Shown here: in pieces, positions 1-64,000 of the stretch
Numbering within the stretch: position 1 is the first letter of the stretch
How the letters are laid out: every line of letters starts with the position of its first letter
Sequence record: PZ445489.1
DNA length: 64,000 bases
DNA from: a phage
Direction: 5' to 3' (one strand)
Position numbers and translations under genes: made by a program
The notes under the pieces: generated by a model
What the model was told of the DNA's origin: nothing
Databases searched by the model: none
The model's input: only the letters and a program-made list of their open reading frames with translations

Positions 1-573
1 ACTTTCGTTGATAGATGTAAATAAGAACTTGATTTGACCCTGAGTTACTTTAACATTAGATTCTAGTATTAAGTGCATTCGGATACCTGGTTTTAGCCCA
101 GCCGAAGATGACGCATGAGCGATAAACCCTGCATCAAGAGGAAACATATCCTCACTAATACTATTTAACATCCTAATAATATGTCGAGCCATGCCAACAA
201 GATCAAACTTGTTACAACCTCCTGTATCTACAATACCATCCACATCCATTGCGATTATATGACTTGGATTAGATACATTAAAGTTGCCCTTCTTACGTCG
301 CACATTATTTTTAGGTGCAAGACATCGACCTCGTACCGCAACGATATGAGGGTCAGACGTTAAACGTCTCATAAGAGGAAGCATTTCTACTAGGGTTTGA
401 GGATCAACTTCATCAATTACATCAAACTTGAAGGGCATTGAAGCTGGTTTACCTTCAGGATGCTTTGAGGAAAATCTTTTAGCAAAAAGATAATCTTCTG
501 CTTTAACTTCTCGCCAATTGCCTGTGGCTAAATCGCGATGAAATCCTGCATGACCTTGTAGGATTGAAAACAC
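1..573 (-). CDS. hypothetical protein, 3' end truncated by window edge
   Basis: Open minus-strand frame running off position 1; GTG at 571-573 with AGGAG 7 nt upstream; absent from ORF track because incomplete. Confidence 0.45.
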   Translation of the reverse strand, partial: MFSILQGHAGFHRDLATGNWREVKAEDYLFAKRFSSKHPEGKPASMPFKFDVIDEVDPQTLVEMLPLMRRLTSDPHIVAVRGRCLAPKNNVRRKKGNFNVSNPSHIIAMDVDGIVDTGGCNKFDLVGMARHIIRMLNSISEDMFPLDAGFIAHASSSAGLKPGIRMHLILESNVKVTQGQIKFLFTSINES

Positions 574-1059
574 AACAATACTCCTGTATTGGAAATGAAA
601 TAAGTTTTCTTTAGGACTATTCAGAAAGAATAGAACAACTGTTACTGTCAATTTCTCAACAAATTAATCGCAAATACTGAAGGGGGGTGGCAACTTCCCC
701 TTTCACGCTACACTGCCGCTTCACTATACCGCACAAATCCTTGAGGATGGCCGCTAAGCCAGATTTGCTCACCTAATGCTTCATGTACTAGCTCATACTA
801 GATGTAGTATACCTTACGTCATCACTTCTCAGAGTTTTTCACTCTTCCCGTCTCACTTCACAACCACCTCACACTAGGTTGCTTCGAGGCCTTACCAGGG
901 TTCCTACGGGATGTAGATCGCTAAGTATTCTATTAACTATTTGTTTAAAAACTAACACGTAACAGTTAAAACAACCCTTAATGGGGCAGCCTAACTGTTC
1001 CGTATCGCGGATTGTAAACAAGAAAAATTAGCAAAATCAATTTTTACTAATGTCTCTCA

Positions 1060-1112
1060 ATTCAATATAAATATTATATCAAGATTTTGGGCATCATGCA
1101 AGTAAAATTTTC
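1060..1112 (-). promoter_or_regulatory. T5-type sigma70 promoter, minus strand
   Basis: On minus strand: TTGCAT (1096-1101), 17-nt spacer, TATAAT (1073-1078), conserved leader. Confidence 0.5.
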
Positions 1113-1139
1113 CGGATGGTGCTATCATTGGTCTTGAGT

Positions 1140-1172
1140 ACGGATAAAACCGAGCCAAAATGACTCGGTTAT
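1140..1172 (-). terminator. hairpin terminator downstream of 1178..1375
   Basis: Minus-strand hairpin aaccgagtcattttggctcggtt followed by T-rich run. Confidence 0.4.
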
Positions 1173-1177
1173 GTGGA

Positions 1178-1375
1178 TTAGACACTTAAAATACTTCTAA
1201 TCTCTTCTATATACTTATCTACTTTTTTAGCATCTACTTTATTTAGTTTTCCTATATCAAAACTAGGATCAGTAAACATTCTAGCTATCTCTATCTCTAG
1301 AGACTTACTAATTTTCCCTGTAGTATTCCACTTAGAAATCTTACCTTTTATTTTCCAAAATTCCTTATTCATCAT
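1178..1375 (-). CDS. hypothetical protein (65 aa)
   Basis: ORF; start overlaps stop of upstream gene (translational coupling). Confidence 0.4.
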   Translation of the reverse strand: MMNKEFWKIKGKISKWNTTGKISKSLEIEIARMFTDPSFDIGKLNKVDAKKVDKYIEEIRSILSV

Positions 1376-1757
1376 TTAATCCCGGAACATATATCCCAAC
1401 ACGGTTTAATTGTTCTTTAGCTTCTTTGAGAATATCTGGAGTGTACTCCCAAATATCATCTTCCACCTGTAAAAGATGGGGCGAACAACCATCATCAGGC
1501 ACACGACATATGGCAAAACCACGTGGATGGAACAAAGAGAAATTTAGTGCAACAATTAAACCCATAGCAGACAATTCATTCCAATCCAATTCCCATTCCC
1601 CAGCGTAGCCTGATAGGCAAACACCAATACAGGGATCGTCTATTTGCTGCTCCGGAAAAGTGAAGGAGACTTGTCTTACTCCCAACCAACGTTGTAGCAG
1701 CTTCTCCGCACGTTTCACCAAACTAGGGTCAATCTGACGCCAATATACTTGTTCCAT
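1365..1757 (-). CDS. hypothetical protein (130 aa), paralog of 1767..2195
   Basis: Shares motifs with neighbour: SF.F....ID.PCIG, W.EL..MGL..ALN..LF.P, G..IPGL. Confidence 0.55.
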   Translation of the reverse strand: MEQVYWRQIDPSLVKRAEKLLQRWLGVRQVSFTFPEQQIDDPCIGVCLSGYAGEWELDWNELSAMGLIVALNFSLFHPRGFAICRVPDDGCSPHLLQVEDDIWEYTPDILKEAKEQLNRVGIYVPGLNDE

Positions 1758-1766
1758 TCTGCCTCC

Positions 1767-2195
1767 TTAAGCAGTTAAACCTGGGATCATATACCCGAAA
1801 CGTCGAAGTTTCTGAATCCCCTCATTTACTTCTTCCGGTGAGTAAGACCAACCATAACGTTCATTAACCTGAAAACCAGGAGATTCACTAGTTTTATAGT
1901 TAACAACGAGGCGATGCTTAGCAGGCATAAACAGCTTATAGTTTAACGCAAAAACTAAGCCCATTTCATCTAACTCTTTCCAGCCAACAATTTCTTCAAG
2001 ACCATCTTCTACCTGCACAATTAAACCAATACAGGGGGCCTCATCAATATCATCTTTAAAAGCAAAGGAGATTTCATTATTCTCACACCATATTTTCAGA
2101 GCATTAATAGCCTCATTGTACAGGTTGGCTGGAAGAGTATGCCAAAAATTAACCAATATTGGGTTAGCTTCTTTAGAGAATACATTATTGAACAT
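1767..2195 (-). CDS. hypothetical protein (142 aa), paralog of 1365..1757
   Basis: Tandem duplicate of downstream gene by shared motifs. Confidence 0.55.
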   Translation of the reverse strand: MFNNVFSKEANPILVNFWHTLPANLYNEAINALKIWCENNEISFAFKDDIDEAPCIGLIVQVEDGLEEIVGWKELDEMGLVFALNYKLFMPAKHRLVVNYKTSESPGFQVNERYGWSYSPEEVNEGIQKLRRFGYMIPGLTA

Positions 2196-2197
2196 AT

Positions 2198-2704
2198 TTA
2201 CACCTTAAATTGTTGTAAGGATTTACACATTTCAAGATCTGGGCTAAATTCTAGCATATAGCTAACAGCTTTTAAATCTTGAAGATTTATTCCAGTTCTA
2301 CCATTGACTATAACTGTTGGATACTGATACATCATAGCACCAGCGTCATCCAGTACACACCAATGTTTGAGCTTATGCTTTTCAACGAAGCGAAGAACAG
2401 AATTACCCCTAGATAGCCCACCACCAGTAAAATCCGTTGTACCAAGAAAACGATCGATAAGACCTAATCCGGTCATAATCTGAACGTTCTCCATCTCATT
2501 CCTGACAGAGAACCATGAGGATACTCCAACAATCATTATCGGAGAAGGACGAATAAAGTCCTGAAAAGCCTTGAGAAGCGGTTTGAAAACCCAGTCACTT
2601 CCAAAGAAAATCTTTTCATCATCAGGTGCATGATGGTGGGAGATGCTCGAATTGAGCACCCCATCAATGTCTAGAAAAATAATTGGAGTATTACTTATTT
2701 CCAT
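2198..2704 (-). CDS. HAD-superfamily phosphatase-like protein
   Basis: N-terminal IIFLDIDGVLN resembles HAD motif I (DxDGT/V). Confidence 0.5.
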   Translation of the reverse strand: MEISNTPIIFLDIDGVLNSSISHHHAPDDEKIFFGSDWVFKPLLKAFQDFIRPSPIMIVGVSSWFSVRNEMENVQIMTGLGLIDRFLGTTDFTGGGLSRGNSVLRFVEKHKLKHWCVLDDAGAMMYQYPTVIVNGRTGINLQDLKAVSYMLEFSPDLEMCKSLQQFKV

Positions 2705-2873
2705 TTTTGTTCCTTTCTAAGAACGTATCATACTCAACCGTATTCACATATATAACACCATAGTCATCGGATTTATAGTCCATTTCCCACAACTCACAGC
2801 GATAGTACCAACTACCGTCCGCCCATACAAATATATCATCAGGGTGTGTATACACAGATTTAATTATGGACAT
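2691..2873 (-). CDS. hypothetical protein (60 aa)
   Basis: ORF with start/stop overlaps to neighbours in operon. Confidence 0.35.
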   Translation of the reverse strand: MSIIKSVYTHPDDIFVWADGSWYYRCELWEMDYKSDDYGVIYVNTVEYDTFLERNKNGNK

Positions 2874-3688
2874 ATTTGTTTCCCTGGCATATAAGGTCTA
2901 CCCTCTAGATGAGCTTCTACACGAGCAATAAAATCAGGGTCACTAAAAGCATCTACCGCACCTTTACTCCAGTAAGGAATACCACGATCTTCCAACTGGT
3001 ACATCTCACTACGAGTCATACCTTGATAGCCCGGTTCTGCCGCTAGGGCACTATCGTAGTAGTTAACTACCATTAATTTGGCAGCAGTCAAATTAAGAAC
3101 AGGAAATAATTCCCAGTAGAAGTTAATTACTTGGTTAGAACAACCAACCACAATGATCATATCTTGACTGGTAATATCATCAAAAACATTGTACATTTCT
3201 GTATATGCTGGAGCATGCTCACCAAAGAAGATTACATTAGGTTTAACCCATTTATAATCATCTGGGTCAATAGAGCTATACCCAACATCAATAATTCGTT
3301 TATTACTACTATTGTAGCTGTCAGCTACAACAACCTCTTTTAAATATCCGTGAATGTGCAGAATGTCACTATGTGGAACGCCAGCACGTTCAATAAGGTC
3401 ATCAACATTGGTAGTCAAGTTTACTACTTGACCTGGATATTGTTTATACCATTCACCAATACGCAAATGTGCAAGATTGGGTTCAACAGTTTTTAGCTCT
3501 TCACGACGCTTGTTGTAAAACATATGGGTTTTATGATAAAAATTACCACGAAAGGCATGAATATTACATACTTCTTCTAGATTATAATCATCCCACAATG
3601 CTTTACCACTAGCAGTATCAGTACGAAAAGCTCGTACACCACTTTCAACACTCAAACCCGCACCGCTAATAATAATTAATCTACGCAT
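2864..3688 (-). CDS. Sir2-family (sirtuin-like) NAD-dependent protein
   Basis: Motifs SGAGLSVESGVRAFR, TTNVDDLIERAG, ILHIHG, IVVGCS match sirtuin signatures. Confidence 0.7.
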   Translation of the reverse strand: MRRLIIISGAGLSVESGVRAFRTDTASGKALWDDYNLEEVCNIHAFRGNFYHKTHMFYNKRREELKTVEPNLAHLRIGEWYKQYPGQVVNLTTNVDDLIERAGVPHSDILHIHGYLKEVVVADSYNSSNKRIIDVGYSSIDPDDYKWVKPNVIFFGEHAPAYTEMYNVFDDITSQDMIIVVGCSNQVINFYWELFPVLNLTAAKLMVVNYYDSALAAEPGYQGMTRSEMYQLEDRGIPYWSKGAVDAFSDPDFIARVEAHLEGRPYMPGKQICP

Positions 3689-3902
3689 TTTTCACCTGTT
3701 CTCTGAAGTTTTGCCCAATACTGTCTAATAGCTCAGCTAATTCTTTATTGCCTTTCTCCATTAAGGTGTTAGCAATAACTTCTAGCATAGTAGCGCAGGA
3801 TTCAACCCCATCCTTATAGCCAGTTTCCCAGTGCTGCATTAATGCGTTTTCCAAAGCGGCGTTTAAACCCTTATCTGGTAGCATCGGCTTCGAGAATGCC
3901 AT
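3681..3902 (-). CDS. hypothetical protein (73 aa)
   Basis: ORF, overlapping start/stop in operon. Confidence 0.4.
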   Translation of the reverse strand: MAFSKPMLPDKGLNAALENALMQHWETGYKDGVESCATMLEVIANTLMEKGNKELAELLDSIGQNFREQVKNA

Positions 3903-4074
3903 AAAGTTTCTCCTCTAGTTCCATAACACGATTTTCATAAGAGGCACGCAACTTTTCAATTGCCAGTGCACGCACTGTAACCTCATTAGAATTAATAGCT
4001 AACTGGGCCAGATCTTCTGTTTCCATACGTCCGTTGTAAATTAAGCGATATTTAAGATGTTTTACGTTTTTCAT
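3871..4074 (-). CDS. hypothetical protein (67 aa)
   Basis: ORF in operon. Confidence 0.4.
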   Translation of the reverse strand: MKNVKHLKYRLIYNGRMETEDLAQLAINSNEVTVRALAIEKLRASYENRVMELEEKLYGILEADATR

Positions 4075-4083
4075 TCTTGTTCC

Positions 4084-4365
4084 TTAGTTCTGTACTGTAA
4101 ATTCATTCTTATCACAGTGAGCATAATAATACCCATACATACGATAAATTTTCACAGCCTTAGTAGACCCCTTCGATTCTTCATAATCAATCCAGAGCCA
4201 CTTGTCTTTACCTACATAATGTACCCGAAACTTCTTAGCTTTCTTATCATTCCATGTTGCAACAACACGACGATAATCAAATCCGCCCAACCAATCTAGA
4301 GCCTTACGTTCTTCACTAGGCTCTCCAAGATGGGAGACATCTACTTTAGGAAGCAATTCGCTCAT
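4084..4365 (-). CDS. hypothetical protein (93 aa)
   Basis: ORF immediately downstream of nrdD; no radical-SAM CxxxCxxC motif. Confidence 0.45.
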   Translation of the reverse strand: MSELLPKVDVSHLGEPSEERKALDWLGGFDYRRVVATWNDKKAKKFRVHYVGKDKWLWIDYEESKGSTKAVKIYRMYGYYYAHCDKNEFTVQN

Positions 4366-4399
4366 AGCTTTCTCCTCTCAAATTTATAAATCTATTATA

Positions 4400-4450
4400 T
4401 ATAAATTTTTGGCTGAAAGCAAATAAAATAAAAGCCAGGTCGACTAGCAA
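4400..4450 (-). terminator. candidate hairpin after nrdD
   Basis: Imperfect hairpin agccgggttgc..ctggct followed by T-rich run on minus strand. Confidence 0.35.
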
Positions 4451-4464
4451 CCCGGCTGATTAGC

Positions 4465-6339
4465 TTACTTAGCTCGAATATCCTGATGCTTCACTCTACC
4501 CATCACCTCGTGCTGTTTGCCAGGGTTAAATGGACGAGCACCCGGATTTCCAAGATACCCACAAACTCGACGAGTTACTTCAAGAGTTTCGGGGTCATGA
4601 TTACCACAGATAGGACACTTAAACCCATCTTCGGATGCTATTGTTTCACCTAAGAATCCGCATTTACCGCAAGAATCCACTGGAGTATTAATACCGAAGT
4701 AATGAACTTTACTAGCAGCATAATTAATAACCCATTCCAGTGCATCTGGGAATCGTTTCATATCCGGTAGTTCTACATAGGAAATGCACCCACCAGAAGC
4801 AATAGGCGTAAAGTTAGATTCATAATCAAATTTCACGTTAGGAGCAACTTTACGCTCTACATCAAGGTGGTGCGAGTTAGTGTAGTATCCTTTAGACAGA
4901 ATATCTTCATGCTCTGGGAAATATTCACGGTCTAAACGGCAAAACCTATCACATAGGGACTCTGACGGTGTAGCATACAGGCTATAACCTAACTTAGTCT
5001 CTTCCTTCTTCTGATCGACTCTATCTCGCATGTACTGCAATACACGCTGAACAAACTTGATGCAGGTCTCTGACATTGTGTCTACATCTTTGCCAAACAT
5101 GAACTGTAGCATTTCATGGCAACCAATATACCCTAGAGATACAGAAGCACGGTTATAGAAATGATCGAATACATATTCATCAGGCTCCAAGCGTAACCCA
5201 AAGGCTCCTGACATATAGAGGATGGGTGCAGCTTTAGCTTGGATGTATTTTAAGCGATCAACTCTCCACTCCAATGCTTTTAACGCTGTATCCACACGTA
5301 GCTCAAGCAAATCAAAGAATAGATCAATATTTCCTTCAGCTTCGATAGCAATTCTAGGCAAGTTTACAGAAACAACACCTAAGTTATTACGGCCAGCAGT
5401 TTCACCATCTTCTGCAGCAGCTAGGAATGAACGGCAGCCCATAGAAACTTTATAGTCTCCAGTAACTTCTACAACCTTGTCATAGCTGATATAATCTGGA
5501 TACATACGTTCAGCAGTACATTTCATAGCTAACTTCTTGATGTCATAATTAACATCTCCTGGTTTCATATTTACGCCATCGCGAAGTACAAATACCAGTT
5601 TCGGGAAGATAGCTGTACGTTTATTGATACCTAAACCATCCATGCGTACTTTCAGTATTGCTTTCTGTACTAGACGTGCTTCCCAGGAAGTTCCTAGACC
5701 AAAACCAAAGGTAATAAATGGACTCTGACCATTAGAGTTGAACATGGTATTGATTTCATATTCTAAACCCTGACAAGCGTCATAGACTTCTTTTTCAGTC
5801 ATCTCCGTAGCCATTACTGATGCTTTGGCTTCATCCTTAGTCCAACGTTTTGCAAACGCATGATTTTTGTCATAGGATTTACGAACATAAGGGGCTAATA
5901 CTTCATCAAGGCGATCTACAGAAGTACCACCGTACTGATGGGAGCTAACCTGAGTGATAATCTGAGCAGTAATAGCCGCCGCAGTAGTGATAGAGTTTGG
6001 AGTGCTAATTTCAGCATTACCAACCTTCATACCATTCTTCAACATATCTTCCAAAGCTACCAGACAACAGTTAGTCATGCCTAATGCAGCATAATCAGCA
6101 TCGTGGAAATGAATATCCCCAATCATATGAGCATTTCGAATCTGAATAGGCATTTCTTCTAGAATTAGATACTTACTCAATTCACCTGCAAGCATATCCC
6201 TTTGTGTAGGGAAACGTTCTGAGGGTTTATTGGCATTATTAAACAGCAGCTCTTCATCTGCTGACCCTTCGATAATCTCTTTGCAGTTTCTAATTAACGC
6301 CTGCATTTCTTTATACTTTAGTTCTTCATTACGATTCAT
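4465..6339 (-). CDS. nrdD: anaerobic ribonucleoside-triphosphate reductase (class III)
   Basis: 624 aa; C-terminal glycyl-radical motif RVCGYLG and Zn-ribbon CGKCG..CPICG. Confidence 0.9.
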   Translation of the reverse strand: MNRNEELKYKEMQALIRNCKEIIEGSADEELLFNNANKPSERFPTQRDMLAGELSKYLILEEMPIQIRNAHMIGDIHFHDADYAALGMTNCCLVALEDMLKNGMKVGNAEISTPNSITTAAAITAQIITQVSSHQYGGTSVDRLDEVLAPYVRKSYDKNHAFAKRWTKDEAKASVMATEMTEKEVYDACQGLEYEINTMFNSNGQSPFITFGFGLGTSWEARLVQKAILKVRMDGLGINKRTAIFPKLVFVLRDGVNMKPGDVNYDIKKLAMKCTAERMYPDYISYDKVVEVTGDYKVSMGCRSFLAAAEDGETAGRNNLGVVSVNLPRIAIEAEGNIDLFFDLLELRVDTALKALEWRVDRLKYIQAKAAPILYMSGAFGLRLEPDEYVFDHFYNRASVSLGYIGCHEMLQFMFGKDVDTMSETCIKFVQRVLQYMRDRVDQKKEETKLGYSLYATPSESLCDRFCRLDREYFPEHEDILSKGYYTNSHHLDVERKVAPNVKFDYESNFTPIASGGCISYVELPDMKRFPDALEWVINYAASKVHYFGINTPVDSCGKCGFLGETIASEDGFKCPICGNHDPETLEVTRRVCGYLGNPGARPFNPGKQHEVMGRVKHQDIRAK

Positions 6340-6426
6340 TATACTCTCCTTCTCTAACTAAGACTACTATTATAACTCATTCGAGGGCGGATGTCAACAA
6401 TATTTTACTATAAAGTTCTGTAACAT

Positions 6427-6480
6427 GATCTGAGTCAAAAAATTTTATTTGCCAATCTCTATTAAAAATTGTATAATCAC
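6427..6480 (+). promoter_or_regulatory. T5-type early promoter
   Basis: TTGCCA 6439-6444, 17-nt spacer, TATAAT 6462-6467. Confidence 0.6.
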
Positions 6481-6576
6481 GCACTCGTGCACGCGATATA
6501 AAATGATTATCTAGTATCACACATCTCACGTTAAAAGCAAGCAAATTTTTTATTTAAATGCAATATCATAGGCTTA

Positions 6577-6630
6577 TTTAAAATTGTAGTTGCTTTTTAC
6601 TGTATATATTGGTATAATATATTTGTAAGT
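6577..6630 (+). promoter_or_regulatory. T5-type early promoter
   Basis: TTGCTT 6589-6594, 17-nt spacer, TATAAT 6612-6617. Confidence 0.65.
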
Positions 6631-6691
6631 TGATAAACAAGATCTTTTTGTTGATCCTCTGTTAGCGAAGTACACTATAGGAGTGTTATTT

Positions 6692-7444
6692 ATGGGAAAA
6701 GCACGTCAAAAAAGAGAGAACCGCAATGGTTCAAGAAAGCGTGGCAACAAATATGAGAATAACGTAATTCAGGCTGATTTTTCTAATGATTACGCTAACC
6801 CAGTTGCTAAATCCCTAGTAGGTAAAAACCGCGAGCAAAAATCATATATCAATATGATCAAGAACAACACAGTGACTGTGGGTATCGGTGAGCCAGGTAC
6901 TGGTAAAACCTTTATTCCGTCCGTTCTTGCAGCTCAGGAACTAGTAGACATTCACTCAGATATTGAGCAAGTGATTCTCGTACGTCCTAATGAACCTCTA
7001 GGTAAGTCTCTTGGTATGCTTCCTGGTGATCTAGCGGAAAAGCTAGAGCCTTGGTTGGAGCCAATAGCTGATGGTATGAAATGGGCCATCGGCGATCATG
7101 CATATAAAGGATATGTCGAACGTCAGAAAATTAAATTTTTGGCTATCGAACATGCTCGTGGCAGAACTTTCAACAACTCCTATGTAATTGTCGACGAAGC
7201 TCAGAATATTTCCGTTGAGGCAATGATTTGTCTCCTAACTCGTGTAGGGCAAGACTGCCGTTTAATTATCTGCGGAGATATAGCTCAGAAAGACATTAAA
7301 GGTGACTCAGGTCTAGCACTCCTTCTGGAAGTCTATGAGAAATATGAAAATGCCCCATTCTCAATGATCGAATTGATTGATAACGTTCGTTCTGTTGAGT
7401 CTAAAGCATTCTATGACATTTTTAAAGACATGGGGAAGGTGTAA
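6692..7444 (+). CDS. phoH: PhoH-like ATPase
   Basis: Walker A GEPGTGKTF, Walker B VIVDEAQN; ATG 6692 after AGGAG (track start 6683 is GTG). Confidence 0.85.
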   Translation: MGKARQKRENRNGSRKRGNKYENNVIQADFSNDYANPVAKSLVGKNREQKSYINMIKNNTVTVGIGEPGTGKTFIPSVLAAQELVDIHSDIEQVILVRPNEPLGKSLGMLPGDLAEKLEPWLEPIADGMKWAIGDHAYKGYVERQKIKFLAIEHARGRTFNNSYVIVDEAQNISVEAMICLLTRVGQDCRLIICGDIAQKDIKGDSGLALLLEVYEKYENAPFSMIELIDNVRSVESKAFYDIFKDMGKV

Positions 7445-7445
7445 T

Positions 7446-7667
7446 ATGGGAAACGTCGTTCATCTGAGCCGTAAAACTAAAATACATCGTACTTCACTGA
7501 GTGCTGCTAATATGATTACACGTAAGGAAGGGGAAGAAAGTCCTAAGACAACCCTAGCGTGGAAAATTGTAACCTCAAACCCAAATAAACCATTCAATTA
7601 TAACGAGCTGAGCACCTCCATAGATATTCTATTAAAAGAAGTAGCTAGAGCTAAAGTAATTGAATAA
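7446..7667 (+). CDS. hypothetical protein (73 aa)
   Basis: ATG overlaps phoH stop (TAATATG); track start 7377 lies inside phoH. Confidence 0.45.
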   Translation: MGNVVHLSRKTKIHRTSLSAANMITRKEGEESPKTTLAWKIVTSNPNKPFNYNELSTSIDILLKEVARAKVIE

Positions 7668-7729
7668 GCTAAAAAGCTAGACTGGTAATATACAGGCCTG
7701 GGTATGAAAATACTCGGGCCTTTTCTATC

Positions 7730-7783
7730 AGAAAATTTTATTTGCCTAATGACCAATAATAATGTAGAATATTCCTTAAATCC
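7730..7783 (+). promoter_or_regulatory. T5-type promoter upstream of nrdA
   Basis: TTGCCT 7742-7747, 17-nt spacer, TAGAAT 7765-7770. Confidence 0.55.
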
Positions 7784-7808
7784 TGATAACTATAAAAAGG
7801 AAAGCCAA

Positions 7809-10139
7809 ATGAGCCATCGCATTGAAAAAGTAATTAAACGTGACGGTACTGTAGAAGACTTTGCTCCTGAAAAACTCAATGGTTGGGCAGAGTATGGTTG
7901 CAAAACAGTTGATGTAAGTTGGTCAGCCATTACTATGGCTGCTCAAAAAACTCTACCTAAAGGGGTTGTAGATTCCGACACTCTGATGGACGCATTAATT
8001 AAAGCTGCTGAAAGTCTTATCAAAGATAATCCAGCATACGATGTGCCAGCAAAGGAATTACGTCTTGCGCAAATGCGTAAACGCCTTTATGATTCTTTCG
8101 AACCACCCTCTCTACGCTTCTTCCATGACCATATGGTTAGCGTAGGTGCATGGGAAGACATGAGTGCATGGATTACCGATGAGCAATTTGAAGCTCTGAA
8201 TCAGGTTATAGACCACGATCGTGACCGTCTTTTTACTAGTGGTGGACTGAAGCAGTTCTTTGATAAGTATTCCCGTCGTAACATAGCCACTGGTGAAATT
8301 TACGAAACCCCGCAGTTTGCCTACATGGGTATGGCAATGGCGATGTTATCTCAACCTAACTGGACAATTCTAGATGCAATCGACCTCTACAACGCAATGT
8401 CACTCCACAAAATCAACGTTCCTACGCCGCCACTGGTTGGTCTGCGCTCTAGTGACCGTGGATTTGCTAGTTGCTGCCTCGTGGATTCCACTGACACGTT
8501 GGATTCAATCGACACCGCCGAGCACATCGTCTTCAAAATGGTCGCAGCCAGAGCGGGAATCGGGTATCATCTTGAAAGCCGATCAATTGCTGATCCGGTG
8601 CGAAATGGGGCATTCCCACATTCCGGAAAACTGCCATATTATCGACACATTGACCGCTCAGTAAAGGCCAATACTCAGCAAACTCGTGGTGGTTCTGCCA
8701 CAGTGTCTTATCCATACTTCGACCCTGAAATCATTCAATTGATGCAGGTTAAGCAACAACGTGCTACAGATGAGAATAAAATCGATAAGATGGATTATTC
8801 TCTGAGCTTTAACAATCTTTTGTTAAAACGTTATCTTAAAAACGAGGATATTACGCTAATGTCATACTTCTATGCTCCAGAAGTTCATGAAGCGTTTTAT
8901 AGTGATGACGAGGCTAAATTTGAAGAAATCTACGTGGCAGCGGAGAAACGTGTGGCATCTCTTACAAAGATCGACCACGAAGGAAAAACAGTTCCTGCAG
9001 CTCCTAAAGTCTCTGCAAAAGAAATCCTAGATACTTGGCTACGTATCCGAATGGAAACAGGACGTATGTATGCTCATCACATCGGGGAATCTAATCGTCA
9101 CGGTAACTTCCTTGATCCAATCCGTATGACAAACCTTTGTGTTGAAATTACTCAGCCTACGCGCCCGTTCCATCATATCACAGAACTGTATAAGACAAAA
9201 GAGCAGCTTGATCAAATGAAGCCGGAGGATATTGGTGAAGTATCTCTGTGTAACTTAGGTGGTGTTGTACTGGGGCGCATGGAATCTCTGGCTGAGTGGG
9301 AAAAAACTTGCTACATCCTCCTGAAATTCGTTGATACAATTATTGAAATTCAGGATTATCCGTTCCCAACTATGGAATATACGGCTAAGAAACGTCGTAA
9401 TGTTGGTATTGGCCTAATGAACGCAGCAGGTGCAATGGCAGCAGAAGGTCTGGCTTATGAAGGTATTGAAGCCCGTAACTGGATTCACCGTGAGGCTGAA
9501 AAACTGTCCTACTTCCTGCATAAAGCCTCTGTACGCCTAGCTAAAGAACAGGGTGCATGTGAGTGGTTTGATCGTACTAAACCATCTAAAGGAATTCTGG
9601 TAATCGACACGTACAAGAAAACTGTTGATGAACTGGTATCCGTAGGTCTAGAAATGGATTGGGAGTCTCTGCGTGCAGATATTCTGAAATACGGTATGCG
9701 TAACTCTGTTCTGACTGCTCAGATGCCAGGAGAAAGTTCTTCTGTTCTGTTAGGTGTTACTAATTCTATTGAACCGCCTCGTAAGATTGTATCTATCAAG
9801 GGTAGTGCAGTGAATAAAGTAATTGCAATTGCTCCGGGTGCAACCGATTGGGAAACGTTAATGAGCTATAAACTGGCTTATGATGTAGATCGTATCGAGT
9901 GGATCAAATGGGTAGCAACTATGCAGAAATTCTTCAGTCAGTCTATCAGTACGAATATGTACTATGACTACACCAAGTTTGAGAATGAAATCATTCCTGG
10001 TCCAGTAGTAGTTCGTGATTTCATGACTGCTGTTAAGTATGGGTGGAAGACTTTCTACTACGCAAACTTCAACACCGCTAATGGTGGTGGTGCAGGGGAA
10101 GAATCCGCAGGCTGCGCTTCTGGTGGTTGTACCATCTAA
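7809..10139 (+). CDS. nrdA: ribonucleoside-diphosphate reductase alpha subunit (class Ia)
   Basis: ATP-cone HRIEKVIKRDGT, NLCVEI active-site region, C-terminal CASGGC; start chosen at ATG 7809 after promoter and RBS. Confidence 0.9.
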   Translation: MSHRIEKVIKRDGTVEDFAPEKLNGWAEYGCKTVDVSWSAITMAAQKTLPKGVVDSDTLMDALIKAAESLIKDNPAYDVPAKELRLAQMRKRLYDSFEPPSLRFFHDHMVSVGAWEDMSAWITDEQFEALNQVIDHDRDRLFTSGGLKQFFDKYSRRNIATGEIYETPQFAYMGMAMAMLSQPNWTILDAIDLYNAMSLHKINVPTPPLVGLRSSDRGFASCCLVDSTDTLDSIDTAEHIVFKMVAARAGIGYHLESRSIADPVRNGAFPHSGKLPYYRHIDRSVKANTQQTRGGSATVSYPYFDPEIIQLMQVKQQRATDENKIDKMDYSLSFNNLLLKRYLKNEDITLMSYFYAPEVHEAFYSDDEAKFEEIYVAAEKRVASLTKIDHEGKTVPAAPKVSAKEILDTWLRIRMETGRMYAHHIGESNRHGNFLDPIRMTNLCVEITQPTRPFHHITELYKTKEQLDQMKPEDIGEVSLCNLGGVVLGRMESLAEWEKTCYILLKFVDTIIEIQDYPFPTMEYTAKKRRNVGIGLMNAAGAMAAEGLAYEGIEARNWIHREAEKLSYFLHKASVRLAKEQGACEWFDRTKPSKGILVIDTYKKTVDELVSVGLEMDWESLRADILKYGMRNSVLTAQMPGESSSVLLGVTNSIEPPRKIVSIKGSAVNKVIAIAPGATDWETLMSYKLAYDVDRIEWIKWVATMQKFFSQSISTNMYYDYTKFENEIIPGPVVVRDFMTAVKYGWKTFYYANFNTANGGGAGEESAGCASGGCTI

Positions 10140-10198
10140 TATTAACAAGGGGACATACGTCCCCTTTATTAGACCTTCTATGGCTGTAATTTTAAATT

Positions 10199-10681
10199 AT
10201 GGAAGAAAAATACAAAGAAATAGTGGGGTTATTTGATTATAATCCAGAAACAGGGATATTTACCCATAAAGCTAGAGAAGATAAATCCTTCAATACTAGA
10301 TTTGCTGGCAAAGAAGCTGGTTCTCTAGAAAAATGCTCTGGATATATTGTAATGCAAGTAAAAGGCACTAAGTATTACGCGCATATCCTAGCATTCCTTA
10401 TCGTTAATGGGTATATTCCAAAGGAAGTAGATCACGATAATAGAATACGGCACGATAACCGAGCTATTAATTTAAAGGCCTCTGACAGACACAGTAATGG
10501 TAAAAATGTCGGGGCGCACAAAGATAATAAATTAGGTATTAAAAATATTCACCAAAAAGCGAGTGGATCTTACCAGGTACAGATAGCCCGTAAAGGTGTA
10601 AAATATACTAAAACATTCAAAGAACTTGAGGATGCTATAGAGTGGCGCGATATGAAACTATTGGAGCTTGATAGTTTATAA
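10199..10681 (+). CDS. HNH homing endonuclease
   Basis: HNH-like VDHDNRIRHDNRAINL plus C-terminal AP2-like DNA-binding region; sits between nrdA and nrdB. Confidence 0.7.
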   Translation: MEEKYKEIVGLFDYNPETGIFTHKAREDKSFNTRFAGKEAGSLEKCSGYIVMQVKGTKYYAHILAFLIVNGYIPKEVDHDNRIRHDNRAINLKASDRHSNGKNVGAHKDNKLGIKNIHQKASGSYQVQIARKGVKYTKTFKELEDAIEWRDMKLLELDSL

Positions 10682-10729
10682 TTTTACTTGCTAATCGCTA
10701 CCAGATTTGCTATAATATTCCTGAAATAG
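10676..10729 (+). promoter_or_regulatory. T5-type early promoter
   Basis: TTGCTA 10688-10693, 17-nt spacer, TATAAT 10711-10716. Confidence 0.6.
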
Positions 10730-10747
10730 TGAGAAAGAGGAAAATCA

Positions 10748-11893
10748 ATGACTACTTTACTAAACCTGAATTGGGATCATACTAATGCTGACCTTTTCCT
10801 GGGAGATTCTCTCGGTATCGCAGATTATGTACGTGTAGCACATCCAGAACTAGAACGTCTGGCACTTCTGCAACGCTCTCAATTTTGGACTGAAACTGAG
10901 ATCAGTCTGGAAGCAGATAAGAAACAATGGCCTAACCTCCCACGGGAAATTCAGGAAATTACACTCCTGAACTTAGCATGGCAGACTCAAACAGACTCCT
11001 TTATCAGTCGTGCTCCTGAAGCAGCTATTATGCCACTTGTAAGTCGTCCAGAATTGGAAGGTATGCTCAAACAGTGGAGCTATTTTGAAGACCTGCATAG
11101 TCGTGCTTATAGCAATATTATTCGTAATGTGCTGACTGACCCAGCAGAATTTATTGATTCTGTAACCAAAAACCAAGAAGCATTCGCACGCATCGCTGAT
11201 TCTGTTGAACTATTCGATGAACTGTACCTGTTAGGTCAGTATTTCATTGCAGTACGCGATCATCGTGGCGACAATACATACCCAGAAACTGAGTTCCCTG
11301 AAGTTAAACGTGAAACTCAGGCTAAACTATTAGACGCTTACTTTGCGATCTACGGTCTGGAAGCAATGCAGTTTTACGCATCCTTTGCATGTACCTTTGC
11401 ATTAGCAGAGAATGATATTCTGCAAGGTATTGCTAAAAATCTGCAATTAATCGCTAAAGATGAAGCTCTGCATACTCAGATGTCCAAAGCAATCATCCAG
11501 ATTATGTTTCAGCAATTTGACAAAGATCTGGTAGATGAAGCAGTGGCTAAAGCACCAGCACAGCTCCTGAAAACTCTGAAAACTGAAATTGAATGGGGTC
11601 ATTTCATTTTCAAAGGTCGTAGTCTGATTGGCTTGAACGCAGAACTTCTAGAAGAATATCTGTACTTTGTGGGGCGTAATGCATTTATGCACATTGGTGT
11701 AGAATGGCCTAGTCACTTACCAGTAATCACCAAAAACCCTATTCCGTGGATCATGAACTGGTTGGATACTACTTCTCTACAGCCTGCTCCACAAGAAATT
11801 CAGATTGGTGCAGCTTACCGTGTAGGTCAGGTAACTGAGACATCTACTGATACTCTGAAAGATCTGGGTAATGAATTTGGAGATTTCTTATGA
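10748..11893 (+). CDS. nrdB: ribonucleoside-diphosphate reductase beta subunit
   Basis: 381 aa; di-iron ligand motifs EDLHSRAY and EALHTQ. Confidence 0.9.
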   Translation: MTTLLNLNWDHTNADLFLGDSLGIADYVRVAHPELERLALLQRSQFWTETEISLEADKKQWPNLPREIQEITLLNLAWQTQTDSFISRAPEAAIMPLVSRPELEGMLKQWSYFEDLHSRAYSNIIRNVLTDPAEFIDSVTKNQEAFARIADSVELFDELYLLGQYFIAVRDHRGDNTYPETEFPEVKRETQAKLLDAYFAIYGLEAMQFYASFACTFALAENDILQGIAKNLQLIAKDEALHTQMSKAIIQIMFQQFDKDLVDEAVAKAPAQLLKTLKTEIEWGHFIFKGRSLIGLNAELLEEYLYFVGRNAFMHIGVEWPSHLPVITKNPIPWIMNWLDTTSLQPAPQEIQIGAAYRVGQVTETSTDTLKDLGNEFGDFL

Positions 11894-12423
11894 TTACAGC
11901 AATGTATGCAGTTGGGCCGAATGGGGAGTTCGGCCTCCGCGGTAAACTTCCATGGGGTTCCTTCAAAGAAGAACTAGATGCTTTCTATTCTCAACTGGAC
12001 GTGTTGAATCCAGATAACATCATCATTGGTGCGGGTACTTATTTAGCTCTTCCATACGCCGTTAGAGAACGTATGATTGGAGCTTCTGACCTATTTATTC
12101 GTGCTGATCGTCCACTGCCAGACGATATTACACATGATATTTACACTCCAATTTCTAAGATTGGGGATGCTTTACCTACATTTCTGAAAGATCAGCAGAC
12201 AGTAGTTCTAGGTGGGGCTAACCTTCTTCTAGAAATGTATATTCATGGACATATTGAAAGTGCTTTTGTATCCACAATCTTTAGTGATCAAAAACTAGAG
12301 GCAGATGTACATCTGGATAATACGATTCTAGATTACAACTACGAATCTACTCGTTTAGTTTACGCAACTGGCGCAAACAGTGATAACAGCCTGCGATTTG
12401 TACAGGAATTGGTTACTTATTAA
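11890..12423 (+). CDS. frd: dihydrofolate reductase
   Basis: 177 aa; N-terminal motif ending LPW; position between nrdB and thyA. Confidence 0.7.
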   Translation: MITAMYAVGPNGEFGLRGKLPWGSFKEELDAFYSQLDVLNPDNIIIGAGTYLALPYAVRERMIGASDLFIRADRPLPDDITHDIYTPISKIGDALPTFLKDQQTVVLGGANLLLEMYIHGHIESAFVSTIFSDQKLEADVHLDNTILDYNYESTRLVYATGANSDNSLRFVQELVTY

Positions 12424-13262
12424 TGCAACAATACTTAAAAATTTTGACAGATGTAACTTTACTAGGTGAACCCCGTAATGACCGTACAGGAACGGGCACA
12501 GTTTCAATTTTTGATTCCTATGCTAAGTTCGACCTACGTGAGGGATTCCCGGCTGTAACTACTAAACGCCTGGCCTGGAAATCAGTAGTAGGAGAACTCT
12601 TATGGTTCTTGTCTGGTTCCACAAATCTCCATGATCTACGTGTATTCACATTTGGTCGTGACGAAGGACAGTGGACCATCTGGACTCCAAATTATGAAGA
12701 CCAAGCTATAAGTATGGGGTATGATAAGGGTAATCTAGGACCAGTATATGGTAAACAGTGGCGCAACTTTGGTGGGCGAGATCAGATTCTAGAACTTATT
12801 GAAGGACTCAAGAATAATCCTCATGGCCGCAGACATCTAGTTTCTGCATGGAACGTAGCTGAACTTGATAAAATGGCATTACCACCCTGTCACTACGGCT
12901 TCCAGTGCTATGTAAGCAACGATGGATACCTAGATCTTAAATGGACACAACGTTCTGTAGACTGTTTTCTAGGCCTACCTTTCAATATTGCTAGTTATGC
13001 TTTATTAACACATATCCTGGCAAAACTGACCGGGTTAAAACCTCGCTACCTTATCTTTAGTGGCGGTGATACTCATATCTATAATGACCATATGGAACAG
13101 GTAGAAGAACAGGTAAAACGTAAACCTCGTTCTTTACCAACTCTAGTAATGCCAGAATTTGTAGATCTCTACGATTTACTGGAGAATAATACTGCAGCTT
13201 GGTCATTCCATTTAGAGGGGTACGATCCTCACCCAGCTCTTAAAGCTAAGATGTCTTCTTAA
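12423..13262 (+). CDS. thyA: thymidylate synthase
   Basis: Active-site LPPCHYGFQ and GGDTHIYNDH. Confidence 0.9.
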   Translation: MQQYLKILTDVTLLGEPRNDRTGTGTVSIFDSYAKFDLREGFPAVTTKRLAWKSVVGELLWFLSGSTNLHDLRVFTFGRDEGQWTIWTPNYEDQAISMGYDKGNLGPVYGKQWRNFGGRDQILELIEGLKNNPHGRRHLVSAWNVAELDKMALPPCHYGFQCYVSNDGYLDLKWTQRSVDCFLGLPFNIASYALLTHILAKLTGLKPRYLIFSGGDTHIYNDHMEQVEEQVKRKPRSLPTLVMPEFVDLYDLLENNTAAWSFHLEGYDPHPALKAKMSS

Positions 13263-13267
13263 CTCAA

Positions 13268-13295
13268 ATAGCCCTTTCGGGGGCTATTATATTTA
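13268..13295 (+). terminator. hairpin terminator after thyA
   Basis: tagccctttcgggggcta hairpin then AT-rich run. Confidence 0.45.
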
Positions 13296-13345
13296 AATTT
13301 CATTTGCTTATTTAGTGAAATTTAAATATAATATATTTTATAAAT
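13292..13345 (+). promoter_or_regulatory. T5-type early promoter
   Basis: TTGCTT 13304-13309, 17-nt spacer, TATAAT 13327-13332. Confidence 0.6.
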
Positions 13346-13357
13346 TGGAGGTATACA

Positions 13358-13639
13358 ATGATTTCAGCCAAAGAAGCCCAAGAACTTGCAGGATTAACAG
13401 AAGTACCCGCATTTCTAAAGTTTATAGAAGAAAAGATTGTAGAAGCTGCTAAGTCTGGAAATACAGAAGTAATTATTCGAGATAATCCTTACGCTAGGTG
13501 GCTATATAATCCTAGAGAAATGCCAGGAGCAGCTAAATCGGTACTAAAAACCTTATCGGATAAGGGGTATCATCTCTCACAATACTACCGAGAAGCCGCC
13601 TTTGTAGACATGGGTCTTAAAATTAGTTGGGAGGTATAA
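13358..13639 (+). CDS. hypothetical protein (93 aa)
   Basis: ORF with GGAGG RBS after promoter. Confidence 0.5.
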   Translation: MISAKEAQELAGLTEVPAFLKFIEEKIVEAAKSGNTEVIIRDNPYARWLYNPREMPGAAKSVLKTLSDKGYHLSQYYREAAFVDMGLKISWEV

Positions 13640-14115
13640 TGTCGGTTTTCCACATTTATACAGATGGTGCTTGTAAGTCTAACCCAGGTCCAGGTGCCTG
13701 GGGTTTTATTGTCTATGATGATAACGACGATCGTTTAGGTTCTAAATCTGGTTATAATCCTAAAACTACAAATAATGAGATGGAACTCACAGCTATCGTA
13801 GAAGCCCTACGTTGGTCTGTTAAAAAAGATAATAGACCAATTGCTATCTATACTGACTCTGCTTATTGCAAAAATGGTATGGAAAGTTGGATGTTTTCTT
13901 GGCAAAGGAAAGGCTGGAAGAAAGCAGATGGTGAAGTTCCTCTTAATCTAGAACTTTGGCAGGAAGCATTTAAATTAACACAGCAGTATATCAACTTTCA
14001 TAATACTAATCCTACCTTTATTAAGGTTAAAGGACATTCTGGTATTAGTGGTAATGAAGCTGTAGATGCATTGTGTAACACAGTTATTACTGAGCAAGAA
14101 CTTGCCGAGATGTGA
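13639..14115 (+). CDS. rnhA: ribonuclease H
   Basis: YTDGACKSNPGPGAWG, TNNEMEL, DSAY motifs; ATG 13639 after GGGAGG (track start 13627 is TTG). Confidence 0.8.
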   Translation: MSVFHIYTDGACKSNPGPGAWGFIVYDDNDDRLGSKSGYNPKTTNNEMELTAIVEALRWSVKKDNRPIAIYTDSAYCKNGMESWMFSWQRKGWKKADGEVPLNLELWQEAFKLTQQYINFHNTNPTFIKVKGHSGISGNEAVDALCNTVITEQELAEM

Positions 14116-14123
14116 TAAATAAA

Positions 14124-14177
14124 TTAAAAATCTTCTTGCTTAAAGCCCTCTAATTTAGTATAATATTCGTATTGAAA
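14124..14177 (+). promoter_or_regulatory. T5-type early promoter
   Basis: TTGCTT 14136-14141, 17-nt spacer, TATAAT 14159-14164. Confidence 0.6.
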
Positions 14178-14191
14178 GTGAGGAGGGCTTT

Positions 14192-14470
14192 ATGCGAATT
14201 TATAACTCAAATTCATTAGGATTTAAACCGTTGAGAAAACGTGCACAATCACCTCGTCAAATAAGAAAGGCTAATATTGGTGAGCCAGAGACACGTCTTC
14301 CGCCTCCTCCAGAACAACGTTTAGTTTATCTGGACGAAGAGTTAGCTGAACGCGAAAGAAAAGCTCAAGAAGAGATTGAGCGTAAGAAAATGTGTACTGC
14401 TCCAGCGTATAATAAAGGAGCGTATCAATATGTTTCCGACGCAGAACAAGCTAAGATGGTTGGTAGATAA
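14192..14470 (+). CDS. hypothetical protein (92 aa)
   Basis: ORF with GAGGAGG RBS. Confidence 0.5.
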   Translation: MRIYNSNSLGFKPLRKRAQSPRQIRKANIGEPETRLPPPPEQRLVYLDEELAERERKAQEEIERKKMCTAPAYNKGAYQYVSDAEQAKMVGR

Positions 14471-14471
14471 T

Positions 14472-14535
14472 TTTTAAAAAATTCATTTGCTAAACGCTTC
14501 AAATTCTTGTATAATATACTTCATAAATTGATAAA
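14472..14535 (+). promoter_or_regulatory. T5-type early promoter
   Basis: TTGCTA 14487-14492, 17-nt spacer, TATAAT 14510-14515, leader CATAAATTGATAAAC. Confidence 0.7.
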
Positions 14536-14553
14536 CAAAAAGGAAAACAAATA

Positions 14554-15069
14554 ATGGCTAAGCAGAAAAACGCAAAAACTCAAGCAGCTACTACAGTTAA
14601 AACTTTCCCGCAGACTGAGGCTAACCGCAAAGCTCGTCTGGAACGCCACCTGCGCAAGCACCCTACTGATGCTCAAGCTGCACAGGCACTGAATCGTCCG
14701 GCTCCGATTCGTCAAAAGCCGAAGGCTAAGAACGCTACTCGTTCTGTAGCCCGCCTTGTGACCTATGTACAAGGTTATGGTCACAAATCTGTTCCAGTAA
14801 CACTGAGTTTCAATGCTGGTGCAGAATTGTTCCCTCGTAATGGCATGGCCATGAAAGATTACGAGAAAGCAGTTAACCAGAAACGCAAACCAACGGCAGA
14901 TGTACTGCGTGATGCTCGTGGACAGTTTGGTTCTGTTAAGCCAAATATCTTCGGTGTAGAGTATAGCAAAGATAACGTTCGTGCTCTGTGTTACGGTGTA
15001 GGCATTAAGTTCACGGGTGATTCTGCTCGTAAATCTGCTAAACCAGCTCGCAAGCGTAAAGCGAAGTAA
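14554..15069 (+). CDS. basic Lys/Arg-rich protein, possible nucleic-acid binding (171 aa)
   Basis: Lys/Arg/Ala-rich composition, host-like codon usage. Confidence 0.5.
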   Translation: MAKQKNAKTQAATTVKTFPQTEANRKARLERHLRKHPTDAQAAQALNRPAPIRQKPKAKNATRSVARLVTYVQGYGHKSVPVTLSFNAGAELFPRNGMAMKDYEKAVNQKRKPTADVLRDARGQFGSVKPNIFGVEYSKDNVRALCYGVGIKFTGDSARKSAKPARKRKAK

Positions 15070-15072
15070 TAG

Positions 15073-15100
15073 ATAAGTAGGGGCGAAAGCCCCTACAATC
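15073..15100 (+). terminator. hairpin gtaggggcgaaagcccctac
   Basis: GC-stem hairpin right after stop; weak T-run. Confidence 0.4.
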
Positions 15101-15133
15101 TACTAATTCTCTAACTAATCAAGGATATTTTTT

Positions 15134-15349
15134 ATGTTCTCTAAGAAACCACGTTCTGTTACTGAAATCGTTGCTTCCTTTACCACTATCACTGATGAGC
15201 TTCAAGCTCGTATTGAGGCTGATCAAAAAATCGCAGCTGATATTCAGAAACAGCAGGAAGAACTCGCTTTAAAGTTGGCTGAAACTAACAAGAGTGAAAA
15301 GTCTGCCCAAACTATTATGGAAAATATCCTTAAACTGCTGGGCAAGTGA
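15134..15349 (+). CDS. hypothetical protein (71 aa)
   Basis: ORF. Confidence 0.45.
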   Translation: MFSKKPRSVTEIVASFTTITDELQARIEADQKIAADIQKQQEELALKLAETNKSEKSAQTIMENILKLLGK

Positions 15350-15355
15350 TTTAAA

Positions 15356-15385
15356 TCAGGGGGCGAAAGCCCCTCTTATTTGGAG
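15356..15385 (+). terminator. hairpin agggggcgaaagccccct
   Basis: Hairpin right after stop, followed by TTATTT. Confidence 0.4.
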
Positions 15386-15390
15386 AAACT

Positions 15391-15627
15391 ATGCGTAATT
15401 TTGTAGCAAAGAATGATTTTAACCGTGCTAGCACCCATAAGTCCACTAGAGATTATACACGACTTTCTAGTCATGAGGTAATGGATACCTGTTATGAAGA
15501 GCTGGAAGGTAGCTGGAATGAATGGCCTGACTTTTCTATGGAAGAGAACTGGGATGTCAGTGAGGATATGCTTCCTGGTTTTAAAGACCCCAAGAAGTGG
15601 GAGTCTATTAAAGAGACAGCTCTTTAA
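15391..15627 (+). CDS. hypothetical acidic protein (78 aa)
   Basis: ORF. Confidence 0.45.
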   Translation: MRNFVAKNDFNRASTHKSTRDYTRLSSHEVMDTCYEELEGSWNEWPDFSMEENWDVSEDMLPGFKDPKKWESIKETAL

Positions 15628-15655
15628 TAGTTTTCTACACAATAAAGGATAAGTT

Positions 15656-16357
15656 ATGAAAGTAAAACCATTTGGTATGCTAGATATTGAATCTCTAGGA
15701 ACTCCGGGAGATTGTGGTACTACTCATATTGTAATGCCTTCTTTCGCTTTTGTGGCTATGCATGGGATTGATAAAGACCCTGATCTAGTGTTTGTTACTT
15801 TAGATGTACAAGATCAGCTTAATTCTGGAGCTAAAGTTACGGCATCTACTCTAGCATTCTGGATGGATCAAGCTAAACATAGCCCGTCTGCTATCCACAT
15901 TATGGAAGCTATGAAGGAACGTAATCCAAAACTGATTGCCTTCCAAAATGGTAAACATCATTGCACTAATAAACTCGGCTCTAACTATGCTGCCTTCTCT
16001 ATGGCTAAAAACATTATGGAATTGGCTCTAGGCGACAATGCTTTGTACTATGGCAATGGCCCAGAGTTTGATATGACTATCTACTCTGCAAATACGTTCC
16101 ATGCTGGAACCAATGAAGAGGTAGTTCCGTGGAAATTCTGGAATTTGGGCAATGTTCGATCTCTTCGTAATCTCTGGATGCAAGCTGGATACAGTTATAA
16201 GGCTCTAGAGACCGAAGGTATTAGCTGGGCAATAGCTAAAATGGAGAAGATGGACACTATTCGTTATGGGATCTATCCGGTTAAGCATGATCCTGCATTT
16301 GATGCCTTAGTTGAAAGCTATTGTGTTGCAGCTATGATCGAAAAAATGAAAATTTGA
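15656..16357 (+). CDS. DEDD-type 3'-5' exonuclease-like protein
   Basis: N-terminal LDIESLG (DxE) and C-terminal HDPAFDAL resemble DnaQ-like exonuclease motifs; weak. Confidence 0.4.
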   Translation: MKVKPFGMLDIESLGTPGDCGTTHIVMPSFAFVAMHGIDKDPDLVFVTLDVQDQLNSGAKVTASTLAFWMDQAKHSPSAIHIMEAMKERNPKLIAFQNGKHHCTNKLGSNYAAFSMAKNIMELALGDNALYYGNGPEFDMTIYSANTFHAGTNEEVVPWKFWNLGNVRSLRNLWMQAGYSYKALETEGISWAIAKMEKMDTIRYGIYPVKHDPAFDALVESYCVAAMIEKMKI

Positions 16358-16405
16358 TTTGCTTCCGGCCCCAAAATTCTGTATAATATATTCATAAATT
16401 TGAGA
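16345..16405 (+). promoter_or_regulatory. T5-type early promoter (overlaps 3' end of previous CDS)
   Basis: TTGCTT 16359-16364, 17-nt spacer, TATAAT 16382-16387. Confidence 0.6.
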
Positions 16406-16427
16406 AAACAATAAAAGGAAAACAAAT

Positions 16428-16610
16428 ATGCCAGTATCTAAAAATGTTCGTAAAAATGGTAAGAAAGCTACTCGTAATCTGGGTATCCGTCGTATGGCTG
16501 AACGTCAATCAGGTATCCAGAAAATCTTTGATCTGCTAAATCGTGCTAATCCTAAAATTGATAACAGTAACGATACTGTTCTGCGCACTCTGCTGGCAAT
16601 TGGTCTGTAA
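16428..16610 (+). CDS. hypothetical basic protein (60 aa)
   Basis: ORF after promoter. Confidence 0.4.
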   Translation: MPVSKNVRKNGKKATRNLGIRRMAERQSGIQKIFDLLNRANPKIDNSNDTVLRTLLAIGL

Positions 16611-16663
16611 TAGACCAAATTTAAACAAATTCAAATCTCAAACTTCATATAAGGAAGCAAATA

Positions 16664-17302
16664 ATGACTACTCGTATCTCTAAAACTCGCGCTCTGGCAA
16701 CTATCAAATCTCTGGAAGCTAAAATCCGTAAAGCTACTGAACAACAGCTTCTGATCGCTGTTGGTGAAGGTAAGGATAAAAATAAGGTTGTAGTTGGCGC
16801 TGCAATCGAAGTAGACGATCTATCTGCTCGTATTAAGGCAGATTTCCAGTCTCTGCTGGATATGATGTCCCAGCGTGATCGTATCAAAGCTGCTCTGATT
16901 AAGAGCAATGCGGAAACAATCGTTGAGATTGGCTCTCGTAAGATGACTGTTGCGGAAGCAATTGAAGCTAAGCGTTCTATGGAACTTAAAGCTCAACTGC
17001 TGGCTAACATGCGTAAGCAGTTCCATGCTGCTACGGTTAAGTTTAACACGCAGAAAGTACAGTTTGATGCTAAATATGAGCGTTTGCAGGATAGCATGGC
17101 TACCCGCGATAAGAAAACTTCCGAAGATGAAGTTAAAATGCAGCTCAACCTGCTGGAACTCAAGAATACTCCATTCTTGATTGATCCGCTGGAACTGGAG
17201 AAGCTGATTAAGCAGCATGACGAGGAATATCAGGACTTTGCAACAAATGTTGACTTTGTTCTGTCCGAGTCTAACGCCTCTACCTTCATTGAAGTAGAGT
17301 AA
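16664..17302 (+). CDS. hypothetical coiled-coil protein (212 aa)
   Basis: ORF with host-like codon usage. Confidence 0.55.
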   Translation: MTTRISKTRALATIKSLEAKIRKATEQQLLIAVGEGKDKNKVVVGAAIEVDDLSARIKADFQSLLDMMSQRDRIKAALIKSNAETIVEIGSRKMTVAEAIEAKRSMELKAQLLANMRKQFHAATVKFNTQKVQFDAKYERLQDSMATRDKKTSEDEVKMQLNLLELKNTPFLIDPLELEKLIKQHDEEYQDFATNVDFVLSESNASTFIEVE

Positions 17303-17671
17303 TAATTTAAAAGCTAGTAAATCGGTAGACGAAAGCCCAAGCATCTTACCTCGCAGCAGCGGTTGAAATACGAGGTTAAATAAGACCGCTGACCATACTA
17401 TAAGGTATAATCTATTGGAGATTATGTTTATTACATCAGACATTTAATCTGACACGTAAAAACAAAGCGTCGTTGATATTACCGACACAACTTCAAAGAT
17501 CAACATTTAAGTATGAAAGCTGAAAAGTTTAAAGAACTCAAACTTCTAAACTTCTAAAGCTAAAAGATGCAAAGTATTCGTTGATGATTCAAACCCTAGA
17601 TCAAAGGTACATGGCTCATAAGATATGGCCTGTGGCGCCTCTAGGCTGTTTATCGGTTTACTAGTTTCACA

Positions 17672-17732
17672 ATTTAAAAATGTATTTGCTAATTTACTAA
17701 ATTATATGTATAATATATTTTTAAATTGATGA
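17672..17732 (+). promoter_or_regulatory. T5-type early promoter
   Basis: TTGCTA 17686-17691, 17-nt spacer, TATAAT 17709-17714. Confidence 0.65.
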
Positions 17733-17744
17733 AACGAGGCTATT

Positions 17745-18062
17745 ATGACTTTTCATATTTTGATTGATGATGTGCGTAATCTTCACGGAATGGACATTAT
17801 CATTCGAACCCCAGAAGCCGCTGTCGAGTTTCTGAATAAAACTGATACCACAGGCCACTTCGTTTATATGGATAATGACTTGGCTGTAGATGGTATGGAA
17901 GGTTATCAAATTCTTCGTTTACTCTTAGAATTTGGGCAGAGACCAAAGAAAGTGGTACTAGTAACCTCGAACCCAGTAGCTAAGCAACATATGCGTAATG
18001 ATTTGCTTGACTTAGGGTACAAAGAAAACCCCAATCGTGTTGAATATGATTGGCAGGAGTAA
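17745..18062 (+). CDS. hypothetical protein (105 aa)
   Basis: ORF after promoter. Confidence 0.5.
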   Translation: MTFHILIDDVRNLHGMDIIIRTPEAAVEFLNKTDTTGHFVYMDNDLAVDGMEGYQILRLLLEFGQRPKKVVLVTSNPVAKQHMRNDLLDLGYKENPNRVEYDWQE

Positions 18063-18067
18063 AAAGA

Positions 18068-18517
18068 ATGAAGGCAGCTTTGCTTTTAGTAGCTGCCCTT
18101 ACCTTCAGCTTTAGTAGTCAGGCATCGCACGATGCAAAAGAAATAGATTGCATTGCTAAAAATATCTATTTCGAAAGTCGTGGTGAGGGCATAAAGGGAA
18201 TGACGGCGATTGCACACGTTACTAAAAACCGTGTAAACTCCGGTAAATTCCCAGATTCCTACTGTAAAGTAGTATATCAGTCTAACCAGTTCTCTTGGGT
18301 ATCTAAGAGACCAAAAGTTGATAAAACTGATGAGGCTTGGCAAACCGCTAAGAATTTAGCTAGAGTGATATACTACGTTGATTTACCACAAGATCCTACA
18401 CATGGAGCACTATACTTCCATAGTGGTAAAGATAAACCTTACTGGACAAAGAAGTTTAAGAAAACAACTAAGATTAAGGGACATACGTTTTATAAACCTG
18501 TTGTCACTAAAACTTAA
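18068..18517 (+). CDS. secreted cell-wall hydrolase (SleB/CwlJ-like)
   Basis: Signal peptide MKAALLLVAALTFSFSSQA, then hydrolase-like region IAKNIYFESRGEG..AIAHVTKNR. Confidence 0.6.
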   Translation: MKAALLLVAALTFSFSSQASHDAKEIDCIAKNIYFESRGEGIKGMTAIAHVTKNRVNSGKFPDSYCKVVYQSNQFSWVSKRPKVDKTDEAWQTAKNLARVIYYVDLPQDPTHGALYFHSGKDKPYWTKKFKKTTKIKGHTFYKPVVTKT

Positions 18518-18572
18518 AAATTTACTTGCTTAAATACTTAAATTTCCGTATAATACTTCCATAAATTAATGA
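18512..18572 (+). promoter_or_regulatory. T5-type early promoter
   Basis: TTGCTT 18525-18530, 18-nt spacer, TATAAT 18549-18554. Confidence 0.6.
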
Positions 18573-18585
18573 GAGGAAGCGAAAT

Positions 18586-18756
18586 ATGAAATCAGTTGTA
18601 ATTATTGGTGTTAACACTCGCGGTATTCGTACTACGAAAATTGTTAAAACTTCTAACGTTGCTGAGATCACTACGAACCCTAAAAAGTTTGATTTCGCCA
18701 AAGTCTCAGCAGTTATGACAGAACAATCTTTTAACCAAGCGTTAGGAATGAAATAA
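18586..18756 (+). CDS. hypothetical protein (56 aa)
   Basis: Small ORF with GAGAGGAAG RBS after promoter; below ORF-track cutoff. Confidence 0.4.
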   Translation: MKSVVIIGVNTRGIRTTKIVKTSNVAEITTNPKKFDFAKVSAVMTEQSFNQALGMK

Positions 18757-19199
18757 TGGAAGAGAATATTTTAGATGTTTTGCGTAGAGCTTTGCAGGAT
18801 TCTAAGTTTAATGGTTCTGATAAAGAAGTCGCTAAAAGCTATCAGACCATAATCGGGGATCTTCAGCGTATTAATAAAGATTTCATCACTTCTGAACAAT
18901 TTGTGTCTTATCTCAAAGCTCAACTAAAAAGCATTAACCAGATGAAAGCTAAACTTCATGGTCAAGATCTTGATAGTTATAGCTTGCAGTCCGCTCAGTA
19001 TGAGTACATTCTAAATAAGTGGTTGCAGGAGTATCTGCCCCCTCAGTTATCTGATACTGAGATTCGTAAATACTTTGCAGAATTAGTTAAGCTAAACCCT
19101 GGAATTACAAAAGGTATGCTGATGAAAGCGATTAAGGAAGAATTTCCTGGGCGTTATGATGGTGGTACTGCTGCTCAGATTGCTGGTGAATTTAATTAA
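18756..19199 (+). CDS. GatB/YqeY-domain protein
   Basis: C-terminal EIRKYFAELVKLNPGITKGMLMKAIKEEFPGRYDG resembles YqeY domain. Confidence 0.5.
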   Translation: MEENILDVLRRALQDSKFNGSDKEVAKSYQTIIGDLQRINKDFITSEQFVSYLKAQLKSINQMKAKLHGQDLDSYSLQSAQYEYILNKWLQEYLPPQLSDTEIRKYFAELVKLNPGITKGMLMKAIKEEFPGRYDGGTAAQIAGEFN

Positions 19200-19254
19200 A
19201 AATTTATTTGCTAAATGCTTATAAATTCTGTATAATATATTCATAAATTAGAGA
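19196..19254 (+). promoter_or_regulatory. T5-type early promoter
   Basis: TTGCTA 19208-19213, 17-nt spacer, TATAAT 19231-19236. Confidence 0.65.
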
Positions 19255-19255
19255 A

Positions 19256-20048
19256 CAGCGAGCCGATTACGCTGAACTTGTCTTAATGTAAGATGCGTCG
19301 AGCACTAAGATTCGTTGAATAGAGTCGGTAGGTTAGTTGTAAAACTAGTACACAGGGGGCGGCAATCCCGGTTAGTGGCTAGAACGTGTAAAATGAGGCG
19401 TCTGAAACCTCTCCCCTAAACTCTTCTCTAATTTATAAATAGTGGGGTGTGGAAATCACTTATGTAGTAACACTGCCGTCCTAGTATAATTGGTATTATC
19501 AAGCCGTAACTGGTGGAAGATATAGATTCGAATCCTACGGTCGGTAAGAACTGGATAACTGATGCTTTTAACGTAAAAGCTTCCGAGGTTAGTTGCGCAC
19601 TGCCTAAACCACGCGGTAGTTGGTTCCAGGCTAACCAACCAGTCTGCTGAATAGTTTTATTACGATTTAACTATGTCCAGGCTAAAGAAGAACTTTAGAA
19701 GGTATTCTAGGATAGTGAAGTTTTTTCTCCATATCGGAGTAGTTTTTCAAGCTATCCACAAAGTGGGAAATGCTGACATGAGAGATGTCACTAATGGTGC
19801 ACAATAGCACAGGTAATTCGCGATAACTCCTGTTGAGTAGCAGCAAAAGGCGGGAAGTCATGACCCCAAGCCTAACCGAGTCCTCAATATACCGCAGGAC
19901 ATAACCACTAAGTCACCCTGACTTAAACTGGAAAATAATAGACGTTACTGTATTTTGTCTTGAAATACTTAATGAGTGAGACTTATGACTCTCCCGGTAT
20001 CGTCTGTATTTTTAAGAGTTTTTACGAGAGTTCTTAAAAATATTTAAA
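19256..20048 (+). ncRNA. promoter-driven ORF-free structured region (function unknown)
   Basis: About 790 nt with no ORF over 10 codons with RBS on + strand; hairpins and a T-loop-like GATTCGAATCC; precedes tRNA-Arg. Confidence 0.3.
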
Positions 20049-20123
20049 CGGGGTGTAGTCTAAGGGAGAGGCAGGAGTCTTCTAAATTCCTTTATGCAGG
20101 TTCGAATCCTGTCACCTCGGCCA
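20049..20123 (+). tRNA. tRNA-Arg (anticodon TCT)
   Basis: Hand-folded cloverleaf: acceptor cggggtg/cacctcg, anticodon loop CTTCTAA, T-loop TTCGAAT, encoded CCA. Confidence 0.7.
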
Positions 20124-20157
20124 ATTTTATTAACTGTAACTAAAACAAAGGAAATAT

Positions 20158-21105
20158 ATGTTTAATACTAAAAATATGAAAGAACTGACTTCTGAGCAGA
20201 AAGTAATTCGTACTATTAAACGTTGGGGTATTGGTGCTGTAGTTGGTTTAGCAGGCTTGATTCTAGCCTTTAATTCATATACTATTGTTTCTGATGGTAC
20301 GGTTAAAACCCAAACATTTCTGGGTAAAGTAGATCCTAACCCAGTATTACCAGGTTTCCATCTTGTAAACCCATTTGCATCTTTCGACACTTTTAGTACA
20401 AAAGATATTGCTGTAAAATTAGATAAACTTCAGGTTCCTAGCCAGGATAAGTTTAAATCCACTGTTGACCTGACTGTTATGTTGCAGTTTGATGGTTCTA
20501 AGGCACCAATTAACCGTATTAACGCAGGTACTCAGGATCAAGCGTTAGACAAATATGTAACTGAAAAATTACTGTCTACTATTCGTGAGTTTGGTAAGTC
20601 TGTACCTAAAGCACAAGATTTGTTTGATGCTAAAATTCAGGCTCAATTGCAAACTGCAATTCAACAGGAAGTTGAAGAGTATGCACGCCCATATGGTTAC
20701 ACAGTTAAGCAGGTATTCCTTCAGGATATTACTTTGCCACCGGTAATCATGGAACAGGTACAGAATACCAAAGTTCGTGAAGAACAGGTTAATGCTGCTA
20801 AAGCTGAATTAGCTCGTGTTGAACAGGAAGCACAGCAAAAAGTTAAACAAGCAGAAGCAGATCGTGAAGCTCGCAACAACCAAGCTATCGCTAATGAACG
20901 TGACGCAGATGCTAAACTGTACGCAGCTAAGAAAGAAGCTGAAGCTAACGCCGCACTGCAACGTACCATTACTCCTGAGATGATTCGTTGGAAACAACTG
21001 GAAGTCGAAATGATTCGTGCTCAGAAATATCAAGGTGGTGTACCACAGACTGTGGTAGGTACTGGCTACGATGGTCAAATGATCATGGATATGCGTAATA
21101 AATAA
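20158..21105 (+). CDS. SPFH/band-7 (prohibitin/HflC-like) membrane protein
   Basis: N-terminal TM helix then SPFH-like region and Ala/Gln/Glu-rich coiled coil. Confidence 0.7.
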   Translation: MFNTKNMKELTSEQKVIRTIKRWGIGAVVGLAGLILAFNSYTIVSDGTVKTQTFLGKVDPNPVLPGFHLVNPFASFDTFSTKDIAVKLDKLQVPSQDKFKSTVDLTVMLQFDGSKAPINRINAGTQDQALDKYVTEKLLSTIREFGKSVPKAQDLFDAKIQAQLQTAIQQEVEEYARPYGYTVKQVFLQDITLPPVIMEQVQNTKVREEQVNAAKAELARVEQEAQQKVKQAEADREARNNQAIANERDADAKLYAAKKEAEANAALQRTITPEMIRWKQLEVEMIRAQKYQGGVPQTVVGTGYDGQMIMDMRNK

Positions 21106-21127
21106 TATCCGCATGTAACATCTGAAG

Positions 21128-21170
21128 TAAGCCCTGCGTTCCCTGGAGAGCGCAGGGCTTTTCTTTTATC
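21128..21170. terminator. rho-independent terminator
   Basis: agccctgcg..cgcagggct stem followed by TTTTCTTTT. Confidence 0.6.
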
Positions 21171-21180
21171 TTAAATACAG

Positions 21181-21220
21181 AAAAGCCCCTAAGTCTTTCG
21201 ACTAGGGGCTTTATTGTTTG
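21181..21220. terminator. rho-independent terminator between convergent genes
   Basis: aaaagcccctag..ctaggggcttt stem with A/T runs on both sides. Confidence 0.6.
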
Positions 21221-21225
21221 GTTCT

Positions 21226-21420
21226 TCAGAACCACACTCTCGGTGTACAGCAACCACCCATACGGGAGGCCAATCTTGACTGAAAATCTACTCTAGGGGG
21301 CAGGATAAGAGTAGGCTTAAAGGCAAAGGGATTGAACGCCGGTATTTGTGTAAACATTGCTGGAGAGCAACAACGTGCTACAGGCATTGGGCAGCACGAA
21401 ACAGGTTTTCTGCAACACAT
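21226..21420 (-). CDS. Cys-rich small protein (64 aa)
   Basis: Strong RBS AAGGAG 5 nt before ATG; four CC pairs. Confidence 0.4.
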   Translation of the reverse strand: MCCRKPVSCCPMPVARCCSPAMFTQIPAFNPFAFKPTLILPPRVDFQSRLASRMGGCCTPRVWF

Positions 21421-21429
21421 AATTTCTCC

Positions 21430-21846
21430 TTAGGAGTTATTACCACCATTTTGAGCTTTTGCAACTTGGCTTTGGCAGAAGCTATTAAACTTACCCATAA
21501 GTGATACAAGCTGCTTCCCATCCTCTGTCTTTGCGAAGTCTTCGAAAAGGGCTAGTACTGCCTGTCCTTCCGCAGAAACCTGCGGTTGTTGGGTTTGCTG
21601 CTGAACTTGCTGCTGCGGCATCTGTTGTTGCATTTGTTGAGGCATTTGCGACTGCCCGCTCATTTGCTGCATCATTTGCATAGGACTCACACTTCCAGGG
21701 TTTTGCTGGAGTTGTTGTTGCATCTGTTGCGCTTCTGCTAAACGCTGTTGCAATTGTTGTAAGTAGGGGTTATCCAGACCCGGAATGGGCTGCTGGGAGC
21801 CCATACTTTGATTAAGTCCGTTATTTACAAAACCATATTTACTCAT
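21430..21846 (-). CDS. Gln-rich low-complexity protein (138 aa)
   Basis: ORF with poly-Q/M repeats and structured C-terminal segment. Confidence 0.5.
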   Translation of the reverse strand: MSKYGFVNNGLNQSMGSQQPIPGLDNPYLQQLQQRLAEAQQMQQQLQQNPGSVSPMQMMQQMSGQSQMPQQMQQQMPQQQVQQQTQQPQVSAEGQAVLALFEDFAKTEDGKQLVSLMGKFNSFCQSQVAKAQNGGNNS

Positions 21847-21867
21847 AATGGGCTCCTCCCCTTAATA

Positions 21868-22860
21868 TTAAGCCGGCAGTTTAGCCTGCAGACCAGCCAG
21901 AGTCTGAGTGATAGCACCAAGACTTACAGCGATTTGATTAATTACCTGACCGTTAGCACCGTTACCCGCAGCGATTGCTTCACGTAGGCGACATGCATCT
22001 AACTCATCCTGAATACGAGCAGTAGTTACACCAGCGATAGCAGTCTGAAGTTCACAGCAACATTCAGCGATCTGACGTTCCAGAGAGTTCTGGTTAGCAC
22101 ACATCTGAGCCTGAACAGCGGCAAACTGGTTATTAGTTTGTAAAGTCTGCTGGAAAGCGATCTGTGCAGAATCAAACTTATCTTGTGCACGAGCTATCTG
22201 ATTAGCTGCGAAAGATTGATCAATCTGGCGAGAAAGATCGAACTGACCCTGAATAACGTTGCGAGTTTCCTGACAGATCTGATTAGACAGATTAGCACCT
22301 GTACCATAGATCGTAGTTAGTACAGACTGAGTATCACGGCTCTGGTTTTGGGATGTCTGGCTAAACCCATTGTTAACTGCGCTTAAAACAGCTCCAGTAC
22401 CCTGGTTAGCTTCTGTACGAGTAGTGTTAATAGCTGCTAGAATACTAGCGGTATCTTGGTTCTGAAGTACTGCATCAACTGCGGTACCATCACCAACTAC
22501 ACCACGTCCACCGAATCCACCGAAACCACCGAATCCGCCTGTTAATAGAGCACCGATTAGGATAGCTCCGAATAGTCCCATACCTTCACCACCGAAAGCA
22601 CCTGCGTTTGCTGGGTAACCACCCAGTAGGCCAGGGAAGCCACTAGTAAATACGTTTACTGGTTCTTGCATTTTATGTTTTCCATATTTATGACAATGTT
22701 CATCGTCATCTTCTTCATCATCGTGTTCACGATGTTTTTCTTCGTAGGCTCTGACCTTCTCCCACTTTTTCTTATCTGATTCCTCGTGACGGTGCAGTTC
22801 TGCTGCAACGCTAGCGACGGTCTCAGGACTCTTAGCTACTTCTTCTGTCATTTTTGACAC
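21868..22860 (-). CDS. membrane protein with His/acidic N-terminus, Gly-zipper TM segment and Q/N/T-rich domain
   Basis: GLFGAILIGALLTGGFGGFGGFGG hydrophobic Gly-rich segment; ECCCELQ cluster; RBS GGAGG. Confidence 0.55.
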   Translation of the reverse strand: MSKMTEEVAKSPETVASVAAELHRHEESDKKKWEKVRAYEEKHREHDDEEDDDEHCHKYGKHKMQEPVNVFTSGFPGLLGGYPANAGAFGGEGMGLFGAILIGALLTGGFGGFGGFGGRGVVGDGTAVDAVLQNQDTASILAAINTTRTEANQGTGAVLSAVNNGFSQTSQNQSRDTQSVLTTIYGTGANLSNQICQETRNVIQGQFDLSRQIDQSFAANQIARAQDKFDSAQIAFQQTLQTNNQFAAVQAQMCANQNSLERQIAECCCELQTAIAGVTTARIQDELDACRLREAIAAGNGANGQVINQIAVSLGAITQTLAGLQAKLPA

Positions 22861-22912
22861 CTCCTAGTATATAGAAAATGTGTGTCTCTTTGATCACTCA
22901 TCCATAACATAT

Positions 22913-22942
22913 ACTTTACACTACCCCAGCGAAAATGTCAAG
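22913..22942 (-). promoter_or_regulatory. candidate sigma70 promoter for leftward operon
   Basis: Minus strand TTGACA (22936-22941), 16-nt spacer, TAAAGT (22914-22919); not the T5 early consensus. Confidence 0.3.
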
Positions 22943-23043
22943 GGGTCTTTAAAAATTGCCCCTGAATTTTTAGTGGGGTCACAAATTTTGGTCCTCACCA
23001 CTTATCTGCTATCCTTAAGTGCCCTATGATTTTCCTCTAAAAA

Positions 23044-23104
23044 GTTAAAAAATTTGATTGCTTGAATGCTAAATTCTCTGTATAATATATCTATAAATTT
23101 GAAA
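23044..23104 (+). promoter_or_regulatory. T5-type early promoter
   Basis: TTGCTT 23058-23063, 17-nt spacer, TATAAT 23081-23086. Confidence 0.65.
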
Positions 23105-23116
23105 GAGGAACCAAAT

Positions 23117-23635
23117 ATGAATGTTGATGAGCTAACACAGCACCTCTTATCTAGAGGATTTGATACAGATAAATATCATTGCTGGTTAAGTCCGGAAGGA
23201 TGGCTAACAGTCCCGTTGTATGACTTCTCTGGGATGTTGAGGGGCTATCAAACTTATAATCCTTCTGCTCCAAAAGGTCATGGTAAGTGCCCCTTTGAAG
23301 CTAAATACTTTACTTATTCTACTACCCAGTGTGTATGGGGACTAGAAACTCTCAATGGAGATGAAAAAGTAGTATTGATTGCTGAATCTGTATTTAAGGC
23401 AGTTGCGTTACATAATGCTGGTTATCCAGCCCTAGCAATGTTGGGTTCTTCTCCAGGAAAAGCGTTATTAAAGCAACTGAAATTACTACCTTTTAAATTG
23501 GTAGCTGTCGGAGATAATGATCCTGCGGGTGAAAAATTTGCTAGAAAATTAAACGGCTTTGTTTCTCCCGTAGATGTGGATGAGATGTCTACCGAAAACT
23601 TGAAAAATTTTCTTGCTATGAAGCTAAATTTCTAA
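23117..23635 (+). CDS. Toprim-domain-like protein (172 aa)
   Basis: VVLIAESVFKAVAL..LVAVGDNDPAGEKFARKL resembles Toprim acidic motifs; ATG 23117 after GAAAGAGG. Confidence 0.45.
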   Translation: MNVDELTQHLLSRGFDTDKYHCWLSPEGWLTVPLYDFSGMLRGYQTYNPSAPKGHGKCPFEAKYFTYSTTQCVWGLETLNGDEKVVLIAESVFKAVALHNAGYPALAMLGSSPGKALLKQLKLLPFKLVAVGDNDPAGEKFARKLNGFVSPVDVDEMSTENLKNFLAMKLNF

Positions 23636-23655
23636 TATAATATATCTTATAAATT
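23600..23655 (+). promoter_or_regulatory. T5-type promoter inside 3' end of CDS, upstream of tRNAs
   Basis: TTGCTA 23613-23618, 17-nt spacer, TATAAT 23636-23641. Confidence 0.55.
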
Positions 23656-23656
23656 C

Positions 23657-23745
23657 GGAAGAATAGCATAACGGTATTGCAGCAGATTGCTAATCTGTCG
23701 GTTTGAAATATAGCCTTGTGGGTTCGATTCCCGCTTCTTCCGCCA
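23657..23745 (+). tRNA. tRNA-Ser (anticodon GCT)
   Basis: Acceptor ggaagaa/ttcttcc, anticodon loop TTGCTAA, 19-nt variable arm, T-loop TTCGATT, CCA. Confidence 0.7.
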
Positions 23746-23751
23746 AATTCT

Positions 23752-23829
23752 GGTTCTCAAGCTCATATGGTATGAGCACCCGGCTCATAACCGGAAGGTA
23801 CGTAGGTTCGAATCCTCGGGGAGCCACCA
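23752..23829 (+). tRNA. tRNA with anticodon CAT (Met, fMet or Ile2 undetermined)
   Basis: Acceptor ggttctc/gggagcc (2 G-U), anticodon loop CTCATAA, T-loop TTCGAAT, CCA; T-stem has 2 mismatches. Confidence 0.55.
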
Positions 23830-23848
23830 AATTAAATAGAGGTCACAA

Positions 23849-24037
23849 ATGGATCTATATATAGTTTATGTTGTGTTTATCCAAGATAGAGAATACCCGG
23901 ATGAATATAAAAAAGGATATAGGTTAGCCAGAGCTACCTCTGAAGCCCAAGCTATGGATAAAGTGGCAGATTATATGATTACGGTAGAAAACATACACTA
24001 TATCGACTACCTTGAAGCCTCAAAAGTAATTGACTAA
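23849..24037 (+). CDS. hypothetical protein (62 aa)
   Basis: ORF with GAGG RBS. Confidence 0.4.
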   Translation: MDLYIVYVVFIQDREYPDEYKKGYRLARATSEAQAMDKVADYMITVENIHYIDYLEASKVID

Positions 24038-24046
24038 GGAGACTAT

Positions 24047-24232
24047 ATGTCTAAGTTTCAAGAACTCAAGCAAGAGCTAGAAGAATGTGCCTGCCCTGAG
24101 TGTAGAGGAATTGGTGAAAGTTCTGATGCAGAAGCAGGAGATACTTTTTGCAATATCTGGGTTTGCCCAAATTGCAATGGTACAGGTATTAATCCTAACT
24201 GTGGTATTTCCCTAGATATTGAACGAGGATAA
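24047..24232 (+). CDS. Cys-rich zinc-ribbon-like protein (61 aa)
   Basis: CACPECRG...CPNCNG paired CxxC motifs. Confidence 0.4.
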   Translation: MSKFQELKQELEECACPECRGIGESSDAEAGDTFCNIWVCPNCNGTGINPNCGISLDIERG

Positions 24233-24333
24233 TACCTGTAAAACTAAAAGATTATTATATTGGTTGGTTTGTGGGACTAGTAGTAGGATTTTCACTAGGC
24301 TATAATATGTATCAACTAATAAACTGATTACAC

Positions 24334-24410
24334 GGGGGTGTAATCGAATTGGCATAGGTACTGGACTTAAAATTCAGGTTTTGTGGGTTCGAATCCCACC
24401 ACCCCTACCA
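24334..24410 (+). tRNA. tRNA, anticodon TAA (Leu codon UUA) with short variable loop
   Basis: Acceptor gggggtg/cacccct, anticodon stem ctgga/ttcag, loop CTTAAAA, T-loop TTCGAAT, CCA. Confidence 0.55.
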
Positions 24411-24425
24411 AACTAAGGAAATAAG

Positions 24426-24593
24426 ATGTATAGACATCCACCTCCGCCAACACGTCGTTCTAGAGAAGTTATCCTCATGGAATTGACTAAAAACTTCAAG
24501 GCAACTCTTGAAGATAGAGATCTAGGTACAGATGAAGACGTTGATTTCATTTGTAAACTATTAAAAATGAAGCTGGAGAAACATCATGGCTAA
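24426..24593 (+). CDS. hypothetical protein (55 aa)
   Basis: ORF with AAGGAA RBS; stop overlaps next start. Confidence 0.4.
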   Translation: MYRHPPPPTRRSREVILMELTKNFKATLEDRDLGTDEDVDFICKLLKMKLEKHHG

Positions 24594-24792
24594 CCGTGAA
24601 ATTACTATGCAACGAATCATGACTAAAGGCATGATAGCCGAGGCAGGTATTGAACAAGAAGTAAAAGGCTATTACGAACAGATTAAGACTATTATAGACT
24701 CTGCTAAAAACACCGGAGAAAAAGAACACGGTGCAGCAATTATGGCTATAACTCTTATTAGCCTAGACTTAGCTGAAGAATCTGGAGTTTAG
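24586..24792 (+). CDS. hypothetical protein (68 aa)
   Basis: ORF, ATGGCTAA overlap with upstream ORF. Confidence 0.45.
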   Translation: MANREITMQRIMTKGMIAEAGIEQEVKGYYEQIKTIIDSAKNTGEKEHGAAIMAITLISLDLAEESGV

Positions 24793-24809
24793 CTCCTCCA
24801 AACAGAATT

Positions 24810-24868
24810 TTTAAAAATGTACTTGCCTTTTGCTTTAAATTTCTGATATAATAGTTGTATAAATTGAT
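24810..24868 (+). promoter_or_regulatory. T5-type early promoter
   Basis: TTGCCT 24823-24828, 18-nt spacer, TATAAT 24847-24852. Confidence 0.6.
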
Positions 24869-24882
24869 GAAGGAGTTAACGA

Positions 24883-25158
24883 ATGCAAAATCGTGTTGTA
24901 GCAACTGGTATTGAAAGTGCAATCTGCAAATCCTGGGAAGACTGGGAAGGTGAGATTGAGTGGCTCTATCTCTATAACGTAGATCTTCTACCGGAGGTTA
25001 AAGCTAAATGTATTGAAGCTGGCATGGCTCCAGATGCAAAAGCTGATATTGATATTTCAATGTCTGAACTTAAAGGTCGTGTAATTACTGTTAGTGATGA
25101 GGGCGAAGAAGTTTTCGAACTTCCGTTCTCCTTAACTGTCACTCCTAAGTTCGACTAA
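24883..25158 (+). CDS. hypothetical protein (91 aa)
   Basis: ORF with AAGGAG RBS. Confidence 0.5.
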   Translation: MQNRVVATGIESAICKSWEDWEGEIEWLYLYNVDLLPEVKAKCIEAGMAPDAKADIDISMSELKGRVITVSDEGEEVFELPFSLTVTPKFD

Positions 25159-25181
25159 CTAATACAGCACTGAGCAAGTTC

Positions 25182-25238
25182 TTTAAAATTTGACTTGCTC
25201 AGTGCCTTAAAACTTGGTATAATATTTACCTAATTTGG
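25182..25238 (+). promoter_or_regulatory. T5-type promoter upstream of tRNA block
   Basis: TTGCTC 25195-25200, 16-nt spacer, TATAAT 25217-25222. Confidence 0.55.
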
Positions 25239-25288
25239 AAACATATTTAAAAGTGTTTAAATGAGAATTTTTGAATACTTCTAAATAT

Positions 25289-25379
25289 GTTGGATTAGTA
25301 TCGTAGAGGTAGCGAAGCAGACTGTAAATCTGCCGACTCGGAAGGGTCTCGGGTGGTTCGACTCCATCATCCAACACCA
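25289..25379 (+). tRNA. tRNA-Tyr (anticodon GTA)
   Basis: Acceptor gttggat/atccaac, anticodon stem gcaga/tctgc, loop CTGTAAA, 18-nt variable arm, T-loop TTCGACT, CCA. Confidence 0.7.
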
Positions 25380-25386
25380 AATTTAA

Positions 25387-25463
25387 GTCCTGTTAGACAA
25401 ACTGGTAAAGTCACTACCCTTTCAAGGTAGGATTTGCGGGTTCGATCCCCGCACAGGACGCCA
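25387..25463 (+). tRNA. tRNA-Glu (anticodon TTC)
   Basis: Acceptor gtcctgt/acaggac, anticodon stem ctacc/ggtag, loop CTTTCAA, T-loop TTCGATC, CCA. Confidence 0.7.
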
Positions 25464-25471
25464 ATTTCTGC

Positions 25472-25548
25472 ATTCCTAGAGTGTTACTGGACAGCATGTC
25501 GGTCTCCAAAACCGTACGGTCTAGGTTCGAGTCCTAGTAGGTTTGCCA
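25472..25548 (+). tRNA. tRNA-Trp (anticodon CCA), possibly degenerate
   Basis: Perfect T-arm ctagg-TTCGAGT-cctag, anticodon loop CTCCAAA, CCA; acceptor stem has two U-U mismatches. Confidence 0.5.
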
Positions 25549-25554
25549 AAATTT

Positions 25555-25629
25555 GCACCTTTAGCTGAGATGGATTAGCGCTTGCCTGAAGAGCTTGAGA
25601 GGTTCGTTCGATACGAACAGGGTGCACCA
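25555..25629 (+). tRNA. tRNA-Phe (anticodon GAA)
   Basis: Acceptor gcacctt/agggtgc, T-arm gttcg-TTCGATA-cgaac, loop CTGAAGA; anticodon stem has 2 mismatches. Confidence 0.5.
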
Positions 25630-25646
25630 AATTGAAGGAGCTGCTG

Positions 25647-25919
25647 ATGCATCCTGAAAACTTCTTTATTTACTGCGCTGATAAGTCGCTAAAACGTAGA
25701 ATTAACAAAGTCTACCATTATCGTGCTAGTCAACAGCCTTATGTATATGCTTTTGACGGTGATCACATTCCATTAGAACAATTATCTTGTGATTACATGA
25801 TATTAAAGAACTTTGACGAGACGAAGATCTCAAGCGTTCACAATCGGCAGAATCCATTAACGTGGAAATATAAGAAGAAAAAGAAAGGCATCAAATTCTT
25901 AAAAAATATAGTTGCTTAG
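25647..25919 (+). CDS. hypothetical protein (90 aa)
   Basis: ATG 25647 after AAGGAG RBS (track start 25632 is TTG). Confidence 0.5.
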   Translation: MHPENFFIYCADKSLKRRINKVYHYRASQQPYVYAFDGDHIPLEQLSCDYMILKNFDETKISSVHNRQNPLTWKYKKKKKGIKFLKNIVA

Positions 25920-25955
25920 TTTCCAAAAGTTCTGTATAATAATTACATAAATTGA
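25898..25955 (+). promoter_or_regulatory. T5-type promoter
   Basis: TTGCTT 25912-25917, 17-nt spacer, TATAAT 25935-25940. Confidence 0.55.
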
Positions 25956-25988
25956 ACTGGAGAAGCAACATGACAGAACAAGATAAAC

Positions 25989-26064
25989 CGACCGTTGGCT
26001 GAATGGCTTAGGCGAAGGATTGCAAATCCTTTTTATGTGAGTTCAAATCTCATGCGGTCGTCCA
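25989..26064 (+). tRNA. tRNA-Cys (anticodon GCA)
   Basis: Acceptor cgaccgt/gcggtcg, anticodon stem aagga/tcctt, loop TTGCAAA, T-loop TTCAAAT, CCA. Confidence 0.65.
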
Positions 26065-26071
26065 AATTTTA

Positions 26072-26154
26072 GGGTCGTTAGCCAAGCGGTTTGGCGGTGG
26101 ACTGTTAATCCATGTCGAAAGACAACGTAGGTTCGAATCCTACACGGCCCGCCA
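26072..26154 (+). tRNA. tRNA-Asn (anticodon GTT) with 13-nt variable hairpin
   Basis: Acceptor gggtcgt/acggccc, D-stem gcca/tggc, anticodon loop CTGTTAA, variable gtcGAAAgac, T-arm gtagg-TTCGAAT-cctac, CCA. Confidence 0.6.
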
Positions 26155-26256
26155 AATTCTGTGTAGAGTTAAGTAAACCGGTAGCCAACCAGCTATCATT
26201 GCTGACATCGAATTCAGCCACAGATACCATTTTCATTAATAACTGAGGAAACAAGC

Positions 26257-26442
26257 ATGTCCAAGAATGTAATTGCGCAGCTAGAAGTTCATCGTGATAG
26301 CACTATCAACAATATTGAAGTTGAAAAGAAATACATCGAAGAACTTAAACATGATATACTAGTGAGTCTCAACCGTCTTAATGTACGAAAAGAGTTTCTT
26401 AAAGAACTTAATGCAGCTATTGAAAAACTCAAAGCTGAGTAA
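26257..26442 (+). CDS. hypothetical protein (61 aa)
   Basis: ORF with GAGGAA RBS. Confidence 0.45.
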   Translation: MSKNVIAQLEVHRDSTINNIEVEKKYIEELKHDILVSLNRLNVRKEFLKELNAAIEKLKAE

Positions 26443-26451
26443 ATGAATTAT

Positions 26452-26528
26452 GCGACCGGGGCTGGCTTGGTAATGGTACTCCCCTGTCACGGGAGAGAAT
26501 GTGGGTTCAAATCCCATCGGTCGCGCCA
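26452..26528 (+). tRNA. tRNA-Asp (anticodon GTC)
   Basis: Perfect acceptor gcgaccg/cggtcgc, anticodon stem ctccc/gggag, loop CTGTCAC, T-loop TTCAAAT, CCA. Confidence 0.75.
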
Positions 26529-26554
26529 AATTAATTTAGTATGAGAAATATGCT

Positions 26555-26902
26555 ATGATTAATGCTAAAGAAGAATTGTTACTTGCCCTAAAGAATACTA
26601 ATTCTGAAGTTAAGTGTATTAAGATAGAATTCGGTTATTATGGAGACAAAGAAGTTTGGGTATTACCCGTAGGTTATACAGAAAAAGATATTGAAGATTT
26701 TCTAAATAATCTAGACTTTAAATATGATTCTGGTTTCGGTGGACAATTGCTTTATGGTAACGTATGGTTTACTGATGGAACTTGGTTAGAACGTGGTGAA
26801 TATGATGGTTCTGAATGGTGGGAATATAAGACTACACCAGCAATTCCAGAGGAATGCCGAACAATTAATGGTGAAGTAGATCGTACTTTACTATTAAATT
26901 AA
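26555..26902 (+). CDS. hypothetical protein (115 aa)
   Basis: ORF. Confidence 0.5.
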   Translation: MINAKEELLLALKNTNSEVKCIKIEFGYYGDKEVWVLPVGYTEKDIEDFLNNLDFKYDSGFGGQLLYGNVWFTDGTWLERGEYDGSEWWEYKTTPAIPEECRTINGEVDRTLLLN

Positions 26903-27024
26903 CAAAATCTCAGTGCAGAACACGGAGCTAGCAATTCGGAAGTGCTGACTCATGATAAGCTGCCTATGTACTTGCGAAGCGGTCGTGTCCAAGACTCGGA
27001 CTCTTGCACTGAAAACAATCAAAC

Positions 27025-27145
27025 ATTCTAGCGTGGTTGATGGGGAAACCAGCTTGGCTAGGGCAGAAGCTCGTTCGATTCGAGTGAAAGAATGGTTCTC
27101 GTAAGTCCGCACAAGTGATAGCAGGTTCGAGTCCTGTCTAGAATG
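27025..27145 (+). ncRNA. tRNA-like RNA with about 50-nt internal expansion (about 121 nt)
   Basis: Perfect 7-bp acceptor pairing attctag/ctagaat 113 nt apart, canonical T-arm gcagg-TTCGAGT-cctgt, D-arm-like hairpin; no normal anticodon arm. Confidence 0.35.
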
Positions 27146-27334
27146 ACATATTCTGGAGGTTTTGTGAATTACAAAGAATTAGATCTTTTAGCAAATAAAT
27201 TCACAGAGCTATCTGATAACGTTGTATCAAAGGACTCCAACATAGATAATTTTATTACTGAATATCGTGATGGTATAATCTCTAAACAAGAGTTGTTAGA
27301 TAAAACGTATAAATATTTAAAGGGGTTCAGCTAA
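27143..27334 (+). CDS. hypothetical protein (63 aa)
   Basis: ORF; start overlaps end of tRNA-like element; weak RBS. Confidence 0.35.
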   Translation: MTYSGGFVNYKELDLLANKFTELSDNVVSKDSNIDNFITEYRDGIISKQELLDKTYKYLKGFS

Positions 27335-27631
27335 ACGGTTAAGCACTGTCCTACTTCGGACAGAGGGAGTAACACGTAGTCTCCCAAACTCCCCCAAATT
27401 TAGATTTCTGCTTCCTAGAGAACGGACTTCTGAATAAACAAGGCGATGAAGTTTCCGGCCGGTTCTAGTCGCTAAAGTCCCTCTAACGGGGCGTAAGTAA
27501 ATGAAAGTTTACTTATTATGTAGGTTCCGATAGATCGGCGGGTCTATTCTGGCATTTAAGAGAGGTCTCGCAAACTTCTTTGTCAGCCGTGGGGTTGGTA
27601 GCCTCCAGGTGGCCTACACAATAAGTAAATT

Positions 27632-27692
27632 TATTAAAAATTCATTTGCTATTCTGCTATATTATCTGTATAATATATTTTATAAAGTGAAG
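27632..27692 (+). promoter_or_regulatory. T5-type early promoter
   Basis: TTGCTA 27646-27651, 17-nt spacer, TATAAT 27669-27674. Confidence 0.65.
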
Positions 27693-27706
27693 AGAAGGAA
27701 AGCAAA

Positions 27707-27865
27707 ATGAAACACAAGATAGCTCAAGTTTTTATGACATTATGGTGTATGCCAATAGCTATAACAGCATTTAATCTAGATACTTTTACTATAGAAGAAA
27801 AATGTATCGGATTAGTTAGCGGCTTTAGTATGCTGGGCTTATCTTTGTTGTGGTTGAAGAAATAA
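27707..27865 (+). CDS. small hydrophobic membrane protein (52 aa)
   Basis: ATG after GAAGGAAAG RBS and promoter; below ORF-track cutoff. Confidence 0.4.
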   Translation: MKHKIAQVFMTLWCMPIAITAFNLDTFTIEEKCIGLVSGFSMLGLSLLWLKK

Positions 27866-27868
27866 TAT

Positions 27869-27946
27869 TCTCCGTGTAGCTCAGTTTGGCCAGAGCGTTT
27901 CGTTTGGGGCGATAGGGTCGGGGGTTCAAATCCTCCCACGGAGACC
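27869..27946 (+). tRNA. tRNA-Pro (anticodon TGG)
   Basis: Acceptor ctccgtg/cacggag, D-arm TAGCTCAGTTTGGCCAGAGC, loop TTTGGGG, T-loop TTCAAAT, CCA. Confidence 0.65.
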
Positions 27947-27952
27947 AAACAA

Positions 27953-28030
27953 TTGCGGGTTAGATCTCTGGTAGAGATCGCTAGTCTCATAAGCTAGAAA
28001 GAGGTAGGTTCGATTCCTGCACCCGCTTCC
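27953..28030 (+). tRNA. tRNA with anticodon CAT (Met, fMet or Ile2 undetermined)
   Basis: D-stem gatc/gatc, anticodon stem ctagt/gctag, loop CTCATAA, T-loop TTCGATT, CCA; position 1:72 is U-U. Confidence 0.6.
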
Positions 28031-28220
28031 ACTTTAATAGAGGATTTCGAAATGAAAGTATTTCGATTAGTAGTAAGTGACAAACGTTTAGGTAATAATA
28101 CCTCAAGATCCTTACTTGCACATTATGGTAAAAATTGGGATGAAGTAATGGCAGAGTTTAATACTAATCACCCTTACTTGAAAGTTCACTCTATTAAAGA
28201 GGTATATAATGGTTACTAAT

Positions 28221-28298
28221 AGATCGCTAGCTCAACTGGATAAGAGTAGCGGACCTTTAATCCGTCAGTTCTGGGTTCGAATCCCAGGCGATCTACCA
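28221..28298 (+). tRNA. tRNA-Lys (anticodon TTT)
   Basis: Acceptor agatcgc/gcgatct, D-arm GCTCAACTGGATAAGAGT, loop CCTTTAA, T-arm ctggg-TTCGAAT-cccag, CCA. Confidence 0.65.
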
Positions 28299-28302
28299 AA
28301 TT

Positions 28303-28376
28303 GCTCGGTTAGTTTAATGGGAGAACCCCGTCTTTACACGGCGGTTGTGATAGTTCGATTCTATCACCGAGTACCA
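28303..28376 (+). tRNA. tRNA-Val (anticodon TAC)
   Basis: Acceptor gctcggt/accgagt, anticodon stem ccgtc/ggcgg, loop TTTACAC, T-arm gatag-TTCGATT-ctatc, CCA. Confidence 0.65.
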
Positions 28377-28395
28377 ATTAACTCAAAATAAGGAA

Positions 28396-28764
28396 TTGCA
28401 AATGCAATTATCAAACAAGATTCAAGGTTATTTCGGTCATGTGACAATGGAGTTCGCATTGCAGCATGGCTGGGATATGGAAAAAGATCTATCGGAATTT
28501 TATGAGTCTCATAAAGAGATTGATCTTAGTTCTGTCTATTTGGGATTATCTACTGGTCAAGAACTTACAGAATATGATGTATTCAAGGCAAGTCAAGGTG
28601 AGATAACACCTAGTTTTGCCGAGTTCTGGCTAGGAATTACCTTGAAGGATAATGCACCAGATGAAGGTGTGGTTATGCAAAGTATGCACTCTGGAAGCTC
28701 TGATTACCTTTACGTTCGTGATGTAAAGGAACTACAGGAAATCGCTAAAAATGTACTTGCTTAA
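28396..28764 (+). CDS. hypothetical protein (122 aa)
   Basis: ORF with AAGGAA RBS. Confidence 0.5.
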   Translation: MQMQLSNKIQGYFGHVTMEFALQHGWDMEKDLSEFYESHKEIDLSSVYLGLSTGQELTEYDVFKASQGEITPSFAEFWLGITLKDNAPDEGVVMQSMHSGSSDYLYVRDVKELQEIAKNVLA

Positions 28765-28803
28765 TGCTTAATTTCTTGTTATAATATTTATATAAATTGA
28801 TGC
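28743..28803 (+). promoter_or_regulatory. T5-type promoter (overlaps 3' end of CDS)
   Basis: TTGCTT 28757-28762, 17-nt spacer, TATAAT 28780-28785. Confidence 0.6.
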
Positions 28804-29124
28804 GAAAATAGCTGCCTAGATACCAGGTGTATGACGTCTACACTAGCAGAGCTACCGAAAAAGAGATCCTCAGGATAAACGTCGTAGCAAAATTAGTCTG
28901 GTATCCATCAATTTAGTTCACTAAGGTATTAGCTCGACCTAGGACTGGCTGCCAAAAAGCACGATCCCTACAATTCGGGAGAAGTTCTAGATTAGTCCAC
29001 TAGATTCAGCGGCAACTGAATAGTGTATCGGGTTTGCGAGATGACGCAGTTCCTTCCGCTCGAAGCGAAGGTGCTGTAGTTACGCCGAGCTAATAGCCTT
29101 AGTAAACTTACAGGGGTTAACGCA

Positions 29125-29511
29125 GTGTGTACAAAAACATGTAGAGCCTGTGGGAATGAATATCCGTTAACAACCGAATATTTTTATTCGAATGGATTTA
29201 CTCCTAATGGCACAAAGAAGTGGAAGCCAACATGTAAAGCATGTGAAAAAGCTGAACGAGTAGCTGGACATGAAGAATTAATTAAAGAAGTATTTCCTGT
29301 ATTAGAATGTAGTATTTGTGGATATAATAGGTGTAAACAAGCCCTAGATTTCCACCGTACTAATCCAGAAGAAAAGGAATACTCCATTGCAAGGTTTAGA
29401 ACTTCTCGTAGAAACAGAGAAGTAGTAATAGCAGAACTTAAAAAGTGCGTACTATTATGCTCTAACTGCCATAGAGAAGTACATGCTGGATTAATAAATT
29501 TGGGCGAATAG
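29125..29511 (+). CDS. HNH endonuclease
   Basis: C-terminal LLCSNCHREVHAG HNH motif plus CxxC pairs; GTG start; stop codon lies inside tRNA-Ala acceptor stem. Confidence 0.6.
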   Translation: MCTKTCRACGNEYPLTTEYFYSNGFTPNGTKKWKPTCKACEKAERVAGHEELIKEVFPVLECSICGYNRCKQALDFHRTNPEEKEYSIARFRTSRRNREVVIAELKKCVLLCSNCHREVHAGLINLGE

Positions 29512-29577
29512 TGTCAGCGGGAGCACACCAGACTTGCAATCTGGTAGGGAGGGTTCGAGTCCCTCTTTGTCCACCAA
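29503..29577 (+). tRNA. tRNA-Ala (anticodon TGC)
   Basis: Acceptor gggcgaa/tttgtcc (2 G-U), anticodon stem ccaga/tctgg, loop CTTGCAA, T-arm gaggg-TTCGAGT-ccctc, CCA. Confidence 0.7.
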
Positions 29578-29582
29578 ATACG

Positions 29583-29659
29583 CGTGATTGATGGAATTGG
29601 CATACATACCGTCCTTAGAAGTCGGGTTTTGAGGGTTCGAATCCCTTGTCACGCACCAA
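29583..29659 (+). tRNA. tRNA, anticodon TAG (Leu codon CUA) with short variable loop
   Basis: Acceptor gcgtgat/gtcacgc, D-loop AATTGGCAT shared with tRNA at 24334, loop CTTAGAA, T-loop TTCGAAT, CCA. Confidence 0.55.
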
Positions 29660-29771
29660 ATTTGATGGTCAGAGTAAATTAAACCTACTATCTCGGTTGA
29701 GCTGTTTTAATGGGTTCGAATCCCAGCGAGGCGTAACTGCCTGGTGTGATAGAGGCATCATCTTATTATTG

Positions 29772-29862
29772 GAAGAGCAAATCGAATTGGCGACGAAAAC
29801 CGCTTGGAAAGTGGCTGACTGGTAAAACGGCTTGAGAGTTCAAATCTCTCCTCTTCCGCCAA
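29772..29862 (+). tRNA. tRNA-Ser (anticodon GGA)
   Basis: Acceptor ggaagag/ctcttcc, anticodon loop TTGGAAA, 18-nt variable arm, T-arm gagag-TTCAAAT-ctctc, CCA; architecture parallels E. coli tRNA-Ser. Confidence 0.65.
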
Positions 29863-29868
29863 ATAATA

Positions 29869-29958
29869 GAAGATAGGACGTAGTGGTACGTAACTGGTCT
29901 TGAAAACCAGCCCGCTGTAGCGATACGGTGATGGTTCGACTCCATTATCTTCTGCCAA
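29869..29958 (+). tRNA. tRNA-Ser (anticodon TGA)
   Basis: Acceptor agaagat/atcttct, perfect anticodon stem ctggt/accag, loop CTTGAAA, 19-nt variable arm, T-loop TTCGACT, CCA. Confidence 0.7.
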
Positions 29959-29977
29959 TTAGCTATAAGGAAACCTT

Positions 29978-30151
29978 ATGAGCAAAACAGTTACTGTAAC
30001 AATGAAGGATGGCAAAAAATTTAAAGCATGTCTTCATGAAACAGATAAGGGATGGATGGCTTACTTGCCACACCTAGATTCCACCGGGTATGGAATGACC
30101 CAACGTGAAGCTATTGTTGATGCTTTAAATGAGGCTTCTGCTGGTTTATAA
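29978..30151 (+). CDS. small protein (57 aa), possible HicB-like fold
   Basis: ATG after AAGGAAACC RBS; KDGKKFKACLHETDKGWMAYLPHLDSTGYG loosely recalls HicB-type antitoxin N-termini; unverified. Confidence 0.3.
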   Translation: MSKTVTVTMKDGKKFKACLHETDKGWMAYLPHLDSTGYGMTQREAIVDALNEASAGL

Positions 30152-30520
30152 AAAATTCTTGAAGTATGCCGGAATCGGTAGACGGGGCTGCCTAAAAGGT
30201 TTATAGGGAACATCCACTCCCTGCAACATACCTCATAAAGCGGCTGAGATAAATGGTCTATCTCGTGAAGGTTCAAGTCCTTCTGCTTCTTGATACATCT
30301 ATGGCTCAAAGTGTAACGGTGCTATTTGATGCTCTTGGTAAGACTTCCCCGACATGCGTTCGGGAGTAAGCTGCTAAGACTAGAGTAGAAGAGTTTCTGA
30401 GAGCCGCCACAATTGAAAATTCGTACTCGTCTTGAGCTGCGTGCAATAGGAGATAACTTGATTAGTATTCTAGAACATGCTAATTGAGGAAGGTTTCGCT
30501 AACCCTGCGAGTTTTCAATT

Positions 30521-30597
30521 GTGGCTATATCATAATTGGTTAATGATCCTGATTGTGAATCAGGCCTATGTGGATTCGAATTCCACTAGCCACCCCA
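30521..30597 (+). tRNA. tRNA-His (anticodon GTG)
   Basis: Acceptor gtggcta/tagccac, D-stem tcat/atga, perfect anticodon stem cctga/tcagg, loop TTGTGAA, T-arm gtgga-TTCGAAT-tccac, CCA. Confidence 0.75.
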
Positions 30598-30622
30598 AAT
30601 TAACTTAAATAGGAAATAAAAT

Positions 30623-30829
30623 ATGGCTGATTTCTGCAAACAATGCTCCATTGATATGTGGGGCAGAGATACTGGTGATCTTTCTGGTTTGATTACAGAA
30701 GCTGAGGTCAAAGAAGGTTATGGTGTAGTTGTGGTTTGCGAAGGGTGCGGAGTTATTCGAGTAGATCATGAAGGCAAACGTTTAGAAGATCCAAAAAGTA
30801 TTAAGAAGAAGGTTAGCCAAGTCGGTTAA
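30623..30829 (+). CDS. Cys-rich small protein (68 aa)
   Basis: CKQCS...CEGCG motifs; 3' end overlaps tRNA-Gln by about 23 nt. Confidence 0.4.
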   Translation: MADFCKQCSIDMWGRDTGDLSGLITEAEVKEGYGVVVVCEGCGVIRVDHEGKRLEDPKSIKKKVSQVG

Positions 30830-30882
30830 GGCTGGGGTCTCTGAAACCCCGATCAGTGGTTCGAACCCACTACCTTCTGCCA
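30807..30882 (+). tRNA. tRNA-Gln (anticodon CTG)
   Basis: Acceptor agaaggt/accttct, perfect anticodon stem ggggt/acccc, loop CTCTGAA, T-arm agtgg-TTCGAAC-ccact, CCA. Confidence 0.7.
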
Positions 30883-30888
30883 AACAGT

Positions 30889-30966
30889 TGGGGATTAGCT
30901 TAGCCTGGTCTAAAGCTTCGGCCTTTGAAGTCGAGATCATTGGTTCAAATCCAATATCCCCTGCCA
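30889..30966 (+). tRNA. tRNA-Gln (anticodon TTG)
   Basis: D-stem gctt/aagc, anticodon loop CTTTGAA, T-arm attgg-TTCAAAT-ccaat, CCA; position 1:72 is U-U. Confidence 0.6.
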
Positions 30967-30974
30967 AACAATAA

Positions 30975-31050
30975 GCGGTTAAGCACACGGGTTGTGTCGC
31001 AGGCCTTCCAAGCCTCGCTGAGTAGGGTTCGATTCCCTCTAGCCGCTCCA
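30975..31050 (+). tRNA. tRNA-Gly (anticodon TCC)
   Basis: Acceptor gcggtta/tagccgc, anticodon loop CTTCCAA, T-loop TTCGATT, CCA. Confidence 0.6.
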
Positions 31051-31066
31051 ACTTTAAGGGAACATT

Positions 31067-31288
31067 ATGCACGTTTTTGAGTTTCGTAATAAAAGTACTG
31101 ATAAACGAGTTATTGTTATTGGGGAAACATACCGAGCATACGAACAAACTGACGGTTCTGTTATCCTGAATGATGAGAAAGGAGGTTTTAGCTTTTATCC
31201 CAAAGAAACTTACGAAGAATTTCGTACAAAGTTTCTTCTACCAGACTGGCTAGAAGTAGCGCAGCAACGAGAACCCGAAGATGGCTGA
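31067..31288 (+). CDS. hypothetical protein (73 aa)
   Basis: ORF. Confidence 0.45.
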   Translation: MHVFEFRNKSTDKRVIVIGETYRAYEQTDGSVILNDEKGGFSFYPKETYEEFRTKFLLPDWLEVAQQREPEDG

Positions 31289-31445
31289 CAACCTAAAAGT
31301 CAAGATCGATAAACAAAAGAAACGTGTAGAAGTAGAGATTGGTGAAGAACGTGTAGCCTTCACCTTTGAATTTCTACAACAAATGGCAATGACAGTTATG
31401 ACTGATAAGTCTCCTGTTATTGAAAAAGAAATCCCGTTGAAATAA
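31281..31445 (+). CDS. hypothetical protein (54 aa)
   Basis: ATGGCTGA overlap with upstream stop; below ORF-track cutoff. Confidence 0.3.
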   Translation: MADNLKVKIDKQKKRVEVEIGEERVAFTFEFLQQMAMTVMTDKSPVIEKEIPLK

Positions 31446-31455
31446 CGGGATCATC

Positions 31456-31530
31456 GCTCCTAAAGCATTGCTGGCGATGCAGTTGCCTTGTAAGCATCTG
31501 AACCGGGTTCGATTCCTGGTGGGAGCACCA
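31456..31530 (+). tRNA. tRNA-Thr (anticodon TGT)
   Basis: Acceptor gctccta/tgggagc, D-stem gcat/atgc, anticodon loop CTTGTAA, T-loop TTCGATT, CCA. Confidence 0.65.
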
Positions 31531-31531
31531 A

Positions 31532-31592
31532 ATTTAAAAATTCATTTGCCTTCTCTCTTATTTCTTGTTATAATATCTATATAAATTAATGA
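31532..31592 (+). promoter_or_regulatory. T5-type early promoter
   Basis: TTGCCT 31546-31551, 17-nt spacer, TATAAT 31569-31574. Confidence 0.65.
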
Positions 31593-31604
31593 GAGGGAAA
31601 CCAA

Positions 31605-31895
31605 ATGAAACGTTATCTTTCTGTAGTATTCCAAACTGGTGGTCAAAGATATACCTATGAATTTCCATCTTCTTGGAAAATCAAAGAAGGTGATCAAGTA
31701 GTAGTGTTAACACCGCGTGAAGGATATAAAGTAGTAACGGTTAAACAAGTATTCCCAAAAGATCATGAACCAGCTAAAGGCATTCGCTATAAGATGATTC
31801 ATGGTGTGGTTCGTCAAGTACCACGAACTGAGGTAGAAGTAGATAAGACTGGAGAAGCTAAATTCCATTATACTTCTTACTTAGACAGTGTATGA
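31605..31895 (+). CDS. hypothetical protein (96 aa)
   Basis: ORF with GAGAGGGAAA RBS. Confidence 0.5.
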   Translation: MKRYLSVVFQTGGQRYTYEFPSSWKIKEGDQVVVLTPREGYKVVTVKQVFPKDHEPAKGIRYKMIHGVVRQVPRTEVEVDKTGEAKFHYTSYLDSV

Positions 31896-31910
31896 TGTAA
31901 ATATTCTAAT

Positions 31911-31987
31911 ACTTCGGTAGCTTAGCGATCTAAAGCACTCGGCTGATAACCGAGAGATCGGGGGTTTAAATCCCTCCCGGAGTACCA
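31911..31987 (+). tRNA. tRNA-Ile (anticodon GAT)
   Basis: Acceptor acttcgg/ccggagt, D-stem gctt/aagc, perfect anticodon stem ctcgg/ccgag, loop CTGATAA, T-loop TTTAAAT (atypical), CCA. Confidence 0.65.
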
Positions 31988-32083
31988 AATCTAGGAATTA
32001 AGACTATGCGTCCAGGAAAGTTTAAAAAAGCTAATTGGTCTAAAGAGTATAAAGAATACTTACTTAGTCTAGTAAAACATAAC

Positions 32084-32159
32084 AGTTAGTTGGCAGAGTG
32101 GTTATGCACCTCCTTCATACGGAGCGACTACAGTGGTTCAAATCCACTACTAACTACCA
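32084..32159 (+). tRNA. tRNA with anticodon CAT (Met, fMet or Ile2 undetermined)
   Basis: Perfect acceptor agttagt/actaact, anticodon loop TTCATAC, T-arm agtgg-TTCAAAT-ccact, CCA. Confidence 0.6.
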
Positions 32160-32196
32160 TTAAAAGAGCTAGAGATAGCTAAATATAGGAGCAATT

Positions 32197-32391
32197 ATGT
32201 TAACAGTTAAAATAATGTCCACTGATGGTGGTGAGCAGATTCATGTTGGTAAAAGCGTAGGGTTTAATCCCAGAAATAAAAGCATAGCTATTTCTGGAAT
32301 AGATCAAGCAATCTTCTTAAAAGAAGATGAAGTAGCATACGTTATGAACCAAACTGGTAAGACAGTTTCTGTATATCGTGGTAAACTATAG
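32197..32391 (+). CDS. hypothetical protein (64 aa)
   Basis: ORF with AGGAG RBS. Confidence 0.4.
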   Translation: MLTVKIMSTDGGEQIHVGKSVGFNPRNKSIAISGIDQAIFLKEDEVAYVMNQTGKTVSVYRGKL

Positions 32392-32433
32392 ACAATAAAG
32401 AGCTGAGCCAAATTCTAACATCAGGGAGATCTA

Positions 32434-32802
32434 ATGAAAGCATATCAAAATCTTAAGTCTGGCGTAATTAACCTTGTTCATGAAAATCAGATTATTCAGC
32501 TATACTCCGACAATGGTGAACTTAAACAGAAAGTTCTAGTTGAAGATCTAGAAGGTATCACACCACAATTCGATCCCGAAGCCTTCCGTGAAGTTAAGGT
32601 GGAAGTCGCCCCTCAAATCGAAGGTGGTCAGCACCTAAATGTCAATGTGTTAAGCCGTGATCAGCTTTTGGATGCGCAGAAACATCCTGAAAAATATCCT
32701 CAGTTGACCATCCGTGTCTCTGGCTACGCTGTTCGATTTAATGCACTGACTCGTGAACAACAGAACGACGTTATTAGTCGTACATTTACTCAGGCGATGT
32801 AA
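32434..32802 (+). CDS. grcA: autonomous glycyl-radical cofactor (GrcA/YfiD-like)
   Basis: C-terminal [34 protein letters not shown] closely matches the E. coli GrcA glycyl-radical region as I recall it. Confidence 0.8.
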
Positions 32803-32883
32803 TGGGGTTTGGATACGATTTCTCCCAGCTACGCAAGGTAGTCGAGCAAACTCCGTTTATCTCCCAAGTTTTAGGAGAAATGT

Positions 32884-33198
32884 GTGGATCGAGCATTAAG
32901 ACGCCATCACCGGCAACGTGTGAAGAACAACCGCAAGAAGTATTGGACAGTCTTCCCACATGAAGAAAGCCCTAAGCGGTTAGGTATTATCACTACTACT
33001 CCTTGCATCTGTTCTTGTTGGATGTGCGGGAACCCTCGCAAATATTATAAGAATAGTAAAGCAGGCATGAAAATTTCGGAGATTAGGAAAATGGAAGCAA
33101 TGATTATGGGCATCTCAAATGATGAATTTGATGGCTTTGTAGGATTCGGAGAAGGAATTAGCTCAGGCTGTTTCGAAGATGAACGCCCCGATCTGTAA
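32884..33198 (+). CDS. hypothetical Cys-containing basic protein (104 aa)
   Basis: ORF. Confidence 0.4.
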   Translation: MDRALRRHHRQRVKNNRKKYWTVFPHEESPKRLGIITTTPCICSCWMCGNPRKYYKNSKAGMKISEIRKMEAMIMGISNDEFDGFVGFGEGISSGCFEDERPDL

Positions 33199-33202
33199 TT
33201 AA

Positions 33203-33243
33203 TAACAAACCCCAGCTATTGAATAAGTAGTCTGGGGTTTTTC
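33203..33243 (+). terminator. rho-independent terminator
   Basis: ccccag...ctgggg stem followed by TTTTTCTG. Confidence 0.55.
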
Positions 33244-33319
33244 TGTATAAAGGTACATAATATATGTATAACAAAATTCATCCACATTAGGTTAATTTAA
33301 AAGACTTAATGGAGGTAAT

Positions 33320-33667
33320 ATGAGCCGTACTTATCGTAAACAATCTGGTGATCAGTGGTGGAAGTCTAAAGAACAATTCTCTCAAGAATATTCTTTCATC
33401 AAAGAAAATGGCTACTGGATTCGTGTTATTTATGCTAAATCCTGGGATGATGTAGAACAGGAAATGAAGGAAGCAACCATTCGTAATGAGAAAAAGGATG
33501 GTTATAACTGGAATTCTATTAGTAAGAATGTTAAGTGGCATTCTAATAAAATGGTTCGTCAAGGGAATCGTCAAGAACTCCACCGCGTGATGAAAGATCC
33601 AGAAAATTATGATTATAATCGCGATCATGACATGCGTAAGCGTGGATTATGGTGGTGCTATGACTAA
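33320..33667 (+). CDS. hypothetical Trp-rich protein (115 aa)
   Basis: ORF with GGAGG RBS. Confidence 0.5.
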   Translation: MSRTYRKQSGDQWWKSKEQFSQEYSFIKENGYWIRVIYAKSWDDVEQEMKEATIRNEKKDGYNWNSISKNVKWHSNKMVRQGNRQELHRVMKDPENYDYNRDHDMRKRGLWWCYD

Positions 33668-33670
33668 ATT

Positions 33671-33731
33671 CTGAAATAATTCATTTGCTAAACCTCTCTT
33701 TTCTTGCTATAATATATTTATAAATTGATGA
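33671..33731 (+). promoter_or_regulatory. T5-type early promoter
   Basis: TTGCTA 33685-33690, 17-nt spacer, TATAAT 33708-33713. Confidence 0.65.
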
Positions 33732-33743
33732 GAGAGGTTTGAA

Positions 33744-34025
33744 ATGAAAACTCGTCTAGACTGTGCTGTTCATGTTCTTGAACATGATGTTGTGGGAACC
33801 TGTATGTCTTATCACGAAGCAGGTCGTTTAATTAAAGAACGTGTGGCAGATGTGTGCGGATTGAAGATTACTGCTGAGGAAGCTGATGATCTTTTAGGTC
33901 AAGCACTAGAGAAAACCGAAATGTTTCTCTGCGATTCTTGTTCTTGGTGGTGTGAAGCTCACGAACGTTCTTTCAACGATTATGATGTATGTCGTGATTG
34001 TAGTGGGGAGGATGAAGATGAATAA
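33744..34025 (+). CDS. Cys-rich acidic protein (93 aa)
   Basis: CDSCSWWCEAHE..CRDCSG motifs. Confidence 0.5.
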   Translation: MKTRLDCAVHVLEHDVVGTCMSYHEAGRLIKERVADVCGLKITAEEADDLLGQALEKTEMFLCDSCSWWCEAHERSFNDYDVCRDCSGEDEDE

Positions 34026-34317
34026 GTTTATTATTGCACTGATGATCTCCACAGTTAGTTTCGGTTCTCTGGCATCTATCAAAGTTTCTATGAAAAATGG
34101 TAATGTTAAAGTCCAACAGAACGGCATTATTACCGAGTATGGTAAAGTTCGTGATGTTAAGGAACGTAATGGTAAAGTAGAAATATATACTAATAAAAAC
34201 TTCTCTACTCCAGCCGTTACTATTAGCAAACGCGGTGAAATAACCACTCAACGTACTAATAGCTCCAGTTCTTTTACTTGTCGTTATGATTGCGACTTTG
34301 AAGGTGAAGATGAATAA
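34018..34317 (+). CDS. secreted small protein (99 aa)
   Basis: Signal-peptide-like MNKFIIALMISTVSFGSLAS; ATG overlaps upstream stop. Confidence 0.45.
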   Translation: MNKFIIALMISTVSFGSLASIKVSMKNGNVKVQQNGIITEYGKVRDVKERNGKVEIYTNKNFSTPAVTISKRGEITTQRTNSSSSFTCRYDCDFEGEDE

Positions 34318-34729
34318 TTTAGACCCTAGAATTAAATTTGCAATTACAGAAATCCAAGATCAAATTGATGAGGATTTCACTGTTTGGTCAAGATCTGGTA
34401 ATGGAGAATATTGCCAGCTTTATAGCATGAAAATGGGTATCTCAATTGATCTTAATATCAACTCTGAAGGTAGAGTGGAAGCCCAACCCATGTTCAGTGT
34501 TCCAGGCTTCTCTGGATTTGTTGCAGGTATAAAATTGTGTCTACCAAATAACCATCTTCATCGAGTTATTTGTCAGCTAGAGACTATTAAGCATTTCTTG
34601 CCAGAAGGTAACATTAATGACTACTACCATGAAGTTGTAGCAGCTCATATGATGAAAGAATGCAAACGTAGGAGAGAAGAACGTGAAAAAGCTAAACATC
34701 AACAGCACGGTGCAGATTCCAGCAACTAA
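34310..34729 (+). CDS. hypothetical protein (139 aa)
   Basis: ATG overlapping upstream stop. Confidence 0.45.
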   Translation: MNNLDPRIKFAITEIQDQIDEDFTVWSRSGNGEYCQLYSMKMGISIDLNINSEGRVEAQPMFSVPGFSGFVAGIKLCLPNNHLHRVICQLETIKHFLPEGNINDYYHEVVAAHMMKECKRRREEREKAKHQQHGADSSN

Positions 34730-34979
34730 GGATGTTTTAACATTCCTACGTAGTGAGAATACCCAGTTTTGGCATGACTATATTCAGGAAAATAAAAATA
34801 ATCCAGATGTAGTTGCCTTTGCCAAAAAACGTATCGAAGAATATAAAGATCCAGAGATTAAAGATGGGATGATCACTATGCAGCTGTGGGTAGCTATGAA
34901 TACGTTTGGACCTGCTATGAGTCTAGGGGTTATTCCACTGTTTACTAATATTCTAATTAATGAAAAGGATCTGAAATGA
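34683..34979 (+). CDS. hypothetical protein (98 aa)
   Basis: ORF. Confidence 0.45.
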   Translation: MKKLNINSTVQIPATKDVLTFLRSENTQFWHDYIQENKNNPDVVAFAKKRIEEYKDPEIKDGMITMQLWVAMNTFGPAMSLGVIPLFTNILINEKDLK

Positions 34980-35260
34980 TTATCTCTCCATTTGCTCTTT
35001 GGTTCGTCATTGGATCTATAGTAGCTATTTACAGCTTGGTTGATGATCTGTATATTTCTAAGAATAAAGATGTAATATTATACGTTATACATAAAACTCG
35101 ACCGTTAGATCTGCCTCCTCTTGATGATAAAACATTACTCAGATGTGCTAGATCTATGATATTTATTGTGGATATTCTTCTAGGCCCAACATCTGTGTTT
35201 TTCTTTTATAGAAAGACTCGTAATATGAAAAAATTTAAAGCTGAAATGCAGAATACCTAA
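34976..35260 (+). CDS. small membrane protein (94 aa)
   Basis: Hydrophobic N-terminus; ATGA overlap with upstream gene. Confidence 0.45.
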   Translation: MIISPFALWFVIGSIVAIYSLVDDLYISKNKDVILYVIHKTRPLDLPPLDDKTLLRCARSMIFIVDILLGPTSVFFFYRKTRNMKKFKAEMQNT

Positions 35261-35370
35261 AGAACTCGCGTAGGACCGAGTTGCGTCACCTGCAACTGTT
35301 ACGGATAAGGGAGTCGTGCCCCTTAGTGCGGTAAGTGGTGAGTTGGTCGCTGACCTTAACTGGAGATTAT

Positions 35371-35715
35371 ATGACTATAATACTAATTCTTGTTACCACT
35401 TGGTTTTTAATTGGCGCTGGGTATGCAGTAGCTATACTTAGACACTTAGATGAATATTCTGCTGAATGGTTCATTAAACACCTTCGTATAGACAACAAGG
35501 AGCACGAGTTTGAAAACGAAAAACAAAGAAAAGCAGTTGAAGAAATGACAGGCGAAGAATGCTTGTTCTATATGCGTGCAATAGGATTCTTAGGGTTATT
35601 TAGTGCTGGCCCACTAGGTTTTACCATAGCTCCTTATAAAGAAACAGTAGACGATATTAAGTTATGGAGAAATGCAGGGGTACTACGCAAAGCTAGAGAA
35701 ACTAATATTACATAA
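35371..35715 (+). CDS. membrane protein (114 aa)
   Basis: ATG after GGAG RBS; two hydrophobic segments. Confidence 0.45.
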   Translation: MTIILILVTTWFLIGAGYAVAILRHLDEYSAEWFIKHLRIDNKEHEFENEKQRKAVEEMTGEECLFYMRAIGFLGLFSAGPLGFTIAPYKETVDDIKLWRNAGVLRKARETNIT

Positions 35716-35754
35716 GATTGACACTAAGTCAACTTACTAGCAAAAGCAAATAAT

Positions 35755-35795
35755 GACAAAGCCCAGCACGCACTTTTGCGACTGGGCTATTTTTA
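35755..35795 (+). terminator. rho-independent terminator
   Basis: gcccag...ctgggc stem followed by TATTTTTAT. Confidence 0.55.
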
Positions 35796-35856
35796 TAATA
35801 AAATTTTAGTTGCTTAGATGCCCAAACTTTTGTATAATATGTTTATAGATTGAGGC
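35796..35856 (+). promoter_or_regulatory. T5-type early promoter
   Basis: TTGCTT 35810-35815, 17-nt spacer, TATAAT 35833-35838. Confidence 0.65.
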
Positions 35857-35869
35857 AAGAGGATTAAAT

Positions 35870-36568
35870 ATGAGGATTATTTCTAAGTTCGCCGATGTGT
35901 ATGATTTGCAGAACAGTTTGTTCGACCCCGATCGTGTTTGGGAGCGTAAAACTGAAGAGCTACTGGTTAAGGTAACTGATGATGCAGAAAAGAACATTGT
36001 GCATACTCGCCAAGTATTTCGGGATGGTTCACTATCTTTCCGTGGCGACTTCGAATACTTTGTAAACCCACTGTTTGTTGCAGGTGAAGTTTACTGGTTA
36101 CACGAGCTGTACTGCTGGCATCCAGCATTTAGCTTCAAAACGTTTAATCTCGACACTATGTTTGATAAAATGGAAGAGATGGGATTACATGCTCGCTCTT
36201 ACTTAATGGATAAGAGTCGTGGAGATGTTCGTGAAACAATGCGTGATCTGCTCGCTGAAGCAAAACCTAAAGCAGAACGTATCTTATCCGAACTGCGTGT
36301 ACCAATTGCATATGTGAAAGGTATTAAAAAGAACGATAACGATGATGTTCGTAACTTCGTAATTCAGACTAACATTCGTTTCCATCAGTCCGGTATTCCG
36401 TGGCAGGAAATTGAAAGTAACTTATACCGTTTACACCAAGTTCTCGAACAGTATATCTTCGGTGTACTAGGAACTGGTGAGCCTGATATGATTAAAGTAT
36501 CAGATAAAGACAGGTTAGCAGCGCATGGATTTGATACAAAAACTTCTTTCAGGAATATGGCACGGTAA
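35870..36568 (+). CDS. hypothetical protein (232 aa)
   Basis: ORF with GAGGATT RBS and host-like codon usage. Confidence 0.55.
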   Translation: MRIISKFADVYDLQNSLFDPDRVWERKTEELLVKVTDDAEKNIVHTRQVFRDGSLSFRGDFEYFVNPLFVAGEVYWLHELYCWHPAFSFKTFNLDTMFDKMEEMGLHARSYLMDKSRGDVRETMRDLLAEAKPKAERILSELRVPIAYVKGIKKNDNDDVRNFVIQTNIRFHQSGIPWQEIESNLYRLHQVLEQYIFGVLGTGEPDMIKVSDKDRLAAHGFDTKTSFRNMAR

Positions 36569-36974
36569 GTGGTGTATCCTGGGAGCAGGTCTAGCGATAG
36601 GCATCGGGTTCGGTGCTTATCACTTAGTAGATAAAGTGGAGACTTTAGCGGGTGATCTTGCGGTAGCTACTAAAAAGATCTCTTCTCTAGAAACTTCCTT
36701 GAATAATGTAAAAGTTGAGAGTGAACGTCGTGAGACACGCATGAATCAATATTTTACACTGAATAATGTATCTCAAGCAGATCTAGACAAAAAGATTAAG
36801 CAGCTAGATAAAGCTCTTAGTCGCCAAGATGTTATCGCTGCAAAGCCTGGATTGGTAACATTAATTGCTAAAAAGCAGAATAAAGAGTTCGAGGAAAGAT
36901 TAGCGTGTTTAACTGGAAACTTGGAGTACTGCTCGCAGCCACAATCACAATCACAGGCTGTGCAGAAGAAATAA
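36525..36974 (+). CDS. membrane-anchored coiled-coil protein (149 aa)
   Basis: N-terminal hydrophobic segment then heptad-like region. Confidence 0.45.
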   Translation: MDLIQKLLSGIWHGKWCILGAGLAIGIGFGAYHLVDKVETLAGDLAVATKKISSLETSLNNVKVESERRETRMNQYFTLNNVSQADLDKKIKQLDKALSRQDVIAAKPGLVTLIAKKQNKEFEERLACLTGNLEYCSQPQSQSQAVQKK

Positions 36975-37258
36975 AACCAGAGCCATCTCATGAGTTAAAG
37001 CAAGCTCATGTAGACTGGCCTAAAGGACTTCAACCTTGTAGCTTTGACTTTAAGTTTGAAAAGAAATTAGCTACAAATGGAGAAGATGGCGTAGTAGTTG
37101 TTGTACCGTATAAAGATTGGAATGCAAAAGCAAAATGTGAGGAAGCAGTTTACTCTTACATTTCACGACTGACTGGTATGGTTTGCTTCTATCGCCAAGA
37201 TTTACAAGAAAAACGTTGCTTAGTTTACTATCCACCAATTAACAATAGGAAAGATTAA
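36905..37258 (+). CDS. putative lipoprotein (117 aa)
   Basis: Signal peptide with lipobox-like ITGC; GTG start. Confidence 0.45.
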   Translation: MFNWKLGVLLAATITITGCAEEIKPEPSHELKQAHVDWPKGLQPCSFDFKFEKKLATNGEDGVVVVVPYKDWNAKAKCEEAVYSYISRLTGMVCFYRQDLQEKRCLVYYPPINNRKD

Positions 37259-38010
37259 TGTCAGTATTAGTCGGTTTACATGGTGAAGCTGGTTCGGGAA
37301 AAGATACCGTTGCAAAATTAATTATCGATTGGTGTAATGACACGTATCCAACGTGTTTATCCCGTCGTTATAGTTTTGCTAAGCCCGTTTATGAACTTGC
37401 ATCCGTAATCCTCGGTGTAACTCCAGAGTTTTTAGGAGAGCGCAGGGGAAAAGAGATTGACCAATGGTTTACGGTCACACAATCTCAATTGGAGCGAGCC
37501 AGAGATGTGTGGTTTAAGTACGGTATCGATAAGTTTGAAGACTTCTCGTACGTTTGGCCTATTTTTGAGGAAAAATATCTTAATCCTCAACAACTTATCT
37601 CAGAGAATAAAGAAGACGGACTTTATAGTTTATTTAGTTCTCCGAGAAAAATGTTACAGCTCATAGGGACAGAGCTAGGAAGGCAGCTGGTGCATGAACG
37701 CATTTGGCTCATAATTCTGGAGCAATCCATCGCTAAAGACGACCCAGACGTCGCCGTAATAACAGATGTTAGATTCCCCAATGAAGGAGAGTTACTCAGA
37801 GAAACAAACCATTTAGATATGGATTCTTTGATAGTAAATGTAGTACCCGCTGAGCAGAAGTTCACTATTAAATCAGATCATCCATCTGAAAGTGGTATTC
37901 CTGCAAAATATATTACTCACGAATTAGTTAATAAATTCGATGGTATCAATAACCTTAAACTAGAAGTTTATAACTTCTGTGACTTAGAGCTAGAACCACT
38001 AGTTGGATAA
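37258..38010 (+). CDS. dnk: deoxynucleoside monophosphate kinase-like P-loop protein
   Basis: P-loop GEAGSGKDT near N-terminus; 250 aa matches the T5 dNMP kinase size as I recall it. Confidence 0.6.
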   Translation: MSVLVGLHGEAGSGKDTVAKLIIDWCNDTYPTCLSRRYSFAKPVYELASVILGVTPEFLGERRGKEIDQWFTVTQSQLERARDVWFKYGIDKFEDFSYVWPIFEEKYLNPQQLISENKEDGLYSLFSSPRKMLQLIGTELGRQLVHERIWLIILEQSIAKDDPDVAVITDVRFPNEGELLRETNHLDMDSLIVNVVPAEQKFTIKSDHPSESGIPAKYITHELVNKFDGINNLKLEVYNFCDLELEPLVG

Positions 38011-38022
38011 TCAAGGATCGCT

Positions 38023-38622
38023 ATGACTAATAAAAAAGAAGAAAAGACTAACCTGTTTCACTCCATTCGCCAATCTAATGAGTATACCTTTTTCTTTGAT
38101 GAAGAATTAGGCCCGCCGGATGAATACCGTGATTTATCAATGGTACTTATGCAAGCAAATGAGGACGACGAAATTAATCTGATGATTAATGGCCCGGGTG
38201 GTTATGTTGATACTGCTGCACAGTTATCTAACTTAATTGCTAATTGCCGTGGAACAGTTATAGGGCATCTGATTGGTCCTAGTGCTTCTGCTTACTGCAC
38301 AATTTTCCTATCTTGCCATGGATGGGTAGTACATCCACATGCTACGCTAATGGGACACACGTTCTCTGGCGGGTTCTGTGAGAAAGGTCAAGAAATCAAG
38401 AAAGCCTATGAATCTTACAACAAGTTTGTAGAAGATATGATGCTAGATGTCTACTATCCGTTCTTCTCAATAGATGAAATCGACGAGATGGTAAAAGACA
38501 ACAAAAATATCTATCTAGATAGCAAGGAAATCCGTAAGCGTATTGAAATCTTGGCAAAATATCGATCTGAGCAATATAATAAAGCCCAGTTACCTCAATC
38601 AGAGGAGCATAACGAAGAGTAA
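38023..38622 (+). CDS. ClpP-like serine peptidase
   Basis: INGPGGYVDTAAQL resembles the ClpP INSPGG motif region. Confidence 0.5.
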   Translation: MTNKKEEKTNLFHSIRQSNEYTFFFDEELGPPDEYRDLSMVLMQANEDDEINLMINGPGGYVDTAAQLSNLIANCRGTVIGHLIGPSASAYCTIFLSCHGWVVHPHATLMGHTFSGGFCEKGQEIKKAYESYNKFVEDMMLDVYYPFFSIDEIDEMVKDNKNIYLDSKEIRKRIEILAKYRSEQYNKAQLPQSEEHNEE

Positions 38623-38624
38623 GT

Positions 38625-38660
38625 AATTTTAAGCCAGGGTTTAACGACCCTGGCTTTTCT
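38625..38660 (+). terminator. rho-independent terminator
   Basis: agccagggt...accctggct stem followed by TTTCTTTTAT. Confidence 0.55.
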
Positions 38661-38713
38661 TTTATCTAAAATTCTTCTTGACAACGACAAAATTTTATGC
38701 TCCAGAAGTGATC

Positions 38714-38768
38714 TTTAAAAACACATTGTAATTTTCCTCCAAAATTAGTATAATGGTATTGGTTAGAG
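38714..38768 (+). promoter_or_regulatory. sigma70 promoter upstream of lysis genes
   Basis: TTGTAA 38726-38731, 17-nt spacer, TATAAT 38749-38754; an additional TTGACA at 38678. Confidence 0.5.
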
Positions 38769-38778
38769 GAGGTTACAA

Positions 38779-39435
38779 TTGGAAAAGTTCTTACAATTAT
38801 TAACGGTACTGCTCCAAGAAGCGAAAGATCCAGCATCGCTTCTTAAACGTCTGCTAACTATCTTAGTTGCTGTCATTATTTTCTTATTTGTTAGTAATAC
38901 TAGCGAGGTGATGTCATTCTTAAAGACTTTCTCCACGTCTGCGGTTCTACAGGATGTTCAAACTCAAAGGATAGATAACTTTCCTAATGTAGCTAGAGAA
39001 AAGAGCATGGTACTCTTTTCTCAAACGGGTGCGGATGCTGTTTTTGTCGTCAAGTATAAACCCGATGCCATTAATGATTATTCTAACATTATTGCATGGG
39101 AAAGCAATGCGCAATTAGATAGGGCTGACTTGGCCGATAAAGCGGTAAATAAAACGTCTGAGCTATATAGACGTCACTTGGAAGGCTTTAACTACGCATC
39201 GGATTTAAGTGTAAAAGTAAATAAATACATGGGGTTAAATATACCTGCGTTTAAGAACGTTACTTTTAATTACATATACACTTGTCCGTATTTCAATCTA
39301 AACAATATCTATGCTGGATATATTGGTATTGCTTGGAAAGATAACCCTGTAGATGCAGCCGATTCTGAGAAATTTAAGGAATATTTAACAAAGCTCTGTT
39401 CACCACAACAGAGATCTTTAGGTAGATCAATATGA
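38779..39435 (+). CDS. putative holin (218 aa)
   Basis: N-terminal TM helix LLTILVAVIIFLFV; sits directly upstream of endolysin with 4-nt overlap; TTG start after AGAGGAGG. Confidence 0.45.
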   Translation: MEKFLQLLTVLLQEAKDPASLLKRLLTILVAVIIFLFVSNTSEVMSFLKTFSTSAVLQDVQTQRIDNFPNVAREKSMVLFSQTGADAVFVVKYKPDAINDYSNIIAWESNAQLDRADLADKAVNKTSELYRRHLEGFNYASDLSVKVNKYMGLNIPAFKNVTFNYIYTCPYFNLNNIYAGYIGIAWKDNPVDAADSEKFKEYLTKLCSPQQRSLGRSI

Positions 39436-39845
39436 GTTTTAAATTTGGTAAAAATAGCGAAAAACAATTAGCTACCGTCAAGCCAGAGCTACAAAAAGTA
39501 GCTCGTAGAGCTTTAGAATTATCTCCATATGATTTTACGATCGTACAGGGTATTCGTACAGTAGCACAAAGTGCCCAGAATATTGCTAATGGTACTTCAT
39601 TTTTAAAAGATCCTAGTAAAAGTAAGCATATTACTGGGGATGCTCTTGATTTTGCTCCATACATTAATGGCAAAATTGATTGGAATGATTTAGAAGCATT
39701 TTGGGCAGTTAAGAAGGCTTTTGAACAAGCTGGTAAAGAGCTAGGCATTAAACTTCGTTTTGGTGCTGATTGGAATGCTTCGGGAGACTATCACGATGAA
39801 ATAAAACGTGGTACCTATGATGGCGGTCATGTCGAACTAGTTTAA
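39432..39845 (+). CDS. lys: endolysin, L-alanyl-D-glutamate peptidase (M15-like)
   Basis: 137 aa; HITGDALDF ... DGGHVEL zinc-peptidase motifs; same size as the T5 endolysin as I recall it. Confidence 0.8.
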   Translation: MSFKFGKNSEKQLATVKPELQKVARRALELSPYDFTIVQGIRTVAQSAQNIANGTSFLKDPSKSKHITGDALDFAPYINGKIDWNDLEAFWAVKKAFEQAGKELGIKLRFGADWNASGDYHDEIKRGTYDGGHVELV

Positions 39846-39851
39846 TTAATA

Positions 39852-39880
39852 ACTTAGGCGGGAGTATTCCCGCCTTTTTA
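39852..39880 (+). terminator. rho-independent terminator
   Basis: ggcgggagtattcccgcc hairpin followed by TTTTTAGG. Confidence 0.55.
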
Positions 39881-39923
39881 GGCAAAGGGGGCTTTAATAA
39901 TTTTTTGAAGATAGGAGAAAGCC

Positions 39924-40340
39924 ATGTTTGCAGAACTATTCACTATGATGCTGCTAGGTATCTGGAAAATAAGTCTAGTAGTATTCGTTTTAATGATAGT
40001 CTTTACTATCATTGCATTAACTACCCGAAATAGCTTATTAATAAAGGTTATTCACGGACTAGAGTATATAATTATGGGTTCATTCGGCGTTTGTAAATGC
40101 AATTGCCATAGAGATACGAAATATTGTTGGTTATGGATGGAACTAGAGAATCCTATATCCATAGCTTTGGCTGTTTCATTCGGCATGATTCTTATGGCCC
40201 TTACTCTAGCATTAATACCTTTGATGTTAGCTGGGGGAGTTACAGCGTATTTCACCCTTTTCTCCCCGATACTTATGTACTCAATTTACCCAATAACTAT
40301 GTATCTAGTTAGGAAAAGATTTATACATGCAGTAGATTAA
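39924..40340 (+). CDS. polytopic membrane protein (138 aa)
   Basis: Four hydrophobic segments; just downstream of lysis genes. Confidence 0.45.
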   Translation: MFAELFTMMLLGIWKISLVVFVLMIVFTIIALTTRNSLLIKVIHGLEYIIMGSFGVCKCNCHRDTKYCWLWMELENPISIALAVSFGMILMALTLALIPLMLAGGVTAYFTLFSPILMYSIYPITMYLVRKRFIHAVD

Positions 40341-40400
40341 GATAAAAAAGTAGTTGACTTTTAGCCCTAGTTATTATATAATATATACATAAATTAGTTA
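40341..40400 (+). promoter_or_regulatory. T5-type early promoter
   Basis: TTGACT 40354-40359, 17-nt spacer, TATAAT 40377-40382. Confidence 0.6.
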
Positions 40401-40415
40401 AGAGAGGTATATAAT

Positions 40416-40847
40416 ATGTCTGATCGTTTCTACACTCAAATGGCGGAACATTTTCGTATACCACATTACGAGCTAAACATTGCACTCCGCGATCATGACT
40501 CTCCTGAGTACAAAAAGCTCGAAAAGAAAGCGGAAAAATCTATTGATACAAAGGTAGGTGCATCTATGTCTAAGGGCAAAAAGTTAACTCGTCTTGATCT
40601 TAATAAAATTTTAACTGAACTTTTGGGTACTGATATTGAGGGTGCTAAATTACCGCTTCTTGTACTAGAGACTATGATTAAAAAGGTCAAAAATAAAGAA
40701 TATAAGAAGGTAGAAGTCCCAGAAGGCAGATTAAAGGCTCCTTATCAGGAAGCATTAACCGAGTGTTTGGGTGTAAATCTTGATCTGAGCACCGCAACCG
40801 TAAAAACTATGAAAAACTTCTTAGAGGCCATTAATAACTATGAGTAA
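40416..40847 (+). CDS. hypothetical protein (143 aa)
   Basis: ORF with GAGAGG RBS. Confidence 0.5.
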   Translation: MSDRFYTQMAEHFRIPHYELNIALRDHDSPEYKKLEKKAEKSIDTKVGASMSKGKKLTRLDLNKILTELLGTDIEGAKLPLLVLETMIKKVKNKEYKKVEVPEGRLKAPYQEALTECLGVNLDLSTATVKTMKNFLEAINNYE

Positions 40848-41130
40848 ATTAGTATATCTATTGAAAGGTTCTACTTGCAATCCTTGCAAAATGTTTGAGC
40901 CAGTATTTGATAAAGTAGTCAATGACTATAATTTGGAAGTCCATAAAGAGACTGATAATACAGAATTAATGCAGAAATTTGGTGTACGCCAAGTTCCTGT
41001 AGTAGTTCTAGCGGATCGCTTACCTAATGGTCGAGTAGAAGCTAATCATATTTTGATTGGACGCCAGCTTCGTAAAGAAACTATGCACGAAGCTATTAAA
41101 AATTTCCTGGATGATAATCCAGAGGATTAA
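40840..41130 (+). CDS. thioredoxin/glutaredoxin-like protein
   Basis: CNPC CxxC motif near N-terminus and RQVPVVVL beta-strand typical of the Trx fold. Confidence 0.5.
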   Translation: MSKLVYLLKGSTCNPCKMFEPVFDKVVNDYNLEVHKETDNTELMQKFGVRQVPVVVLADRLPNGRVEANHILIGRQLRKETMHEAIKNFLDDNPED

Positions 41131-41137
41131 TAAACCA

Positions 41138-41168
41138 AGCCTGATCTTAGCGGATCAGGCTTTTATTT
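41138..41168 (+). terminator. rho-independent terminator
   Basis: agcctgatc..gatcaggct stem followed by TTTTATTTT. Confidence 0.55.
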
Positions 41169-41218
41169 TACTTGCTTTTTGCTAAAAATTTTGGTATAAT
41201 AATTATATAAATTGATAA
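41160..41218 (+). promoter_or_regulatory. T5-type early promoter
   Basis: TTGCTT 41172-41177, 17-nt spacer, TATAAT 41195-41200. Confidence 0.6.
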
Positions 41219-41257
41219 GAAGGCTATCTACACACTACAAGAAATAGGGGTATTCCA

Positions 41258-41635
41258 ATGAACTATGCATATCTAATTATTAATAATAACGTAGTTTGTG
41301 GTACTCGCGCTGTTGAGATGGGTATTACAGAAGAAAAGTATAAGTCACTTCCAGAAAAGGAACAACAATATTATGTTGAAGAAGCTGCTTGGGAGTATGC
41401 TGAGGTTTATCCCGAAGAACGTGAAGATTGTCTTACTCTTGTTGTGTCTCTGGGTTTGGTTGGCTGTGATACCGAAGTTGATACAGACCTAGAGACTTTA
41501 GAGGAGTGGGAAGAGTTAGATATTTCAGCTAAAAACTCCTTAATCCGTGAAGCCTTTTGGGAAGCTGTAGATTGCCACGTAGTATTTGAACCTAATGATG
41601 AAGAGGCTGAAAAACATACTAACCATTGGGGATAA
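41258..41635 (+). CDS. acidic protein (125 aa)
   Basis: ORF; Glu/Asp-rich. Confidence 0.45.
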   Translation: MNYAYLIINNNVVCGTRAVEMGITEEKYKSLPEKEQQYYVEEAAWEYAEVYPEEREDCLTLVVSLGLVGCDTEVDTDLETLEEWEELDISAKNSLIREAFWEAVDCHVVFEPNDEEAEKHTNHWG

Positions 41636-41639
41636 TTAA

Positions 41640-41885
41640 ATGTTAGCAGAACAAGCAAAACGTTTAGCTAGAATAAATAGAGCTGCACTCCTTAAGAGCC
41701 GAAAGAAGCCGTATAGATACGTTAAAAGACGGATTCTAGCTTCTGTAGAGGCTGGGGGTTCTTTTATACAATTTAATCGTGATGAAATTAGTTATGAAGC
41801 TATAAAAGCCCTCTATAAAGATGGTTATACTCTAAAACTATCAAATAATTATGGTACAACTATTTTAAATGTTATTTGGGAATAA
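41640..41885 (+). CDS. hypothetical protein (81 aa)
   Basis: ORF. Confidence 0.4.
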   Translation: MLAEQAKRLARINRAALLKSRKKPYRYVKRRILASVEAGGSFIQFNRDEISYEAIKALYKDGYTLKLSNNYGTTILNVIWE

Positions 41886-41887
41886 TT

Positions 41888-42751
41888 ATGAAAAAAGAAT
41901 TTAATGTGCATAAAACACTAGTAGTACCTGATGACGTTAATTTATTCTTTGTTGGTGATATTCATGGATGCAACGATTTACTAGAAGATGCACTACAATT
42001 AGCTGGCTATAACGGCAAGAAAGACTGCGTTGTATGCGTGGGGGATTTAATTGATCGAGGCACGCAGAACCTACAAGTTTTAGCCAAATTCCTGTATAAT
42101 CCACGCTTTATCAGTGTCCGTGGTAATCATGACCAATTTATGATTGTGGGAGATTGGGCTAACTGGATGTATAACGGTGGTATGTGGGCCATGAATGAAC
42201 TAGATGCAGATACCATTAAAAATATTGCTGAAGACATGGCTGAAAAAATGCCAGTATTTCTGACTGTATTGCATCGTGGTAAAAAGTATGGTGTTGTTCA
42301 TGGTGGTGTACCTTTTACGTACAAAGAATGCGGTAACGAAGTAGAAACCCCAGTATGGGATAGTCTTATTGCACAAGTAGAAGCAGCTAAGGAAGACCCC
42401 CATGACCATCCTGGATACCATGTTGAGCCATACTTATGGGATCGAGATGTAATCCAAGAAATAGGTTTTCACTTAGCTAAAAATGGTGAAGAACACTCAT
42501 ATTTCCAGCGTTATGCAGGGTTTAAAGAGAAATACATGGTAGAAGTACCTCCAGTTAAAGGTGTAGATTTCGTGTTTCACGGACATACTGGAGTTCCTTA
42601 CCCACTTCTTTATAAGAACCGTGTTTATCTTGATACTGGCGGTGTTTTCAACGGGCAGTTGACGGTTGCGCAGGTTAACGATGAAACTGGCAAAATCACC
42701 ACATTTACCACAGACAAAAATGATAGCTGCGGTGTACAGAGGATCCTTTAA
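41888..42751 (+). CDS. Ser/Thr protein phosphatase (PPP family, calcineurin-like)
   Basis: GDIHGC, GDLIDRG, RGNHD signature motifs; ATG 41888 (track start 41876 is TTG). Confidence 0.8.
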   Translation: MKKEFNVHKTLVVPDDVNLFFVGDIHGCNDLLEDALQLAGYNGKKDCVVCVGDLIDRGTQNLQVLAKFLYNPRFISVRGNHDQFMIVGDWANWMYNGGMWAMNELDADTIKNIAEDMAEKMPVFLTVLHRGKKYGVVHGGVPFTYKECGNEVETPVWDSLIAQVEAAKEDPHDHPGYHVEPYLWDRDVIQEIGFHLAKNGEEHSYFQRYAGFKEKYMVEVPPVKGVDFVFHGHTGVPYPLLYKNRVYLDTGGVFNGQLTVAQVNDETGKITTFTTDKNDSCGVQRIL

Positions 42752-43050
42752 TGAATGATAGAATGAAAGAAGTACAAGAAGAATTACGAGCAATGCGTAT
42801 TGATGCCCTTCGTTGGAGGGCATTAGTTAATGCTTTCGTCAAAGGAGACACCGGAGTAATATATTCTGGAATAGCAGTCAATTTTTGTTTTAATTCTCCT
42901 GCTGAAATAGAGATAGAAACAAGGCTTACTACCTACCTTAATGAGGTAGATCTTAAGGAAGGAGAGACTCCCGAGGAGTTTAAAACCAAAGTGTTAACCT
43001 CTTGGGTTGATAGTTTAATACAGAATAAGGAAAAGAGTAATGAAAGTTAA
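42751..43050 (+). CDS. hypothetical protein (99 aa)
   Basis: ORF. Confidence 0.45.
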   Translation: MNDRMKEVQEELRAMRIDALRWRALVNAFVKGDTGVIYSGIAVNFCFNSPAEIEIETRLTTYLNEVDLKEGETPEEFKTKVLTSWVDSLIQNKEKSNES

Positions 43051-43630
43051 ATTCTGGTCAGACTTGCATCTAGACCACCCTGGAGCGTTACGTTTCCGTC
43101 CGTGGTTTAAGAACATGAAAGAGCACGATGAGTATATTCTAGATACTTTGTCTAAGCATATTGGTAAACGAACAAAACTTATTTTGCTAGGAGATATTGC
43201 AGTAGGTCGTGAAGGTCTAACCAAATTAAAGTCGGTTATCCACAATGTCCCTAATCAACTTATTATGGGTAATCATGATGCGGAACGTCAAGGACTGAGC
43301 ATCAGGGATTTAGCGGAAGTTTATGACGATATCCAGGCTCTAGGTAAACAGACTGGAGGCGGCAAAAAGTTTTGGCTATCTCACTGCCCTTTGCACCCTA
43401 ATGAACTTCGTGGCAAACTAAATATTCACGGACATGTACATACTACTTCTCTACGTGATCCACGTTATATTAATGTCTCATTTGAAATGAGTAAAACTCC
43501 AATCCCACTGGAGGATATTGTATCTGGTAAGTTTACTAGCTATGATAGAGTAGTTAATTGTACTACCGGCGAAGTATTACAAATAGGGGAAGATGTAGCT
43601 GCCGTATTGCGTGGAGATATAAATGTCTAA
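43040..43630 (+). CDS. metallophosphoesterase
   Basis: DLHLDHP, LGDIAVGREG, MGNHD motifs. Confidence 0.6.
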   Translation: MKVKFWSDLHLDHPGALRFRPWFKNMKEHDEYILDTLSKHIGKRTKLILLGDIAVGREGLTKLKSVIHNVPNQLIMGNHDAERQGLSIRDLAEVYDDIQALGKQTGGGKKFWLSHCPLHPNELRGKLNIHGHVHTTSLRDPRYINVSFEMSKTPIPLEDIVSGKFTSYDRVVNCTTGEVLQIGEDVAAVLRGDINV

Positions 43631-43716
43631 GTATATAGCTGAGGCTATTATTAAACGAATCATACAAACAGTAGCAATACTTATAATCATTTGTATTGCT
43701 ATTGGCACAGGATTAG

Positions 43717-43777
43717 GCATTTTAACTAAAAGTTTTATTTGCTAAAATGCTTAAGTTTCTGTATAATTACTTTATAA
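43717..43777 (+). promoter_or_regulatory. T5-type early promoter
   Basis: TTGCTA 43731-43736, 17-nt spacer, TATAAT 43754-43759. Confidence 0.65.
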
Positions 43778-43797
43778 ATTGATGAGAAGGAATCAAA

Positions 43798-44229
43798 ATG
43801 AACAAAGTTGATAAAGCTCTAGTTTTCGCAGCAGCAGATAAGTTTGAACAAGTTAAGGCAACTTTCCGAACCCTGTTTCAGTCTTACGTTCAGGATAAGT
43901 CTAATCCTATTTCTGAACGCTTGATGGTTTGGGAGTGTCATGCTTGCAATGCCCTATTAATTGCGGATTATCGTAGCGATATAGATAAAGATCTTTGTGA
44001 AATCCTTATCCCCGAGGAAGCAGAACGTTATCAGCTAATCTCTTTCCAAGATTTGGCGGAGCACATCATCCCCGATGATCTTTGGGATAAATACTATGGT
44101 GATCCTGAAGATGAAGGAATGACTCCAGAAGCATGCATTGAGCTGATCTGCAAAGATCATCCTGAAATTACAGAGAAATTTGAAAAAGTTTTTGCTTCTG
44201 AGTTCTCCGGCGTTGTTAATGATTGGTAA
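43798..44229 (+). CDS. hypothetical protein (143 aa)
   Basis: ORF. Confidence 0.5.
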   Translation: MNKVDKALVFAAADKFEQVKATFRTLFQSYVQDKSNPISERLMVWECHACNALLIADYRSDIDKDLCEILIPEEAERYQLISFQDLAEHIIPDDLWDKYYGDPEDEGMTPEACIELICKDHPEITEKFEKVFASEFSGVVNDW

Positions 44230-44232
44230 GTA

Positions 44233-44293
44233 ATTAAAAAATTCAGTTGCTTTAAGCCTTAAAATTCTGTATAATAAGTTCATAAATTAATGA
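44233..44293 (+). promoter_or_regulatory. T5-type early promoter
   Basis: TTGCTT 44247-44252, 17-nt spacer, TATAAT 44270-44275. Confidence 0.65.
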
Positions 44294-44307
44294 GAGAGGA
44301 AATTCTA

Positions 44308-44559
44308 ATGGAAAACATGACTAAAAATGAAATGGCTAACGTTCTGGCAATTCTCCTCGACATGCAGGGTTTTGAGGGTCAGCTCATGAAGATGTCTATT
44401 CCGGCAATGAAAAAGATGTATGATTCTCTGAATAAGAATGCTATGGCATTCAACCTTGCAAAACAGGAAGCACGTTTTGCTAAAGAGCATCAAGCGACTG
44501 CCGAACGTCGTGCAGCATCTTTTGAGCGTGAAGTTAAGCAACTGAAAGGTAAGAAATAA
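44308..44559 (+). CDS. hypothetical protein (83 aa)
   Basis: ATG 44308 after GAGAGAGG; track start 44290 lies in promoter leader. Confidence 0.5.
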   Translation: MENMTKNEMANVLAILLDMQGFEGQLMKMSIPAMKKMYDSLNKNAMAFNLAKQEARFAKEHQATAERRAASFEREVKQLKGKK

Positions 44560-44723
44560 TGGAAAGAGTATCAATTTCAATACTGTCATTCCTTATAGGA
44601 ATACTAATATATAATATGGTTTCTCTTAACATACGCTTAACTGAAGTAGACAAGTCTCTTCATGAGCTAAACGTAGAGATTTGCAAAGTAACGCCAAATA
44701 ACGAAAAATGTAGGGGCATTTAA
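44559..44723 (+). CDS. small membrane protein (54 aa)
   Basis: TAATG overlap with upstream gene; hydrophobic; below ORF-track cutoff. Confidence 0.35.
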   Translation: MERVSISILSFLIGILIYNMVSLNIRLTEVDKSLHELNVEICKVTPNNEKCRGI

Positions 44724-45004
44724 TGTTAACTGAAATTCTCATTGGATTGCTAGTGCTTATGACACTAGTAGCGATTGGCGGGATTATTGGTATTGTAAGC
44801 ATGCGAAAAAATATAGAGAGTATGCTTACTACTAATAGTGGACTTCACTGCCGCTTAATAGAACAAGAACAAGATATTGAACTAGCACAGAGACGCTCAG
44901 ATATTCTAAAAGAAAAACTAAATAATATTGAAGCAATAGCTGGGAATACAAAATTACCTAATAAAGTAATGCGTGCACAGATAATTACGGAGATTAAAAA
45001 ATGA
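44723..45004 (+). CDS. membrane-anchored protein (93 aa)
   Basis: TAATG overlap; N-terminal TM segment. Confidence 0.45.
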   Translation: MLTEILIGLLVLMTLVAIGGIIGIVSMRKNIESMLTTNSGLHCRLIEQEQDIELAQRRSDILKEKLNNIEAIAGNTKLPNKVMRAQIITEIKK

Positions 45005-45246
45005 TGATGTTTATTCTAGCGTTTTATCTAATTGTGGTTGGTGTACTGGTTACCAAGTACCACACATGGACGCCAAAGAATGTTGTTAAGGTAGCTTTAT
45101 TTGTTATTCCAGTCCCACTTATTATATTTTCTATGTTACTGGTGATGTTAATCGGTAGAGTGACGAAGACCGATATTAAGCGCATTGCTGACGAATTGCA
45201 ACAGTCCTGTGATATGGTTGAGGATATTCTTAAAGATGAAGCTTAA
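45001..45246 (+). CDS. membrane protein (81 aa)
   Basis: ATGA overlap; two hydrophobic segments. Confidence 0.45.
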   Translation: MMMFILAFYLIVVGVLVTKYHTWTPKNVVKVALFVIPVPLIIFSMLLVMLIGRVTKTDIKRIADELQQSCDMVEDILKDEA

Positions 45247-45562
45247 TTTTAATGAATTAAATACCTTACATGAGATATTACAGTTTGTGAATAATAATAT
45301 TAGTATTCCAGATGATACACTAGAAGTCCTCATGGTAATCGAGAAAAAGGTAGGAATTGAGATTGAGGACTTCTGGAAACCGCTTTCTGTATTAACACCT
45401 CTTAATATGAAAGTGATAGTTAAAAATATCGATACTGGTGAAGAATGTAAGATGATTCGTAAAGAGCTAGCTGATAGCTATTCACCAAAGTCTGTAGTAA
45501 TGTATCATGATGACACACCTAAGGTTCTACAGACAGCTAATTACGTATGGCGTCTCCCATGA
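45236..45562 (+). CDS. hypothetical protein (108 aa)
   Basis: ATG overlapping upstream stop; track start 45185 is upstream in-frame. Confidence 0.45.
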   Translation: MKLNFNELNTLHEILQFVNNNISIPDDTLEVLMVIEKKVGIEIEDFWKPLSVLTPLNMKVIVKNIDTGEECKMIRKELADSYSPKSVVMYHDDTPKVLQTANYVWRLP

Positions 45563-45661
45563 TTGATTTAGTACCAATTACTGCGGGGCTAATAGCACTA
45601 TTAGTGCTCGCAGTTTTCATTATTGTGGAGCAGGCCAAAGTAATAAGGAGACTTAAAAACA

Positions 45662-45862
45662 ATGATAAAACGTCTTGTTTATCGGGCACCAAAGATTGTA
45701 ACTGAGTATTTTGTATTACTGCCCCAGATTGTATTTCTAACAGCATTATTTAATATACTTTTTCGACATCTAGGAATAACGGAAAATATCTTCTACACTT
45801 CTGAACTACTTCCTTTTATGTATGAAGGCATCATCGTGGCAATTAACGGAGTTCGTAAATGA
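45662..45862 (+). CDS. hypothetical protein (66 aa)
   Basis: ATG after AAGGAG RBS. Confidence 0.45.
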   Translation: MIKRLVYRAPKIVTEYFVLLPQIVFLTALFNILFRHLGITENIFYTSELLPFMYEGIIVAINGVRK

Positions 45863-46320
45863 CAGCACTACAACAACTACAGAATTACTGGTTTGATAAC
45901 CAATTTAACGATCTTTTCATCCAGTTGTTTGTCGAAACGAACGGACGCTTCAACTACCGATTCTTTAATAAGTTTCACGAAACAAAATTCTCGCATACAG
46001 AAATTAATGCAGCGATCCAAGACCTAACTGGTTCTAAAGTAGTTCAATATCGTGAAGTAGACTTTACACCAGATTGTTTTGGGTTTGAATTGTTTAAGAA
46101 AGCATATAAATTTGGTAAGTTTGAGGATGCTCGTCAATGGGTTCATGATTTCTGGTACAACACTGATATTGTTCCTAGTCGTGTACTGATTCTTAGCTGG
46201 ATTGCTAAACAACATCCGCCTAAAGCTCAATCATCCTTCTTACCGACTGACACAGGAAACCTCTACCATGACAGAAAAGAAAAATCCATTATTGGAGCAG
46301 ATGAAGGAGTGGGAGAGTAA
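45859..46320 (+). CDS. hypothetical protein (153 aa)
   Basis: ORF, ATGA overlap. Confidence 0.5.
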   Translation: MTALQQLQNYWFDNQFNDLFIQLFVETNGRFNYRFFNKFHETKFSHTEINAAIQDLTGSKVVQYREVDFTPDCFGFELFKKAYKFGKFEDARQWVHDFWYNTDIVPSRVLILSWIAKQHPPKAQSSFLPTDTGNLYHDRKEKSIIGADEGVGE

Positions 46321-46639
46321 TATTGAATCTGGTCTAATAGATGGTGAAGATATTGTTAACTCCATGCTAGAAGTAACAGTAGATAATATTAATCCTATTC
46401 TGGCTGGAGAAACCTCAGATCTTATAGGACTCTCTAGCACATTTGATTCTTTGGCTAAATTAGCCTTAGACGATGAAGAGATAACCAAAGAAGATCTCGC
46501 TACAGCTATGAATATGGCTATTAACGCTTACATTGGTAAACGTACCGATGAACTCGGTAAACAGATCAATAAGCGTGATACTACGCTAGGTCTTATGGAA
46601 ACGGCCACTATGTTAAGAAGTGGTAAACAACTTCATTAA
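46268..46639 (+). CDS. hypothetical acidic protein (123 aa)
   Basis: Internal ATG chosen to minimise overlap with upstream ORF. Confidence 0.45.
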   Translation: MTEKKNPLLEQMKEWESNIESGLIDGEDIVNSMLEVTVDNINPILAGETSDLIGLSSTFDSLAKLALDDEEITKEDLATAMNMAINAYIGKRTDELGKQINKRDTTLGLMETATMLRSGKQLH

Positions 46640-46641
46640 TT

Positions 46642-46680
46642 TTAAGGGGCCAGGACTTAGTTGTTCTGGCCTTTTGTGCT
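46642..46680 (+). terminator. rho-independent terminator
   Basis: ggccag...ctggcc stem followed by TTTTGTG. Confidence 0.5.
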
Positions 46681-46694
46681 TCAAGGAACTTCAA

Positions 46695-46898
46695 ATGCAA
46701 GTATATGTCCTTACTAGAGATATAAATGAGTATAATCAGGATGGTGAGTATTTTGTAAAAGTATTCGCTGAAAAGCCAAGTAAACAACAATTATTAGATG
46801 CTGGAGTACCGGAAGACCAAGCTAAGTGTTTACTGCAGGATAAAGAGTTTACTGGGGATGCTTACGAATGTTTCTACCTTAACTGTGAGACTATTTAA
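46695..46898 (+). CDS. hypothetical protein (67 aa)
   Basis: ATG after AAGGAA; follows terminator. Confidence 0.45.
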   Translation: MQVYVLTRDINEYNQDGEYFVKVFAEKPSKQQLLDAGVPEDQAKCLLQDKEFTGDAYECFYLNCETI

Positions 46899-46899
46899 T

Positions 46900-47346
46900 A
46901 TGAGAGAGAAAGTAAATGAATTATTAATCGAGGAAGCTAACAACTTTCCAATAAATAGGTTCATTAAATCGGATGGATCTATTAATAGAACTAAGATTAA
47001 GCAGCTACACCCCGACTTTCAACAAGAAGCACTAAACCTTATATTTATCAAGAAAGCCGTTGCAGCTCACGGGGCTTTCTTCGGATATGAGCGTGTAAAT
47101 TATAAAACAATGCAGCAGCAAGTCGAGATTTATTGTCCAGATCATGATGGTTATTACTGGCAGACTGCTAGATCTCATTTAGAAGGGCATGGTTGTCGAC
47201 TGTGTGCACACAAGGTTGTGCAGCGCGTCACGGATTATGGAACTTATACCGTACCAGCATGTTACCATAAATTTGTGATTGACGATAATCATATAGTTTG
47301 GTATAATAAGTTTTCAAAGCTAAGAATGGAGATAAATAGTGAGTAG
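46900..47346 (+). CDS. hypothetical Cys/His-containing protein (148 aa)
   Basis: CPDHDGYYWQ..HGCRLCAH cluster suggests metal binding. Confidence 0.45.
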   Translation: MREKVNELLIEEANNFPINRFIKSDGSINRTKIKQLHPDFQQEALNLIFIKKAVAAHGAFFGYERVNYKTMQQQVEIYCPDHDGYYWQTARSHLEGHGCRLCAHKVVQRVTDYGTYTVPACYHKFVIDDNHIVWYNKFSKLRMEINSE

Positions 47347-47629
47347 CTATATTGTATGGTCAAACCCACTAGCAGCACTTAGTAACAAACTATTTAAAAC
47401 AACGTGGGGATATAATGAGATAGACTTAGGTAGTCGCCCAATACCAAACAAACACCCCTTAGTTCCAGAGCTGTATAGGGTAGTAATAAATGGCGCAGAG
47501 TATTTGGTTGATAAATTTGACAGAAAACGTTTACTAGAGGGTATCTACGATAATTCTACATCAATAAATGAATTAGTAGAACATGCTCAAATATATGATA
47601 AAAGCTGGATGTTAATATGGAGATCATAG
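47339..47629 (+). CDS. hypothetical protein (96 aa)
   Basis: ORF; GTG start. Confidence 0.45.
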   Translation: MSSYIVWSNPLAALSNKLFKTTWGYNEIDLGSRPIPNKHPLVPELYRVVINGAEYLVDKFDRKRLLEGIYDNSTSINELVEHAQIYDKSWMLIWRS

Positions 47630-47850
47630 TAATTATTTTAGCAGTTATGTTATTTATTGTAACATTTGTATCATTTGCTATTATGCGCAGAGCTAGAGAA
47701 CTAGCGGAAGATATAACAAAATTACGTGGTGAGTTAGCTGCTCTTAAATTACAGCGTGAGGCTTTAAAGTTGTTTGTGGTTCAGGGTAGCGTAGAACATA
47801 CAACAGAAGACTTCATCACGTATCTCAAACGTTACATGGGAATTAAATAA
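47617..47850 (+). CDS. membrane-anchored protein (77 aa)
   Basis: N-terminal TM segment. Confidence 0.45.
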   Translation: MEIIVIILAVMLFIVTFVSFAIMRRARELAEDITKLRGELAALKLQREALKLFVVQGSVEHTTEDFITYLKRYMGIK

Positions 47851-48035
47851 TGGAAACTCTTTTTCTTTTAATGCTCGTAGGTTCCCTGCTAGTTATACTA
47901 GCACTTCTACTAATCTGTAATATTCTTAATAATAAGAATTTAGAGTTAAAGTGTGAGAACCAAATCCTTAACCGTGAACTTAAACAATATAACCTAGCAG
48001 CTCATAAGCTGTTAGACAAACTGGAGAATAAATAA
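47850..48035 (+). CDS. membrane-anchored protein (61 aa)
   Basis: N-terminal TM segment; ATGG overlap. Confidence 0.45.
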   Translation: METLFLLMLVGSLLVILALLLICNILNNKNLELKCENQILNRELKQYNLAAHKLLDKLENK

Positions 48036-48655
48036 TGACTTTATATGCACAACAATCTATTCAAGTAGTACCAGAGCATGAACTGAATACATGGGATTAT
48101 AGCTTTAAAGATTTAACTGCTACTGTACAATTCAAATCTATGAAGCTAACCTTTGCACACACTAGTATTAAAGCATGTAAAGATCTTGAAGGTAAGCTCG
48201 AAGATGCTCGCAAGATTTTTGGTACGGCTCGCATCCCGGCGGATAACCTGATTAATGCACTGATCGATGCAGGGTACAAACTTGTGAAGACTGAGGTGAA
48301 CCGCCCCAGTACTCCAGTGACTATTAGAGATCCGTGGCAGTCAGGGACAATCTCAATGCTGAATAACTCCGATAAAAGATTAATGTCGGATATGCACAAT
48401 GTTCCTTGTGGGGGTGTGGTAAGTAGTACGAAGTCATATAAGTTTGGGGAAGATTACGGCCCTTCTGTACAGTTGAAACATACCCAAGAAGCTTTTGAAT
48501 CTGATATGCGAAGCGTAGCACCTGTGGATGCTGGAGTTTCTAGGAGTTCTGTTTGTACTATTCATTTTAATAATCCTAGTAAACATGGAAGTCTAGAAGA
48601 TGCAATTATGGAAGCACTGGGAGCTGTTATTAATGAAGATAAGAGGGGTAATTAA
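48035..48655 (+). CDS. hypothetical protein (206 aa)
   Basis: ORF. Confidence 0.5.
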   Translation: MTLYAQQSIQVVPEHELNTWDYSFKDLTATVQFKSMKLTFAHTSIKACKDLEGKLEDARKIFGTARIPADNLINALIDAGYKLVKTEVNRPSTPVTIRDPWQSGTISMLNNSDKRLMSDMHNVPCGGVVSSTKSYKFGEDYGPSVQLKHTQEAFESDMRSVAPVDAGVSRSSVCTIHFNNPSKHGSLEDAIMEALGAVINEDKRGN

Positions 48656-49386
48656 TGAAAGATTTGGCAGTAAAATTTAAGAATATTCTAGCCCTCGCTA
48701 AGGGGGCTGATCATCGCTGTTTCTCTGATCTAACTGCTCAAGAGAAACATGCAGTAATGTTTGTTTGTGAGATGTTCCCAGCTAGGTGGGAAGGTGGTAA
48801 GATTAAGTATGATAACAAAGCTGCAAAAGCTGACCTTGCTTACTCTTATGTTGATATGAATAAACTTCTCAAGTCTTTAGATCCAACTGCTAAAGGTCAC
48901 ATGGGAAACTATATTCATGTTATTATTGATGAACCTCTCCCAGCGTATAGAGAAACATCCGCTAGAGAAGCGTTAGAAGCGTATCCTGAGCAACTTCTTA
49001 TCCCACCTAAGAAATGTAAGTTCGATCATCTTCCAGCATTAGCTTTTGAAACTAGCATTACGTTTGAAGATATTTATAGAACGATTGGAGCTGTAGTAGC
49101 ACGGATTGCAGTGGCACATCATCGTGATATAGAACTAACTACAGCGGAAGATTACATTCTATATGCTATCCACGATGAAAAGGACTCCTTCAAACGTTTA
49201 ATGGATGCGCTAGGATTAGGTAGTCTCACTGCACTTGTGCTTAACCAGGCTCCTAGAACTAAGCGTTATGCAAAAGGATCTATTACTCTTGAAGAAACAG
49301 GATCTACATCTTCATTCCTTGCTACGTATATTTATCTAGCATCTAAAGGAATCTATCTAAAGGCTAGAAAGAATGTCACTATATAA
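48655..49386 (+). CDS. hypothetical protein (243 aa)
   Basis: ORF. Confidence 0.5.
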   Translation: MKDLAVKFKNILALAKGADHRCFSDLTAQEKHAVMFVCEMFPARWEGGKIKYDNKAAKADLAYSYVDMNKLLKSLDPTAKGHMGNYIHVIIDEPLPAYRETSAREALEAYPEQLLIPPKKCKFDHLPALAFETSITFEDIYRTIGAVVARIAVAHHRDIELTTAEDYILYAIHDEKDSFKRLMDALGLGSLTALVLNQAPRTKRYAKGSITLEETGSTSSFLATYIYLASKGIYLKARKNVTI

Positions 49387-49729
49387 AGTATATATTCTTG
49401 CAAATAGGGATCTGACGAAGATCCCTAAGAGAACAAAGATCGGTATTAGTATGAATCCACATAATAGGATTCAAACACTAAACTTAGATAAGATAGTTTA
49501 TCGTGGTTTTGACGATTTATACGTGTATGGGATCTATGAAACCCATAATCCTAGAGATCTAGAAGCCGCTGCACATATCTACTTTAAGAAATACCGCTGT
49601 AATTTAAAGGGATTCGAAGGATGCACAGAGTTCTTTGATATTCACCCACAACTTGCAGAACGATTCCTATTAAATACAGGAGCCAAGAAGATTTACGACC
49701 CCAATATCAATCTCGAAGGAGATGTATAA
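49373..49729 (+). CDS. GIY-YIG-like nuclease domain protein (118 aa)
   Basis: YKVYIL...KIGISMNPHNRIQTL resembles the GIY-(N10)-YIG-..R..N pattern; weak. Confidence 0.4.
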   Translation: MSLYKVYILANRDLTKIPKRTKIGISMNPHNRIQTLNLDKIVYRGFDDLYVYGIYETHNPRDLEAAAHIYFKKYRCNLKGFEGCTEFFDIHPQLAERFLLNTGAKKIYDPNINLEGDV

Positions 49730-49734
49730 ACGTT

Positions 49735-49790
49735 AACAAAATCTTCTTGACAACTCATTGCGGAACATGTTATAATAATCTCATAGATTA
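49735..49790 (+). promoter_or_regulatory. near-consensus sigma70 promoter with no downstream ORF
   Basis: TTGACA 49747-49752, 18-nt spacer, TATAAT 49771-49776. Confidence 0.5.
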
Positions 49791-49815
49791 AAAACAACTC
49801 TTGTTTTGAACTCTA

Positions 49816-49911
49816 GGGGCGATGATTATTACACTTAGTATTACGTCTATACGTTGCGACAGCACGAGTATAGATCTAATTACTAAGTCTTCCGTAATAC
49901 TCACGCGCCCC
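49816..49911. repeat. imperfect nested palindrome (about 95 bp)
   Basis: ggggcg..gtattacg..ctatac..gtatag..cgtaatac..cgcccc. Confidence 0.5.
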
Positions 49912-50224
49912 ACGAGGAATCTCACATGAAATGGGGGTATATTTACTTTTAAATAACTAAAAATATTTAAAGGCAATATCTGTGTTCAAGATGATACACC
50001 TGTTGCCGCTCATCTGCTAGGATGGCACAACACTTTCTAGTAGACTCCTAAGTTTCTAGGAATAGTTGAGCACTAACTCTAGAGTTTACATTAAACTTTA
50101 AATCTGTTTCTCTAGCCAACTCAGGCGGTTTTCATTGTTCCTAGAAACTCTAGCAATAGGCGGTTATAGGGAGGGCGGTTATTTCTAGAAGACATTTTTT
50201 GAAAACACATTTCCAGAAATTACT

Positions 50225-50825
50225 GTCGGATTTGCACACTGCATTTCTAGAAATTTATGGTCGGATTTGCACAAACGCCTAAGTTTTTAGGGACACATAA
50301 TCTCCTGAAAATAGCAGCATTATTTCGGGCCGAAGGCCCATGATTGCCTGAGTTTTTAGAGCCACAGAAATTTTCACTTGTCAAGCTATTTTGCCCCGTT
50401 TAGCTAATAAAATTTTACTTTTTCTGCACCTATCTCAAATTAACCCAAATTATCTCACATCTTCCCCAAAATCCCCGCAAATCAGGTGCTCCGCACCAAA
50501 CATGCGCCCCATCCTTCTAGCCTCCCAAATTTCTCTCACTCTCTCATCTTCTCCTCAAACCCACACAATCACACACCCTCCAATCGAAGTCACAAAAATC
50601 TTGTCGGATTCGCACAAATAAACCCATGTCGGATTTGCACATATTCTAGCTAATTCCACAGGATTGATGCGCAGCATCGGATTGCTGGAGTTTTTGGGAA
50701 AATTCATTGTCGGATTTGCACACTATAAAAATTTTTCGGGTCGGATTTGCACACTACCAAAAATTGTCGGATTCGCACATACATGCCCGCACGTAACACC
50801 CGTGGAGCAATGTCGGATTTGCACA
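50225..50825 (+). repeat. eight direct copies of 14-bp box GTCGGATT(T/C)GCACA
   Basis: Copies at 50225, 50260, 50603, 50628, 50709, 50740, 50766, 50812, all same orientation. Confidence 0.8.
50510..50585 (+). other. G-free C/T/A tract on + strand (about 75 nt)
   Basis: cctcccaaatttctctcactctctcatcttctcctcaaacccacacaatcacacaccctc has no G. Confidence 0.7.
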
Positions 50826-50871
50826 AAAGCGCAGGGCAATTGCCCTGCTAGCCTGAATGCGAATGATAATA

Positions 50872-51000
50872 AGAATCATTATCATTTAAAAAGCGAAATG
50901 AGAACTATTCAAAAAGTGAAATGATTCTCATTTAGGAAAGGAAATGATTATCGGTTAGAAAGTGAAATGCGAATGAGAATAATTCTCATTTAAGAATGGA
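50872..51000. promoter_or_regulatory. cluster of palindromic AATGAGAAT-N-ATTCTCATT-type operator-like boxes
   Basis: Palindromes at 50872-50896, 50928-50943, 50982-51000 plus GAAATGA half-site repeats. Confidence 0.55.
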
Positions 51001-51023
51001 AGTGAGAAACACTGTTATTTAAG

Positions 51024-51105
51024 TTATCCACAGACTTATTAACAGCACGATTTGACTTGACAGAATCCTAGCCATTTTGAGGCGTTATTAACAGACTTAT
51101 CCACA
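51024..51105 (+). promoter_or_regulatory. two DnaA-box-like TTATCCACA sites
   Basis: TTATCCACA at 51024-51032 and 51097-51105. Confidence 0.5.
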
Positions 51106-51129
51106 GCTTATCCTACTGTATAAATATAC
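51094..51129. repeat. 36-bp inverted repeat, left copy (partner 54637-54672)
   Basis: gacttatccacagcttatcctactgtataaatatac; 34 of 36 match reverse complement of right copy. Confidence 0.7.
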
Positions 51130-51327
51130 AGTATTCCTACGTAGTGAATAATTCTAATATACCGCTAAAACGTCCTAGATCGCATTCTAACGCGTTTAAT
51201 TTTGGTGGGGATACTAAAACAAGGGCAAAATTGGAGGAGGCTTAAAAATTAGTTAGCCCGCTAACGATCACACAAGTCGACACGTAACACCCTAATCATT
51301 AGCAGGCTAACCATCGCGGGCGCGCTC

Positions 51328-51348
51328 AAATGAGAATGATTCTCATTT
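51328..51348. promoter_or_regulatory. palindromic operator-like box AAATGAGAATGATTCTCATTT
   Basis: 10-bp arms, same family as the 50.9-kb boxes; just beyond 3' end of leftward operon. Confidence 0.5.
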
Positions 51349-51389
51349 GAGAATTGGGGGCACTCCCTGGTAGTTGCGCCCCGTTATTA

Positions 51390-51584
51390 TTAATCCGGTA
51401 ATTGATGCGTGATCTTCTCCTCTTCCCCATAGGAATCGACCAAATGCTGATAATAACCATCGGCATCATAAATAACGCTATCATATTCCCCCCGCTCGAC
51501 CGCTTGCCGGTTTTCCGGCGTATCGGGCACGTAAAAAACATCAACCATTGTACTGATTTTGGTTACAACAATTTTATTGCTCAT
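51390..51584 (-). CDS. hypothetical pre-early protein (64 aa)
   Basis: ORF, last gene of leftward operon; ATGA overlap with upstream gene. Confidence 0.45.
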   Translation of the reverse strand: MSNKIVVTKISTMVDVFYVPDTPENRQAVERGEYDSVIYDADGYYQHLVDSYGEEEKITHQLPD

Positions 51585-51925
51585 TGCGCCACCTTTCGAA
51601 ACGCTGTTTCAATACTATCCGCAGTGGATTGAATATACGCGCCTTTCATTACTAGGCGCTCGGTGCATACCTTGCGGAAAATATTAATAAAATCATCTTC
51701 ATTTTCTGCAATTAATGCTTCACCCATAACCTGAACGTCACAAGATGCAAAGGTCAAAAATTGAAACGCTAGTTCACGGGCAACGACCGCATTAATCTTA
51801 TAATGCGCTTTGCCCTCATAAATATTAATAACGCCCTTATAAGCTGGTGAAAGCTGGTTTAAATAGTTTGCTAACAATGCCGGGCGGCAATTAGCAACAA
51901 AGCGGTTGCCCTCATAAATAACCAT
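51581..51925 (-). CDS. hypothetical pre-early protein (114 aa)
   Basis: ATG after GGGAGG RBS (track start 51940 is upstream in-frame). Confidence 0.5.
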   Translation of the reverse strand: MVIYEGNRFVANCRPALLANYLNQLSPAYKGVINIYEGKAHYKINAVVARELAFQFLTFASCDVQVMGEALIAENEDDFINIFRKVCTERLVMKGAYIQSTADSIETAFRKVAQ

Positions 51926-51926
51926 T

Positions 51927-52052
51927 TTATAACCTCCCAATCAGATAGCCAGATAAAAGCATAAAAACCCCCAGTAAAAGGGGATCATTCTTAAATAGGG
52001 TGGCGGTAAAACCGCCAACCATTGCAAGGATAATAATAATAACGCTTTTCAT
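51927..52052 (-). CDS. small hydrophobic membrane peptide (41 aa)
   Basis: Single TM helix; stop overlaps next start; below ORF-track cutoff. Confidence 0.3.
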   Translation of the reverse strand: MKSVIIIILAMVGGFTATLFKNDPLLLGVFMLLSGYLIGRL

Positions 52053-52261
52053 AGTACCCCACGAAACGCAGCGTAAAAGGTGGCAAAGTGTTTAACCGTT
52101 TCAGCGATCACGTTGCCGCGCTTGTCAAATTTCTTTTCTGTAACACGAAAGGCATTCTTATTACGTGCTACATATTCGATTTTACAATCTTCACGCTCGA
52201 ACGTGTTAACATCCACCAGCTTAAAGCCTTTCGAACGGGCAAGGGAAACATTGCGGATCAT
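52049..52261 (-). CDS. hypothetical pre-early protein (70 aa)
   Basis: ATG after AAGGAG RBS. Confidence 0.5.
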   Translation of the reverse strand: MIRNVSLARSKGFKLVDVNTFEREDCKIEYVARNKNAFRVTEKKFDKRGNVIAETVKHFATFYAAFRGVL

Positions 52262-52263
52262 TT

Positions 52264-52419
52264 TTATTCTCCTTTACTAGTCATGCAGCCCAGCAGATAA
52301 GAAAATGCAGCGATACCTGCGCCAATAATAACCGCGTGAACGCCGAAAGCTATTGCAAACAACGATAAAATAGCGCCCAAGATACCCGCTAAAATAGCTC
52401 GAAAAATAACCATTTTCAT
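52264..52419 (-). CDS. small hydrophobic membrane peptide (51 aa)
   Basis: Single TM helix; below ORF-track cutoff. Confidence 0.3.
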   Translation of the reverse strand: MKMVIFRAILAGILGAILSLFAIAFGVHAVIIGAGIAAFSYLLGCMTSKGE

Positions 52420-52460
52420 TCCCCCTAGTTAGTGGGGCGAAAATAACGCCCCGTTATTAA

Positions 52461-52769
52461 TTACATTAAAACAATTTTAGCCGCTTGTTTTTTGGTGCAA
52501 TGTTCTGCTTTCAGGGTATCCAGCAAAAAGCCCGCCGTTTGCTGATCGATTTGATCATTATCATAAAGCGCCTGAATGGTAGTGTATGTTTTAGCAATGC
52601 CATATTCTTGCACCATTTCGTGAATAATAACGCGGTTAGATACCCAGCCTTGAGCGGTGAACAGATGACTAGCAGAAGAATAAGCAACCATTTTAAGCCT
52701 CCAATTTTTGGGAAAATTTTCAACCGTCCTCAAACGGTGTAAAGGCATTATAACAAAAAAGGCCACCAT
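52461..52769 (-). CDS. hypothetical pre-early protein (102 aa)
   Basis: ORF. Confidence 0.5.
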   Translation of the reverse strand: MVAFFVIMPLHRLRTVENFPKNWRLKMVAYSSASHLFTAQGWVSNRVIIHEMVQEYGIAKTYTTIQALYDNDQIDQQTAGFLLDTLKAEHCTKKQAAKIVLM

Positions 52770-52796
52770 AAAAGGCGACCTTTACAAAACTTTACA

Positions 52797-53291
52797 TTAG
52801 ACTACTTGTAGGGATTCAATATTGAAACATCGTTTCAATTCGTCATGCAAAACAGCATATTCATCCCATCGGGTACTATCAGGAATATAAACAAGCTGTT
52901 TTAATCGATTTGCGTATATTACCGCTTTGTTACCAACTATCTCGACGCCACCATATTTAATAATTAATCTCATGACGGAATTAATAGGATCGCCGCCGTT
53001 TACATATGTGCCGGATTTACTTAATTGATAATGATAAAGGCTTGCATATACGTTTTCATTTTCATACCATTCGCCAGTTTCTTCGTCTTCGTAACCATCG
53101 CTACCAAAACGAGAAGCATTATCAATAGCCATTTCCTGAGCGAAAGCGTCCAGATTACAGCCAGCTGGAACAAAATGTTCCTCCGTCCAACCTTCCCCGC
53201 AATAGCCAGTATGACAATCGACCAAAATGATCATATCATGTTTTGCCATGCTCACTTCTCCCAGTGAGAAGCCATATTTTTCATCAGCCAT
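52797..53291 (-). CDS. hypothetical pre-early protein (164 aa)
   Basis: ORF with GGAGG RBS. Confidence 0.55.
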   Translation of the reverse strand: MADEKYGFSLGEVSMAKHDMIILVDCHTGYCGEGWTEEHFVPAGCNLDAFAQEMAIDNASRFGSDGYEDEETGEWYENENVYASLYHYQLSKSGTYVNGGDPINSVMRLIIKYGGVEIVGNKAVIYANRLKQLVYIPDSTRWDEYAVLHDELKRCFNIESLQVV

Positions 53292-53356
53292 TTATTAGCC
53301 TCCTATTAATTAACAAGGGAATACTAAAGCGGGGTAACAATCCCCGCTTAGTATTA

Positions 53357-54367
53357 TTACTCGCTTTCGGTGTTAGTAGTAAAAGTAGAAATATCAATAC
53401 CTTTTACCATTTCATCAATCATTTCAGCGATGTTAAAACTTTGCACCATTTCTAACATAGCCGCTTCCATAGCCGCGCCTGCTACCGCTTTCGCTTTCTG
53501 GTTACTCGGGGCATACTGGTCAACCGCTACACTCAGCAGGTTGGCAATCACTACCCGACCAATCGGTGTATCAATATAACCTTTGATCATAAACGGTGCT
53601 TTTTTAGCCGCTACTTTCGTGATTTGAGTCAATGCAATTTTACCTGCTTCCAGTTTTGCAGCATTTACAACAGCGGATTTATTAGCGGCAACAATATTAG
53701 CGATCTTGGTCATGGTGTTTTTTCCTTTGTTTTCAGTAGTTTGAATTTTAACGCTTTGAGTGTTAGAATTTACAGCATGGTTTTCTACGCTGTCAATAAT
53801 CTGATCTTCATCTTTCCAGAAAGAAAAACCAGCGCTTTCTATATCCCCATCATAAATATATGGGTATAGCTCCCGTGGTAACAAAAAATTACCGTCGCCA
53901 TCAAAAGCCATTATACCGGTATATTGAGATCCGTCGTTATCCGGCTTATGCCATCCAGCCGGTAAATACTTCCAGATAACATCTAAAAATCCCTCAATAC
54001 TAGAAAGTCCGTTTATCAGATCAAGCCCAATAAGCTCAAAACCATTTATATTAAATGATTGACGGCCTGAATTGCTATGATACGCAACAATATTATTACC
54101 CTGTGCAACAATAAAATCGGTATCCGGCCCCGCTCCCCTGCCAGTAAAGATATGGCAATCACGGTTATATAAAACTAGCGTTGCCCCGTACTTATATAAT
54201 GGCAAAAAACCTTCCATATCATAGGCGTCATAGTCATCAAAAAAGTTTTGATGAATAGTTTCAGCCTTGTTAATAAAATGTTTAATGCTGGTTGACTTGC
54301 TACCGTCCAGCAGGTTACGCAGCGCACCTTTTAAGACGGTAGCATTATCAGGTTTATACAGCCTCAT
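53357..54367 (-). CDS. hypothetical pre-early protein (336 aa)
   Basis: First and largest gene of leftward operon; RBS GGAGG. Confidence 0.55.
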   Translation of the reverse strand: MRLYKPDNATVLKGALRNLLDGSKSTSIKHFINKAETIHQNFFDDYDAYDMEGFLPLYKYGATLVLYNRDCHIFTGRGAGPDTDFIVAQGNNIVAYHSNSGRQSFNINGFELIGLDLINGLSSIEGFLDVIWKYLPAGWHKPDNDGSQYTGIMAFDGDGNFLLPRELYPYIYDGDIESAGFSFWKDEDQIIDSVENHAVNSNTQSVKIQTTENKGKNTMTKIANIVAANKSAVVNAAKLEAGKIALTQITKVAAKKAPFMIKGYIDTPIGRVVIANLLSVAVDQYAPSNQKAKAVAGAAMEAAMLEMVQSFNIAEMIDEMVKGIDISTFTTNTESE

Positions 54368-54636
54368 TTGTTCGGCCTCCCTCGTTAATCGGTGAGTGAA
54401 TGATATAGATATTTTCTTTCTAGGGGCAAATATTATTTTACCTTTTTATTTTCCTTGCCTAGCGCCTAGTTTTATGCTAACCGCGCAGCGGTGCAATAAA
54501 GAGCAAAACACGGCGAAGCCCCCAGGGCGACGGGTGAAGGCTTTACTTTAATATTACCCCACCGCATTTAGCTCGTTAGAAAGCGTTTTAGGCCGCTTAA
54601 AATTGATTGCAGTTGTTAACACTACCTTTTTACCTT

Positions 54637-54672
54637 GTATATTTATACAGTAGGATAACATGTGGATAAGTC
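54637..54672. repeat. 36-bp inverted repeat, right copy (partner 51094-51129)
   Basis: gtatatttatacagtaggataacatgtggataagtc. Confidence 0.7.
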
Positions 54673-54742
54673 TGTGGATAAGCCCTTATATCGCCGCCTA
54701 TTGTGTCAAATCATTTTGTGCTGTGGATAACGTTGTGGATAA
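54661..54742 (-). promoter_or_regulatory. cluster of four DnaA-box-like sites
   Basis: TGTGGATAA on + strand at 54661, 54673, 54722, 54734 (TTATCCACA on minus). Confidence 0.55.
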
Positions 54743-55025
54743 CTTAAATGATAGTGGTTCTCACTTAGGCCGATAGTTTCTTATAGTTATTATTTCTATT
54801 GGTTACGATTTCTTATAATTATTATTTCTCATTAATTTATATGTATATTATATATCATGAAATAGTTAGTTGGCTAATGAGATTTTCCGTGATTAATAGT
54901 CTGCTAATAATTTAAGCCGTTACAATCCACCAGCACGATTATCATCCTAGCAATTATAAGCCTGCTATTCTCCCAATACACACTAACAAACAAAAGTCAA
55001 TTAATTTATTTCATAAAATAAGTAG

Positions 55026-55058
55026 TTATCCACTGGAAAATAAAAGTCAAGTGGATAA
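55026..55058. promoter_or_regulatory. inverted pair of DnaA-box-like sites
   Basis: agttatccact and agtggataact, 11-bp arms 14 nt apart. Confidence 0.5.
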
Positions 55059-55459
55059 CTAGGAAAATTTCATTTTTGCTTTTTGGGGATAAGTTATCAA
55101 CAAGGCTAGAATGCGCCTAAAACGCCCTAGAACGCGATGAAAGTTTTAGCCATGCCATTGCATTGCCTACCCTCGTTTATCGCTGCCACGAGCTTTTTAA
55201 GTTTTGTCAATACCCCCAAAGCAAATATAGATGAAAAAATTACTTGCCAACCTGCTGGGTTTTATGGTATTCGCGCGCCCGTTTCTTTTAATTTTAGTGC
55301 GGCGCGCCCAGGTCGCCGCACGCCGTCCGGTTAATCGTGTCTTTACGTTTCTTTACAAAAATAAGGTTGCGCCATTTTTGGTATTTGCTATTATTTACCA
55401 CGTAGGGCGGCAATGACGAACTACACGGCGGGAAGTTTACCGCCGCGCTCTTTAAAAAT

Positions 55460-55483
55460 TGGGTACATCTTAAAGCCTATCGG
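55460..55483. repeat. 24-bp perfect inverted repeat, left arm
   Basis: tgggtacatcttaaagcctatcgg; exact reverse complement at 55729-55752. Confidence 0.8.
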
Positions 55484-55516
55484 CGGTAAACTTATTCATT
55501 ATAAGGAATCGACGAT

Positions 55517-55720
55517 ATGAAACAAACTTTATTGATCACTGGTAAACCTAGCAAGGCACTGGACAGCAAAACAAAAAATTTGTTGACAGTAGCGCAAAGA
55601 TCGGTAAAATATCGATTTAAGCAGTACAAGAAAGGCCGCCAGCAAGGTCTGGAAATGATCTGGCGTAATATTATGATTGACTTAAAAGAAAATCATAAAA
55701 AACTGCAAAAAATTGTTTGA
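55517..55720 (+). CDS. small basic protein (67 aa) bracketed by 24-bp inverted repeat
   Basis: ATG with weak purine-rich RBS (GGAATCGACGAT upstream); Lys/Arg-rich. Confidence 0.45.
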   Translation: MKQTLLITGKPSKALDSKTKNLLTVAQRSVKYRFKQYKKGRQQGLEMIWRNIMIDLKENHKKLQKIV

Positions 55721-55728
55721 CACCCTAG

Positions 55729-55752
55729 CCGATAGGCTTTAAGATGTACCCA
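55729..55752. repeat. 24-bp perfect inverted repeat, right arm
   Basis: ccgataggctttaagatgtaccca. Confidence 0.8.
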
Positions 55753-55947
55753 GTTCGATAAGAGCGATAACTTGATAAAATTTGACGGTCGGCACTTACC
55801 ATAATGTGCCCCGCCCCCTAACTGGGATATAGCGGCCTGCGTGGAGTTCTTTAAATTGATTATATTGGCGAGCGGATTGTTGCTTATTACCTGCTAGAAA
55901 GTAGCAGGTAATGCGGAACAATCCCCTAAATAACTGGAGTTTATACT

Positions 55948-56199
55948 ATGCAAAACGTTATCATTACGCCGAAAGTTGGTCAATCCGTTTTTATTCCTTT
56001 CGTTACTAAAACGGATGAATTAACCGGAAAGGCCGAACGCATTAAAGGCGCGGCGCTTATGCCGTTCGATACAATCGACGCGGTATACGCTGAAACGGAA
56101 CGGAGTAACAACGGCAAAACCGTTTTTAGCGTTCGCGTTAAATCCGGCGACGTTGTAAAGGTTGTCCAGCGTAACGAAAAATGGGAAGCTGTAGCGTAA
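55948..56199 (+). CDS. hypothetical pre-early protein (83 aa)
   Basis: ATG after GGAG RBS. Confidence 0.5.
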   Translation: MQNVIITPKVGQSVFIPFVTKTDELTGKAERIKGAALMPFDTIDAVYAETERSNNGKTVFSVRVKSGDVVKVVQRNEKWEAVA

Positions 56200-56300
56200 T
56201 ATAGTGTTAACTTTATATTCCTCTGAAATATGGGGAATATAATGATTAACATTAAGTTAATCATTAAATCCCTTAAATTAAACTAACAGGAGCTACAATC

Positions 56301-56708
56301 ATGACTAACGTTAAAACCGCAAAATTCTCATGGAATGAAGAAAACACCCAAAAAGCTGTTACCATGTACCAGCAGTTAATTAATGAAAACGGTTTAGATT
56401 TCGCAAATAGCGACGGCCTGAAAGAGATTGCAAAAGCAGTTGGCGCGGCCTCCCCCGTGTCCGTTCGCTCAAAATTGACCAGCGCGAAAGCGTATCAGAA
56501 AAGCGATAAGCCGCGCAAAGTTGGCGGCGGTAGCTCAATCCGCAAAGCGCATTATGTGCGCGTTATTGCAAAACACGCTATCGATTCCGGCATTATCAAA
56601 GACGCCGACGATCTGGCATCACTGGAAAGCGCAAAACTGGAAACGCTGGACGCCGTGGCGCAACTGTTAGGCGTTGCCGATGAAGTGAAACAAGCCGCAG
56701 GCGAATAA
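56301..56708 (+). CDS. A2: pre-early protein, A2-like by size and position
   Basis: 135 aa, AGGAG RBS, directly upstream of A1-like gene; assignment by synteny and size only. Confidence 0.4.
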   Translation: MTNVKTAKFSWNEENTQKAVTMYQQLINENGLDFANSDGLKEIAKAVGAASPVSVRSKLTSAKAYQKSDKPRKVGGGSSIRKAHYVRVIAKHAIDSGIIKDADDLASLESAKLETLDAVAQLLGVADEVKQAAGE

Positions 56709-56765
56709 ATTTAATTAGTGGGGAATATTCCCCACTATAATTTCCCTTTGACTGGAGTTATTAAA

Positions 56766-56963
56766 ATGATCTTTTACCCTACTGAATCCTTAATTCTAGG
56801 CTTATTTATTATGGCGGCCTCATTACTATTCGCTTATTTTCAAAATGATTTAGATTCATATTATTTTAAACGTAAATCTAAGTTAGCAAAGCGTTTAGGT
56901 CTGATTTGTTTTATTGCCGCCGTTGTTTGTGGTGTTAGTTCTAGCCTTATGCCTTTAAATTAA
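56766..56963 (+). CDS. small membrane protein (65 aa)
   Basis: ATG after GGAG RBS; two hydrophobic segments (track start 56718 is upstream). Confidence 0.45.
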   Translation: MIFYPTESLILGLFIMAASLLFAYFQNDLDSYYFKRKSKLAKRLGLICFIAAVVCGVSSSLMPLN

Positions 56964-57060
56964 TGTTGCAAATTATAACGCCTCAAATAATAGGCGTTAT
57001 ATTTGGCAATATTTGCCAATAACAAACGTTTTTTAATCCCTTTAATGGAGTTTTATTACT

Positions 57061-58725
57061 ATGATTATTTCCGCAGAAAAACAAACCGTTATCCTGAAAA
57101 TGGCCGCTGACTTTAATTTCTACGGTAAACGTCTGCGCGCTACTAAACTGGAGGTCTGCGACGATATATCAAAAGCGGTTTACGATACTCCAAAACATTC
57201 CACCGCTATTTGTGATTGGCTGGAAGCAAATAAACCAGCGAAACCGAAAGCGGCGAAAGTAGCAAAAGCCATTAAAAACGATGAGCGCCCAGAAGCGGCG
57301 GGGATTGTTTCTAGCACGGTGGAAAGCTGGGAAGTAAAACAAGGCAAACGCTTTATTATTACATCGATTCAGAATAATACGTTCCCGCATAAAAACTTTT
57401 TAGCCTCACTGGAGCAATTTGCTAAATATATCGGCGCTGATTTGCTGGTTAGCAAGTATATTTATAATAAAAACGGATTCCAAAATGGCGAGGGCGCGGA
57501 TGGAATAAAATATGATTCCGCGTTCGATAAATATATTTGCAGCAAAAACGTGTTTTTGAATAATCGCCGTTTTGCTTTCATGGCTGAAATTAATGTTTTG
57601 CCCACCGCAGATTATCCGCTTTCTGGATTCGCTGAAACTGCAACCGCGCTTAATCTGGAAGGTCTGGCAATTGGTCACGCTAAAATCACCGCCGAAAGCG
57701 TGCCAGCTTTAAAAGGTGAAGTAGTGCGCCGCATGTATTCAACTGGCACGGCAACGCTTAAAAATTACATCCAGCAGAAAGCAGGACAGAAAGCGGAAGC
57801 ACTGCATAACTTCGGTGCGCTGATTGTTGAGTTCGACGAAGACGGTGAGTTTTTTGTTCGCCAGCTTGAAACAATGGACGAAAGCGGGGTGTTTTATGAT
57901 CTGAATGTTTGCGCTACTCCCGCCGGATGCTATGAAACATCGGGGCATGTTTTAGGCTTACAATACGGCGATATTCACGCAGAAAAATTAGATGAAGAGT
58001 GCGCCGCCGCGTCATGGGCTGGCGAAAATAGCTTGCTTGATATTCTTAAACCAAAATATCAGTTTATCCATGACGTTCACGACTTTACATCACGCAACCA
58101 TCACAACCGCGCTTCGGGTGTATTCCTAGCAAAACAATACGCCGCCGGACGTGATAAAGTTCTGGATGATCTTATCGATACCGGTCGCGTGCTGGAATCA
58201 ATGGAACGTGATTTCTCGCAAACAATCATTGTTGAATCTAATCACGATCTGGCGCTATCCCGTTGGCTGGATGATCGTAATGCTAACATTAAAGACGACC
58301 CCGCAAACGCGGAACTATATCACCGCCTTAATGCCGCGATTTATGGCGCTATTGCAGAAAAAGACGATACTTTCAACGTGCTAGATTATGCGCTGCGTAA
58401 GGTTGCAGGTTGCGAGTTTAACGCCATTTTCCTAACGACTGACCAATCATTTAAAATTGCAGGCATTGAATGCGGCGTACACGGTCACAATGGCATAAAC
58501 GGCAGCCGTGGCAATCCGAAACAGTTTAAGAAATTGGGCAAATTAAACACGGGGCACACTCATACCGCCAGCATTTACGGCGGGGTATATACCGCTGGCG
58601 TGGCTGGTAGTCTGGACATGGGTTACAACGTTGGCGCGTCAAGCTGGACACAAACGCATTTAATTACCTATGCAAATGGTCAGCGTACTTTGATCGACTT
58701 TAAGAACGGTAAATTTTTTGCGTAA
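57061..58725 (+). CDS. A1: pre-early protein A1-like with calcineurin-like phosphoesterase motifs
   Basis: 554 aa; GDIHAE, ESNHD and GHTHTAS resemble Mre11/SbcD-type metallophosphoesterase motifs; size matches T5 A1 as I recall it. Confidence 0.55.
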   Translation: MIISAEKQTVILKMAADFNFYGKRLRATKLEVCDDISKAVYDTPKHSTAICDWLEANKPAKPKAAKVAKAIKNDERPEAAGIVSSTVESWEVKQGKRFIITSIQNNTFPHKNFLASLEQFAKYIGADLLVSKYIYNKNGFQNGEGADGIKYDSAFDKYICSKNVFLNNRRFAFMAEINVLPTADYPLSGFAETATALNLEGLAIGHAKITAESVPALKGEVVRRMYSTGTATLKNYIQQKAGQKAEALHNFGALIVEFDEDGEFFVRQLETMDESGVFYDLNVCATPAGCYETSGHVLGLQYGDIHAEKLDEECAAASWAGENSLLDILKPKYQFIHDVHDFTSRNHHNRASGVFLAKQYAAGRDKVLDDLIDTGRVLESMERDFSQTIIVESNHDLALSRWLDDRNANIKDDPANAELYHRLNAAIYGAIAEKDDTFNVLDYALRKVAGCEFNAIFLTTDQSFKIAGIECGVHGHNGINGSRGNPKQFKKLGKLNTGHTHTASIYGGVYTAGVAGSLDMGYNVGASSWTQTHLITYANGQRTLIDFKNGKFFA

Positions 58726-58781
58726 ATAATTAATACCCTAGCGGCTTGAAATATAGCCGCTATTATAGGAGCTAAATTAGA

Positions 58782-59039
58782 ATGAAAGTTACATTACCCA
58801 AAACGCTGGACGAAAAAGCATTTATTTCACCGGATGAAATGGAATCCGATAAAGTTTACAGCTTCGGGCCTATCCTAGCCGCCAAAACTAATACGGATGG
58901 GATTATTACGGTCGATTATCGTGATAATGATATTATCCCTTTTGACGATGATGACGCTTTTTATGAGTGGCTAAGCGATAATAATTTACCCGTAAATGGT
59001 GAATTAACGCCGTATCAAATGCAGATTATTATCAAGTAA
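58782..59039 (+). CDS. hypothetical pre-early protein (85 aa)
   Basis: ATG after AGGAG RBS. Confidence 0.5.
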   Translation: MKVTLPKTLDEKAFISPDEMESDKVYSFGPILAAKTNTDGIITVDYRDNDIIPFDDDDAFYEWLSDNNLPVNGELTPYQMQIIIK

Positions 59040-59079
59040 ATTAAATACCCTTTATTAAATTAATTGGAGTTTTATAAAT

Positions 59080-59472
59080 ATGAAAAAGCAAAATATCCCA
59101 TTCGATCGCGCTCAATCTTCCATTGTTCTGGTTTATTCTAATGGTGAACGTTACCACGTCGAGGCGGGGCACGTTATTGATGAGCTATTGGACTTTAACG
59201 ACGCTTTGCAGGTTACTACCTTTGCCTATACGCAAGGTAAACTAACTAGCCATATTAAAGCAAAAGGTGTTTATGTTGACACTGTGAAACAAGAAACGAT
59301 TATCATCGACGCCGTAAAATCCGGCCTAGCCTTTGCAGTTGTCGCGCCTTGCCCCGCTTGCCTCGATGATCAATTGACCAGCGCAAAGGTATATACCTGC
59401 GCGGGCATTCGTTCCGGTGTATCTGGTGAAGATATTAGTTTTATTGCTGATGCGTTGGCGTATGGTCTTTAA
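59080..59472 (+). CDS. hypothetical pre-early protein (130 aa)
   Basis: ATG after GGAG RBS. Confidence 0.5.
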   Translation: MKKQNIPFDRAQSSIVLVYSNGERYHVEAGHVIDELLDFNDALQVTTFAYTQGKLTSHIKAKGVYVDTVKQETIIIDAVKSGLAFAVVAPCPACLDDQLTSAKVYTCAGIRSGVSGEDISFIADALAYGL

Positions 59473-59552
59473 TAGTTAATTTATTATTACCCGCTTATAA
59501 ATAGCGGGTAATGCTGAATTAATCTAATCCCTTAAATGGAGAACGTAACAAA

Positions 59553-60287
59553 ATGAATCAAGTTAAAACGAATATTACCCGTAATTTCCCGCATATTTCC
59601 CGCGTCATGATTTGGGATCTGGACGGAACTATCATTAATTCTTTCCATCGCGTAGCGCCTTGCTTTGATAGCGAGGGCAATTTAGATTTAAATAAGTATA
59701 AAAATGAAGCATGTAAACATGATTTAATAATGCAAGATACACTATTGCCGCTTGTTACATATATGCGCCAGTGCATGAATGATGTTAGTACGTTAAACAT
59801 TATTTGCACCGCTCGACTGATGAGCAAGTCGGACTATTATTATTTGCGCAAACAAGGATTGCGAGGGCGTGGGGATAGTAATATCCGTGTATTTTCCCGC
59901 GATACACTACACAAATATTTTGAGGCTGATAAAGTTAGCGAGATATACCACAGCAAAGACGCTATTTATAAAAGCCATTACTTTGAGTTATTTAAACAAT
60001 TATATCCGAACGCTGATTTCACGATGATTGATGATCATAAAGGCGTGCTATCAGCGGCGGCGTCATACGGATTTAAAACGCTGGACGCGCAAGCCGTTAA
60101 CGATATTCTATCGATTGGGGTTACATTGATAGGTGAAACCTTTATCGATGAATCTCTTGAGGATGATAATGATTATCAGTTCCTAGCCGACCGCCTGCAA
60201 TTATGTTGGGAAGGTATGACCGAAGAAGAACGCGCAGAATATAGTTGCAGCCCGCAACAATATATTGAGAAATTAAAAGTTGCGTAA
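59553..60287 (+). CDS. dmp: HAD-family 5'-deoxyribonucleotidase-like protein (Dmp-like)
   Basis: 244 aa; HAD motif I IWDLDGTIIN; size and position match T5 dmp as I recall it. Confidence 0.55.
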   Translation: MNQVKTNITRNFPHISRVMIWDLDGTIINSFHRVAPCFDSEGNLDLNKYKNEACKHDLIMQDTLLPLVTYMRQCMNDVSTLNIICTARLMSKSDYYYLRKQGLRGRGDSNIRVFSRDTLHKYFEADKVSEIYHSKDAIYKSHYFELFKQLYPNADFTMIDDHKGVLSAAASYGFKTLDAQAVNDILSIGVTLIGETFIDESLEDDNDYQFLADRLQLCWEGMTEEERAEYSCSPQQYIEKLKVA

Positions 60288-60299
60288 TAATTAAAGTTG

Positions 60300-60345
60300 A
60301 AATAGTCACGGTGTGTAATGATAACATGCCGTGACTATTAGCCTG
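60300..60345 (+). terminator. hairpin after dmp-like gene
   Basis: agtcacggtgtgtaatgataacatgccgtgact stem-loop; no clear T-run. Confidence 0.35.
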
Positions 60346-60438
60346 CTAAGTACCGGGCGGTAATGAGACTCATTCTCATCTGGAGGGCCACTGGACACAC
60401 CTCCATGTGTAATCTTATGAAATTTGGCAAAAAGTCAA

Positions 60439-60684
60439 TTAGCGCATAGAAGGGTCATCAAAACGATGTTCAGGTTTAAACTCACGAAATCTCTTCCGCG
60501 ACGCCCGAGATCCATCCGACCATTCTCGCTCAAACTCCGCACGTTTCTCGTCAAACTTCCGCTCCCTATCCGCAATCTCCCGCGTCACTCCCGCAATATA
60601 TTTACGATGCTTGTTGATTGCCGCAGTTGTCCCGAAAACCCCCGCGAGTATCCCGATAATAAAAGCAATTACAATACTAAACAT
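60439..60684 (-). CDS. small membrane protein (81 aa)
   Basis: N-terminal TM helix then charged tail. Confidence 0.45.
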   Translation of the reverse strand: MFSIVIAFIIGILAGVFGTTAAINKHRKYIAGVTREIADRERKFDEKRAEFEREWSDGSRASRKRFREFKPEHRFDDPSMR

Positions 60685-60871
60685 CTAATTCCCTCTCAAT
60701 TTGCAGAATACGGGTACTATCACAACGTTGCAGTAGTGCTAGCTTTTCTAGAGTAACTTGTTGTTGTTTTACCTGAGCTTCTAGCGTTTTTAGGCGAACG
60801 TACACGGTGTAAGAAATAATGAAAACTGCCCAGACTAGTATTACTGTTAGTGTAGCTACTACCTCCATCAT
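60677..60871 (-). CDS. small membrane protein (64 aa)
   Basis: N-terminal TM helix; overlaps downstream gene start. Confidence 0.45.
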   Translation of the reverse strand: MMEVVATLTVILVWAVFIISYTVYVRLKTLEAQVKQQQVTLEKLALLQRCDSTRILQIERELDV

Positions 60872-60974
60872 TTACATTTCTCCGATAGTAAGGTTTCGAT
60901 TCTAGCTAAGTGATTATCTAAGATACATTGCCCAATAATCACAATCCCTAGTAATGCAATAATTACCCATTCCA

Positions 60975-61160
60975 TTAAATCCATCCCGCCATAGCTGCTA
61001 ACCAAAAACCTACGAAGATTAGGAATAATACAAAACCAAATCCGTAAATATTAATCCACTCTTCGTACACCTCTCCGCGTCTGTTCTTTCTTTTGTTGCC
61101 GTTTGACATGTCTTTCATACTCCCGTAAATGTGGTATTTGGAATATTCTAGCAATTGCAC
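60975..61160 (-). CDS. small membrane protein (61 aa)
   Basis: C-terminal TM helix. Confidence 0.4.
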   Translation of the reverse strand: MQLLEYSKYHIYGSMKDMSNGNKRKNRRGEVYEEWINIYGFGFVLFLIFVGFWLAAMAGWI

Positions 61161-61272
61161 AAGTCATAACATTTTATCTTATATGATGTTCTGAATGACC
61201 TCAATTGCATTGTGAACTAGTTTTGACCTAGGATCCACCCTAAGTGGCATGGGTTTATGGGAGGGATTCTCC

Positions 61273-61506
61273 TCAGAAAACTCCTTCACATGTATTCCCC
61301 TCGGTAAAGTAGCTTACTGGAGCCCAGAAAGATCCATAGGCCATGATTGGTGCCACCAGGAACATATCCCCTTTTCTATCAAAAACATTAGCCTTATATT
61401 TCACATGATCTTGTACATAGTAGGCCTCACATTTAATATCTTTAGGCCCAAAAGTAGAGCAAGCCGAAAGAAGTACCACTGCCATAGCTAAAAATAATTT
61501 TTTCAT
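61273..61506 (-). CDS. llp: lytic-conversion lipoprotein Llp-like
   Basis: 77 aa; signal peptide with lipobox LSAC; AGGAG RBS; divergent from pb5-like gene as in T5. Confidence 0.75.
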   Translation of the reverse strand: MKKLFLAMAVVLLSACSTFGPKDIKCEAYYVQDHVKYKANVFDRKGDMFLVAPIMAYGSFWAPVSYFTEGNTCEGVF

Positions 61507-61585
61507 TTACATTCTCCTCTGTTTAATTTATAATACTATTATACAGAATTATAGCAACATAAGCAATTAAATTTTTGGAGAACTT

Positions 61586-63508
61586 ATGAGTTTTTTCGCT
61601 GGCAAGCTAAATAACAAATCTATACTCTCTCTACGCAGGGGTAGTGGCGGAGATACTAATCAACATATTAATCCTGACTCTCAGACCATATTCCATTCAG
61701 ATATGCCCCATGTTATCATAACAGAAACTCACTCCACAGGGTTGAGGCTAGATCAAGGTGCTGGAGATTACTACTGGTCTGATATGCCTAGCAGAATTAC
61801 CCAGTTACATAATAATGATCCTAATAGGGTTGTGCTGACAGAGATTGAGTTCTCAGATGGCTCTAGACATATGCTATCTGGCATGTCTATGGGGGTAGGA
61901 GCTAAAGCGTATGGAATTATAAATCCGCAGGTCATGTCTCAAGGTGGTTTAAAAACACAAATAACAGCTAGTGCTGATCTATCTCTTGATGTAGGCTATT
62001 TTAATAGTGGTACTAGCGGTACGATCCCCCAGAAGCTTAGAGATGGTACTGGATGTCAGCATATGTTTGGAGCCTTTAGTGGGCGTAGAGGATTTGCATC
62101 TAGTGCAATGTACTTAGGCGGTGCCGCTCTTTACAAATCTGCCTGGGATGGTTCAGGATATGTAGTGCCGGATTCAGGAACTCTAACTATCCCTAGCGAC
62201 TACGTTAGGCATCCAGGAGCTAGAAACTTTGGATTTAACGCCATATATGTTCGTGGTAGGTCTTGTAATAGAGTTCTTTATGGTATGGAAGGGCCCAACT
62301 ACACCACTGCTGGAGCTGTACATGGGGCGTCGAGTTCAGGGGCTCTTAACTTTATGTCTAATCCTAGCAATCCCTCGGCTCCTAAGTACTCTGTAGGTTT
62401 CGCACGTGCTGATCCCACTAACTATGCGTATTGGGAAAGTATGGGTGATCCGAATGATGCTGCTAATGGGCCCATAGGTATATATAGTGAGCACCTCGGT
62501 ATTTATCCATCTAAAATTACCTGGTATGTTACTAACTTAGTGTATAATGGTTCAGGTTATAGTATTGATGCTGGATTATTTACAGGTAATGATATAAAAT
62601 TAAGCCCCACTGAATTTATTATTAAAGGTATTAACGTTAATAATACATCTTGGAAGTTTATCAACTTTGTTGAGAAAAACTTTAATGTAGGGAGCAGAGC
62701 TGATTTTCGTGATGTTGGGTGTAACTTGAGTATGGGTGGCCCCTCTACTGGGATCTCTGGCATAGCAACATTTGGACTACCAACCACAGAAAGCAATAAC
62801 GCACCAAGTATTAAGGGTGGTAACGTTGGTGGTTTAAATACTAATGTAGTTAGTATTTATAACTTTTTACCTTCAGCATCTTGGTATGTTTCTAGTAATC
62901 CTCCAAAAATAGGGAGTAATTATGGGGACGTTTGGAGTGAAAATCTTCTACCTTTAAGACTTCTAGGTGGTAGCGGAAGTACTGTACTATCTGGTAACAT
63001 AGTATTTCAGGGTAATGGTTCCGTGCATGTTGGTACCGTGGGACTAGATCTTAATAGTAGTAGAAATGGTGCAATTGTATGTACTATGGAGTTCCTAGAT
63101 GACACATGGTTGTCTGCAGGAGGTATTGGCTGCTTTAATCCTACGGAAATGCTATCTAAAGGCGCTGAATATGGCGATAGTAGGTTTAGAATGGGTGGCA
63201 ATACTATTGATAAAAAACTTCACCAAATATTGTCCCTACCTGCAGGAGAATATGTACCATTTTTTACTATTAAAGGTACTGTAGTAAATGCTTGTAAATT
63301 ACAGGCTGCTGGGTATACTCCAACTCCGTACTGGGTATCTGGGTTGCCAGGATCCGTAGGTCAAACGGGTTACTATACTCTAACATACTATATGAGAAAT
63401 GATGGAAATAATAATATCTCTATTTGGTTAGAATCCTCTATGAGCAATATAATTGGCATGAAAGCATGCTTACCAAATATTAAACTTATAATTCAACGCC
63501 TTACCTAA
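61586..63508 (+). CDS. oad: receptor-binding tail protein pb5-like
   Basis: 640 aa, the size of T5 pb5 as I recall it; Gly/Ser/Asn-rich; adjacent and divergent to llp-like gene. Confidence 0.65.
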
Positions 63509-63518
63509 AGGAGGAAAT

Positions 63519-64000
63519 ATGGCAAATGATGTATTAGTACCAGATCTTATGTCCCCTGAAGGGATGGATGTAATTGAAGCTTATTTACAGTGCGGCAGCG
63601 ATGTGCCTTCTGCCGCACGTAGTCTTGGAATGTCCGAAATTGCTTTCCGAGATATTATGAATCGTAGTGAGGTTAAGAACTACTTAAATGGTATTTTTAT
63701 GGAGAGTGGTTTCCGTAATAGGGATCGTTTATTTGGTGTTCTGGATGAAGTTATTAAGCGTAAGCTGGAGGAACTAGAAGAAACTGGCATGGGTTCTGAC
63801 CAGGATATTATGGATATTCTCTGGAAAGCACACAAAATGAAGATGGAAGAAATGAAGATGATGGTGGAGTTAGAAAAAGCTAAAGCTGCCATCCGAGCTC
63901 CTGCTAATCAGACTAATATCCAGAATAACATTATTGCTGGAGCCGGGGATCAAAACTACATGGATTTAATTACTTCCCTAGCTACTGGAGGTAAGAAGTA
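63519..64000 (+). CDS. late-region protein with HTH-like N-terminus, possibly terminase small subunit; 3' end beyond window
   Basis: Open frame from ATG 63519 to window end; RBS AGGAGG; [16 protein letters not shown] helix-turn-helix-like segment. Confidence 0.35.

What the first reader, a model, noticed from the sequence alone, without database searches (positions are those of the whole stretch)
4465..6339. nrdD and a GrcA-like gene present, but no NrdG activase nearby
Class III RNR needs a radical-SAM activase (NrdG), usually encoded next to nrdD. The ORF downstream of nrdD (4084-4365) lacks a CxxxCxxC motif and I see no such motif elsewhere in the window. The phage does carry a GrcA-like spare glycyl-radical domain at 32434-32802. 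It may rely on host NrdG, or encode the activase outside this window.
Basis: partly seen in the sequence, partly recalled or inferred. Interest (0 to 1): 0.4.

Follow-up and report, generated by a model that had tools for sequence, protein, structure and literature searches.

The report
T5-like phage nrdD without activase
This T5-like phage carries an intact anaerobic ribonucleotide reductase gene and a GrcA-type spare glycyl-radical gene but no activating enzyme; this gene content is already recorded for T5-like phages and most likely means the phage uses the host's activases.

Summary
The window is a Tequintavirus (T5-like) genome segment. ORF 4465-6339(-) is a complete, ATP-cone-less class III RNR (NrdD). 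ORF 32434-32802(+) is a GrcA/YfiD-type stand-alone glycyl-radical protein.

A profile of nine diverse NrdG proteins found nothing in the six-frame translation of the window or of the whole genome of the closest relative, Salmonella phage oldekolle. The same kind of profile recovered held-out T4 NrdG and even E. coli PflA.

One detail was wrong. Three strict CxxxCxxC motifs do occur in the window: two in an HNH endonuclease and one in a small His/Cys-knuckle protein next to the grcA-like gene. None lies in a radical-SAM protein.

nrdD is a stand-alone transcription unit under strong purifying selection, keeps every catalytic residue, and has a host-like glycyl-radical loop.

Best explanation (inferred, not shown): the phage supplies only the oxygen-sacrificial radical-bearing proteins, and host NrdG and PflA activate them.

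nrdD-only phages, T5 included, are already noted in the literature (Dwivedi 2013; RNRdb 2009), and T4 Y06I sets the precedent for the GrcA-like gene. The finding is ordinary and of low interest. The one open point is that host-NrdG dependence appears untested in the literature I could search.

The parts
4465..6339 (-). nrdD: class III (anaerobic) ribonucleoside-triphosphate reductase catalytic subunit, 624 aa, no ATP-cone; glycyl-radical motif RRVCGY with G594
   Evidence: Pfam NRDD 2.6e-172 and Gly_radical 9.4e-23. NF006732 844 bits (cut-off 657), matching model positions 87-706 of 712. PDB T4 NrdD 1h78 E=2.9e-177. Counterparts of T4 C79, C290, N311, C543/546/561/564 and G580 are all kept.
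6369..6397 (-). Promoter-like site upstream of nrdD (TTGACA-17-TATAAT, 12 of 12)
   Evidence: Consensus scan; pattern match only. A divergent 11/12 site at 6449-6477(+) faces phoH-nrdA.
4433..4457 (-). Terminator-like hairpin (10 pairs, 6 G-C) plus T-run, starting 8 nt after the nrdD stop codon; it separates nrdD from the next ORF
   Evidence: pattern match only.
4084..4365 (-). 93-aa ORF in the position where nrdG usually sits; a small protein restricted to T5-like phages, not an activase and not a detectable NrdG remnant
   Evidence: No Pfam or NCBIfam hit. phrog_7953, unknown function. Only 10 clusters of homologues; where named or annotated they are in T5-like phages. The weak NrdG-like stretch 'GKDKWLWIDY' is not conserved in the family. 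hhalign against an NrdG alignment gives probability 0.25%.
32434..32802 (+). GrcA/YfiD/Y06I-type autonomous glycyl-radical protein, 122 aa, motif RVSGYAVRF
   Evidence: Pfam Gly_radical 3.7e-18. TIGR04365 spare_glycyl 121 bits, below its cut-off of 170. 74% identical to E. coli GrcA over 74 aa. 49 of the last 62 residues are identical to the E. coli PflB C-terminus.
32884..33198 (+). 104-aa ORF carrying CICSCWMC (a CxxxCxxC match); examined and excluded as an activase
   Evidence: phrog_4499, unknown function; no Pfam hit. The family has 889 representatives; the best 150 listed are mostly 70-100 aa. Invariant residues are H8, C43, S44, C45 and C48, while the first Cys of the apparent CxxxCxxC (C41) is not conserved.
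29125..29511 (+). HNH homing endonuclease carrying the other two CxxxCxxC matches; examined and excluded as an activase
   Evidence: phrog_2255 HNH endonuclease 4.6e-31. The stretch has no blastn match of more than 300 bases in oldekolle.
7704..10139 (+). nrdA (class Ia RNR large subunit); context, transcribed divergently from nrdD, downstream of phoH (6683-7444)
   Evidence: ORF list. oldekolle annotation of the matching region. PhoH Pfam 4.4e-61.

Best explanation
The phage encodes only the radical-bearing, oxygen-sacrificial components of two host glycyl-radical systems, and depends on host radical-SAM activases that are already in the cell.

- NrdD, made from its own promoter-terminator unit, would be activated by host NrdG, with host flavodoxin and SAM. 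As an ATP-cone-less enzyme it would then reduce NTPs without dATP shut-off during anaerobic infection.
- The GrcA-like protein would be activated by host PflA, as shown for T4 Y06I. It would replace the C-terminal domain of O2-cleaved host PflB and so keep pyruvate formate-lyase running.
- Formate from that enzyme is the reductant of E. coli/T4-type class III RNR. The two genes would therefore form one anaerobic or microaerobic dNTP-supply module.

Shown here: gene identities, absence of any activase homologue, intactness of nrdD and selection on it. Inferred: the identity of the activator and the link through formate.
For: 1. No activase.
- tblastn with E. coli NrdG gives a best E of 0.53.
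- An HMM of nine diverse NrdG proteins, run against all six-frame ORFs of at least 30 aa from the window and the whole oldekolle genome, gives a best E of 0.82.
- In a control, an HMM built without them finds T4 NrdG at 2.9e-46, a Felix-O1-type NrdG at 1.9e-46 and E. coli PflA at 2.1e-11.
- phmmer with PflA gives a best E of 1.

2. nrdD looks functional.
- All key residues are kept.
- dN/dS is 0.007 for ESCO40 versus S124 (dS 0.20) and 0.034 for the window versus oldekolle.
- 406 phage records cover at least 80% of the nrdD-plus-ORF93 query.

3. Three nrdD alleles that are only about 60-71% identical at the protein level all have no nrdG next to nrdD: the window, S124/ESCO40 and the Klebsiella Sugarlandvirus GlastoCabaret. 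All keep the segment VTRRVCGYLG(S/N)PG(A/S)RPFNxGKQxEVxxRVKH. In the window this segment matches E. coli NrdD at 25 of 31 positions (hand count), against 53% identity overall. T4 NrdD, which has its own NrdG, matches at 18 of 31.

4. The GrcA-like C-terminus is 79% identical to that of host PflB. T4 Y06I is activated by host PFL-AE and rescues cleaved PFL (PMC8683613).

5. In Aeromonas phage AsFcp_4 the GrcA-like gene sits in the cluster nrdD-nrdG-vs.6-nrdC-nrdH, which links it to the class III system.

6. The literature records nrdD-only phages. Many phages carry only nrdD together with nrdAB, and T5, EPS7 and SPC35 are named for the matching gene layout (PMC3653736). RNRdb counts 30 phage NrdD against 21 NrdG (PMC2795772).
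Against: - No experiment shows host NrdG acting on a T5-type NrdD.
- From my own recollection of Young et al. 1994 (JBC), which I did not retrieve, T4 NrdD needed T4 NrdG when expressed in E. coli. Cross-activation therefore cannot be taken for granted.
- The host-like glycyl-radical loop does not discriminate well. Vibrio phage Dax has an equally host-like loop and still encodes NrdG.
- T5-type phages shut off host gene expression early (known biology of T5). The scheme would therefore depend on NrdG and PflA protein already present before infection.
- The remainder of this particular genome was not seen; only that of a close relative was (about 86-98% identical by aligned block across the window, 99.7% at the nrdD locus).
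Confidence: 0.7

Rival explanations
1. An nrdG gene lies elsewhere in this phage's genome, outside the 64-kb window.
For: Only about 57% of a roughly 109-kb genome is in the window. In Vibrio phage Dax nrdG is separated from nrdD by three genes. Members of the same family that infect Vibrio do carry nrdG.
Against: The complete genome of oldekolle (99.7% identical at the nrdD locus) has no annotated activase and no profile hit. The only CxxxCxxC-bearing ORFs of at least 50 aa in it are the homologue of the window's 104-aa ORF and a 74-aa stretch antisense to an annotated gene. The part outside the window is the conserved structural and replication module. Gene lists for T5-like genomes give nrdD without nrdG (PMC3326045).
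Confidence: 0.03
2. The phage encodes a non-canonical activator, unrelated or unrecognisably related to radical-SAM enzymes, among its many hypothetical proteins. Candidates would be the 93-aa ORF after nrdD or the Cys-rich 104-aa ORF after the grcA-like gene.
For: Both ORFs sit directly downstream of a glycyl-radical gene. They gave two of the weak top-ranked hits to the NrdG profile (E=1.6, and E=0.82 for the oldekolle copy of the 104-aa ORF). Both are conserved phage families of unknown function.
Against: The scores are at noise level. hhalign gives a probability of 0.25% for ORF93, and its NrdG-like stretch is not conserved in its own family. A terminator-like hairpin separates it from nrdD. 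The ORF104 family keeps H/C/C/C, not the CxxxCxxC triad. Most listed members are 70-100 aa, which is smaller than the roughly 150-aa NrdG proteins aligned here. The family is spread far beyond genomes that have nrdD. No non-radical-SAM route to a glycyl radical is known (established knowledge).
Confidence: 0.04
3. Without its activase, nrdD is an inactive relic, or it serves a role that does not need the radical, such as nucleotide binding.
For: The cognate activase is missing. Class Ia RNR (nrdAB) is also encoded and could cover dNTP supply in air.
Against: dN/dS is 0.007-0.034. The radical glycine, both catalytic cysteines, Asn and the four Zn-site cysteines are all kept across alleles that are only about 60% identical. 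The gene is intact in hundreds of genomes. It has its own perfect-consensus promoter-like site.
Confidence: 0.08
4. The GrcA-like protein is a spare radical domain for the phage's own NrdD rather than for host PflB.
For: It co-occurs with nrdD in T5-like and T4-like phages. It is adjacent to nrdD-nrdG in Aeromonas phage AsFcp_4. Reviewers have speculated that spare parts may exist for other glycyl-radical enzymes (PMC8683613).
Against: Its radical motif and flanks are of the PFL type (RVSGYAVRF; 49 of 62 identical to the PflB C-terminus), not the NrdD type (RRVCGYLG). The T4 homologue was shown to rescue PFL.
Confidence: 0.05

Closest known systems
Bacteriophage T4 NrdD/NrdG class III RNR (PDB 1h78 and related)
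   Same: - ATP-cone-less NrdD of about 600 aa.
- 49% identical to the window protein.
- Same catalytic Cys/Asn residues, Zn ribbon and C-terminal glycyl-radical motif.
   Different: - T4 encodes its own NrdG just downstream, with the homing endonuclease gene mobC in between. The window phage and its relatives have none.
- The T4 radical loop has drifted from the host's (18 of 31 identical) whereas the T5-type loop stays host-like (25 of 31).
- T4 nrdD carries a group I intron; this one does not.
E. coli / Salmonella NrdD-NrdG (NCBIfam NF006732, PRK09263)
   Same: The window protein scores above the equivalog cut-off (844 against 657 bits), is 54% identical and has a nearly identical glycyl-radical segment.
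   Different: It lacks the N-terminal ~86 residues (the ATP-cone), so it has no allosteric activity site. There is no adjacent nrdG. It is monocistronic with a phage-type consensus promoter-like site.
nrdD-only phages described by Dwivedi et al. 2013 (PMC3653736) and counted in RNRdb (PMC2795772)
   Same: [quoted passage not shown]
   Different: Nothing substantive. The window is another member of that group.
E. coli GrcA (YfiD) and T4 Y06I (vs.6) autonomous glycyl-radical cofactors
   Same: A stand-alone protein of about 120-127 aa whose C-terminal ~70 residues copy the PflB radical domain. It is 74% identical to GrcA there. Many phage homologues are already annotated as GrcA.
   Different: The N-terminal ~50 residues are unrelated to E. 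coli GrcA, and the TIGR04365 score (121) is below the equivalog cut-off of 170. The function in T5-like phages is untested.
Vibrio-infecting Demerecviridae (Ermolyevavirinae, e.g. phage Dax, pVp-1, JSF10)
   Same: The same phage family. In Dax the RNR cluster lies next to the replication-origin-binding gene, as in the window's relatives; NrdD is 53% identical to the window protein.
   Different: Their NrdD keeps the ATP-cone, and they encode NrdG (Fer4_12 4.4e-53). The order is nrdD-grx-nrdB-nrdA-nrdG.

Membership tests
Class III RNR catalytic subunit (NrdD) | NRDD catalytic domain scoring above curated thresholds | tested here: met
   Pfam PF13597 574.8 bits (cut-off 26.2). NF006732 844 bits (657) and TIGR02487 588 bits (326).
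Class III RNR catalytic subunit (NrdD) | C-terminal glycyl-radical motif RVxGY with the radical glycine | tested here: met
   RRVCGYLG, with G594 aligned to T4 G580. Pfam Gly_radical 9.4e-23.
Class III RNR catalytic subunit (NrdD) | Catalytic Cys pair and Asn (T4 C79, C290, N311) and the four-Cys Zn site (T4 C543, C546, C561, C564). Residue numbers are from my knowledge of the T4 enzyme. | tested here: met
   Window residues C91, C302, N319, C557, C560, C575 and C578.
Class III RNR catalytic subunit (NrdD) | Cognate radical-SAM activase NrdG encoded in the same genome | tested here: not met
   No hit in the window or in the whole oldekolle genome, with working positive controls. This is a feature of the system rather than of the protein family.
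Class III RNR catalytic subunit (NrdD) | NTP reduction dependent on a glycyl radical | not testable with these tools
   Needs anaerobic enzymology or EPR.
NrdG / glycyl-radical activating enzymes (radical SAM; Fer4_12, PF04055) | CxxxCxxC cluster motif inside a Fer4_12/Radical_SAM fold of at least about 150 aa, in any ORF of the window | tested here: not met
   Three motif matches lie in an HNH endonuclease and in a 104-aa H/C/C/C-knuckle protein. Profile searches are negative.
Autonomous glycyl-radical cofactor (GrcA/YfiD/Y06I) | Small stand-alone protein consisting essentially of a PFL-type glycyl-radical domain (RVSGYAV motif) | tested here: met
   122 aa. Gly_radical matches residues 62-103. 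74% identical to GrcA and 79% to the PflB C-terminus.
Autonomous glycyl-radical cofactor (GrcA/YfiD/Y06I) | Score above the NCBIfam equivalog cut-off (TIGR04365) | tested here: not met
   121 bits against a cut-off of 170. Only model positions 52-126 match and the N-terminal half differs.
Autonomous glycyl-radical cofactor (GrcA/YfiD/Y06I) | Activation by PflA and rescue of O2-cleaved PflB | not testable with these tools
   Shown for E. coli YfiD and T4 Y06I only (PMC8683613).

The most novel reading that the evidence does not exclude
T5-like phages of enterobacteria would be obligate users of host glycyl-radical activases. In this reading they dispensed with nrdG, which Vibrio-infecting members of the family retain, and kept the NrdD radical loop matched to host NrdG. 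The phage would replace only the oxygen-destroyed subunits (NrdD, and the PflB radical domain via its GrcA-like protein) after host shut-off. Host nrdG and pflA would then be host-dependency factors specific to anaerobic infection, for example in the gut.
Probability: 0.6. Interest if true: 0.4.

Novelty: already known. Interest (0 to 1): 0.2.

Why it matters
If host NrdG really activates the phage enzyme, anaerobic replication of T5-like phages would hinge on a host gene. These phages are widely proposed for Salmonella and E. coli biocontrol in the gut. That dependence is relevant to how well phages perform without oxygen and to possible resistance routes. It would also be a clean natural case of cross-species NrdG-NrdD compatibility. 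As a genomic observation it adds nothing new: nrdD-only phages and phage GrcA homologues are already documented.

Tried and rejected
1. ORF93 (4084-4365) as a decayed NrdG.
- It was the best tblastn hit (E=0.53, 'GKDKWLWIDY' against 'GKDIWVWTGY') and sits where nrdG normally is.
- Rejected: the stretch is not conserved in the 79-aa members of its own family, hhalign probability is 0.25%, and a terminator-like hairpin lies between it and nrdD.

2. ORF104 (32884-33198) as a mini radical-SAM protein.
- It carries CICSCWMC.
- Rejected: the family-invariant residues are H8/C43/C45/C48, the first Cys is variable, most listed members are 70-100 aa, and there is no Pfam hit.

3. ORF 29125-29511, with two CxxxCxxC matches: it is an HNH endonuclease.

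4. The extra gene overlapping the start of nrdD in S124 and ESCO40, checked as a possible activase: it has DUF4379, CapR and T5orf172/MUG113 domains, so it is a homing-endonuclease-like gene.

5. A PflA-type activase: phmmer was negative.

6. The search for homologous proteins with E. coli NrdG listed only close relatives (81% identity or more), which were too similar to give a diverse profile. I used phage NrdGs from tblastn hits instead, adding three of the close relatives only to the alignment used for the hhalign comparison.

7. Literature searches for experimental work on T5 NrdD activation found none.

8. I fetched only the first 50 kb of T5 itself and did not scan the rest. The whole-genome negative result rests on oldekolle.

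Full report
**What the window is**

megablast of 3500-7500 finds 448 phage records, the best being Salmonella phage oldekolle at 99.7% (Demerecviridae, Markadamsvirinae, Tequintavirus). Window 1-50497 aligns to oldekolle 60512-109372 and window 50503-64000 to oldekolle 6-13703. The window therefore covers the early and tRNA half of a T5-like genome and runs across the record ends. The part it misses, oldekolle 13.7-60.5 kb, holds structural and replication genes.

**The observation**

- ORF 4465-6339(-), 624 aa, is a class III RNR catalytic subunit.
  - Pfam NRDD E=2.6e-172 and Gly_radical E=9.4e-23.
  - NCBIfam NF006732 scores 844 bits against a cut-off of 657, matching model positions 87-706 of 712. 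The ATP-cone is therefore absent.
  - The best solved relatives are 9d3x and T4 NrdD 1h78.
- Aligned with the T4, E. coli and Vibrio phage Dax enzymes (49%, 54% and 53% identity), it keeps the counterparts of T4 C79, C290, N311, the four Zn-site cysteines and G580.
- ORF 32434-32802(+), 122 aa, is a GrcA-type protein.
  - Pfam Gly_radical E=3.7e-18.
  - 74% identical to E. coli GrcA over the last 74 residues.
  - 49 of the last 62 residues are identical to the PflB C-terminus.
  - Its N-terminal half is unrelated, and the TIGR04365 score (121) is below the equivalog cut-off of 170.
- The 93-aa ORF after nrdD has no family hit beyond an uncharacterised PHROG.

**Is an activase really absent?**

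- tblastn with E. coli NrdG against the window and the whole oldekolle genome gives nothing better than E=0.53.
- I built an HMM from nine NrdG proteins of 34-58% identity to E. coli NrdG, taken from phages of different families plus E. coli itself. Searched against every stop-to-stop ORF of at least 30 aa in both sequences, its best E is 0.82.
- As a control I rebuilt the HMM without the T4, Felix-O1-type, Krischvirus and Certrevirus sequences. It still found T4 NrdG at 2.9e-46, the Felix-O1-type NrdG at 1.9e-46 and E. coli PflA at 2.1e-11, while window and oldekolle stayed at 0.78 or worse.
- phmmer with PflA was also negative.
There are three such motifs in ORFs of at least 50 aa.
  - Two lie in ORF 29125-29511, an HNH endonuclease (phrog_2255, E=4.6e-31).
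  - The third, CICSCWMC, lies in a 104-aa ORF (32884-33198) directly after the grcA-like gene.
  - That ORF belongs to a large family of small proteins: 889 representatives, the listed ones mostly 70-100 aa.
  - The family's invariant residues are H8, C43, S44, C45 and C48. The first Cys of the apparent radical-SAM triad is not conserved. I read this as a His/Cys metal knuckle, not a radical-SAM core.
- In the whole oldekolle genome, the only other CxxxCxxC in an ORF of at least 50 aa is a 74-aa stretch antisense to an annotated gene.

**A lead that failed**

The best tblastn hit fell in the 93-aa ORF that occupies the usual nrdG position ('GKDKWLWIDY' against NrdG 'GKDIWVWTGY'). Four things argue against homology:
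- The family is tiny, at 10 clusters.
- The 79-aa members have 'RKGFGHVTIDY' at that position instead.
- Profile-profile comparison with an NrdG alignment gives a probability of 0.25%.
- A 10-pair terminator-like hairpin lies between nrdD and this ORF.

I treat the resemblance as chance.

**Anatomy and selection**

- nrdD has a 12/12 consensus sigma-70 promoter-like site at 6397-6369(-) and the hairpin plus T-run at 4457-4433(-). It looks monocistronic, and it is divergent from phoH-nrdA-nrdB.
- The neighbourhood is conserved in Epseptimavirus S124, Tequintavirus ESCO40 and the Klebsiella Sugarlandvirus GlastoCabaret: origin-binding gene, Sir2, small ORFs and nrdD on one strand, then phoH and the class Ia RNR genes on the other. 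None has nrdG next to nrdD.
- Their NrdD alleles are only about 60-62% identical to the window protein, yet all keep the radical segment.
- dN/dS is 0.007 for ESCO40 versus S124 (dS 0.20) and 0.034 for the window versus oldekolle. The gene is under strong purifying selection in lineages that lack an activase.
- S124 and ESCO40 carry an extra gene overlapping the start of nrdD. It is a T5orf172/DUF4379 homing-endonuclease-like gene, not an activase.

**Comparison within the family**

Vibrio-infecting Demerecviridae (Thalassavirus, pVp-1, JSF10, Ceto and others) do encode NrdG. In Dax the order is nrdD (with ATP-cone), glutaredoxin-like gene, nrdB, nrdA, nrdG. The absence of nrdG is therefore a trait of the enterobacterial branch, not of the family.

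**Mechanism**

The most economical reading is that host NrdG activates phage NrdD and host PflA activates the GrcA-like protein.

In support:
- nrdD is functional by every sequence criterion, yet no activator is encoded.
- The 31-residue segment around the radical glycine is 25/31 identical to E. coli NrdD, against 53% overall. T4, which brings its own NrdG, has 18/31. These are hand counts from the alignments.
- T4 Y06I is a proven precedent for a phage glycyl-radical protein activated by a host enzyme (PMC8683613).
- Activases are catalytic and reusable, whereas glycyl-radical proteins are irreversibly cleaved by O2. A phage that shuts off host synthesis gains most by supplying the consumable parts. 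This point is inference.

The GrcA-like protein would keep PFL making formate, which is the reductant of E. coli/T4-type class III RNR (RNRdb table, PMC2795772). The cluster nrdD-nrdG-vs.6-nrdC-nrdH in Aeromonas phage AsFcp_4 supports such a functional link.

Caveats:
- Dax also has a host-like loop and still keeps NrdG, so the loop argument is weak.
- From memory and not retrieved here, T4 NrdD required T4 NrdG in E. coli, so cross-activation is not guaranteed.
- Nothing here is experimental.

**What is already known**

- Dwivedi et al. [quoted passage not shown] They name T5, EPS7 and SPC35 for the phoH-containing layout.
- RNRdb listed 30 phage NrdD against 21 NrdG in 2009.
- Papers on T5-like genomes list nrdD without nrdG.
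- GrcA-like genes occur in 1585 phage records. [quoted passage not shown] T5's copy is T5.056.
- I found no paper that tests which activase serves T5 NrdD.

**Verdict**

The pattern is documented and unsurprising, so interest is low. The one open question, whether host NrdG is required, is easily testable.

Noticed in passing
window 32884-33198 (+): A 104-aa ORF after the grcA-like gene belongs to a very large family of small proteins (889 representatives at 50% clustering, the listed ones mostly 70-100 aa). The signature is RRHHxxRxK ... TPxxCSCxMCGNPRK, with invariant H8, C43, S44, C45 and C48, and there is no Pfam model. One representative, P0137, is 3003 aa with seven matching stretches. 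In oldekolle only the last 35 codons are annotated; T5 annotates the full ORF as T5.055.
   Followed up: partly
window 29125-29511 (+): An HNH homing endonuclease ORF lies in the tRNA region. Window 28802-29549 has no blastn match of more than 300 bases in oldekolle, so this looks like a lineage-specific mobile insertion.
   Followed up: partly
L016 6009-6872 (-) and L017 6195-6866 (-): In Salmonella phage S124 and Escherichia phage ESCO40, a gene with DUF4379, CapR and T5orf172/MUG113 domains (GIY-YIG-like) overlaps the start of a divergent nrdD allele. That allele is about 60% identical at the protein level to the window's. ESCO40 is in the same genus as the window phage, which suggests exchange of nrdD alleles linked to a homing endonuclease.
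   Followed up: partly
L020 1365-4953: Aeromonas phage AsFcp_4 has the cluster nrdD-nrdG-vs.6 (GrcA-like)-nrdC-nrdH. The GrcA-like gene overlaps nrdG by 4 nt, which links phage spare glycyl-radical proteins to the class III RNR module.
   Followed up: no
window 6369-6477: Back-to-back near-perfect sigma-70 promoter-like sites lie between nrdD and phoH: 12/12 on the minus strand at 6397-6369 and 11/12 on the plus strand at 6449-6477.
   Followed up: no
window 2198-2704 (-): A 168-aa ORF next to the Sir2-like gene matches Pfam HAD_SAK_2 (HAD domain of 'Swiss Army Knife' RNA repair proteins, E=4e-20). The RefSeq record of oldekolle labels it Sir2.
   Followed up: no
window 1365-1757 and 1767-2195 (-): Two adjacent ORFs of 130 and 142 aa look like tandem paralogues: they share CIG(V/L), MGL and ALN motifs and carry the same VOG3964 label in oldekolle. 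ESCO40 annotates both as 'exonuclease'.
   Followed up: no
window 50497-50503: The window runs straight from the right end to the left end of the oldekolle record. The source record is therefore permuted relative to oldekolle, or it spans the terminal-repeat junction.
   Followed up: no

What the first reader, a model, noticed from the sequence alone, without database searches (positions are those of the whole stretch)
10199..29511. Free-standing homing endonucleases at gene junctions
An HNH gene sits between nrdA and nrdB (10199-10681). A second GTG-initiated HNH gene (29125-29511) ends inside the acceptor stem of tRNA-Ala and follows a promoter-driven 330-nt ORF-free leader. A weak GIY-YIG-like ORF (49373-49729) abuts the region boundary. 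These are typical of mobile endonuclease insertions.
Basis: partly seen in the sequence, partly recalled or inferred. Interest (0 to 1): 0.4.

Follow-up and report, generated by a model that had tools for sequence, protein, structure and literature searches.

The report
Mobile endonuclease genes in T5-like phage
The window comes from a T5-like phage that carries two inserted HNH homing-endonuclease genes and one small GIY-YIG-type gene, which is ordinary for this phage family; the "leader" in front of the second HNH gene is a separate, already catalogued stable RNA gene of unknown function.

Summary
The window is a T5-like phage (Tequintavirus).

- **HNH-1 (10199-10681):** it has a Pfam HNH_3 match. 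It lies in a 538-nt cassette between nrdA and nrdB, where phage Elw has only a 36-nt terminator. About 11% of relatives carry the cassette. It sits in a 640-nt Kenya-K44-like patch on an otherwise Elw-like backbone, which looks like a gene-conversion footprint.
- **HNH-2 (29125-29511):** it starts with GTG and is a clean 384-nt insertion in the 9-10-nt spacer before tRNA-Ala. T5 shows the empty site. Its stop codon is tRNA nucleotides 8-10. This copy has Arg at residue 78, where all 29 aligned homologs have His, so it may be inactive.
- **The "leader":** it is not a leader made for HNH-2. It is the homolog (28927-29098, 97% identical) of T5 RNA2H, annotated as a "stable RNA with unknown functions", behind promoter P13b. 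It is present in phages that lack HNH-2. Its fold is supported by covariation, and Rfam has no match.
- **ORF3 (49373-49729):** it is a clear T5orf172/MUG113 protein (GIY-YIG subfamily) with patchy distribution. It consists of the nuclease domain only, so a homing role is unproven.

The parts
10042..10141 (+). Last ~100 nt of nrdA, a probable co-conversion tract
   Evidence: It is 80% identical to Elw, against 98-100% for the rest of nrdA. It is 99% identical to the HNH-bearing phage Kenya-K44.
10142..10679 (+). HNH-1 cassette, comprising a hairpin and the ORF
   Evidence: It replaces 36 nt (a terminator hairpin) of Elw. Homology to Elw resumes at 10680. The cassette is present in 48 of 445 records, always at the nrdA|nrdB junction.
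10147..10166 (+). Terminator-like hairpin AAGGGGAC-ATAC-GTCCCCTT upstream of HNH-1
   Evidence: Predicted by folding. It is kept with compensatory changes in Eps7, FFH1 and phC17.
10199..10681 (+). HNH-1 gene (160 aa, HNH_3 family)
   Evidence: Pfam HNH_3 at 5.5e-9 and phrog_99 at 4e-49. It is 36% identical to T5 hegH, which lies in the same intergenic region but on the other side of the promoter.
10688..10716 (+). nrdB promoter (TTGCTA-17-TATAAT), shared with the empty-site phage
   Evidence: Read directly from the sequence and identical in Elw. T5 annotates a promoter at the corresponding place.
28757..28785 (+). Promoter, homolog of T5 P13b (TTGCTT-17-TATAAT with a TG extension)
   Evidence: Invariant in 12 phages. 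Annotated as promoter P13b in AY543070.
28803..28914 (+). Optional 112-nt structured module in the 5' part of the transcript
   Evidence: It replaces a 22-nt hairpin found in T5, NBSal003 and SA001. About 85 of 431 records carry it. One compensatory pair, 28824/28901, is seen. Fold z-score is -2.3.
28927..29098 (+). Homolog of T5 RNA2H (stable RNA, function unknown)
   Evidence: It is 97.1% identical over all 172 nt to the AY543070 misc_RNA rna2H. The fold is supported by covariation. The covariance model scores 244 bits on the + strand and 34 bits on the - strand. Rfam has no match.
29109..29492 (+). 384-nt HNH-2 insertion in the RNA2H/tRNA-Ala spacer (boundaries good to about 3 nt)
   Evidence: The gap from the RNA2H anchor to tRNA-Ala is 393 nt here and 9-10 nt in T5, TrudiRoth, JNwz02, SB9 and NBSal003.
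29125..29511 (+). HNH-2 gene (128 aa, zinc-finger HNH), GTG start
   Evidence: phrog_2255 at 4.6e-31. The family profile hits McrA at 2e-5. The AlphaFold2 model has pLDDT 88.8, and its best PDB matches are beta-beta-alpha-Me nucleases with weak E-values.
29356..29358 (+). Codon 78, CGT (Arg) where homologs have His
   Evidence: His in 29 of 29 aligned homologs, including a 99%-identical protein. Elw has CAT at this codon.
29502..29576 (+). tRNA-Ala(UGC); its first 10 nt are the last 10 nt of the HNH-2 ORF
   Evidence: ARAGORN and Rfam both call it. The allele is identical in T5, where HNH-2 is absent.
49373..49729 (+). ORF3, a T5orf172/MUG113 (GIY-YIG subfamily) domain-only protein of 118 aa

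Best explanation
HNH-1 and HNH-2 are free-standing homing-endonuclease genes of the kind long known in T5 and T4. Each is a self-contained cassette inserted into a short intergenic spacer next to a highly conserved gene.

**How they are thought to spread (inferred).** In a mixed infection the enzyme cuts the empty allele near the insertion point. Repair from the occupied genome then copies the cassette across, together with some flanking DNA. For HNH-1 the footprint of such a transfer is visible in this window.

**How HNH-2 is probably expressed (inferred).** HNH-2 landed between the stable RNA gene RNA2H and tRNA-Ala. It is therefore transcribed from promoter P13b as the middle part of an RNA2H-HNH-tRNA precursor. 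RNase P cleavage at the tRNA 5' end would remove the last two codons and the stop codon. Excision of RNA2H would cut off the 5' end. Only unprocessed precursor could then give full-length protein, which would keep expression low.

**State of this copy (inferred).** The HNH-2 copy here carries H78R at the position of the general-base His and is probably inactive or weakened.

**ORF3.** It is a patchily distributed T5orf172 nuclease-domain protein. It may be mobile, but its role is open.
For: **HNH-1**
- Domain support.
- Precise empty site in Elw.
- Three occupancy states of the nrdA|nrdB junction: empty in Elw; HNH-1 upstream of the promoter here; and hegH (36% identical) downstream of the promoter in T5.
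- Present in 48 of 445 records.
- The window is 99-100% Elw-like on both sides. Across 10042-10741 it is 98-100% Kenya-K44-like, while Elw is 80% identical or lacks the sequence.

**HNH-2**
- Clean 384-nt insertion, with the empty site in T5 carrying the identical tRNA-Ala allele. The same ORF sits before a different tRNA-Ala allele in PHZ191, and a different ORF occupies the same spacer in bombadil.
- Rare among relatives.
- HNH signature and fold.
- T5 hegC and hegD also overlap the 5' end of a downstream tRNA.
- Lowered expression through tRNA processing is published for T4 SegB and was proposed for the T5 F-Tfl enzymes (PMC2330249).

**ORF3**
- Pfam hits.
- T5orf172 is described as a GIY-YIG subfamily enriched as homing-endonuclease genes in T5-like phages (PMC10448857).
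- Paralogs at several loci.
Against: - No cleavage activity or target site was tested for any of the three proteins.
- HNH-2 has no Pfam hit above threshold, and its fold matches have weak E-values.
- This HNH-2 copy lacks the near-invariant His78.
- HNH-2 shows no flanking divergence that would mark a co-conversion tract, because both flanks are nearly invariant.
- ORF3 lacks the zinc-finger DNA-binding domains that 87% of T5orf172 homing-endonuclease genes carry, and its model is of low confidence.
- The RNase P and RNA2H processing steps are inferred, not shown.
Confidence: 0.85

Rival explanations
1. The patchiness reflects repeated deletion of ancestral genes rather than insertion or homing.
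For: Presence/absence data alone cannot give the direction of change. The tRNA region of T5-like phages is rich in indels.
Against: The cassettes are rare (11% and about 3% of records). The HNH-1 cassette plus 100 nt of nrdA is Kenya-K44-like inside an Elw-like backbone, which needs a localized transfer. Related HNH_3 genes sit at two different points of the same junction. HNH-2 occurs with two different tRNA-Ala alleles.
Confidence: 0.08
2. The 330-nt stretch is a regulatory 5' UTR that evolved for HNH-2, for example a riboswitch or a guide-type RNA like the HEARO/IscB omega RNA.
For: It lies directly upstream of an HNH ORF, is structured (z = -4.4) and is transcribed from its own promoter.
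Against: It is present at 97% identity in T5 and in hundreds of phages that lack HNH-2. In T5 it is annotated as a processed stable RNA. Rfam, which includes HEARO, gives no hit at E<=10. The HNH-2 protein is 128 aa and has no RuvC domain.
Confidence: 0.03
3. The HNH-2 copy in this window is a decaying or domesticated gene that no longer homes.
For: Arg78 replaces a His that is conserved in 29 of 29 homologs. By analogy with colicin E7/E9 and McrA-type HNH motifs (my knowledge, not tested here), the second His of the HH pair is the general base. A 99%-identical protein with His exists.
Against: The ORF is otherwise intact and full length. A single A-to-G difference could be a sequencing error or a very recent mutation. 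Some beta-beta-alpha-Me enzymes tolerate changes at this position and keep nicking activity.
Confidence: 0.55
4. ORF3 is not a homing endonuclease. It is a nuclease-domain remnant or a protein with another role, such as defence against satellites or competing phages.
For: It has 118 aa, of which residues 6-97 are the T5orf172 domain, and no DNA-binding domain. Typical T5orf172 homing-endonuclease genes carry zinc-finger domains, and some family members are anti-satellite nucleases.
Against: Relatives keep the same short length at 63-97% identity with many invariant residues, which suggests selection. Distribution is patchy, with paralogs at several loci.
Confidence: 0.45

Closest known systems
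[quoted passage not shown]
   Same: They are free-standing HNH genes in the tRNA region and at the nrdA|nrdB junction of T5. hegC and hegD overlap the 5' end of the next tRNA, as HNH-2 does. HNH-1 and hegH are both HNH_3/phrog_99 proteins.
   Different: hegA, hegC and hegD are not present in the window. HNH-1 is only 36% identical to hegH and lies on the other side of the promoter. HNH-2 is a different, zinc-finger HNH type at a site that is empty in T5.
T4 MobE (HNH between nrdA and nrdB)
   Same: It is a free-standing HNH gene in the same intergenic position between the two ribonucleotide-reductase genes. This rests on my knowledge of Wilson and Edgell 2009 and was not tested here.
   Different: It belongs to an unrelated phage family. 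Sequence relatedness was not tested.
T4 SegB (GIY-YIG in the tRNA cluster)
   Same: It is a homing-endonuclease ORF that abuts a tRNA gene, so that tRNA processing cuts the mRNA at the end of the ORF and lowers expression (PMC2330249).
   Different: It uses a GIY-YIG rather than an HNH catalytic domain. In SegB the cut falls between the last codon and the stop codon. Here it would remove two codons plus the stop.
T5 RNA2H (misc_RNA in AY543070)
   Same: It is 97% identical over all 172 nt, with the same promoter and the same downstream tRNA-Ala.
   Different: In the window the transcript has an extra 112-nt 5' module, and an HNH gene lies between the RNA and the tRNA.
T5orf172-type homing-endonuclease genes (ICP1 and T5-like phages)
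   Same: ORF3 has the same Pfam domain, and its distribution is patchy and multi-locus.
   Different: ORF3 has no CapR, DUF723 or DUF4397 zinc-finger DNA-binding domain.

Membership tests
HNH (beta-beta-alpha-Me) nuclease: HNH-1 | Profile match above the curated threshold, with catalytic His and Asn present | tested here: met
   Pfam HNH_3 scores 36 bits against a cut-off of 24.8. The motif VDH...DNRAINL...SN is present.
HNH (beta-beta-alpha-Me) nuclease: HNH-2 | Profile match to an HNH model | tested here: inconclusive
   No Pfam HNH hit. However, phrog_2255 scores 4.6e-31, the family profile hits the McrA HNH domain at E=2e-5, and Foldseek's best hits are Hpy99I, Cap5 and Gme HNH, though only at E>=0.013.
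HNH (beta-beta-alpha-Me) nuclease: HNH-2 | Catalytic His, the second His of the HH pair | tested here: not met
   The window has Arg78, while 29 of 29 homologs have His. Zinc ligands C62, C65, C112 and C115, and H77, N114 and H116, are kept.
Free-standing homing endonuclease gene | Sporadic presence among close relatives, with precise empty sites | tested here: met
   HNH-1 is in 48 of 445 records, with the empty site in Elw. HNH-2 is in about 14 records, with empty sites in T5 and TrudiRoth. ORF3 is in about 49 records and absent from Elw and T5.
Free-standing homing endonuclease gene | Co-conversion of flanking DNA, seen as a localized mosaic patch | tested here: met
   Met for HNH-1 only: a Kenya-K44-like patch at 10042-10680 in an Elw-like backbone. 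Not resolvable for HNH-2, whose flanks are invariant.
Free-standing homing endonuclease gene | Site-specific cleavage of the allele that lacks the gene, and biased inheritance | not testable with these tools
   This needs enzyme assays and mixed infections.
GIY-YIG superfamily, T5orf172 subfamily: ORF3 | Profile match above threshold | tested here: met
   MUG113 scores 46.5 bits against 22.3, and T5orf172 scores 34.3 bits against 20.
GIY-YIG superfamily, T5orf172 subfamily: ORF3 | GIY-YIG fold | tested here: inconclusive
T5orf172 homing endonuclease architecture | Nuclease domain joined to a DNA-binding domain | tested here: not met
   Of 118 aa, the nuclease domain covers residues 6-97, and no second Pfam domain is found. 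The comparison with typical architecture comes from PMC10448857.
T5 RNA2H stable RNA | Sequence homology, same strand, same neighbours | tested here: met
   97.1% identity over 172 of 172 nt, lying between the P13b promoter and tRNA-Ala.
T5 RNA2H stable RNA | Accumulates as a processed RNA in infected cells | not testable with these tools
   Only the GenBank note 'stable RNA with unknown functions' is available. No paper on it is in the searchable library.

The most novel reading that the evidence does not exclude
RNA2H may be more than a processing by-product. It is a 172-nt RNA with five helices and at least one loop-to-junction pseudoknot. It is restricted to T5-like phages but nearly universal among them, and Rfam has no family for it. 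On the most novel reading it has an activity of its own, such as binding or decoying a host factor, or catalysis. Its invariant 3' end together with the tRNA-Ala 5' end would then be the recognition site that makes this spacer a recurrent landing pad for selfish genes. The excision of RNA2H and of the tRNA would jointly gate expression of whatever gene lands there.
Probability: 0.12. Interest if true: 0.55.

Novelty: already known. Interest (0 to 1): 0.22.

Why it matters
The practical value is in annotation. In the closest relative, Elw, HNH-2 and RNA2H are both unannotated, and nearly all of the 431 T5-like records leave the RNA2H region blank.

The HNH-1 locus is a clean worked example of a homing footprint: cassette, co-converted flank and empty site.

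The HNH-2 locus is another case where a selfish gene borrows its stop codon from a tRNA, which ties its expression to RNA processing.

RNA2H and its seven sibling stable RNAs remain uncharacterized structured RNAs in a model phage. The covariation-supported fold given here could serve as a starting point for an Rfam family and for experiments.

Tried and rejected
- **Rfam:** a scan of the whole window at gathering thresholds, and of 28380-29600 at E<=10, returned only tRNAs. No group I intron, HEARO, ROOL/GOLLD or ribozyme model matched the leader.
- **Sigma-70 pattern scan:** it missed the promoter because the -35 box is weak. The promoter was recovered through T5's annotation and the extended -10 box.
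- **Alternative RNA pairing:** the RNAalifold/MFE pairing of CCUAGGACU with AGUUCUAG was rejected in favour of the P3 hairpin plus a loop pseudoknot. In phage bobsandoy, four changes keep P3 perfect but break two pairs of the alternative.
- **Start-codon hairpin at HNH-1:** it looked attractive but is not conserved in Eps7, FFH1 or phC17, so I make no claim about it.
- **Origin of RNA2H outside T5-like phages:** there were no blastn hits in 5,426 E. coli genomes. A 21-base core motif gave no hit in 185,579 species genomes. The ten metagenome hits all look T5-like.
- **Literature on RNA2H or T5 stable RNAs:** nothing relevant was found in the library.
- **PDB sequence search with HNH-1:** no hit.
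- **Other endonuclease paralogs in the window:** a phmmer scan of all 397 ORFs of 50 aa or more with six endonuclease queries found none.

Full report
**Context.** The window is from a T5-like phage (Demerecviridae, Tequintavirus). It has 23-24 tRNA genes and the genes nrdA, nrdB, frd, td and phoH. Its DNA is 97-99% identical to Escherichia phage vB_EcoD-Elw and to Salmonella T5-like phages. It runs in the reverse of the usual T5 orientation. Position ~50.4 kb corresponds to the inner border of the left terminal repeat.

**HNH-1 (10199-10681).**
- The ORF lies between nrdA (stop at 10139) and nrdB (start at 10748). It matches Pfam HNH_3 above threshold, and phrog_99.
- In Elw the two nrd genes are 106 nt apart. 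Window 10142-10679 (538 nt) replaces 36 nt of Elw that form a terminator hairpin. Homology resumes exactly at the nrdB promoter.
- The cassette occurs in 48 of 445 T5-like records, always at this junction.
- T5 itself has a different HNH_3 gene there: hegH, "putative H-N-H-endonuclease P-TflVIII", 36% identical. It lies downstream of the promoter and abuts nrdB. The junction therefore exists in at least three states.
- In 100-nt bins the window is 99-100% identical to Elw on both sides of the cassette. Across 10042-10741 it is 98-100% identical to the HNH-bearing phage Kenya-K44, while Elw is 80% identical (last 100 nt of nrdA) or lacks the sequence.
- This is an Elw-like backbone with a ~640-nt Kenya-K44-like patch. 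That is the pattern expected from homing with co-conversion of one flank. It also suggests, by inference, that the recognition site lies in the 3' end of nrdA.
- The changes in the co-converted flank are almost all synonymous.

**HNH-2 (29125-29511).**
- The start is GTG. There is no internal Met, an AGGGG Shine-Dalgarno sequence lies 8 nt upstream, and PHZ191 has ATG at the same codon.
- Pfam gives no significant hit. Three HNH PHROGs match, the best at 4.6e-31. A profile of 30 homologs hits the HNH domain of E. coli McrA (E=2e-5).
- The AlphaFold2 model (pLDDT 88.8) is closest to the beta-beta-alpha-Me enzymes Hpy99I, Cap5 and Gme HNH, though with weak E-values.
- Using the invariant 3' end of the upstream RNA as an anchor, tRNA-Ala begins 393 nt downstream in the window, Elw, SA001 and PHZ191. 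It begins 9-10 nt downstream in T5, TrudiRoth, JNwz02, SB9, NBSal003 and others.
- T5 has exactly the same tRNA-Ala allele, so this is a clean 384-nt insertion into a 10-nt spacer. PHZ191 has the same ORF before a different tRNA-Ala allele. Phage bombadil has an unrelated 105-aa ORF in the same spacer. The spacer is a recurrent landing site.
- Close orthologs (60% aa identity or more) occur in only about 14 phage records.
- The last 10 nt of the ORF are the first 10 nt of the tRNA, and the stop codon TAG is tRNA positions 8-10. The same holds with the other tRNA-Ala allele in PHZ191.
- T5 hegC and hegD overlap tRNA-Ser and tRNA-Gln in the same way. The last 44 nt of hegD persist in this window although hegD is absent. 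In each case the tail of the endonuclease ORF is pre-existing spacer plus tRNA.
- RNase P cleavage at 29501|29502 would therefore yield an mRNA without a stop codon. For T4 SegB such processing has been shown to lower expression, and the same was proposed for the T5 F-Tfl enzymes (PMC2330249). For HNH-2 this step is inference.
- Residue 78 is Arg (CGT at 29356-29358). All 29 aligned homologs, including a 99%-identical protein and Elw (CAT), have His. This is the second His of the HH pair, which in colicin E7/E9-type HNH sites is the general base (my knowledge, not tested here). This copy may therefore be crippled.

**The "leader".**
- The 360-nt intergenic stretch is conserved in 431 T5-like records whether or not HNH-2 is present.
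- The T5 record AY543070 annotates promoter P13b and a misc_RNA "RNA2H, stable RNA with unknown functions" there. The window homolog is 28927-29098, with 97.1% identity over all 172 nt.
- On 27 distinct sequences, my hand-built structure has five helices (P1-P5), a pseudoknot between the P3 loop and junction J1/2, and a second possible loop contact.
- That structure has 97.9% of cells paired. Fourteen pairs change on both sides. The covariation score is 0.152, against 0.073 for shuffles (0 of 500 reach it) and 0.01-0.06 for slid controls.
- The sequences are closely related, so the independent events are few. They include a G-C to A-U change in P1, a two-pair swap in P2, a two-pair swap in P3 in bobsandoy, and a wholesale exchange of P5. 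The pseudoknots rest on invariant pairs plus one U-A to U-G change.
- The single-sequence fold has z = -4.4. A covariance model scores 244 bits on the + strand and 34 bits on the - strand, with one copy per genome.
- T5's annotated ends fall inside the long P1 helix and leave a short 3' overhang. That would fit RNase III-type excision, which is inference.
- Rfam has no match. The core motif is absent from E. coli genomes and from 185,579 species genomes.
- The window, like about 85 other records, also has a 112-nt structured module (28803-28914) between the promoter and RNA2H, in place of a 22-nt hairpin.
- All the other T5 stable RNAs (RNAX, RNA3, RNA2, RNAIV, RNA1, RNAI, RNAIII) have homologs in the window as well.

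**ORF3 (49373-49729).**
- It matches Pfam MUG113 (5.4e-12) and T5orf172 (3.6e-8), both above their cut-offs. T5orf172 is regarded as a GIY-YIG subfamily and as a common homing-endonuclease domain in T5-like and ICP1 phages (PMC10448857).
- Close orthologs are in about 49 records. More distant paralogs sit at various loci in about 210 more. Elw and T5 lack the ORF at this position.
- The protein is only the nuclease domain, whereas 87% of T5orf172 homing-endonuclease genes carry zinc-finger DNA-binding domains.
- The family assignment is sound. The homing role is open.

**Verdict.**
- Free-standing HNH genes in the T5 tRNA region and at nrdA|nrdB, tRNA-overlapping endonuclease ORFs, and RNA2H itself are all already on record. 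Orthologs of all three ORFs are annotated as endonucleases in GenBank.
- Three details are specific to this window: the gene-conversion patch at HNH-1, the H78R change in HNH-2, and the covariation-supported fold for RNA2H.

Noticed in passing
window 19480-20048, 26157-26229, 27024-27148, 27518-27620, 30158-30302, 30303-30409, 30414-30519: These are homologs (85-100% identical) of T5's other annotated stable RNAs of unknown function: RNAX, RNA3, RNA2, RNAIV, RNA1, RNAI and RNAIII. None is matched by Rfam except as tRNA-like neighbours.
   Followed up: partly
window 28803-28914: An optional 112-nt structured module lies between promoter P13b and RNA2H. It replaces a 22-nt hairpin found in T5. 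Its presence is independent of HNH-2. One compensatory pair (28824/28901) is seen.
   Followed up: partly
window 23752-23826: Rfam calls a tRNA here (40 bits) that ARAGORN did not list. It corresponds to the CAU-anticodon tRNA annotated in Elw and T5.
   Followed up: no
L006 (phage TrudiRoth) 1056-1131: The tRNA-Ala allele after RNA2H has one extra base in the anticodon loop. ARAGORN reports it as tRNA-??? with a four-base anticodon, tgca.
   Followed up: no
loci L003-L012, slot right after RNA2H: Three quite different tRNA-Ala(UGC) alleles occupy the same position in different T5-like phages. They are often followed by a second tRNA-Ala.
   Followed up: partly
window 30786-30829: The last 44 nt of T5 hegD (F-TflII) are present although hegD is absent. 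The C-terminal codons of that endonuclease are pre-existing spacer plus the 5' end of tRNA-Gln, as with HNH-2.
   Followed up: partly
phage records LR597663 (VpaE1_ev78) and NC_031242 (cyanophage S-RIM50): Distant homologs of HNH-2 in unrelated phages also lie against tRNA genes (tRNA-Trp and tRNA-Gly). This hints that the HNH subfamily prefers tRNA junctions.
   Followed up: no
window 49747-49776: A strong promoter-like site (TTGACA-18-TATAAT with a TG extension) lies directly after ORF3. It points into ~600 nt of non-coding DNA that corresponds to the border of T5's terminal repeat and its injection-stop-signal region.
   Followed up: no
window 48580-49961: This segment, which holds the 243-aa ORF and ORF3, is highly diverged from Elw but 98.7% identical to phage FFH_1. 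It is another mosaic block that ends at a nuclease gene.
   Followed up: partly
window 10175-10206: A predicted hairpin would bury the HNH-1 start codon. It is not conserved in Eps7, FFH1 or phC17, so it is probably not meaningful.
   Followed up: yes

What the first reader, a model, noticed from the sequence alone, without database searches (positions are those of the whole stretch)
18068..18517. Early-expressed secreted SleB-like cell-wall hydrolase, separate from the endolysin
A signal-peptide-bearing hydrolase-like protein is encoded behind an early promoter, 20 kb from the holin/endolysin pair at 38779-39845. It could act during infection on the envelope rather than in lysis.
Basis: partly seen in the sequence, partly recalled or inferred. 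Interest (0 to 1): 0.35.

Follow-up and report, generated by a model that had tools for sequence, protein, structure and literature searches.

The report
Exported SleB-like wall hydrolase of T5-like phage
This is the already-annotated T5 gene T5.083: a small wall-cutting enzyme that carries an export signal and an early-type promoter and lies far from the phage's lysis genes, and although it is kept in almost all T5-like phages its role has never been tested.

Summary
Window 18068-18517 (+) encodes a 149-aa protein that is 97% identical to T5 gene T5.083 (the window is 99.5% identical to phage SP15).

- **Domain and fold:** it has a full-length Pfam Hydrolase_2 domain (E=2e-25). A confident AlphaFold model matches only the SleB catalytic domain in the PDB.
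- **Catalytic residue:** a Glu (E36) at the SleB catalytic position is invariant.
- **Export:** the N-terminus is a typical Sec signal peptide (MKAALLLVAALTFSFSSQA|SH). A conserved Cys pair fits a periplasmic disulfide.
- **Expression:** it is the second cistron behind a promoter with the T5 early-class signature (TTGCTA-17-TATAAT-ATATT).
- **Position:** it lies 20.3 kb from a confirmed T-type holin and M15 endolysin pair.
- **Selection:** dN/dS is 0.08, and the gene is present in nearly all Demerecviridae.

It is not a true spore SleB: it scores far below the equivalog cut-off and has no peptidoglycan-binding domain.

None of this is new. The gene has been annotated as a cell wall hydrolase homolog in the T5 st0 record (AY692264), and papers from 2012 and 2024 noted a SleB-domain gene far from the holin.

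A related phage, ST32, places a signal-bearing homolog directly after its holin. An exported accessory lysin is therefore the most likely role.

The parts
17686..17719 (+). Sigma-70 promoter of the two-gene unit: -35 TTGCTA (17686-17691), 17-nt spacer, -10 TATAAT (17709-17714), discriminator ATATT (17715-17719).
   Evidence: This is one of 7 identical-format promoters on the + strand of the window. The T5 record annotates a promoter at the same place. ATATT is the T5 early-promoter signature per PMC7472727.
17745..18062 (+). Upstream cistron, a cREC_REC receiver-domain protein (T5.084 orthologue). Its stop codon lies 5 nt before the hydrolase start, so the two are probably co-transcribed.
   Evidence: Pfam PF20274, E=1.5e-14. 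96% aa identity to T5.084 with dN/dS 0.13. The adjacency is not conserved outside close T5 relatives.
18055..18059 (+). Shine-Dalgarno AGGAG, 8 nt before the ATG at 18068.
   Evidence: Read directly from the sequence. An in-frame TTG at 18050 exists, but database orthologues are 149 aa.
18068..18517 (+). CDS of the exported SleB/CwlJ-family (Hydrolase_2) peptidoglycan-cleaving enzyme, orthologue of T5.083 / T5p081.
18068..18124 (+). Predicted Sec signal peptide, residues 1-19 (MKAALLLVAALTFSFSSQA), with predicted signal peptidase I cleavage after A19.
   Evidence: Heuristic analysis. The n-h-c architecture is kept in diverged orthologues. 143 of 151 family representatives have an N-terminal hydrophobic segment.
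18125..18514 (+). Mature catalytic domain, 130 aa, about 15.0 kDa, pI 9.7, with a Lys-rich C-terminal tail.
   Evidence: The AlphaFold model has mean pLDDT 93. Foldseek TM-scores to SleB 4F55/4FET are 0.72-0.78.
18173..18175 (+). Codon GAA for E36, the predicted catalytic glutamate (motif YFE36SRGE).
   Evidence: It aligns with the first Glu of YGESRGE in 4F55/4FET. It is invariant in 150 of 150 representatives.
18149..18151 (+). Codon for Cys28, half of a conserved Cys pair (predicted periplasmic disulfide).
   Evidence: C28 and C66 are both present in 149 of 151 representatives. Both are absent from Bacillus SleB at the aligned positions.
18263..18265 (+). Codon for Cys66, the second half of the conserved Cys pair.
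   Evidence: C66 is invariant in alignment A1.
18526..18554 (+). Next promoter (TTGCTT-17-TATAAT), the equivalent of T5 promoter P-D/E33. It marks the start of the next unit (DUF7616 and YqeY-like genes). No terminator was found between it and the hydrolase stop.
38779..39845 (+). Context: the phage's canonical lysis pair, a T-type holin (38779-39435, TTG start) overlapping the M15 L-alanyl-D-glutamate-peptidase-type endolysin (39432-39845).
   Evidence: Its own promoter (TTGTAA-17-TATAAT-GGTAT, -10 element at 38749-38754) lacks the ATATT discriminator.

Best explanation
The gene is the T5.083 orthologue of a T5-like phage (Tequintavirus).

Proposed sequence of events:
1. It is transcribed by host sigma-70 RNA polymerase from an early-class promoter, as the second cistron after a cREC-domain gene. 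The promoter and gene layout are read from the sequence; transcription from them is inferred.
2. The 149-aa precursor is exported by Sec and cut after Ala19 (inferred from the sequence pattern).
3. The 15-kDa basic mature domain folds in the periplasm, probably with a C28-C66 disulfide (inferred from co-conservation).
4. Using Glu36 as the catalytic acid, it cleaves the MurNAc-GlcNAc bonds of the host sacculus, as the SleB/CwlJ lytic transglycosylase domain does (inferred from homology and fold).

Because it reaches peptidoglycan without a holin, it is not the phage's timed endolysin. The most likely role is an exported accessory lysin. It would accumulate in the periplasm ahead of lysis, be tolerated because a soluble transglycosylase alone is weakly lytic, and add glycan-strand cleavage to the peptide-stem cleavage by the M15 endolysin once the holin fires. 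The gene is kept by selection, though no sensitive test of whether it is needed for plaque formation exists.
For: - **Identity:** the window is 99.5% identical to phage SP15 and 99.1% to phiLLS. The protein is 97.3% identical to T5.083.
- **Domain:** Hydrolase_2 at E=2.2e-25 over the full profile. PHROG 938 'endolysin' at E=5.5e-30.
- **Fold:** AlphaFold mean pLDDT 93. The only significant PDB matches are SleB catalytic domains, at probability 1.00 and TM 0.72-0.78.
- **Catalysis:** E36 aligns with the SleB catalytic position and is invariant in 150 of 150 representatives.
- **Export:** a signal-peptide pattern that is conserved in architecture but not in sequence. 143 of 151 family representatives have an N-terminal hydrophobic segment and 149 of 151 have both Cys residues.
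- **Cellular relatives:** these are chromosomal genes of Alpha-, Beta- and Gammaproteobacteria. The Zymomonas homologue affects peptidoglycan and cell shape.
- **Activity on Gram-negative walls:** a structural SleB homologue is toxic in the E. coli periplasm, and toxicity depends on the aligned Glu (PMC11148199).
- **Family members acting as endolysins:** ST32 gp78, a signal-bearing Hydrolase_2 protein, directly follows a lambda-S-family holin.
- **Selection:** dN/dS is 0.08. About 521 phage records carry an orthologue at 60% identity or more, against about 527 for the M15 endolysin.
- **Promoter class:**
Against: - No experiment on this protein was found: no activity assay, localisation data or knockout phenotype.
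- The signal peptide was judged by rules of thumb, not by SignalP.
- Bacillus SleB needs muramic-delta-lactam, which E. coli peptidoglycan lacks. Activity on ordinary peptidoglycan is therefore assumed from relatives, not shown.
- In the CRISPRi-ART screen of T5, knock-down of T5.083 scored 'Not Fit'. That screen also scored lys and several known structural and replication genes 'Not Fit', so it says little either way.
- The gene is not next to the holin and has a different promoter type from the lysis operon. This fits a non-lytic role just as well.
- After the M15 peptidase removes cross-links, extra glycan cleavage may add little to lysis.
Confidence: 0.55

Rival explanations
1. Non-lytic envelope remodelling. 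The exported transglycosylase acts during the early and middle period to alter the sacculus for a purpose other than release. Possibilities include loosening the wall as the cell fills with about 100 or more particles, changing the periplasm so that superinfecting phages fail, or releasing muropeptides that alter host physiology.
For: - The early-class promoter signature differs from that of the holin operon.
- Early T5 transcripts peak about 20-30 min before lysis.
- Export is holin-independent.
- Cellular homologues are housekeeping remodelling enzymes rather than lysins.
- In distant T5-like contigs the gene sits among nucleotide-metabolism and other early-type genes.
Against: - No specific target process is known in T5. 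DNA entry is complete before early genes are expressed, and the tape-measure protein pb2 is thought to handle wall penetration (from my own knowledge).
- The same family serves as the holin-linked endolysin in ST32.
- The T5 lysis genes also lie in the early region.
Confidence: 0.25
2. Redundant, self-sufficient second endolysin. It alone can lyse the cell once the membrane is depolarised, like secreted or SAR endolysins, and so backs up the M15 enzyme.
For: - RefSeq and PHROG label it 'endolysin'.
- A 2024 paper lists it as a second endolysin far from the holin.
- In CRISPRi-ART the holin is 'Fit' but lys is 'Not Fit', which redundancy could explain.
- ST32 shows the holin-plus-signal-bearing-homologue arrangement.
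Against: - The T5 CRISPRi-ART data miss many essential genes, so the 'Not Fit' call for lys is weak evidence.
- The N-terminus looks like a cleavable signal and not a membrane-tethering SAR domain: the core is short and Leu-rich and is followed by an SQA site. There is therefore no obvious way to hold activity back until holin triggering.
Confidence: 0.12
3. Inactive or vestigial passenger gene with no role in infection, or a virion-associated entry enzyme.
For: - Knock-down scored 'Not Fit' in T5.
- Occasional truncated copies exist: Klebsiella phage vB_Kpn_3 has the gene in two pieces, and P0029 and P0033 are fragments.
Against: - Strong purifying selection, with dN/dS 0.08.
- The catalytic Glu is invariant.
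- The gene is present in nearly all Demerecviridae records.
- The T5 st0 deletion mutant retains it.
- A Sec signal, an early promoter and a position outside the late structural module argue against a virion protein. Only four structural proteins were identified in AKFV33 particles, none of them this one.
Confidence: 0.05

Closest known systems
Phage T5 gene T5.083 (T5p081 in the st0 record), 'cell wall hydrolase homolog' / 'endolysin', and its orthologues in Tequintavirus, Epseptimavirus and Sugarlandvirus
   Same: It is the orthologue: 97.3% aa identity, the same neighbours (T5.084 cREC upstream, promoter P-D/E33 and T5.082 downstream) and the same length. Several database phages encode a 100% identical protein.
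   Different: Nothing of substance differs: 4 amino-acid changes, all in the mature domain.
Bacillus SleB / CwlJ spore cortex-lytic enzymes (PDB 4F55, 4FET; Pfam Hydrolase_2)
   Same: The catalytic-domain fold (TM 0.72-0.78), the YxESRGE motif with the catalytic Glu, and about 28-30% identity.
   Different: - It has no N-terminal PG_binding_1 domain.
- It scores 50 bits against the TIGR02869 cut-off of 236.5.
- It has a Cys pair that Bacillus SleB lacks.
- No YpeB partner is present.
- Its substrate cannot be muramic-delta-lactam cortex.
Proteobacterial periplasmic SleB-like lytic transglycosylases (for example Zymomonas mobilis SleB, bioRxiv 10.64898/2026.07.21.739787)
   Same: A single-domain Hydrolase_2 protein with an N-terminal export signal in a Gram-negative envelope. 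The closest cellular relatives (35-45% identity) are chromosomal genes of Alpha-, Beta- and Gammaproteobacteria.
   Different: It is phage-encoded and expressed from a phage early promoter. The cellular enzymes are housekeeping remodelling factors whose biochemistry is also still undefined.
Sec-exported and SAR endolysins (for example the holin-adjacent Hydrolase_2 protein gp78 of phage ST32; Lys44 of oenophage fOg44 and P1 Lyz, the last two from my own knowledge)
   Same: A phage muralytic enzyme that reaches the wall through the host Sec system and not through holin holes. ST32 gp78 has the same domain family and an N-terminal hydrophobic signal.
   Different: It is not linked to a holin (20.3 kb away). 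It is present alongside a canonical cytoplasmic endolysin. It has an early-type promoter. Its N-terminus looks cleavable and not like a releasable membrane anchor.
T6SS effector T6EC3, a structural homologue of SleB (PMC11148199)
   Same: A SleB-like fold acting in the E. coli periplasm, with activity dependent on the aligned glutamate.
   Different: It is delivered by a secretion system as a toxin with an immunity protein. The phage gene has no adjacent candidate immunity gene: the downstream DUF7616 protein has no signal peptide.

Membership tests
Pfam Hydrolase_2 (PF07486; SleB/CwlJ catalytic domain family) | Profile score above the curated gathering threshold over the whole domain | tested here: met
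   89.7 bits against a cut-off of 27, with profile positions 1-100 of 100 matched to residues 39-142.
Pfam Hydrolase_2 (PF07486; SleB/CwlJ catalytic domain family) | Three-dimensional fold of the SleB catalytic domain | tested here: met
   The AlphaFold model has pLDDT 93. The only Foldseek PDB matches with E<=0.001 are 4F55 and 4FET, at probability 1.00, TM 0.72-0.78 and rmsd 2.3-2.8.
Pfam Hydrolase_2 (PF07486; SleB/CwlJ catalytic domain family) | Catalytic glutamate in the Y-x-E-S/A-R-G-E motif | tested here: met
   E36 aligns with the first Glu of YGESRGE in 4F55/4FET. Chain numbering places that residue at E157 (B. cereus) and E151 (B. anthracis); those catalytic-residue numbers are recalled from memory, because the two structure papers could not be read. 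E36 is invariant in 150 of 150 representatives.
Pfam Hydrolase_2 (PF07486; SleB/CwlJ catalytic domain family) | Lytic transglycosylase chemistry (1,6-anhydroMurNAc products) | not testable with these tools
   This needs muropeptide analysis of digests by the purified protein.
Spore cortex-lytic enzyme SleB proper (NCBIfam TIGR02869 equivalog) | Whole-protein score above the equivalog cut-off | tested here: not met
Spore cortex-lytic enzyme SleB proper (NCBIfam TIGR02869 equivalog) | N-terminal peptidoglycan-binding domain (PG_binding_1) ahead of the catalytic domain | tested here: not met
   Hydrolase_2 is the only Pfam hit. Only about 19 residues of mature protein precede the domain.
Spore cortex-lytic enzyme SleB proper (NCBIfam TIGR02869 equivalog) | Dependence on muramic-delta-lactam in the substrate | not testable with these tools
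   This is a biochemical property. The hosts (E. coli, Salmonella) make no spore cortex.
Canonical holin-dependent phage endolysin | Encoded in a lysis cassette next to a holin | tested here: not met
   The nearest holin is at 38779-39435, 20.3 kb downstream, and has its own M15 endolysin.
Canonical holin-dependent phage endolysin | Cytoplasmic accumulation (no secretion signal) | tested here: not met
   An N-terminal signal-peptide pattern is present and conserved.
Sec-exported (secretory or SAR) endolysins | N-terminal Sec signal or signal-anchor on a muralytic domain | tested here: met
   Judged by heuristics: K2, a 13-15 residue hydrophobic core with Kyte-Doolittle 2.96, and S-Q-A at -3/-1. 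No dedicated predictor was available.
Sec-exported (secretory or SAR) endolysins | Signal is a releasable anchor (SAR) rather than a cleaved peptide | tested here: inconclusive
   The core is short and Leu-rich, not long and Gly/Ala-rich, and an AXA-type site follows it. This favours cleavage, but only an experiment can decide.
Sec-exported (secretory or SAR) endolysins | Activity held in check until membrane depolarisation by a holin or pinholin, and required for lysis | not testable with these tools
   This needs lysis physiology of mutants. The CRISPRi-ART data are uninformative.
Virion-associated peptidoglycan hydrolase | Encoded in the late structural module and present in particles | tested here: not met
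   The gene lies next to the tRNA cluster in the early region, behind an early-type promoter. It is not among the four structural proteins identified in AKFV33 particles. No virion proteome was analysed here.

The most novel reading that the evidence does not exclude
The enzyme is a substrate-gated glycan-strand cutter. It waits harmlessly in the periplasm from early infection and becomes effective only after the M15 L-alanyl-D-glutamate peptidase, released by the holin, strips or un-crosslinks the peptide stems. This would echo SleB's preference for peptide-free muramic-delta-lactam and RlpA's preference for denuded strands. T5-like phages would then demolish the sacculus with two enzymes delivered by two different routes at two different times. 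Alternatively, it remodels the wall before lysis for a purpose unrelated to release.
Probability: 0.15. Interest if true: 0.5.

Novelty: already known. Interest (0 to 1): 0.22.

Why it matters
T5-like phages are model systems and common biocontrol candidates, and nearly all of them keep this exported wall-cleaving enzime-class gene under strong selection, yet its role has never been tested. Showing what a holin-independent, early-made periplasmic transglycosylase does would fill a small gap in T5 biology, whether it speeds lysis, completes sacculus breakdown or remodels the envelope. It would also help annotate the many 'second endolysins' of the Hydrolase_2 family in phages of Gram-negative bacteria. 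As a genome observation it is ordinary: the gene, its domain and its distance from the holin are already in databases and papers.

Tried and rejected
- **CRISPRi-ART fitness data for T5 (PMC11879866 supplements).** T5.083 is 'Not Fit', but so are lys and several known structural and replication genes. I rejected this as evidence of dispensability.
- **A functional link between the cREC gene and the hydrolase.** They are adjacent in T5 relatives, but not in Sugarlandvirus PWKp9S (metallopeptidase upstream), two distant T5-like metagenomic contigs, Cronobacter phage CR9 or ST32. I treated the pairing as incidental co-transcription.
- **The T5 st0 deletion as a natural knockout.** The deletion ends two genes downstream and the hydrolase gene is retained.
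- **Lipoprotein.** There is no lipobox, and Cys28 is 9 residues past the predicted cleavage site.
- **P1-Lyz-type SAR regulation.** There is no Cys in the N-terminal segment.
- **An immunity or inhibitor gene next to it.** The downstream DUF7616 protein (56 aa) has no signal peptide.
- **Unavailable sources.** The SleB structure papers (PMC3415495, PMC3621120) and the phiR2-01 proteome tables were not held. The residue numbers of the SleB catalytic Glu therefore rest on my memory plus chain arithmetic.
- **Source names for ten representative homologues.** These were uninformative metagenome entries.
- **RNA families.** An Rfam scan of 16000-21000 found nothing in the 442-nt gap upstream of the promoter.
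- **Disulfide geometry.** The structure tool returns no model coordinates, so the C28-C66 distance could not be measured.

Full report
**What the window is.** Bases 17000-20000 match 450 phage records. Identity is 99.5% to Escherichia phage SP15 and 99.1% to phiLLS, both Tequintavirus in the family Demerecviridae. In the T5 reference genome the equivalent stretch runs in the opposite orientation. It contains, in order, T5.085, a promoter, T5.084, T5.083, promoter P-D/E33, T5.082 and T5.081. The finding corresponds to T5.083.

**Checking the observation.**
- The ORF 18068-18517 (+) starts at ATG, 8 nt after AGGAG, and encodes 149 residues.
- Pfam gives one hit, Hydrolase_2 'Cell Wall Hydrolase': E=2.2e-25, 89.7 bits against a cut-off of 27, covering the whole profile.
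- PHROGs places it in phrog_938 'endolysin'.
- Sequence search of the PDB finds only the SleB catalytic domains of Bacillus cereus and B. anthracis.
- An AlphaFold model built on 41 homologues has mean pLDDT 93. Its only significant structural matches in the PDB are those same SleB domains, at probability 1.00 and TM 0.72-0.78. In the viral structure library it matches dozens of phage 'SleB/cell wall hydrolase' proteins.
- The holin (Phage_holin_T, E=8e-114) and the M15-type endolysin at 38779-39845 are real and lie 20.3 kb away.

**Catalytic residue and subfamily.** Glu36 (YFE36SRGE) aligns with the first Glu of YGESRGE in 4F55/4FET. By chain arithmetic, this is the residue I recall as the catalytic Glu157/Glu151. 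I could not read the structure papers. An exhaustive HMMER search of 1.84 billion representative proteins found 14,485 relatives. Among the 150 best:
- E36 is invariant.
- Both cysteines of the phage protein (C28, C66) are present in 149 of 151 sequences.
- 143 of 151 have an N-terminal hydrophobic segment.

Bacillus SleB has Leu and Ser at the two Cys positions. The protein therefore belongs to an exported subfamily of Hydrolase_2, probably disulfide-bonded. The cellular members of this subfamily are chromosomal genes of Alpha-, Beta- and Gammaproteobacteria at 35-45% identity.

It is not a true spore SleB. It scores 50 bits against the 236.5-bit cut-off of the TIGR02869 equivalog, and it lacks the peptidoglycan-binding domain.

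**Signal peptide.** No dedicated predictor was available, so I applied the standard rules:
- a Lys at position 2;
- a 13-15 residue Leu-rich core (best 9-mer Kyte-Doolittle 2.96);
- Ser-Gln-Ala at positions -3 to -1 before Ser20.

Orthologues whose N-termini have diverged keep the same layout, with a small residue at -1 (Ala in all but My1, which has Gly) and a small or aliphatic residue at -3. Examples are MLKVLLLLATTISSLPAYA|T, MKITLFTVIFLFSFQSYA|S and MKRALLLIALFLFSFIAIA|S. There is no lipobox, and the segment is too short and too Leu-rich to look like a SAR anchor. The mature protein would be 130 aa, about 15.0 kDa, with pI 9.7 and a Lys-rich tail. This fits the positive C-terminal charge reported for Hydrolase_2 lysins of Gram-negative phages (PMC8223927).

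**Promoter and transcription unit.**
- TTGCTA-17-TATAAT sits at 17686-17714 and is followed directly by ATATT.
- Klimuk et al. report that all T5 early promoters identified so far carry ATATT in the discriminator, and that this is what distinguishes them from late promoters (PMC7472727).
- The window contains seven promoters of exactly this format, all on the + strand. The T5 record annotates a promoter at the same position.
- The promoter drives a cREC_REC-domain gene (17745-18062, Pfam E=1.5e-14) whose stop codon is 5 nt before the hydrolase start. The two are thus probably a bicistronic unit.
- No terminator was found after the hydrolase. A new promoter, the T5 P-D/E33 equivalent, follows at 18526-18554.
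- The holin-endolysin operon has its own promoter with a different discriminator (TATAAT-GGTAT). In T5 it is bracketed by annotated terminators.
- In T5, early transcripts appeared about 20 min after infection and faded by 30 min, with a latent period near 50 min. I found no direct transcript data for T5.083.

**Conservation.**
- Against T5.083 the gene is 96.4% identical in DNA and 97.3% in protein, with dN/dS 0.08.
- About 521 phage records carry an orthologue at 60% identity or more. The figure for the M15 endolysin is about 527, so the gene is close to universal in Demerecviridae.
- The T5 st0 deletion mutant keeps it. The deletion ends two genes downstream.
- In the Klebsiella Sugarlandvirus PWKp9S the gene is intact, with its signal, both Cys residues and the Glu, but it follows a metallopeptidase gene, not cREC.
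- In more distant T5-like metagenomic contigs it lies among nucleotide-metabolism genes.
- The link to cREC is therefore not conserved and is probably incidental.

**What is already known.**
- The T5 st0 record labels the gene 'cell wall hydrolase homolog (PF07486, COG3773)'.
- The AKFV33 paper of 2012 lists lysozyme, holin and 'cell wall hydrolase SleB' as three products of the early region. phiLLS annotates it the same way.
- Guzel et al. 2024 explicitly describe T5-like Salmonella phages as having one M15 endolysin next to the holin and a second, SleB-domain 'endolysin' far from it. They state that which one the phages mainly use needs study.
- Hydrolase_2 is described as one of the dominant catalytic domains of lysins from phages of Gram-negative bacteria. 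27.9% of such lysins have predicted signal peptides.
- I found no biochemical or genetic study of T5.083. A full-text search for 'T5.083' returned nothing.
- The CRISPRi-ART screen scores it 'Not Fit'. It scores lys and many known essential genes the same way, so that result carries little weight.

**How it most likely works.**
- Read from the sequence: promoter, ribosome-binding site, ORF, domain, and conservation of the catalytic Glu.
- Inferred from pattern: Sec export, cleavage after Ala19, and a C28-C66 disulfide.
- Inferred from homology: cleavage of the glycan backbone by lytic transglycosylase chemistry.

Other work supports activity of this fold on ordinary Gram-negative peptidoglycan. 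A structural SleB homologue is toxic in the E. coli periplasm in a Glu-dependent way. Loss of the Zymomonas homologue changes cell shape and cross-linking.

The role is the uncertain part. A signal-bearing homologue sits directly after a lambda-S-family holin in phage ST32, so the family does serve as a lysis enzyme in E. coli phages. I therefore favour an exported accessory lysin. It would be pre-positioned in the periplasm and would add glycan cleavage to the peptide cleavage of the M15 enzyme (confidence about 0.55). Its support is the early-type promoter and the housekeeping nature of the cellular relatives. A fully redundant endolysin (about 0.12) and an inert or virion-borne protein (about 0.05) are less likely.

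**Verdict.** The finding is accurate but ordinary. It rediscovers a long-annotated, near-universal gene of T5-like phages whose separation from the lysis cassette has already been published. The remaining open question is experimental, namely what the enzyme does. Interest is 0.22 and novelty is 'already known'.

Noticed in passing
window 17745-18062 (+): The gene immediately upstream and probably co-transcribed encodes a cREC_REC 'cyclic-phosphate processing receiver' domain protein (Pfam E=1.5e-14; T5.084 orthologue). It sits beside the tRNA cluster and a YqeY-like gene, which hints at an RNA-repair or tRNA-related role. Its adjacency to the hydrolase is not conserved outside close T5 relatives.
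   Followed up: partly
window, -10 elements starting at 6613, 13327, 16382, 17709, 19231, 27669 and 33708 (+): There are seven stereotyped promoters of the form TTGCT[AT]-17 nt-TATAAT-ATATT, all on the + strand. They match the discriminator signature reported for T5 early promoters. The holin promoter (-10 element at 38749-38754, TATAAT-GGTAT) is not of this type.
   Followed up: partly
window 17303-17744: A 442-nt stretch between the T5.085 orthologue and the promoter has no convincing ORF and no Rfam match at E<=1. The T5 st0 record annotates divergent putative promoters here.
   Followed up: partly
window 16664-17302 (+) and 16820-17443 (-): Two long ORFs overlap on opposite strands. The two T5 records disagree on which is the gene: RefSeq has T5.085, and st0 has T5p083 on the other strand. 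dN/dS of 0.056 for the + strand ORF against T5 favours it. The RefSeq label 'tail fiber protein' looks doubtful for an early-region gene.
   Followed up: partly
window 19200-20048, with a weak hit at 19475-19546 (+): The stretch between the YqeY-like gene and tRNA-Arg (20049-20123) corresponds to the T5 stable 'RNAX' of unknown function. It contains a sub-threshold tRNA-like match (Rfam tRNA 22.3 bits, gathering score 29). Twenty-three tRNA genes follow, between 20049 and 32159.
   Followed up: no
window 18756-19199 (+): The YqeY-like protein ('tRNA amidotransferase', T5.081 orthologue) has an N-terminal half very different from T5's, while the C-terminal half is nearly identical. This suggests a mosaic junction inside the gene. 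The T5 st0 deletion endpoint also falls in this gene.
   Followed up: no
window 38633-38663 and 38779-39845 (+): The holin-endolysin operon is preceded by a hairpin plus T-run terminator and starts with a TTG codon after GAGGAGG. In the published T5 CRISPRi-ART data the holin is 'Fit' while the endolysin is 'Not Fit'. This could reflect either screen insensitivity or back-up by the SleB-like enzyme.
   Followed up: partly
window 39924-40340 (+): A 138-aa protein with several hydrophobic segments lies just after the endolysin. It is the T5.039 orthologue, annotated with four transmembrane domains, and has no Pfam match. Its position suggests a possible lysis-related membrane protein.
   Followed up: no
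L006 (phage ST32) 2010-2923: In this Chaseviridae phage, a lambda-S-family holin is followed directly by a 184-aa Hydrolase_2 protein with an N-terminal hydrophobic signal. In this phage, therefore, the same enzyme family appears to be the endolysin.
   Followed up: partly
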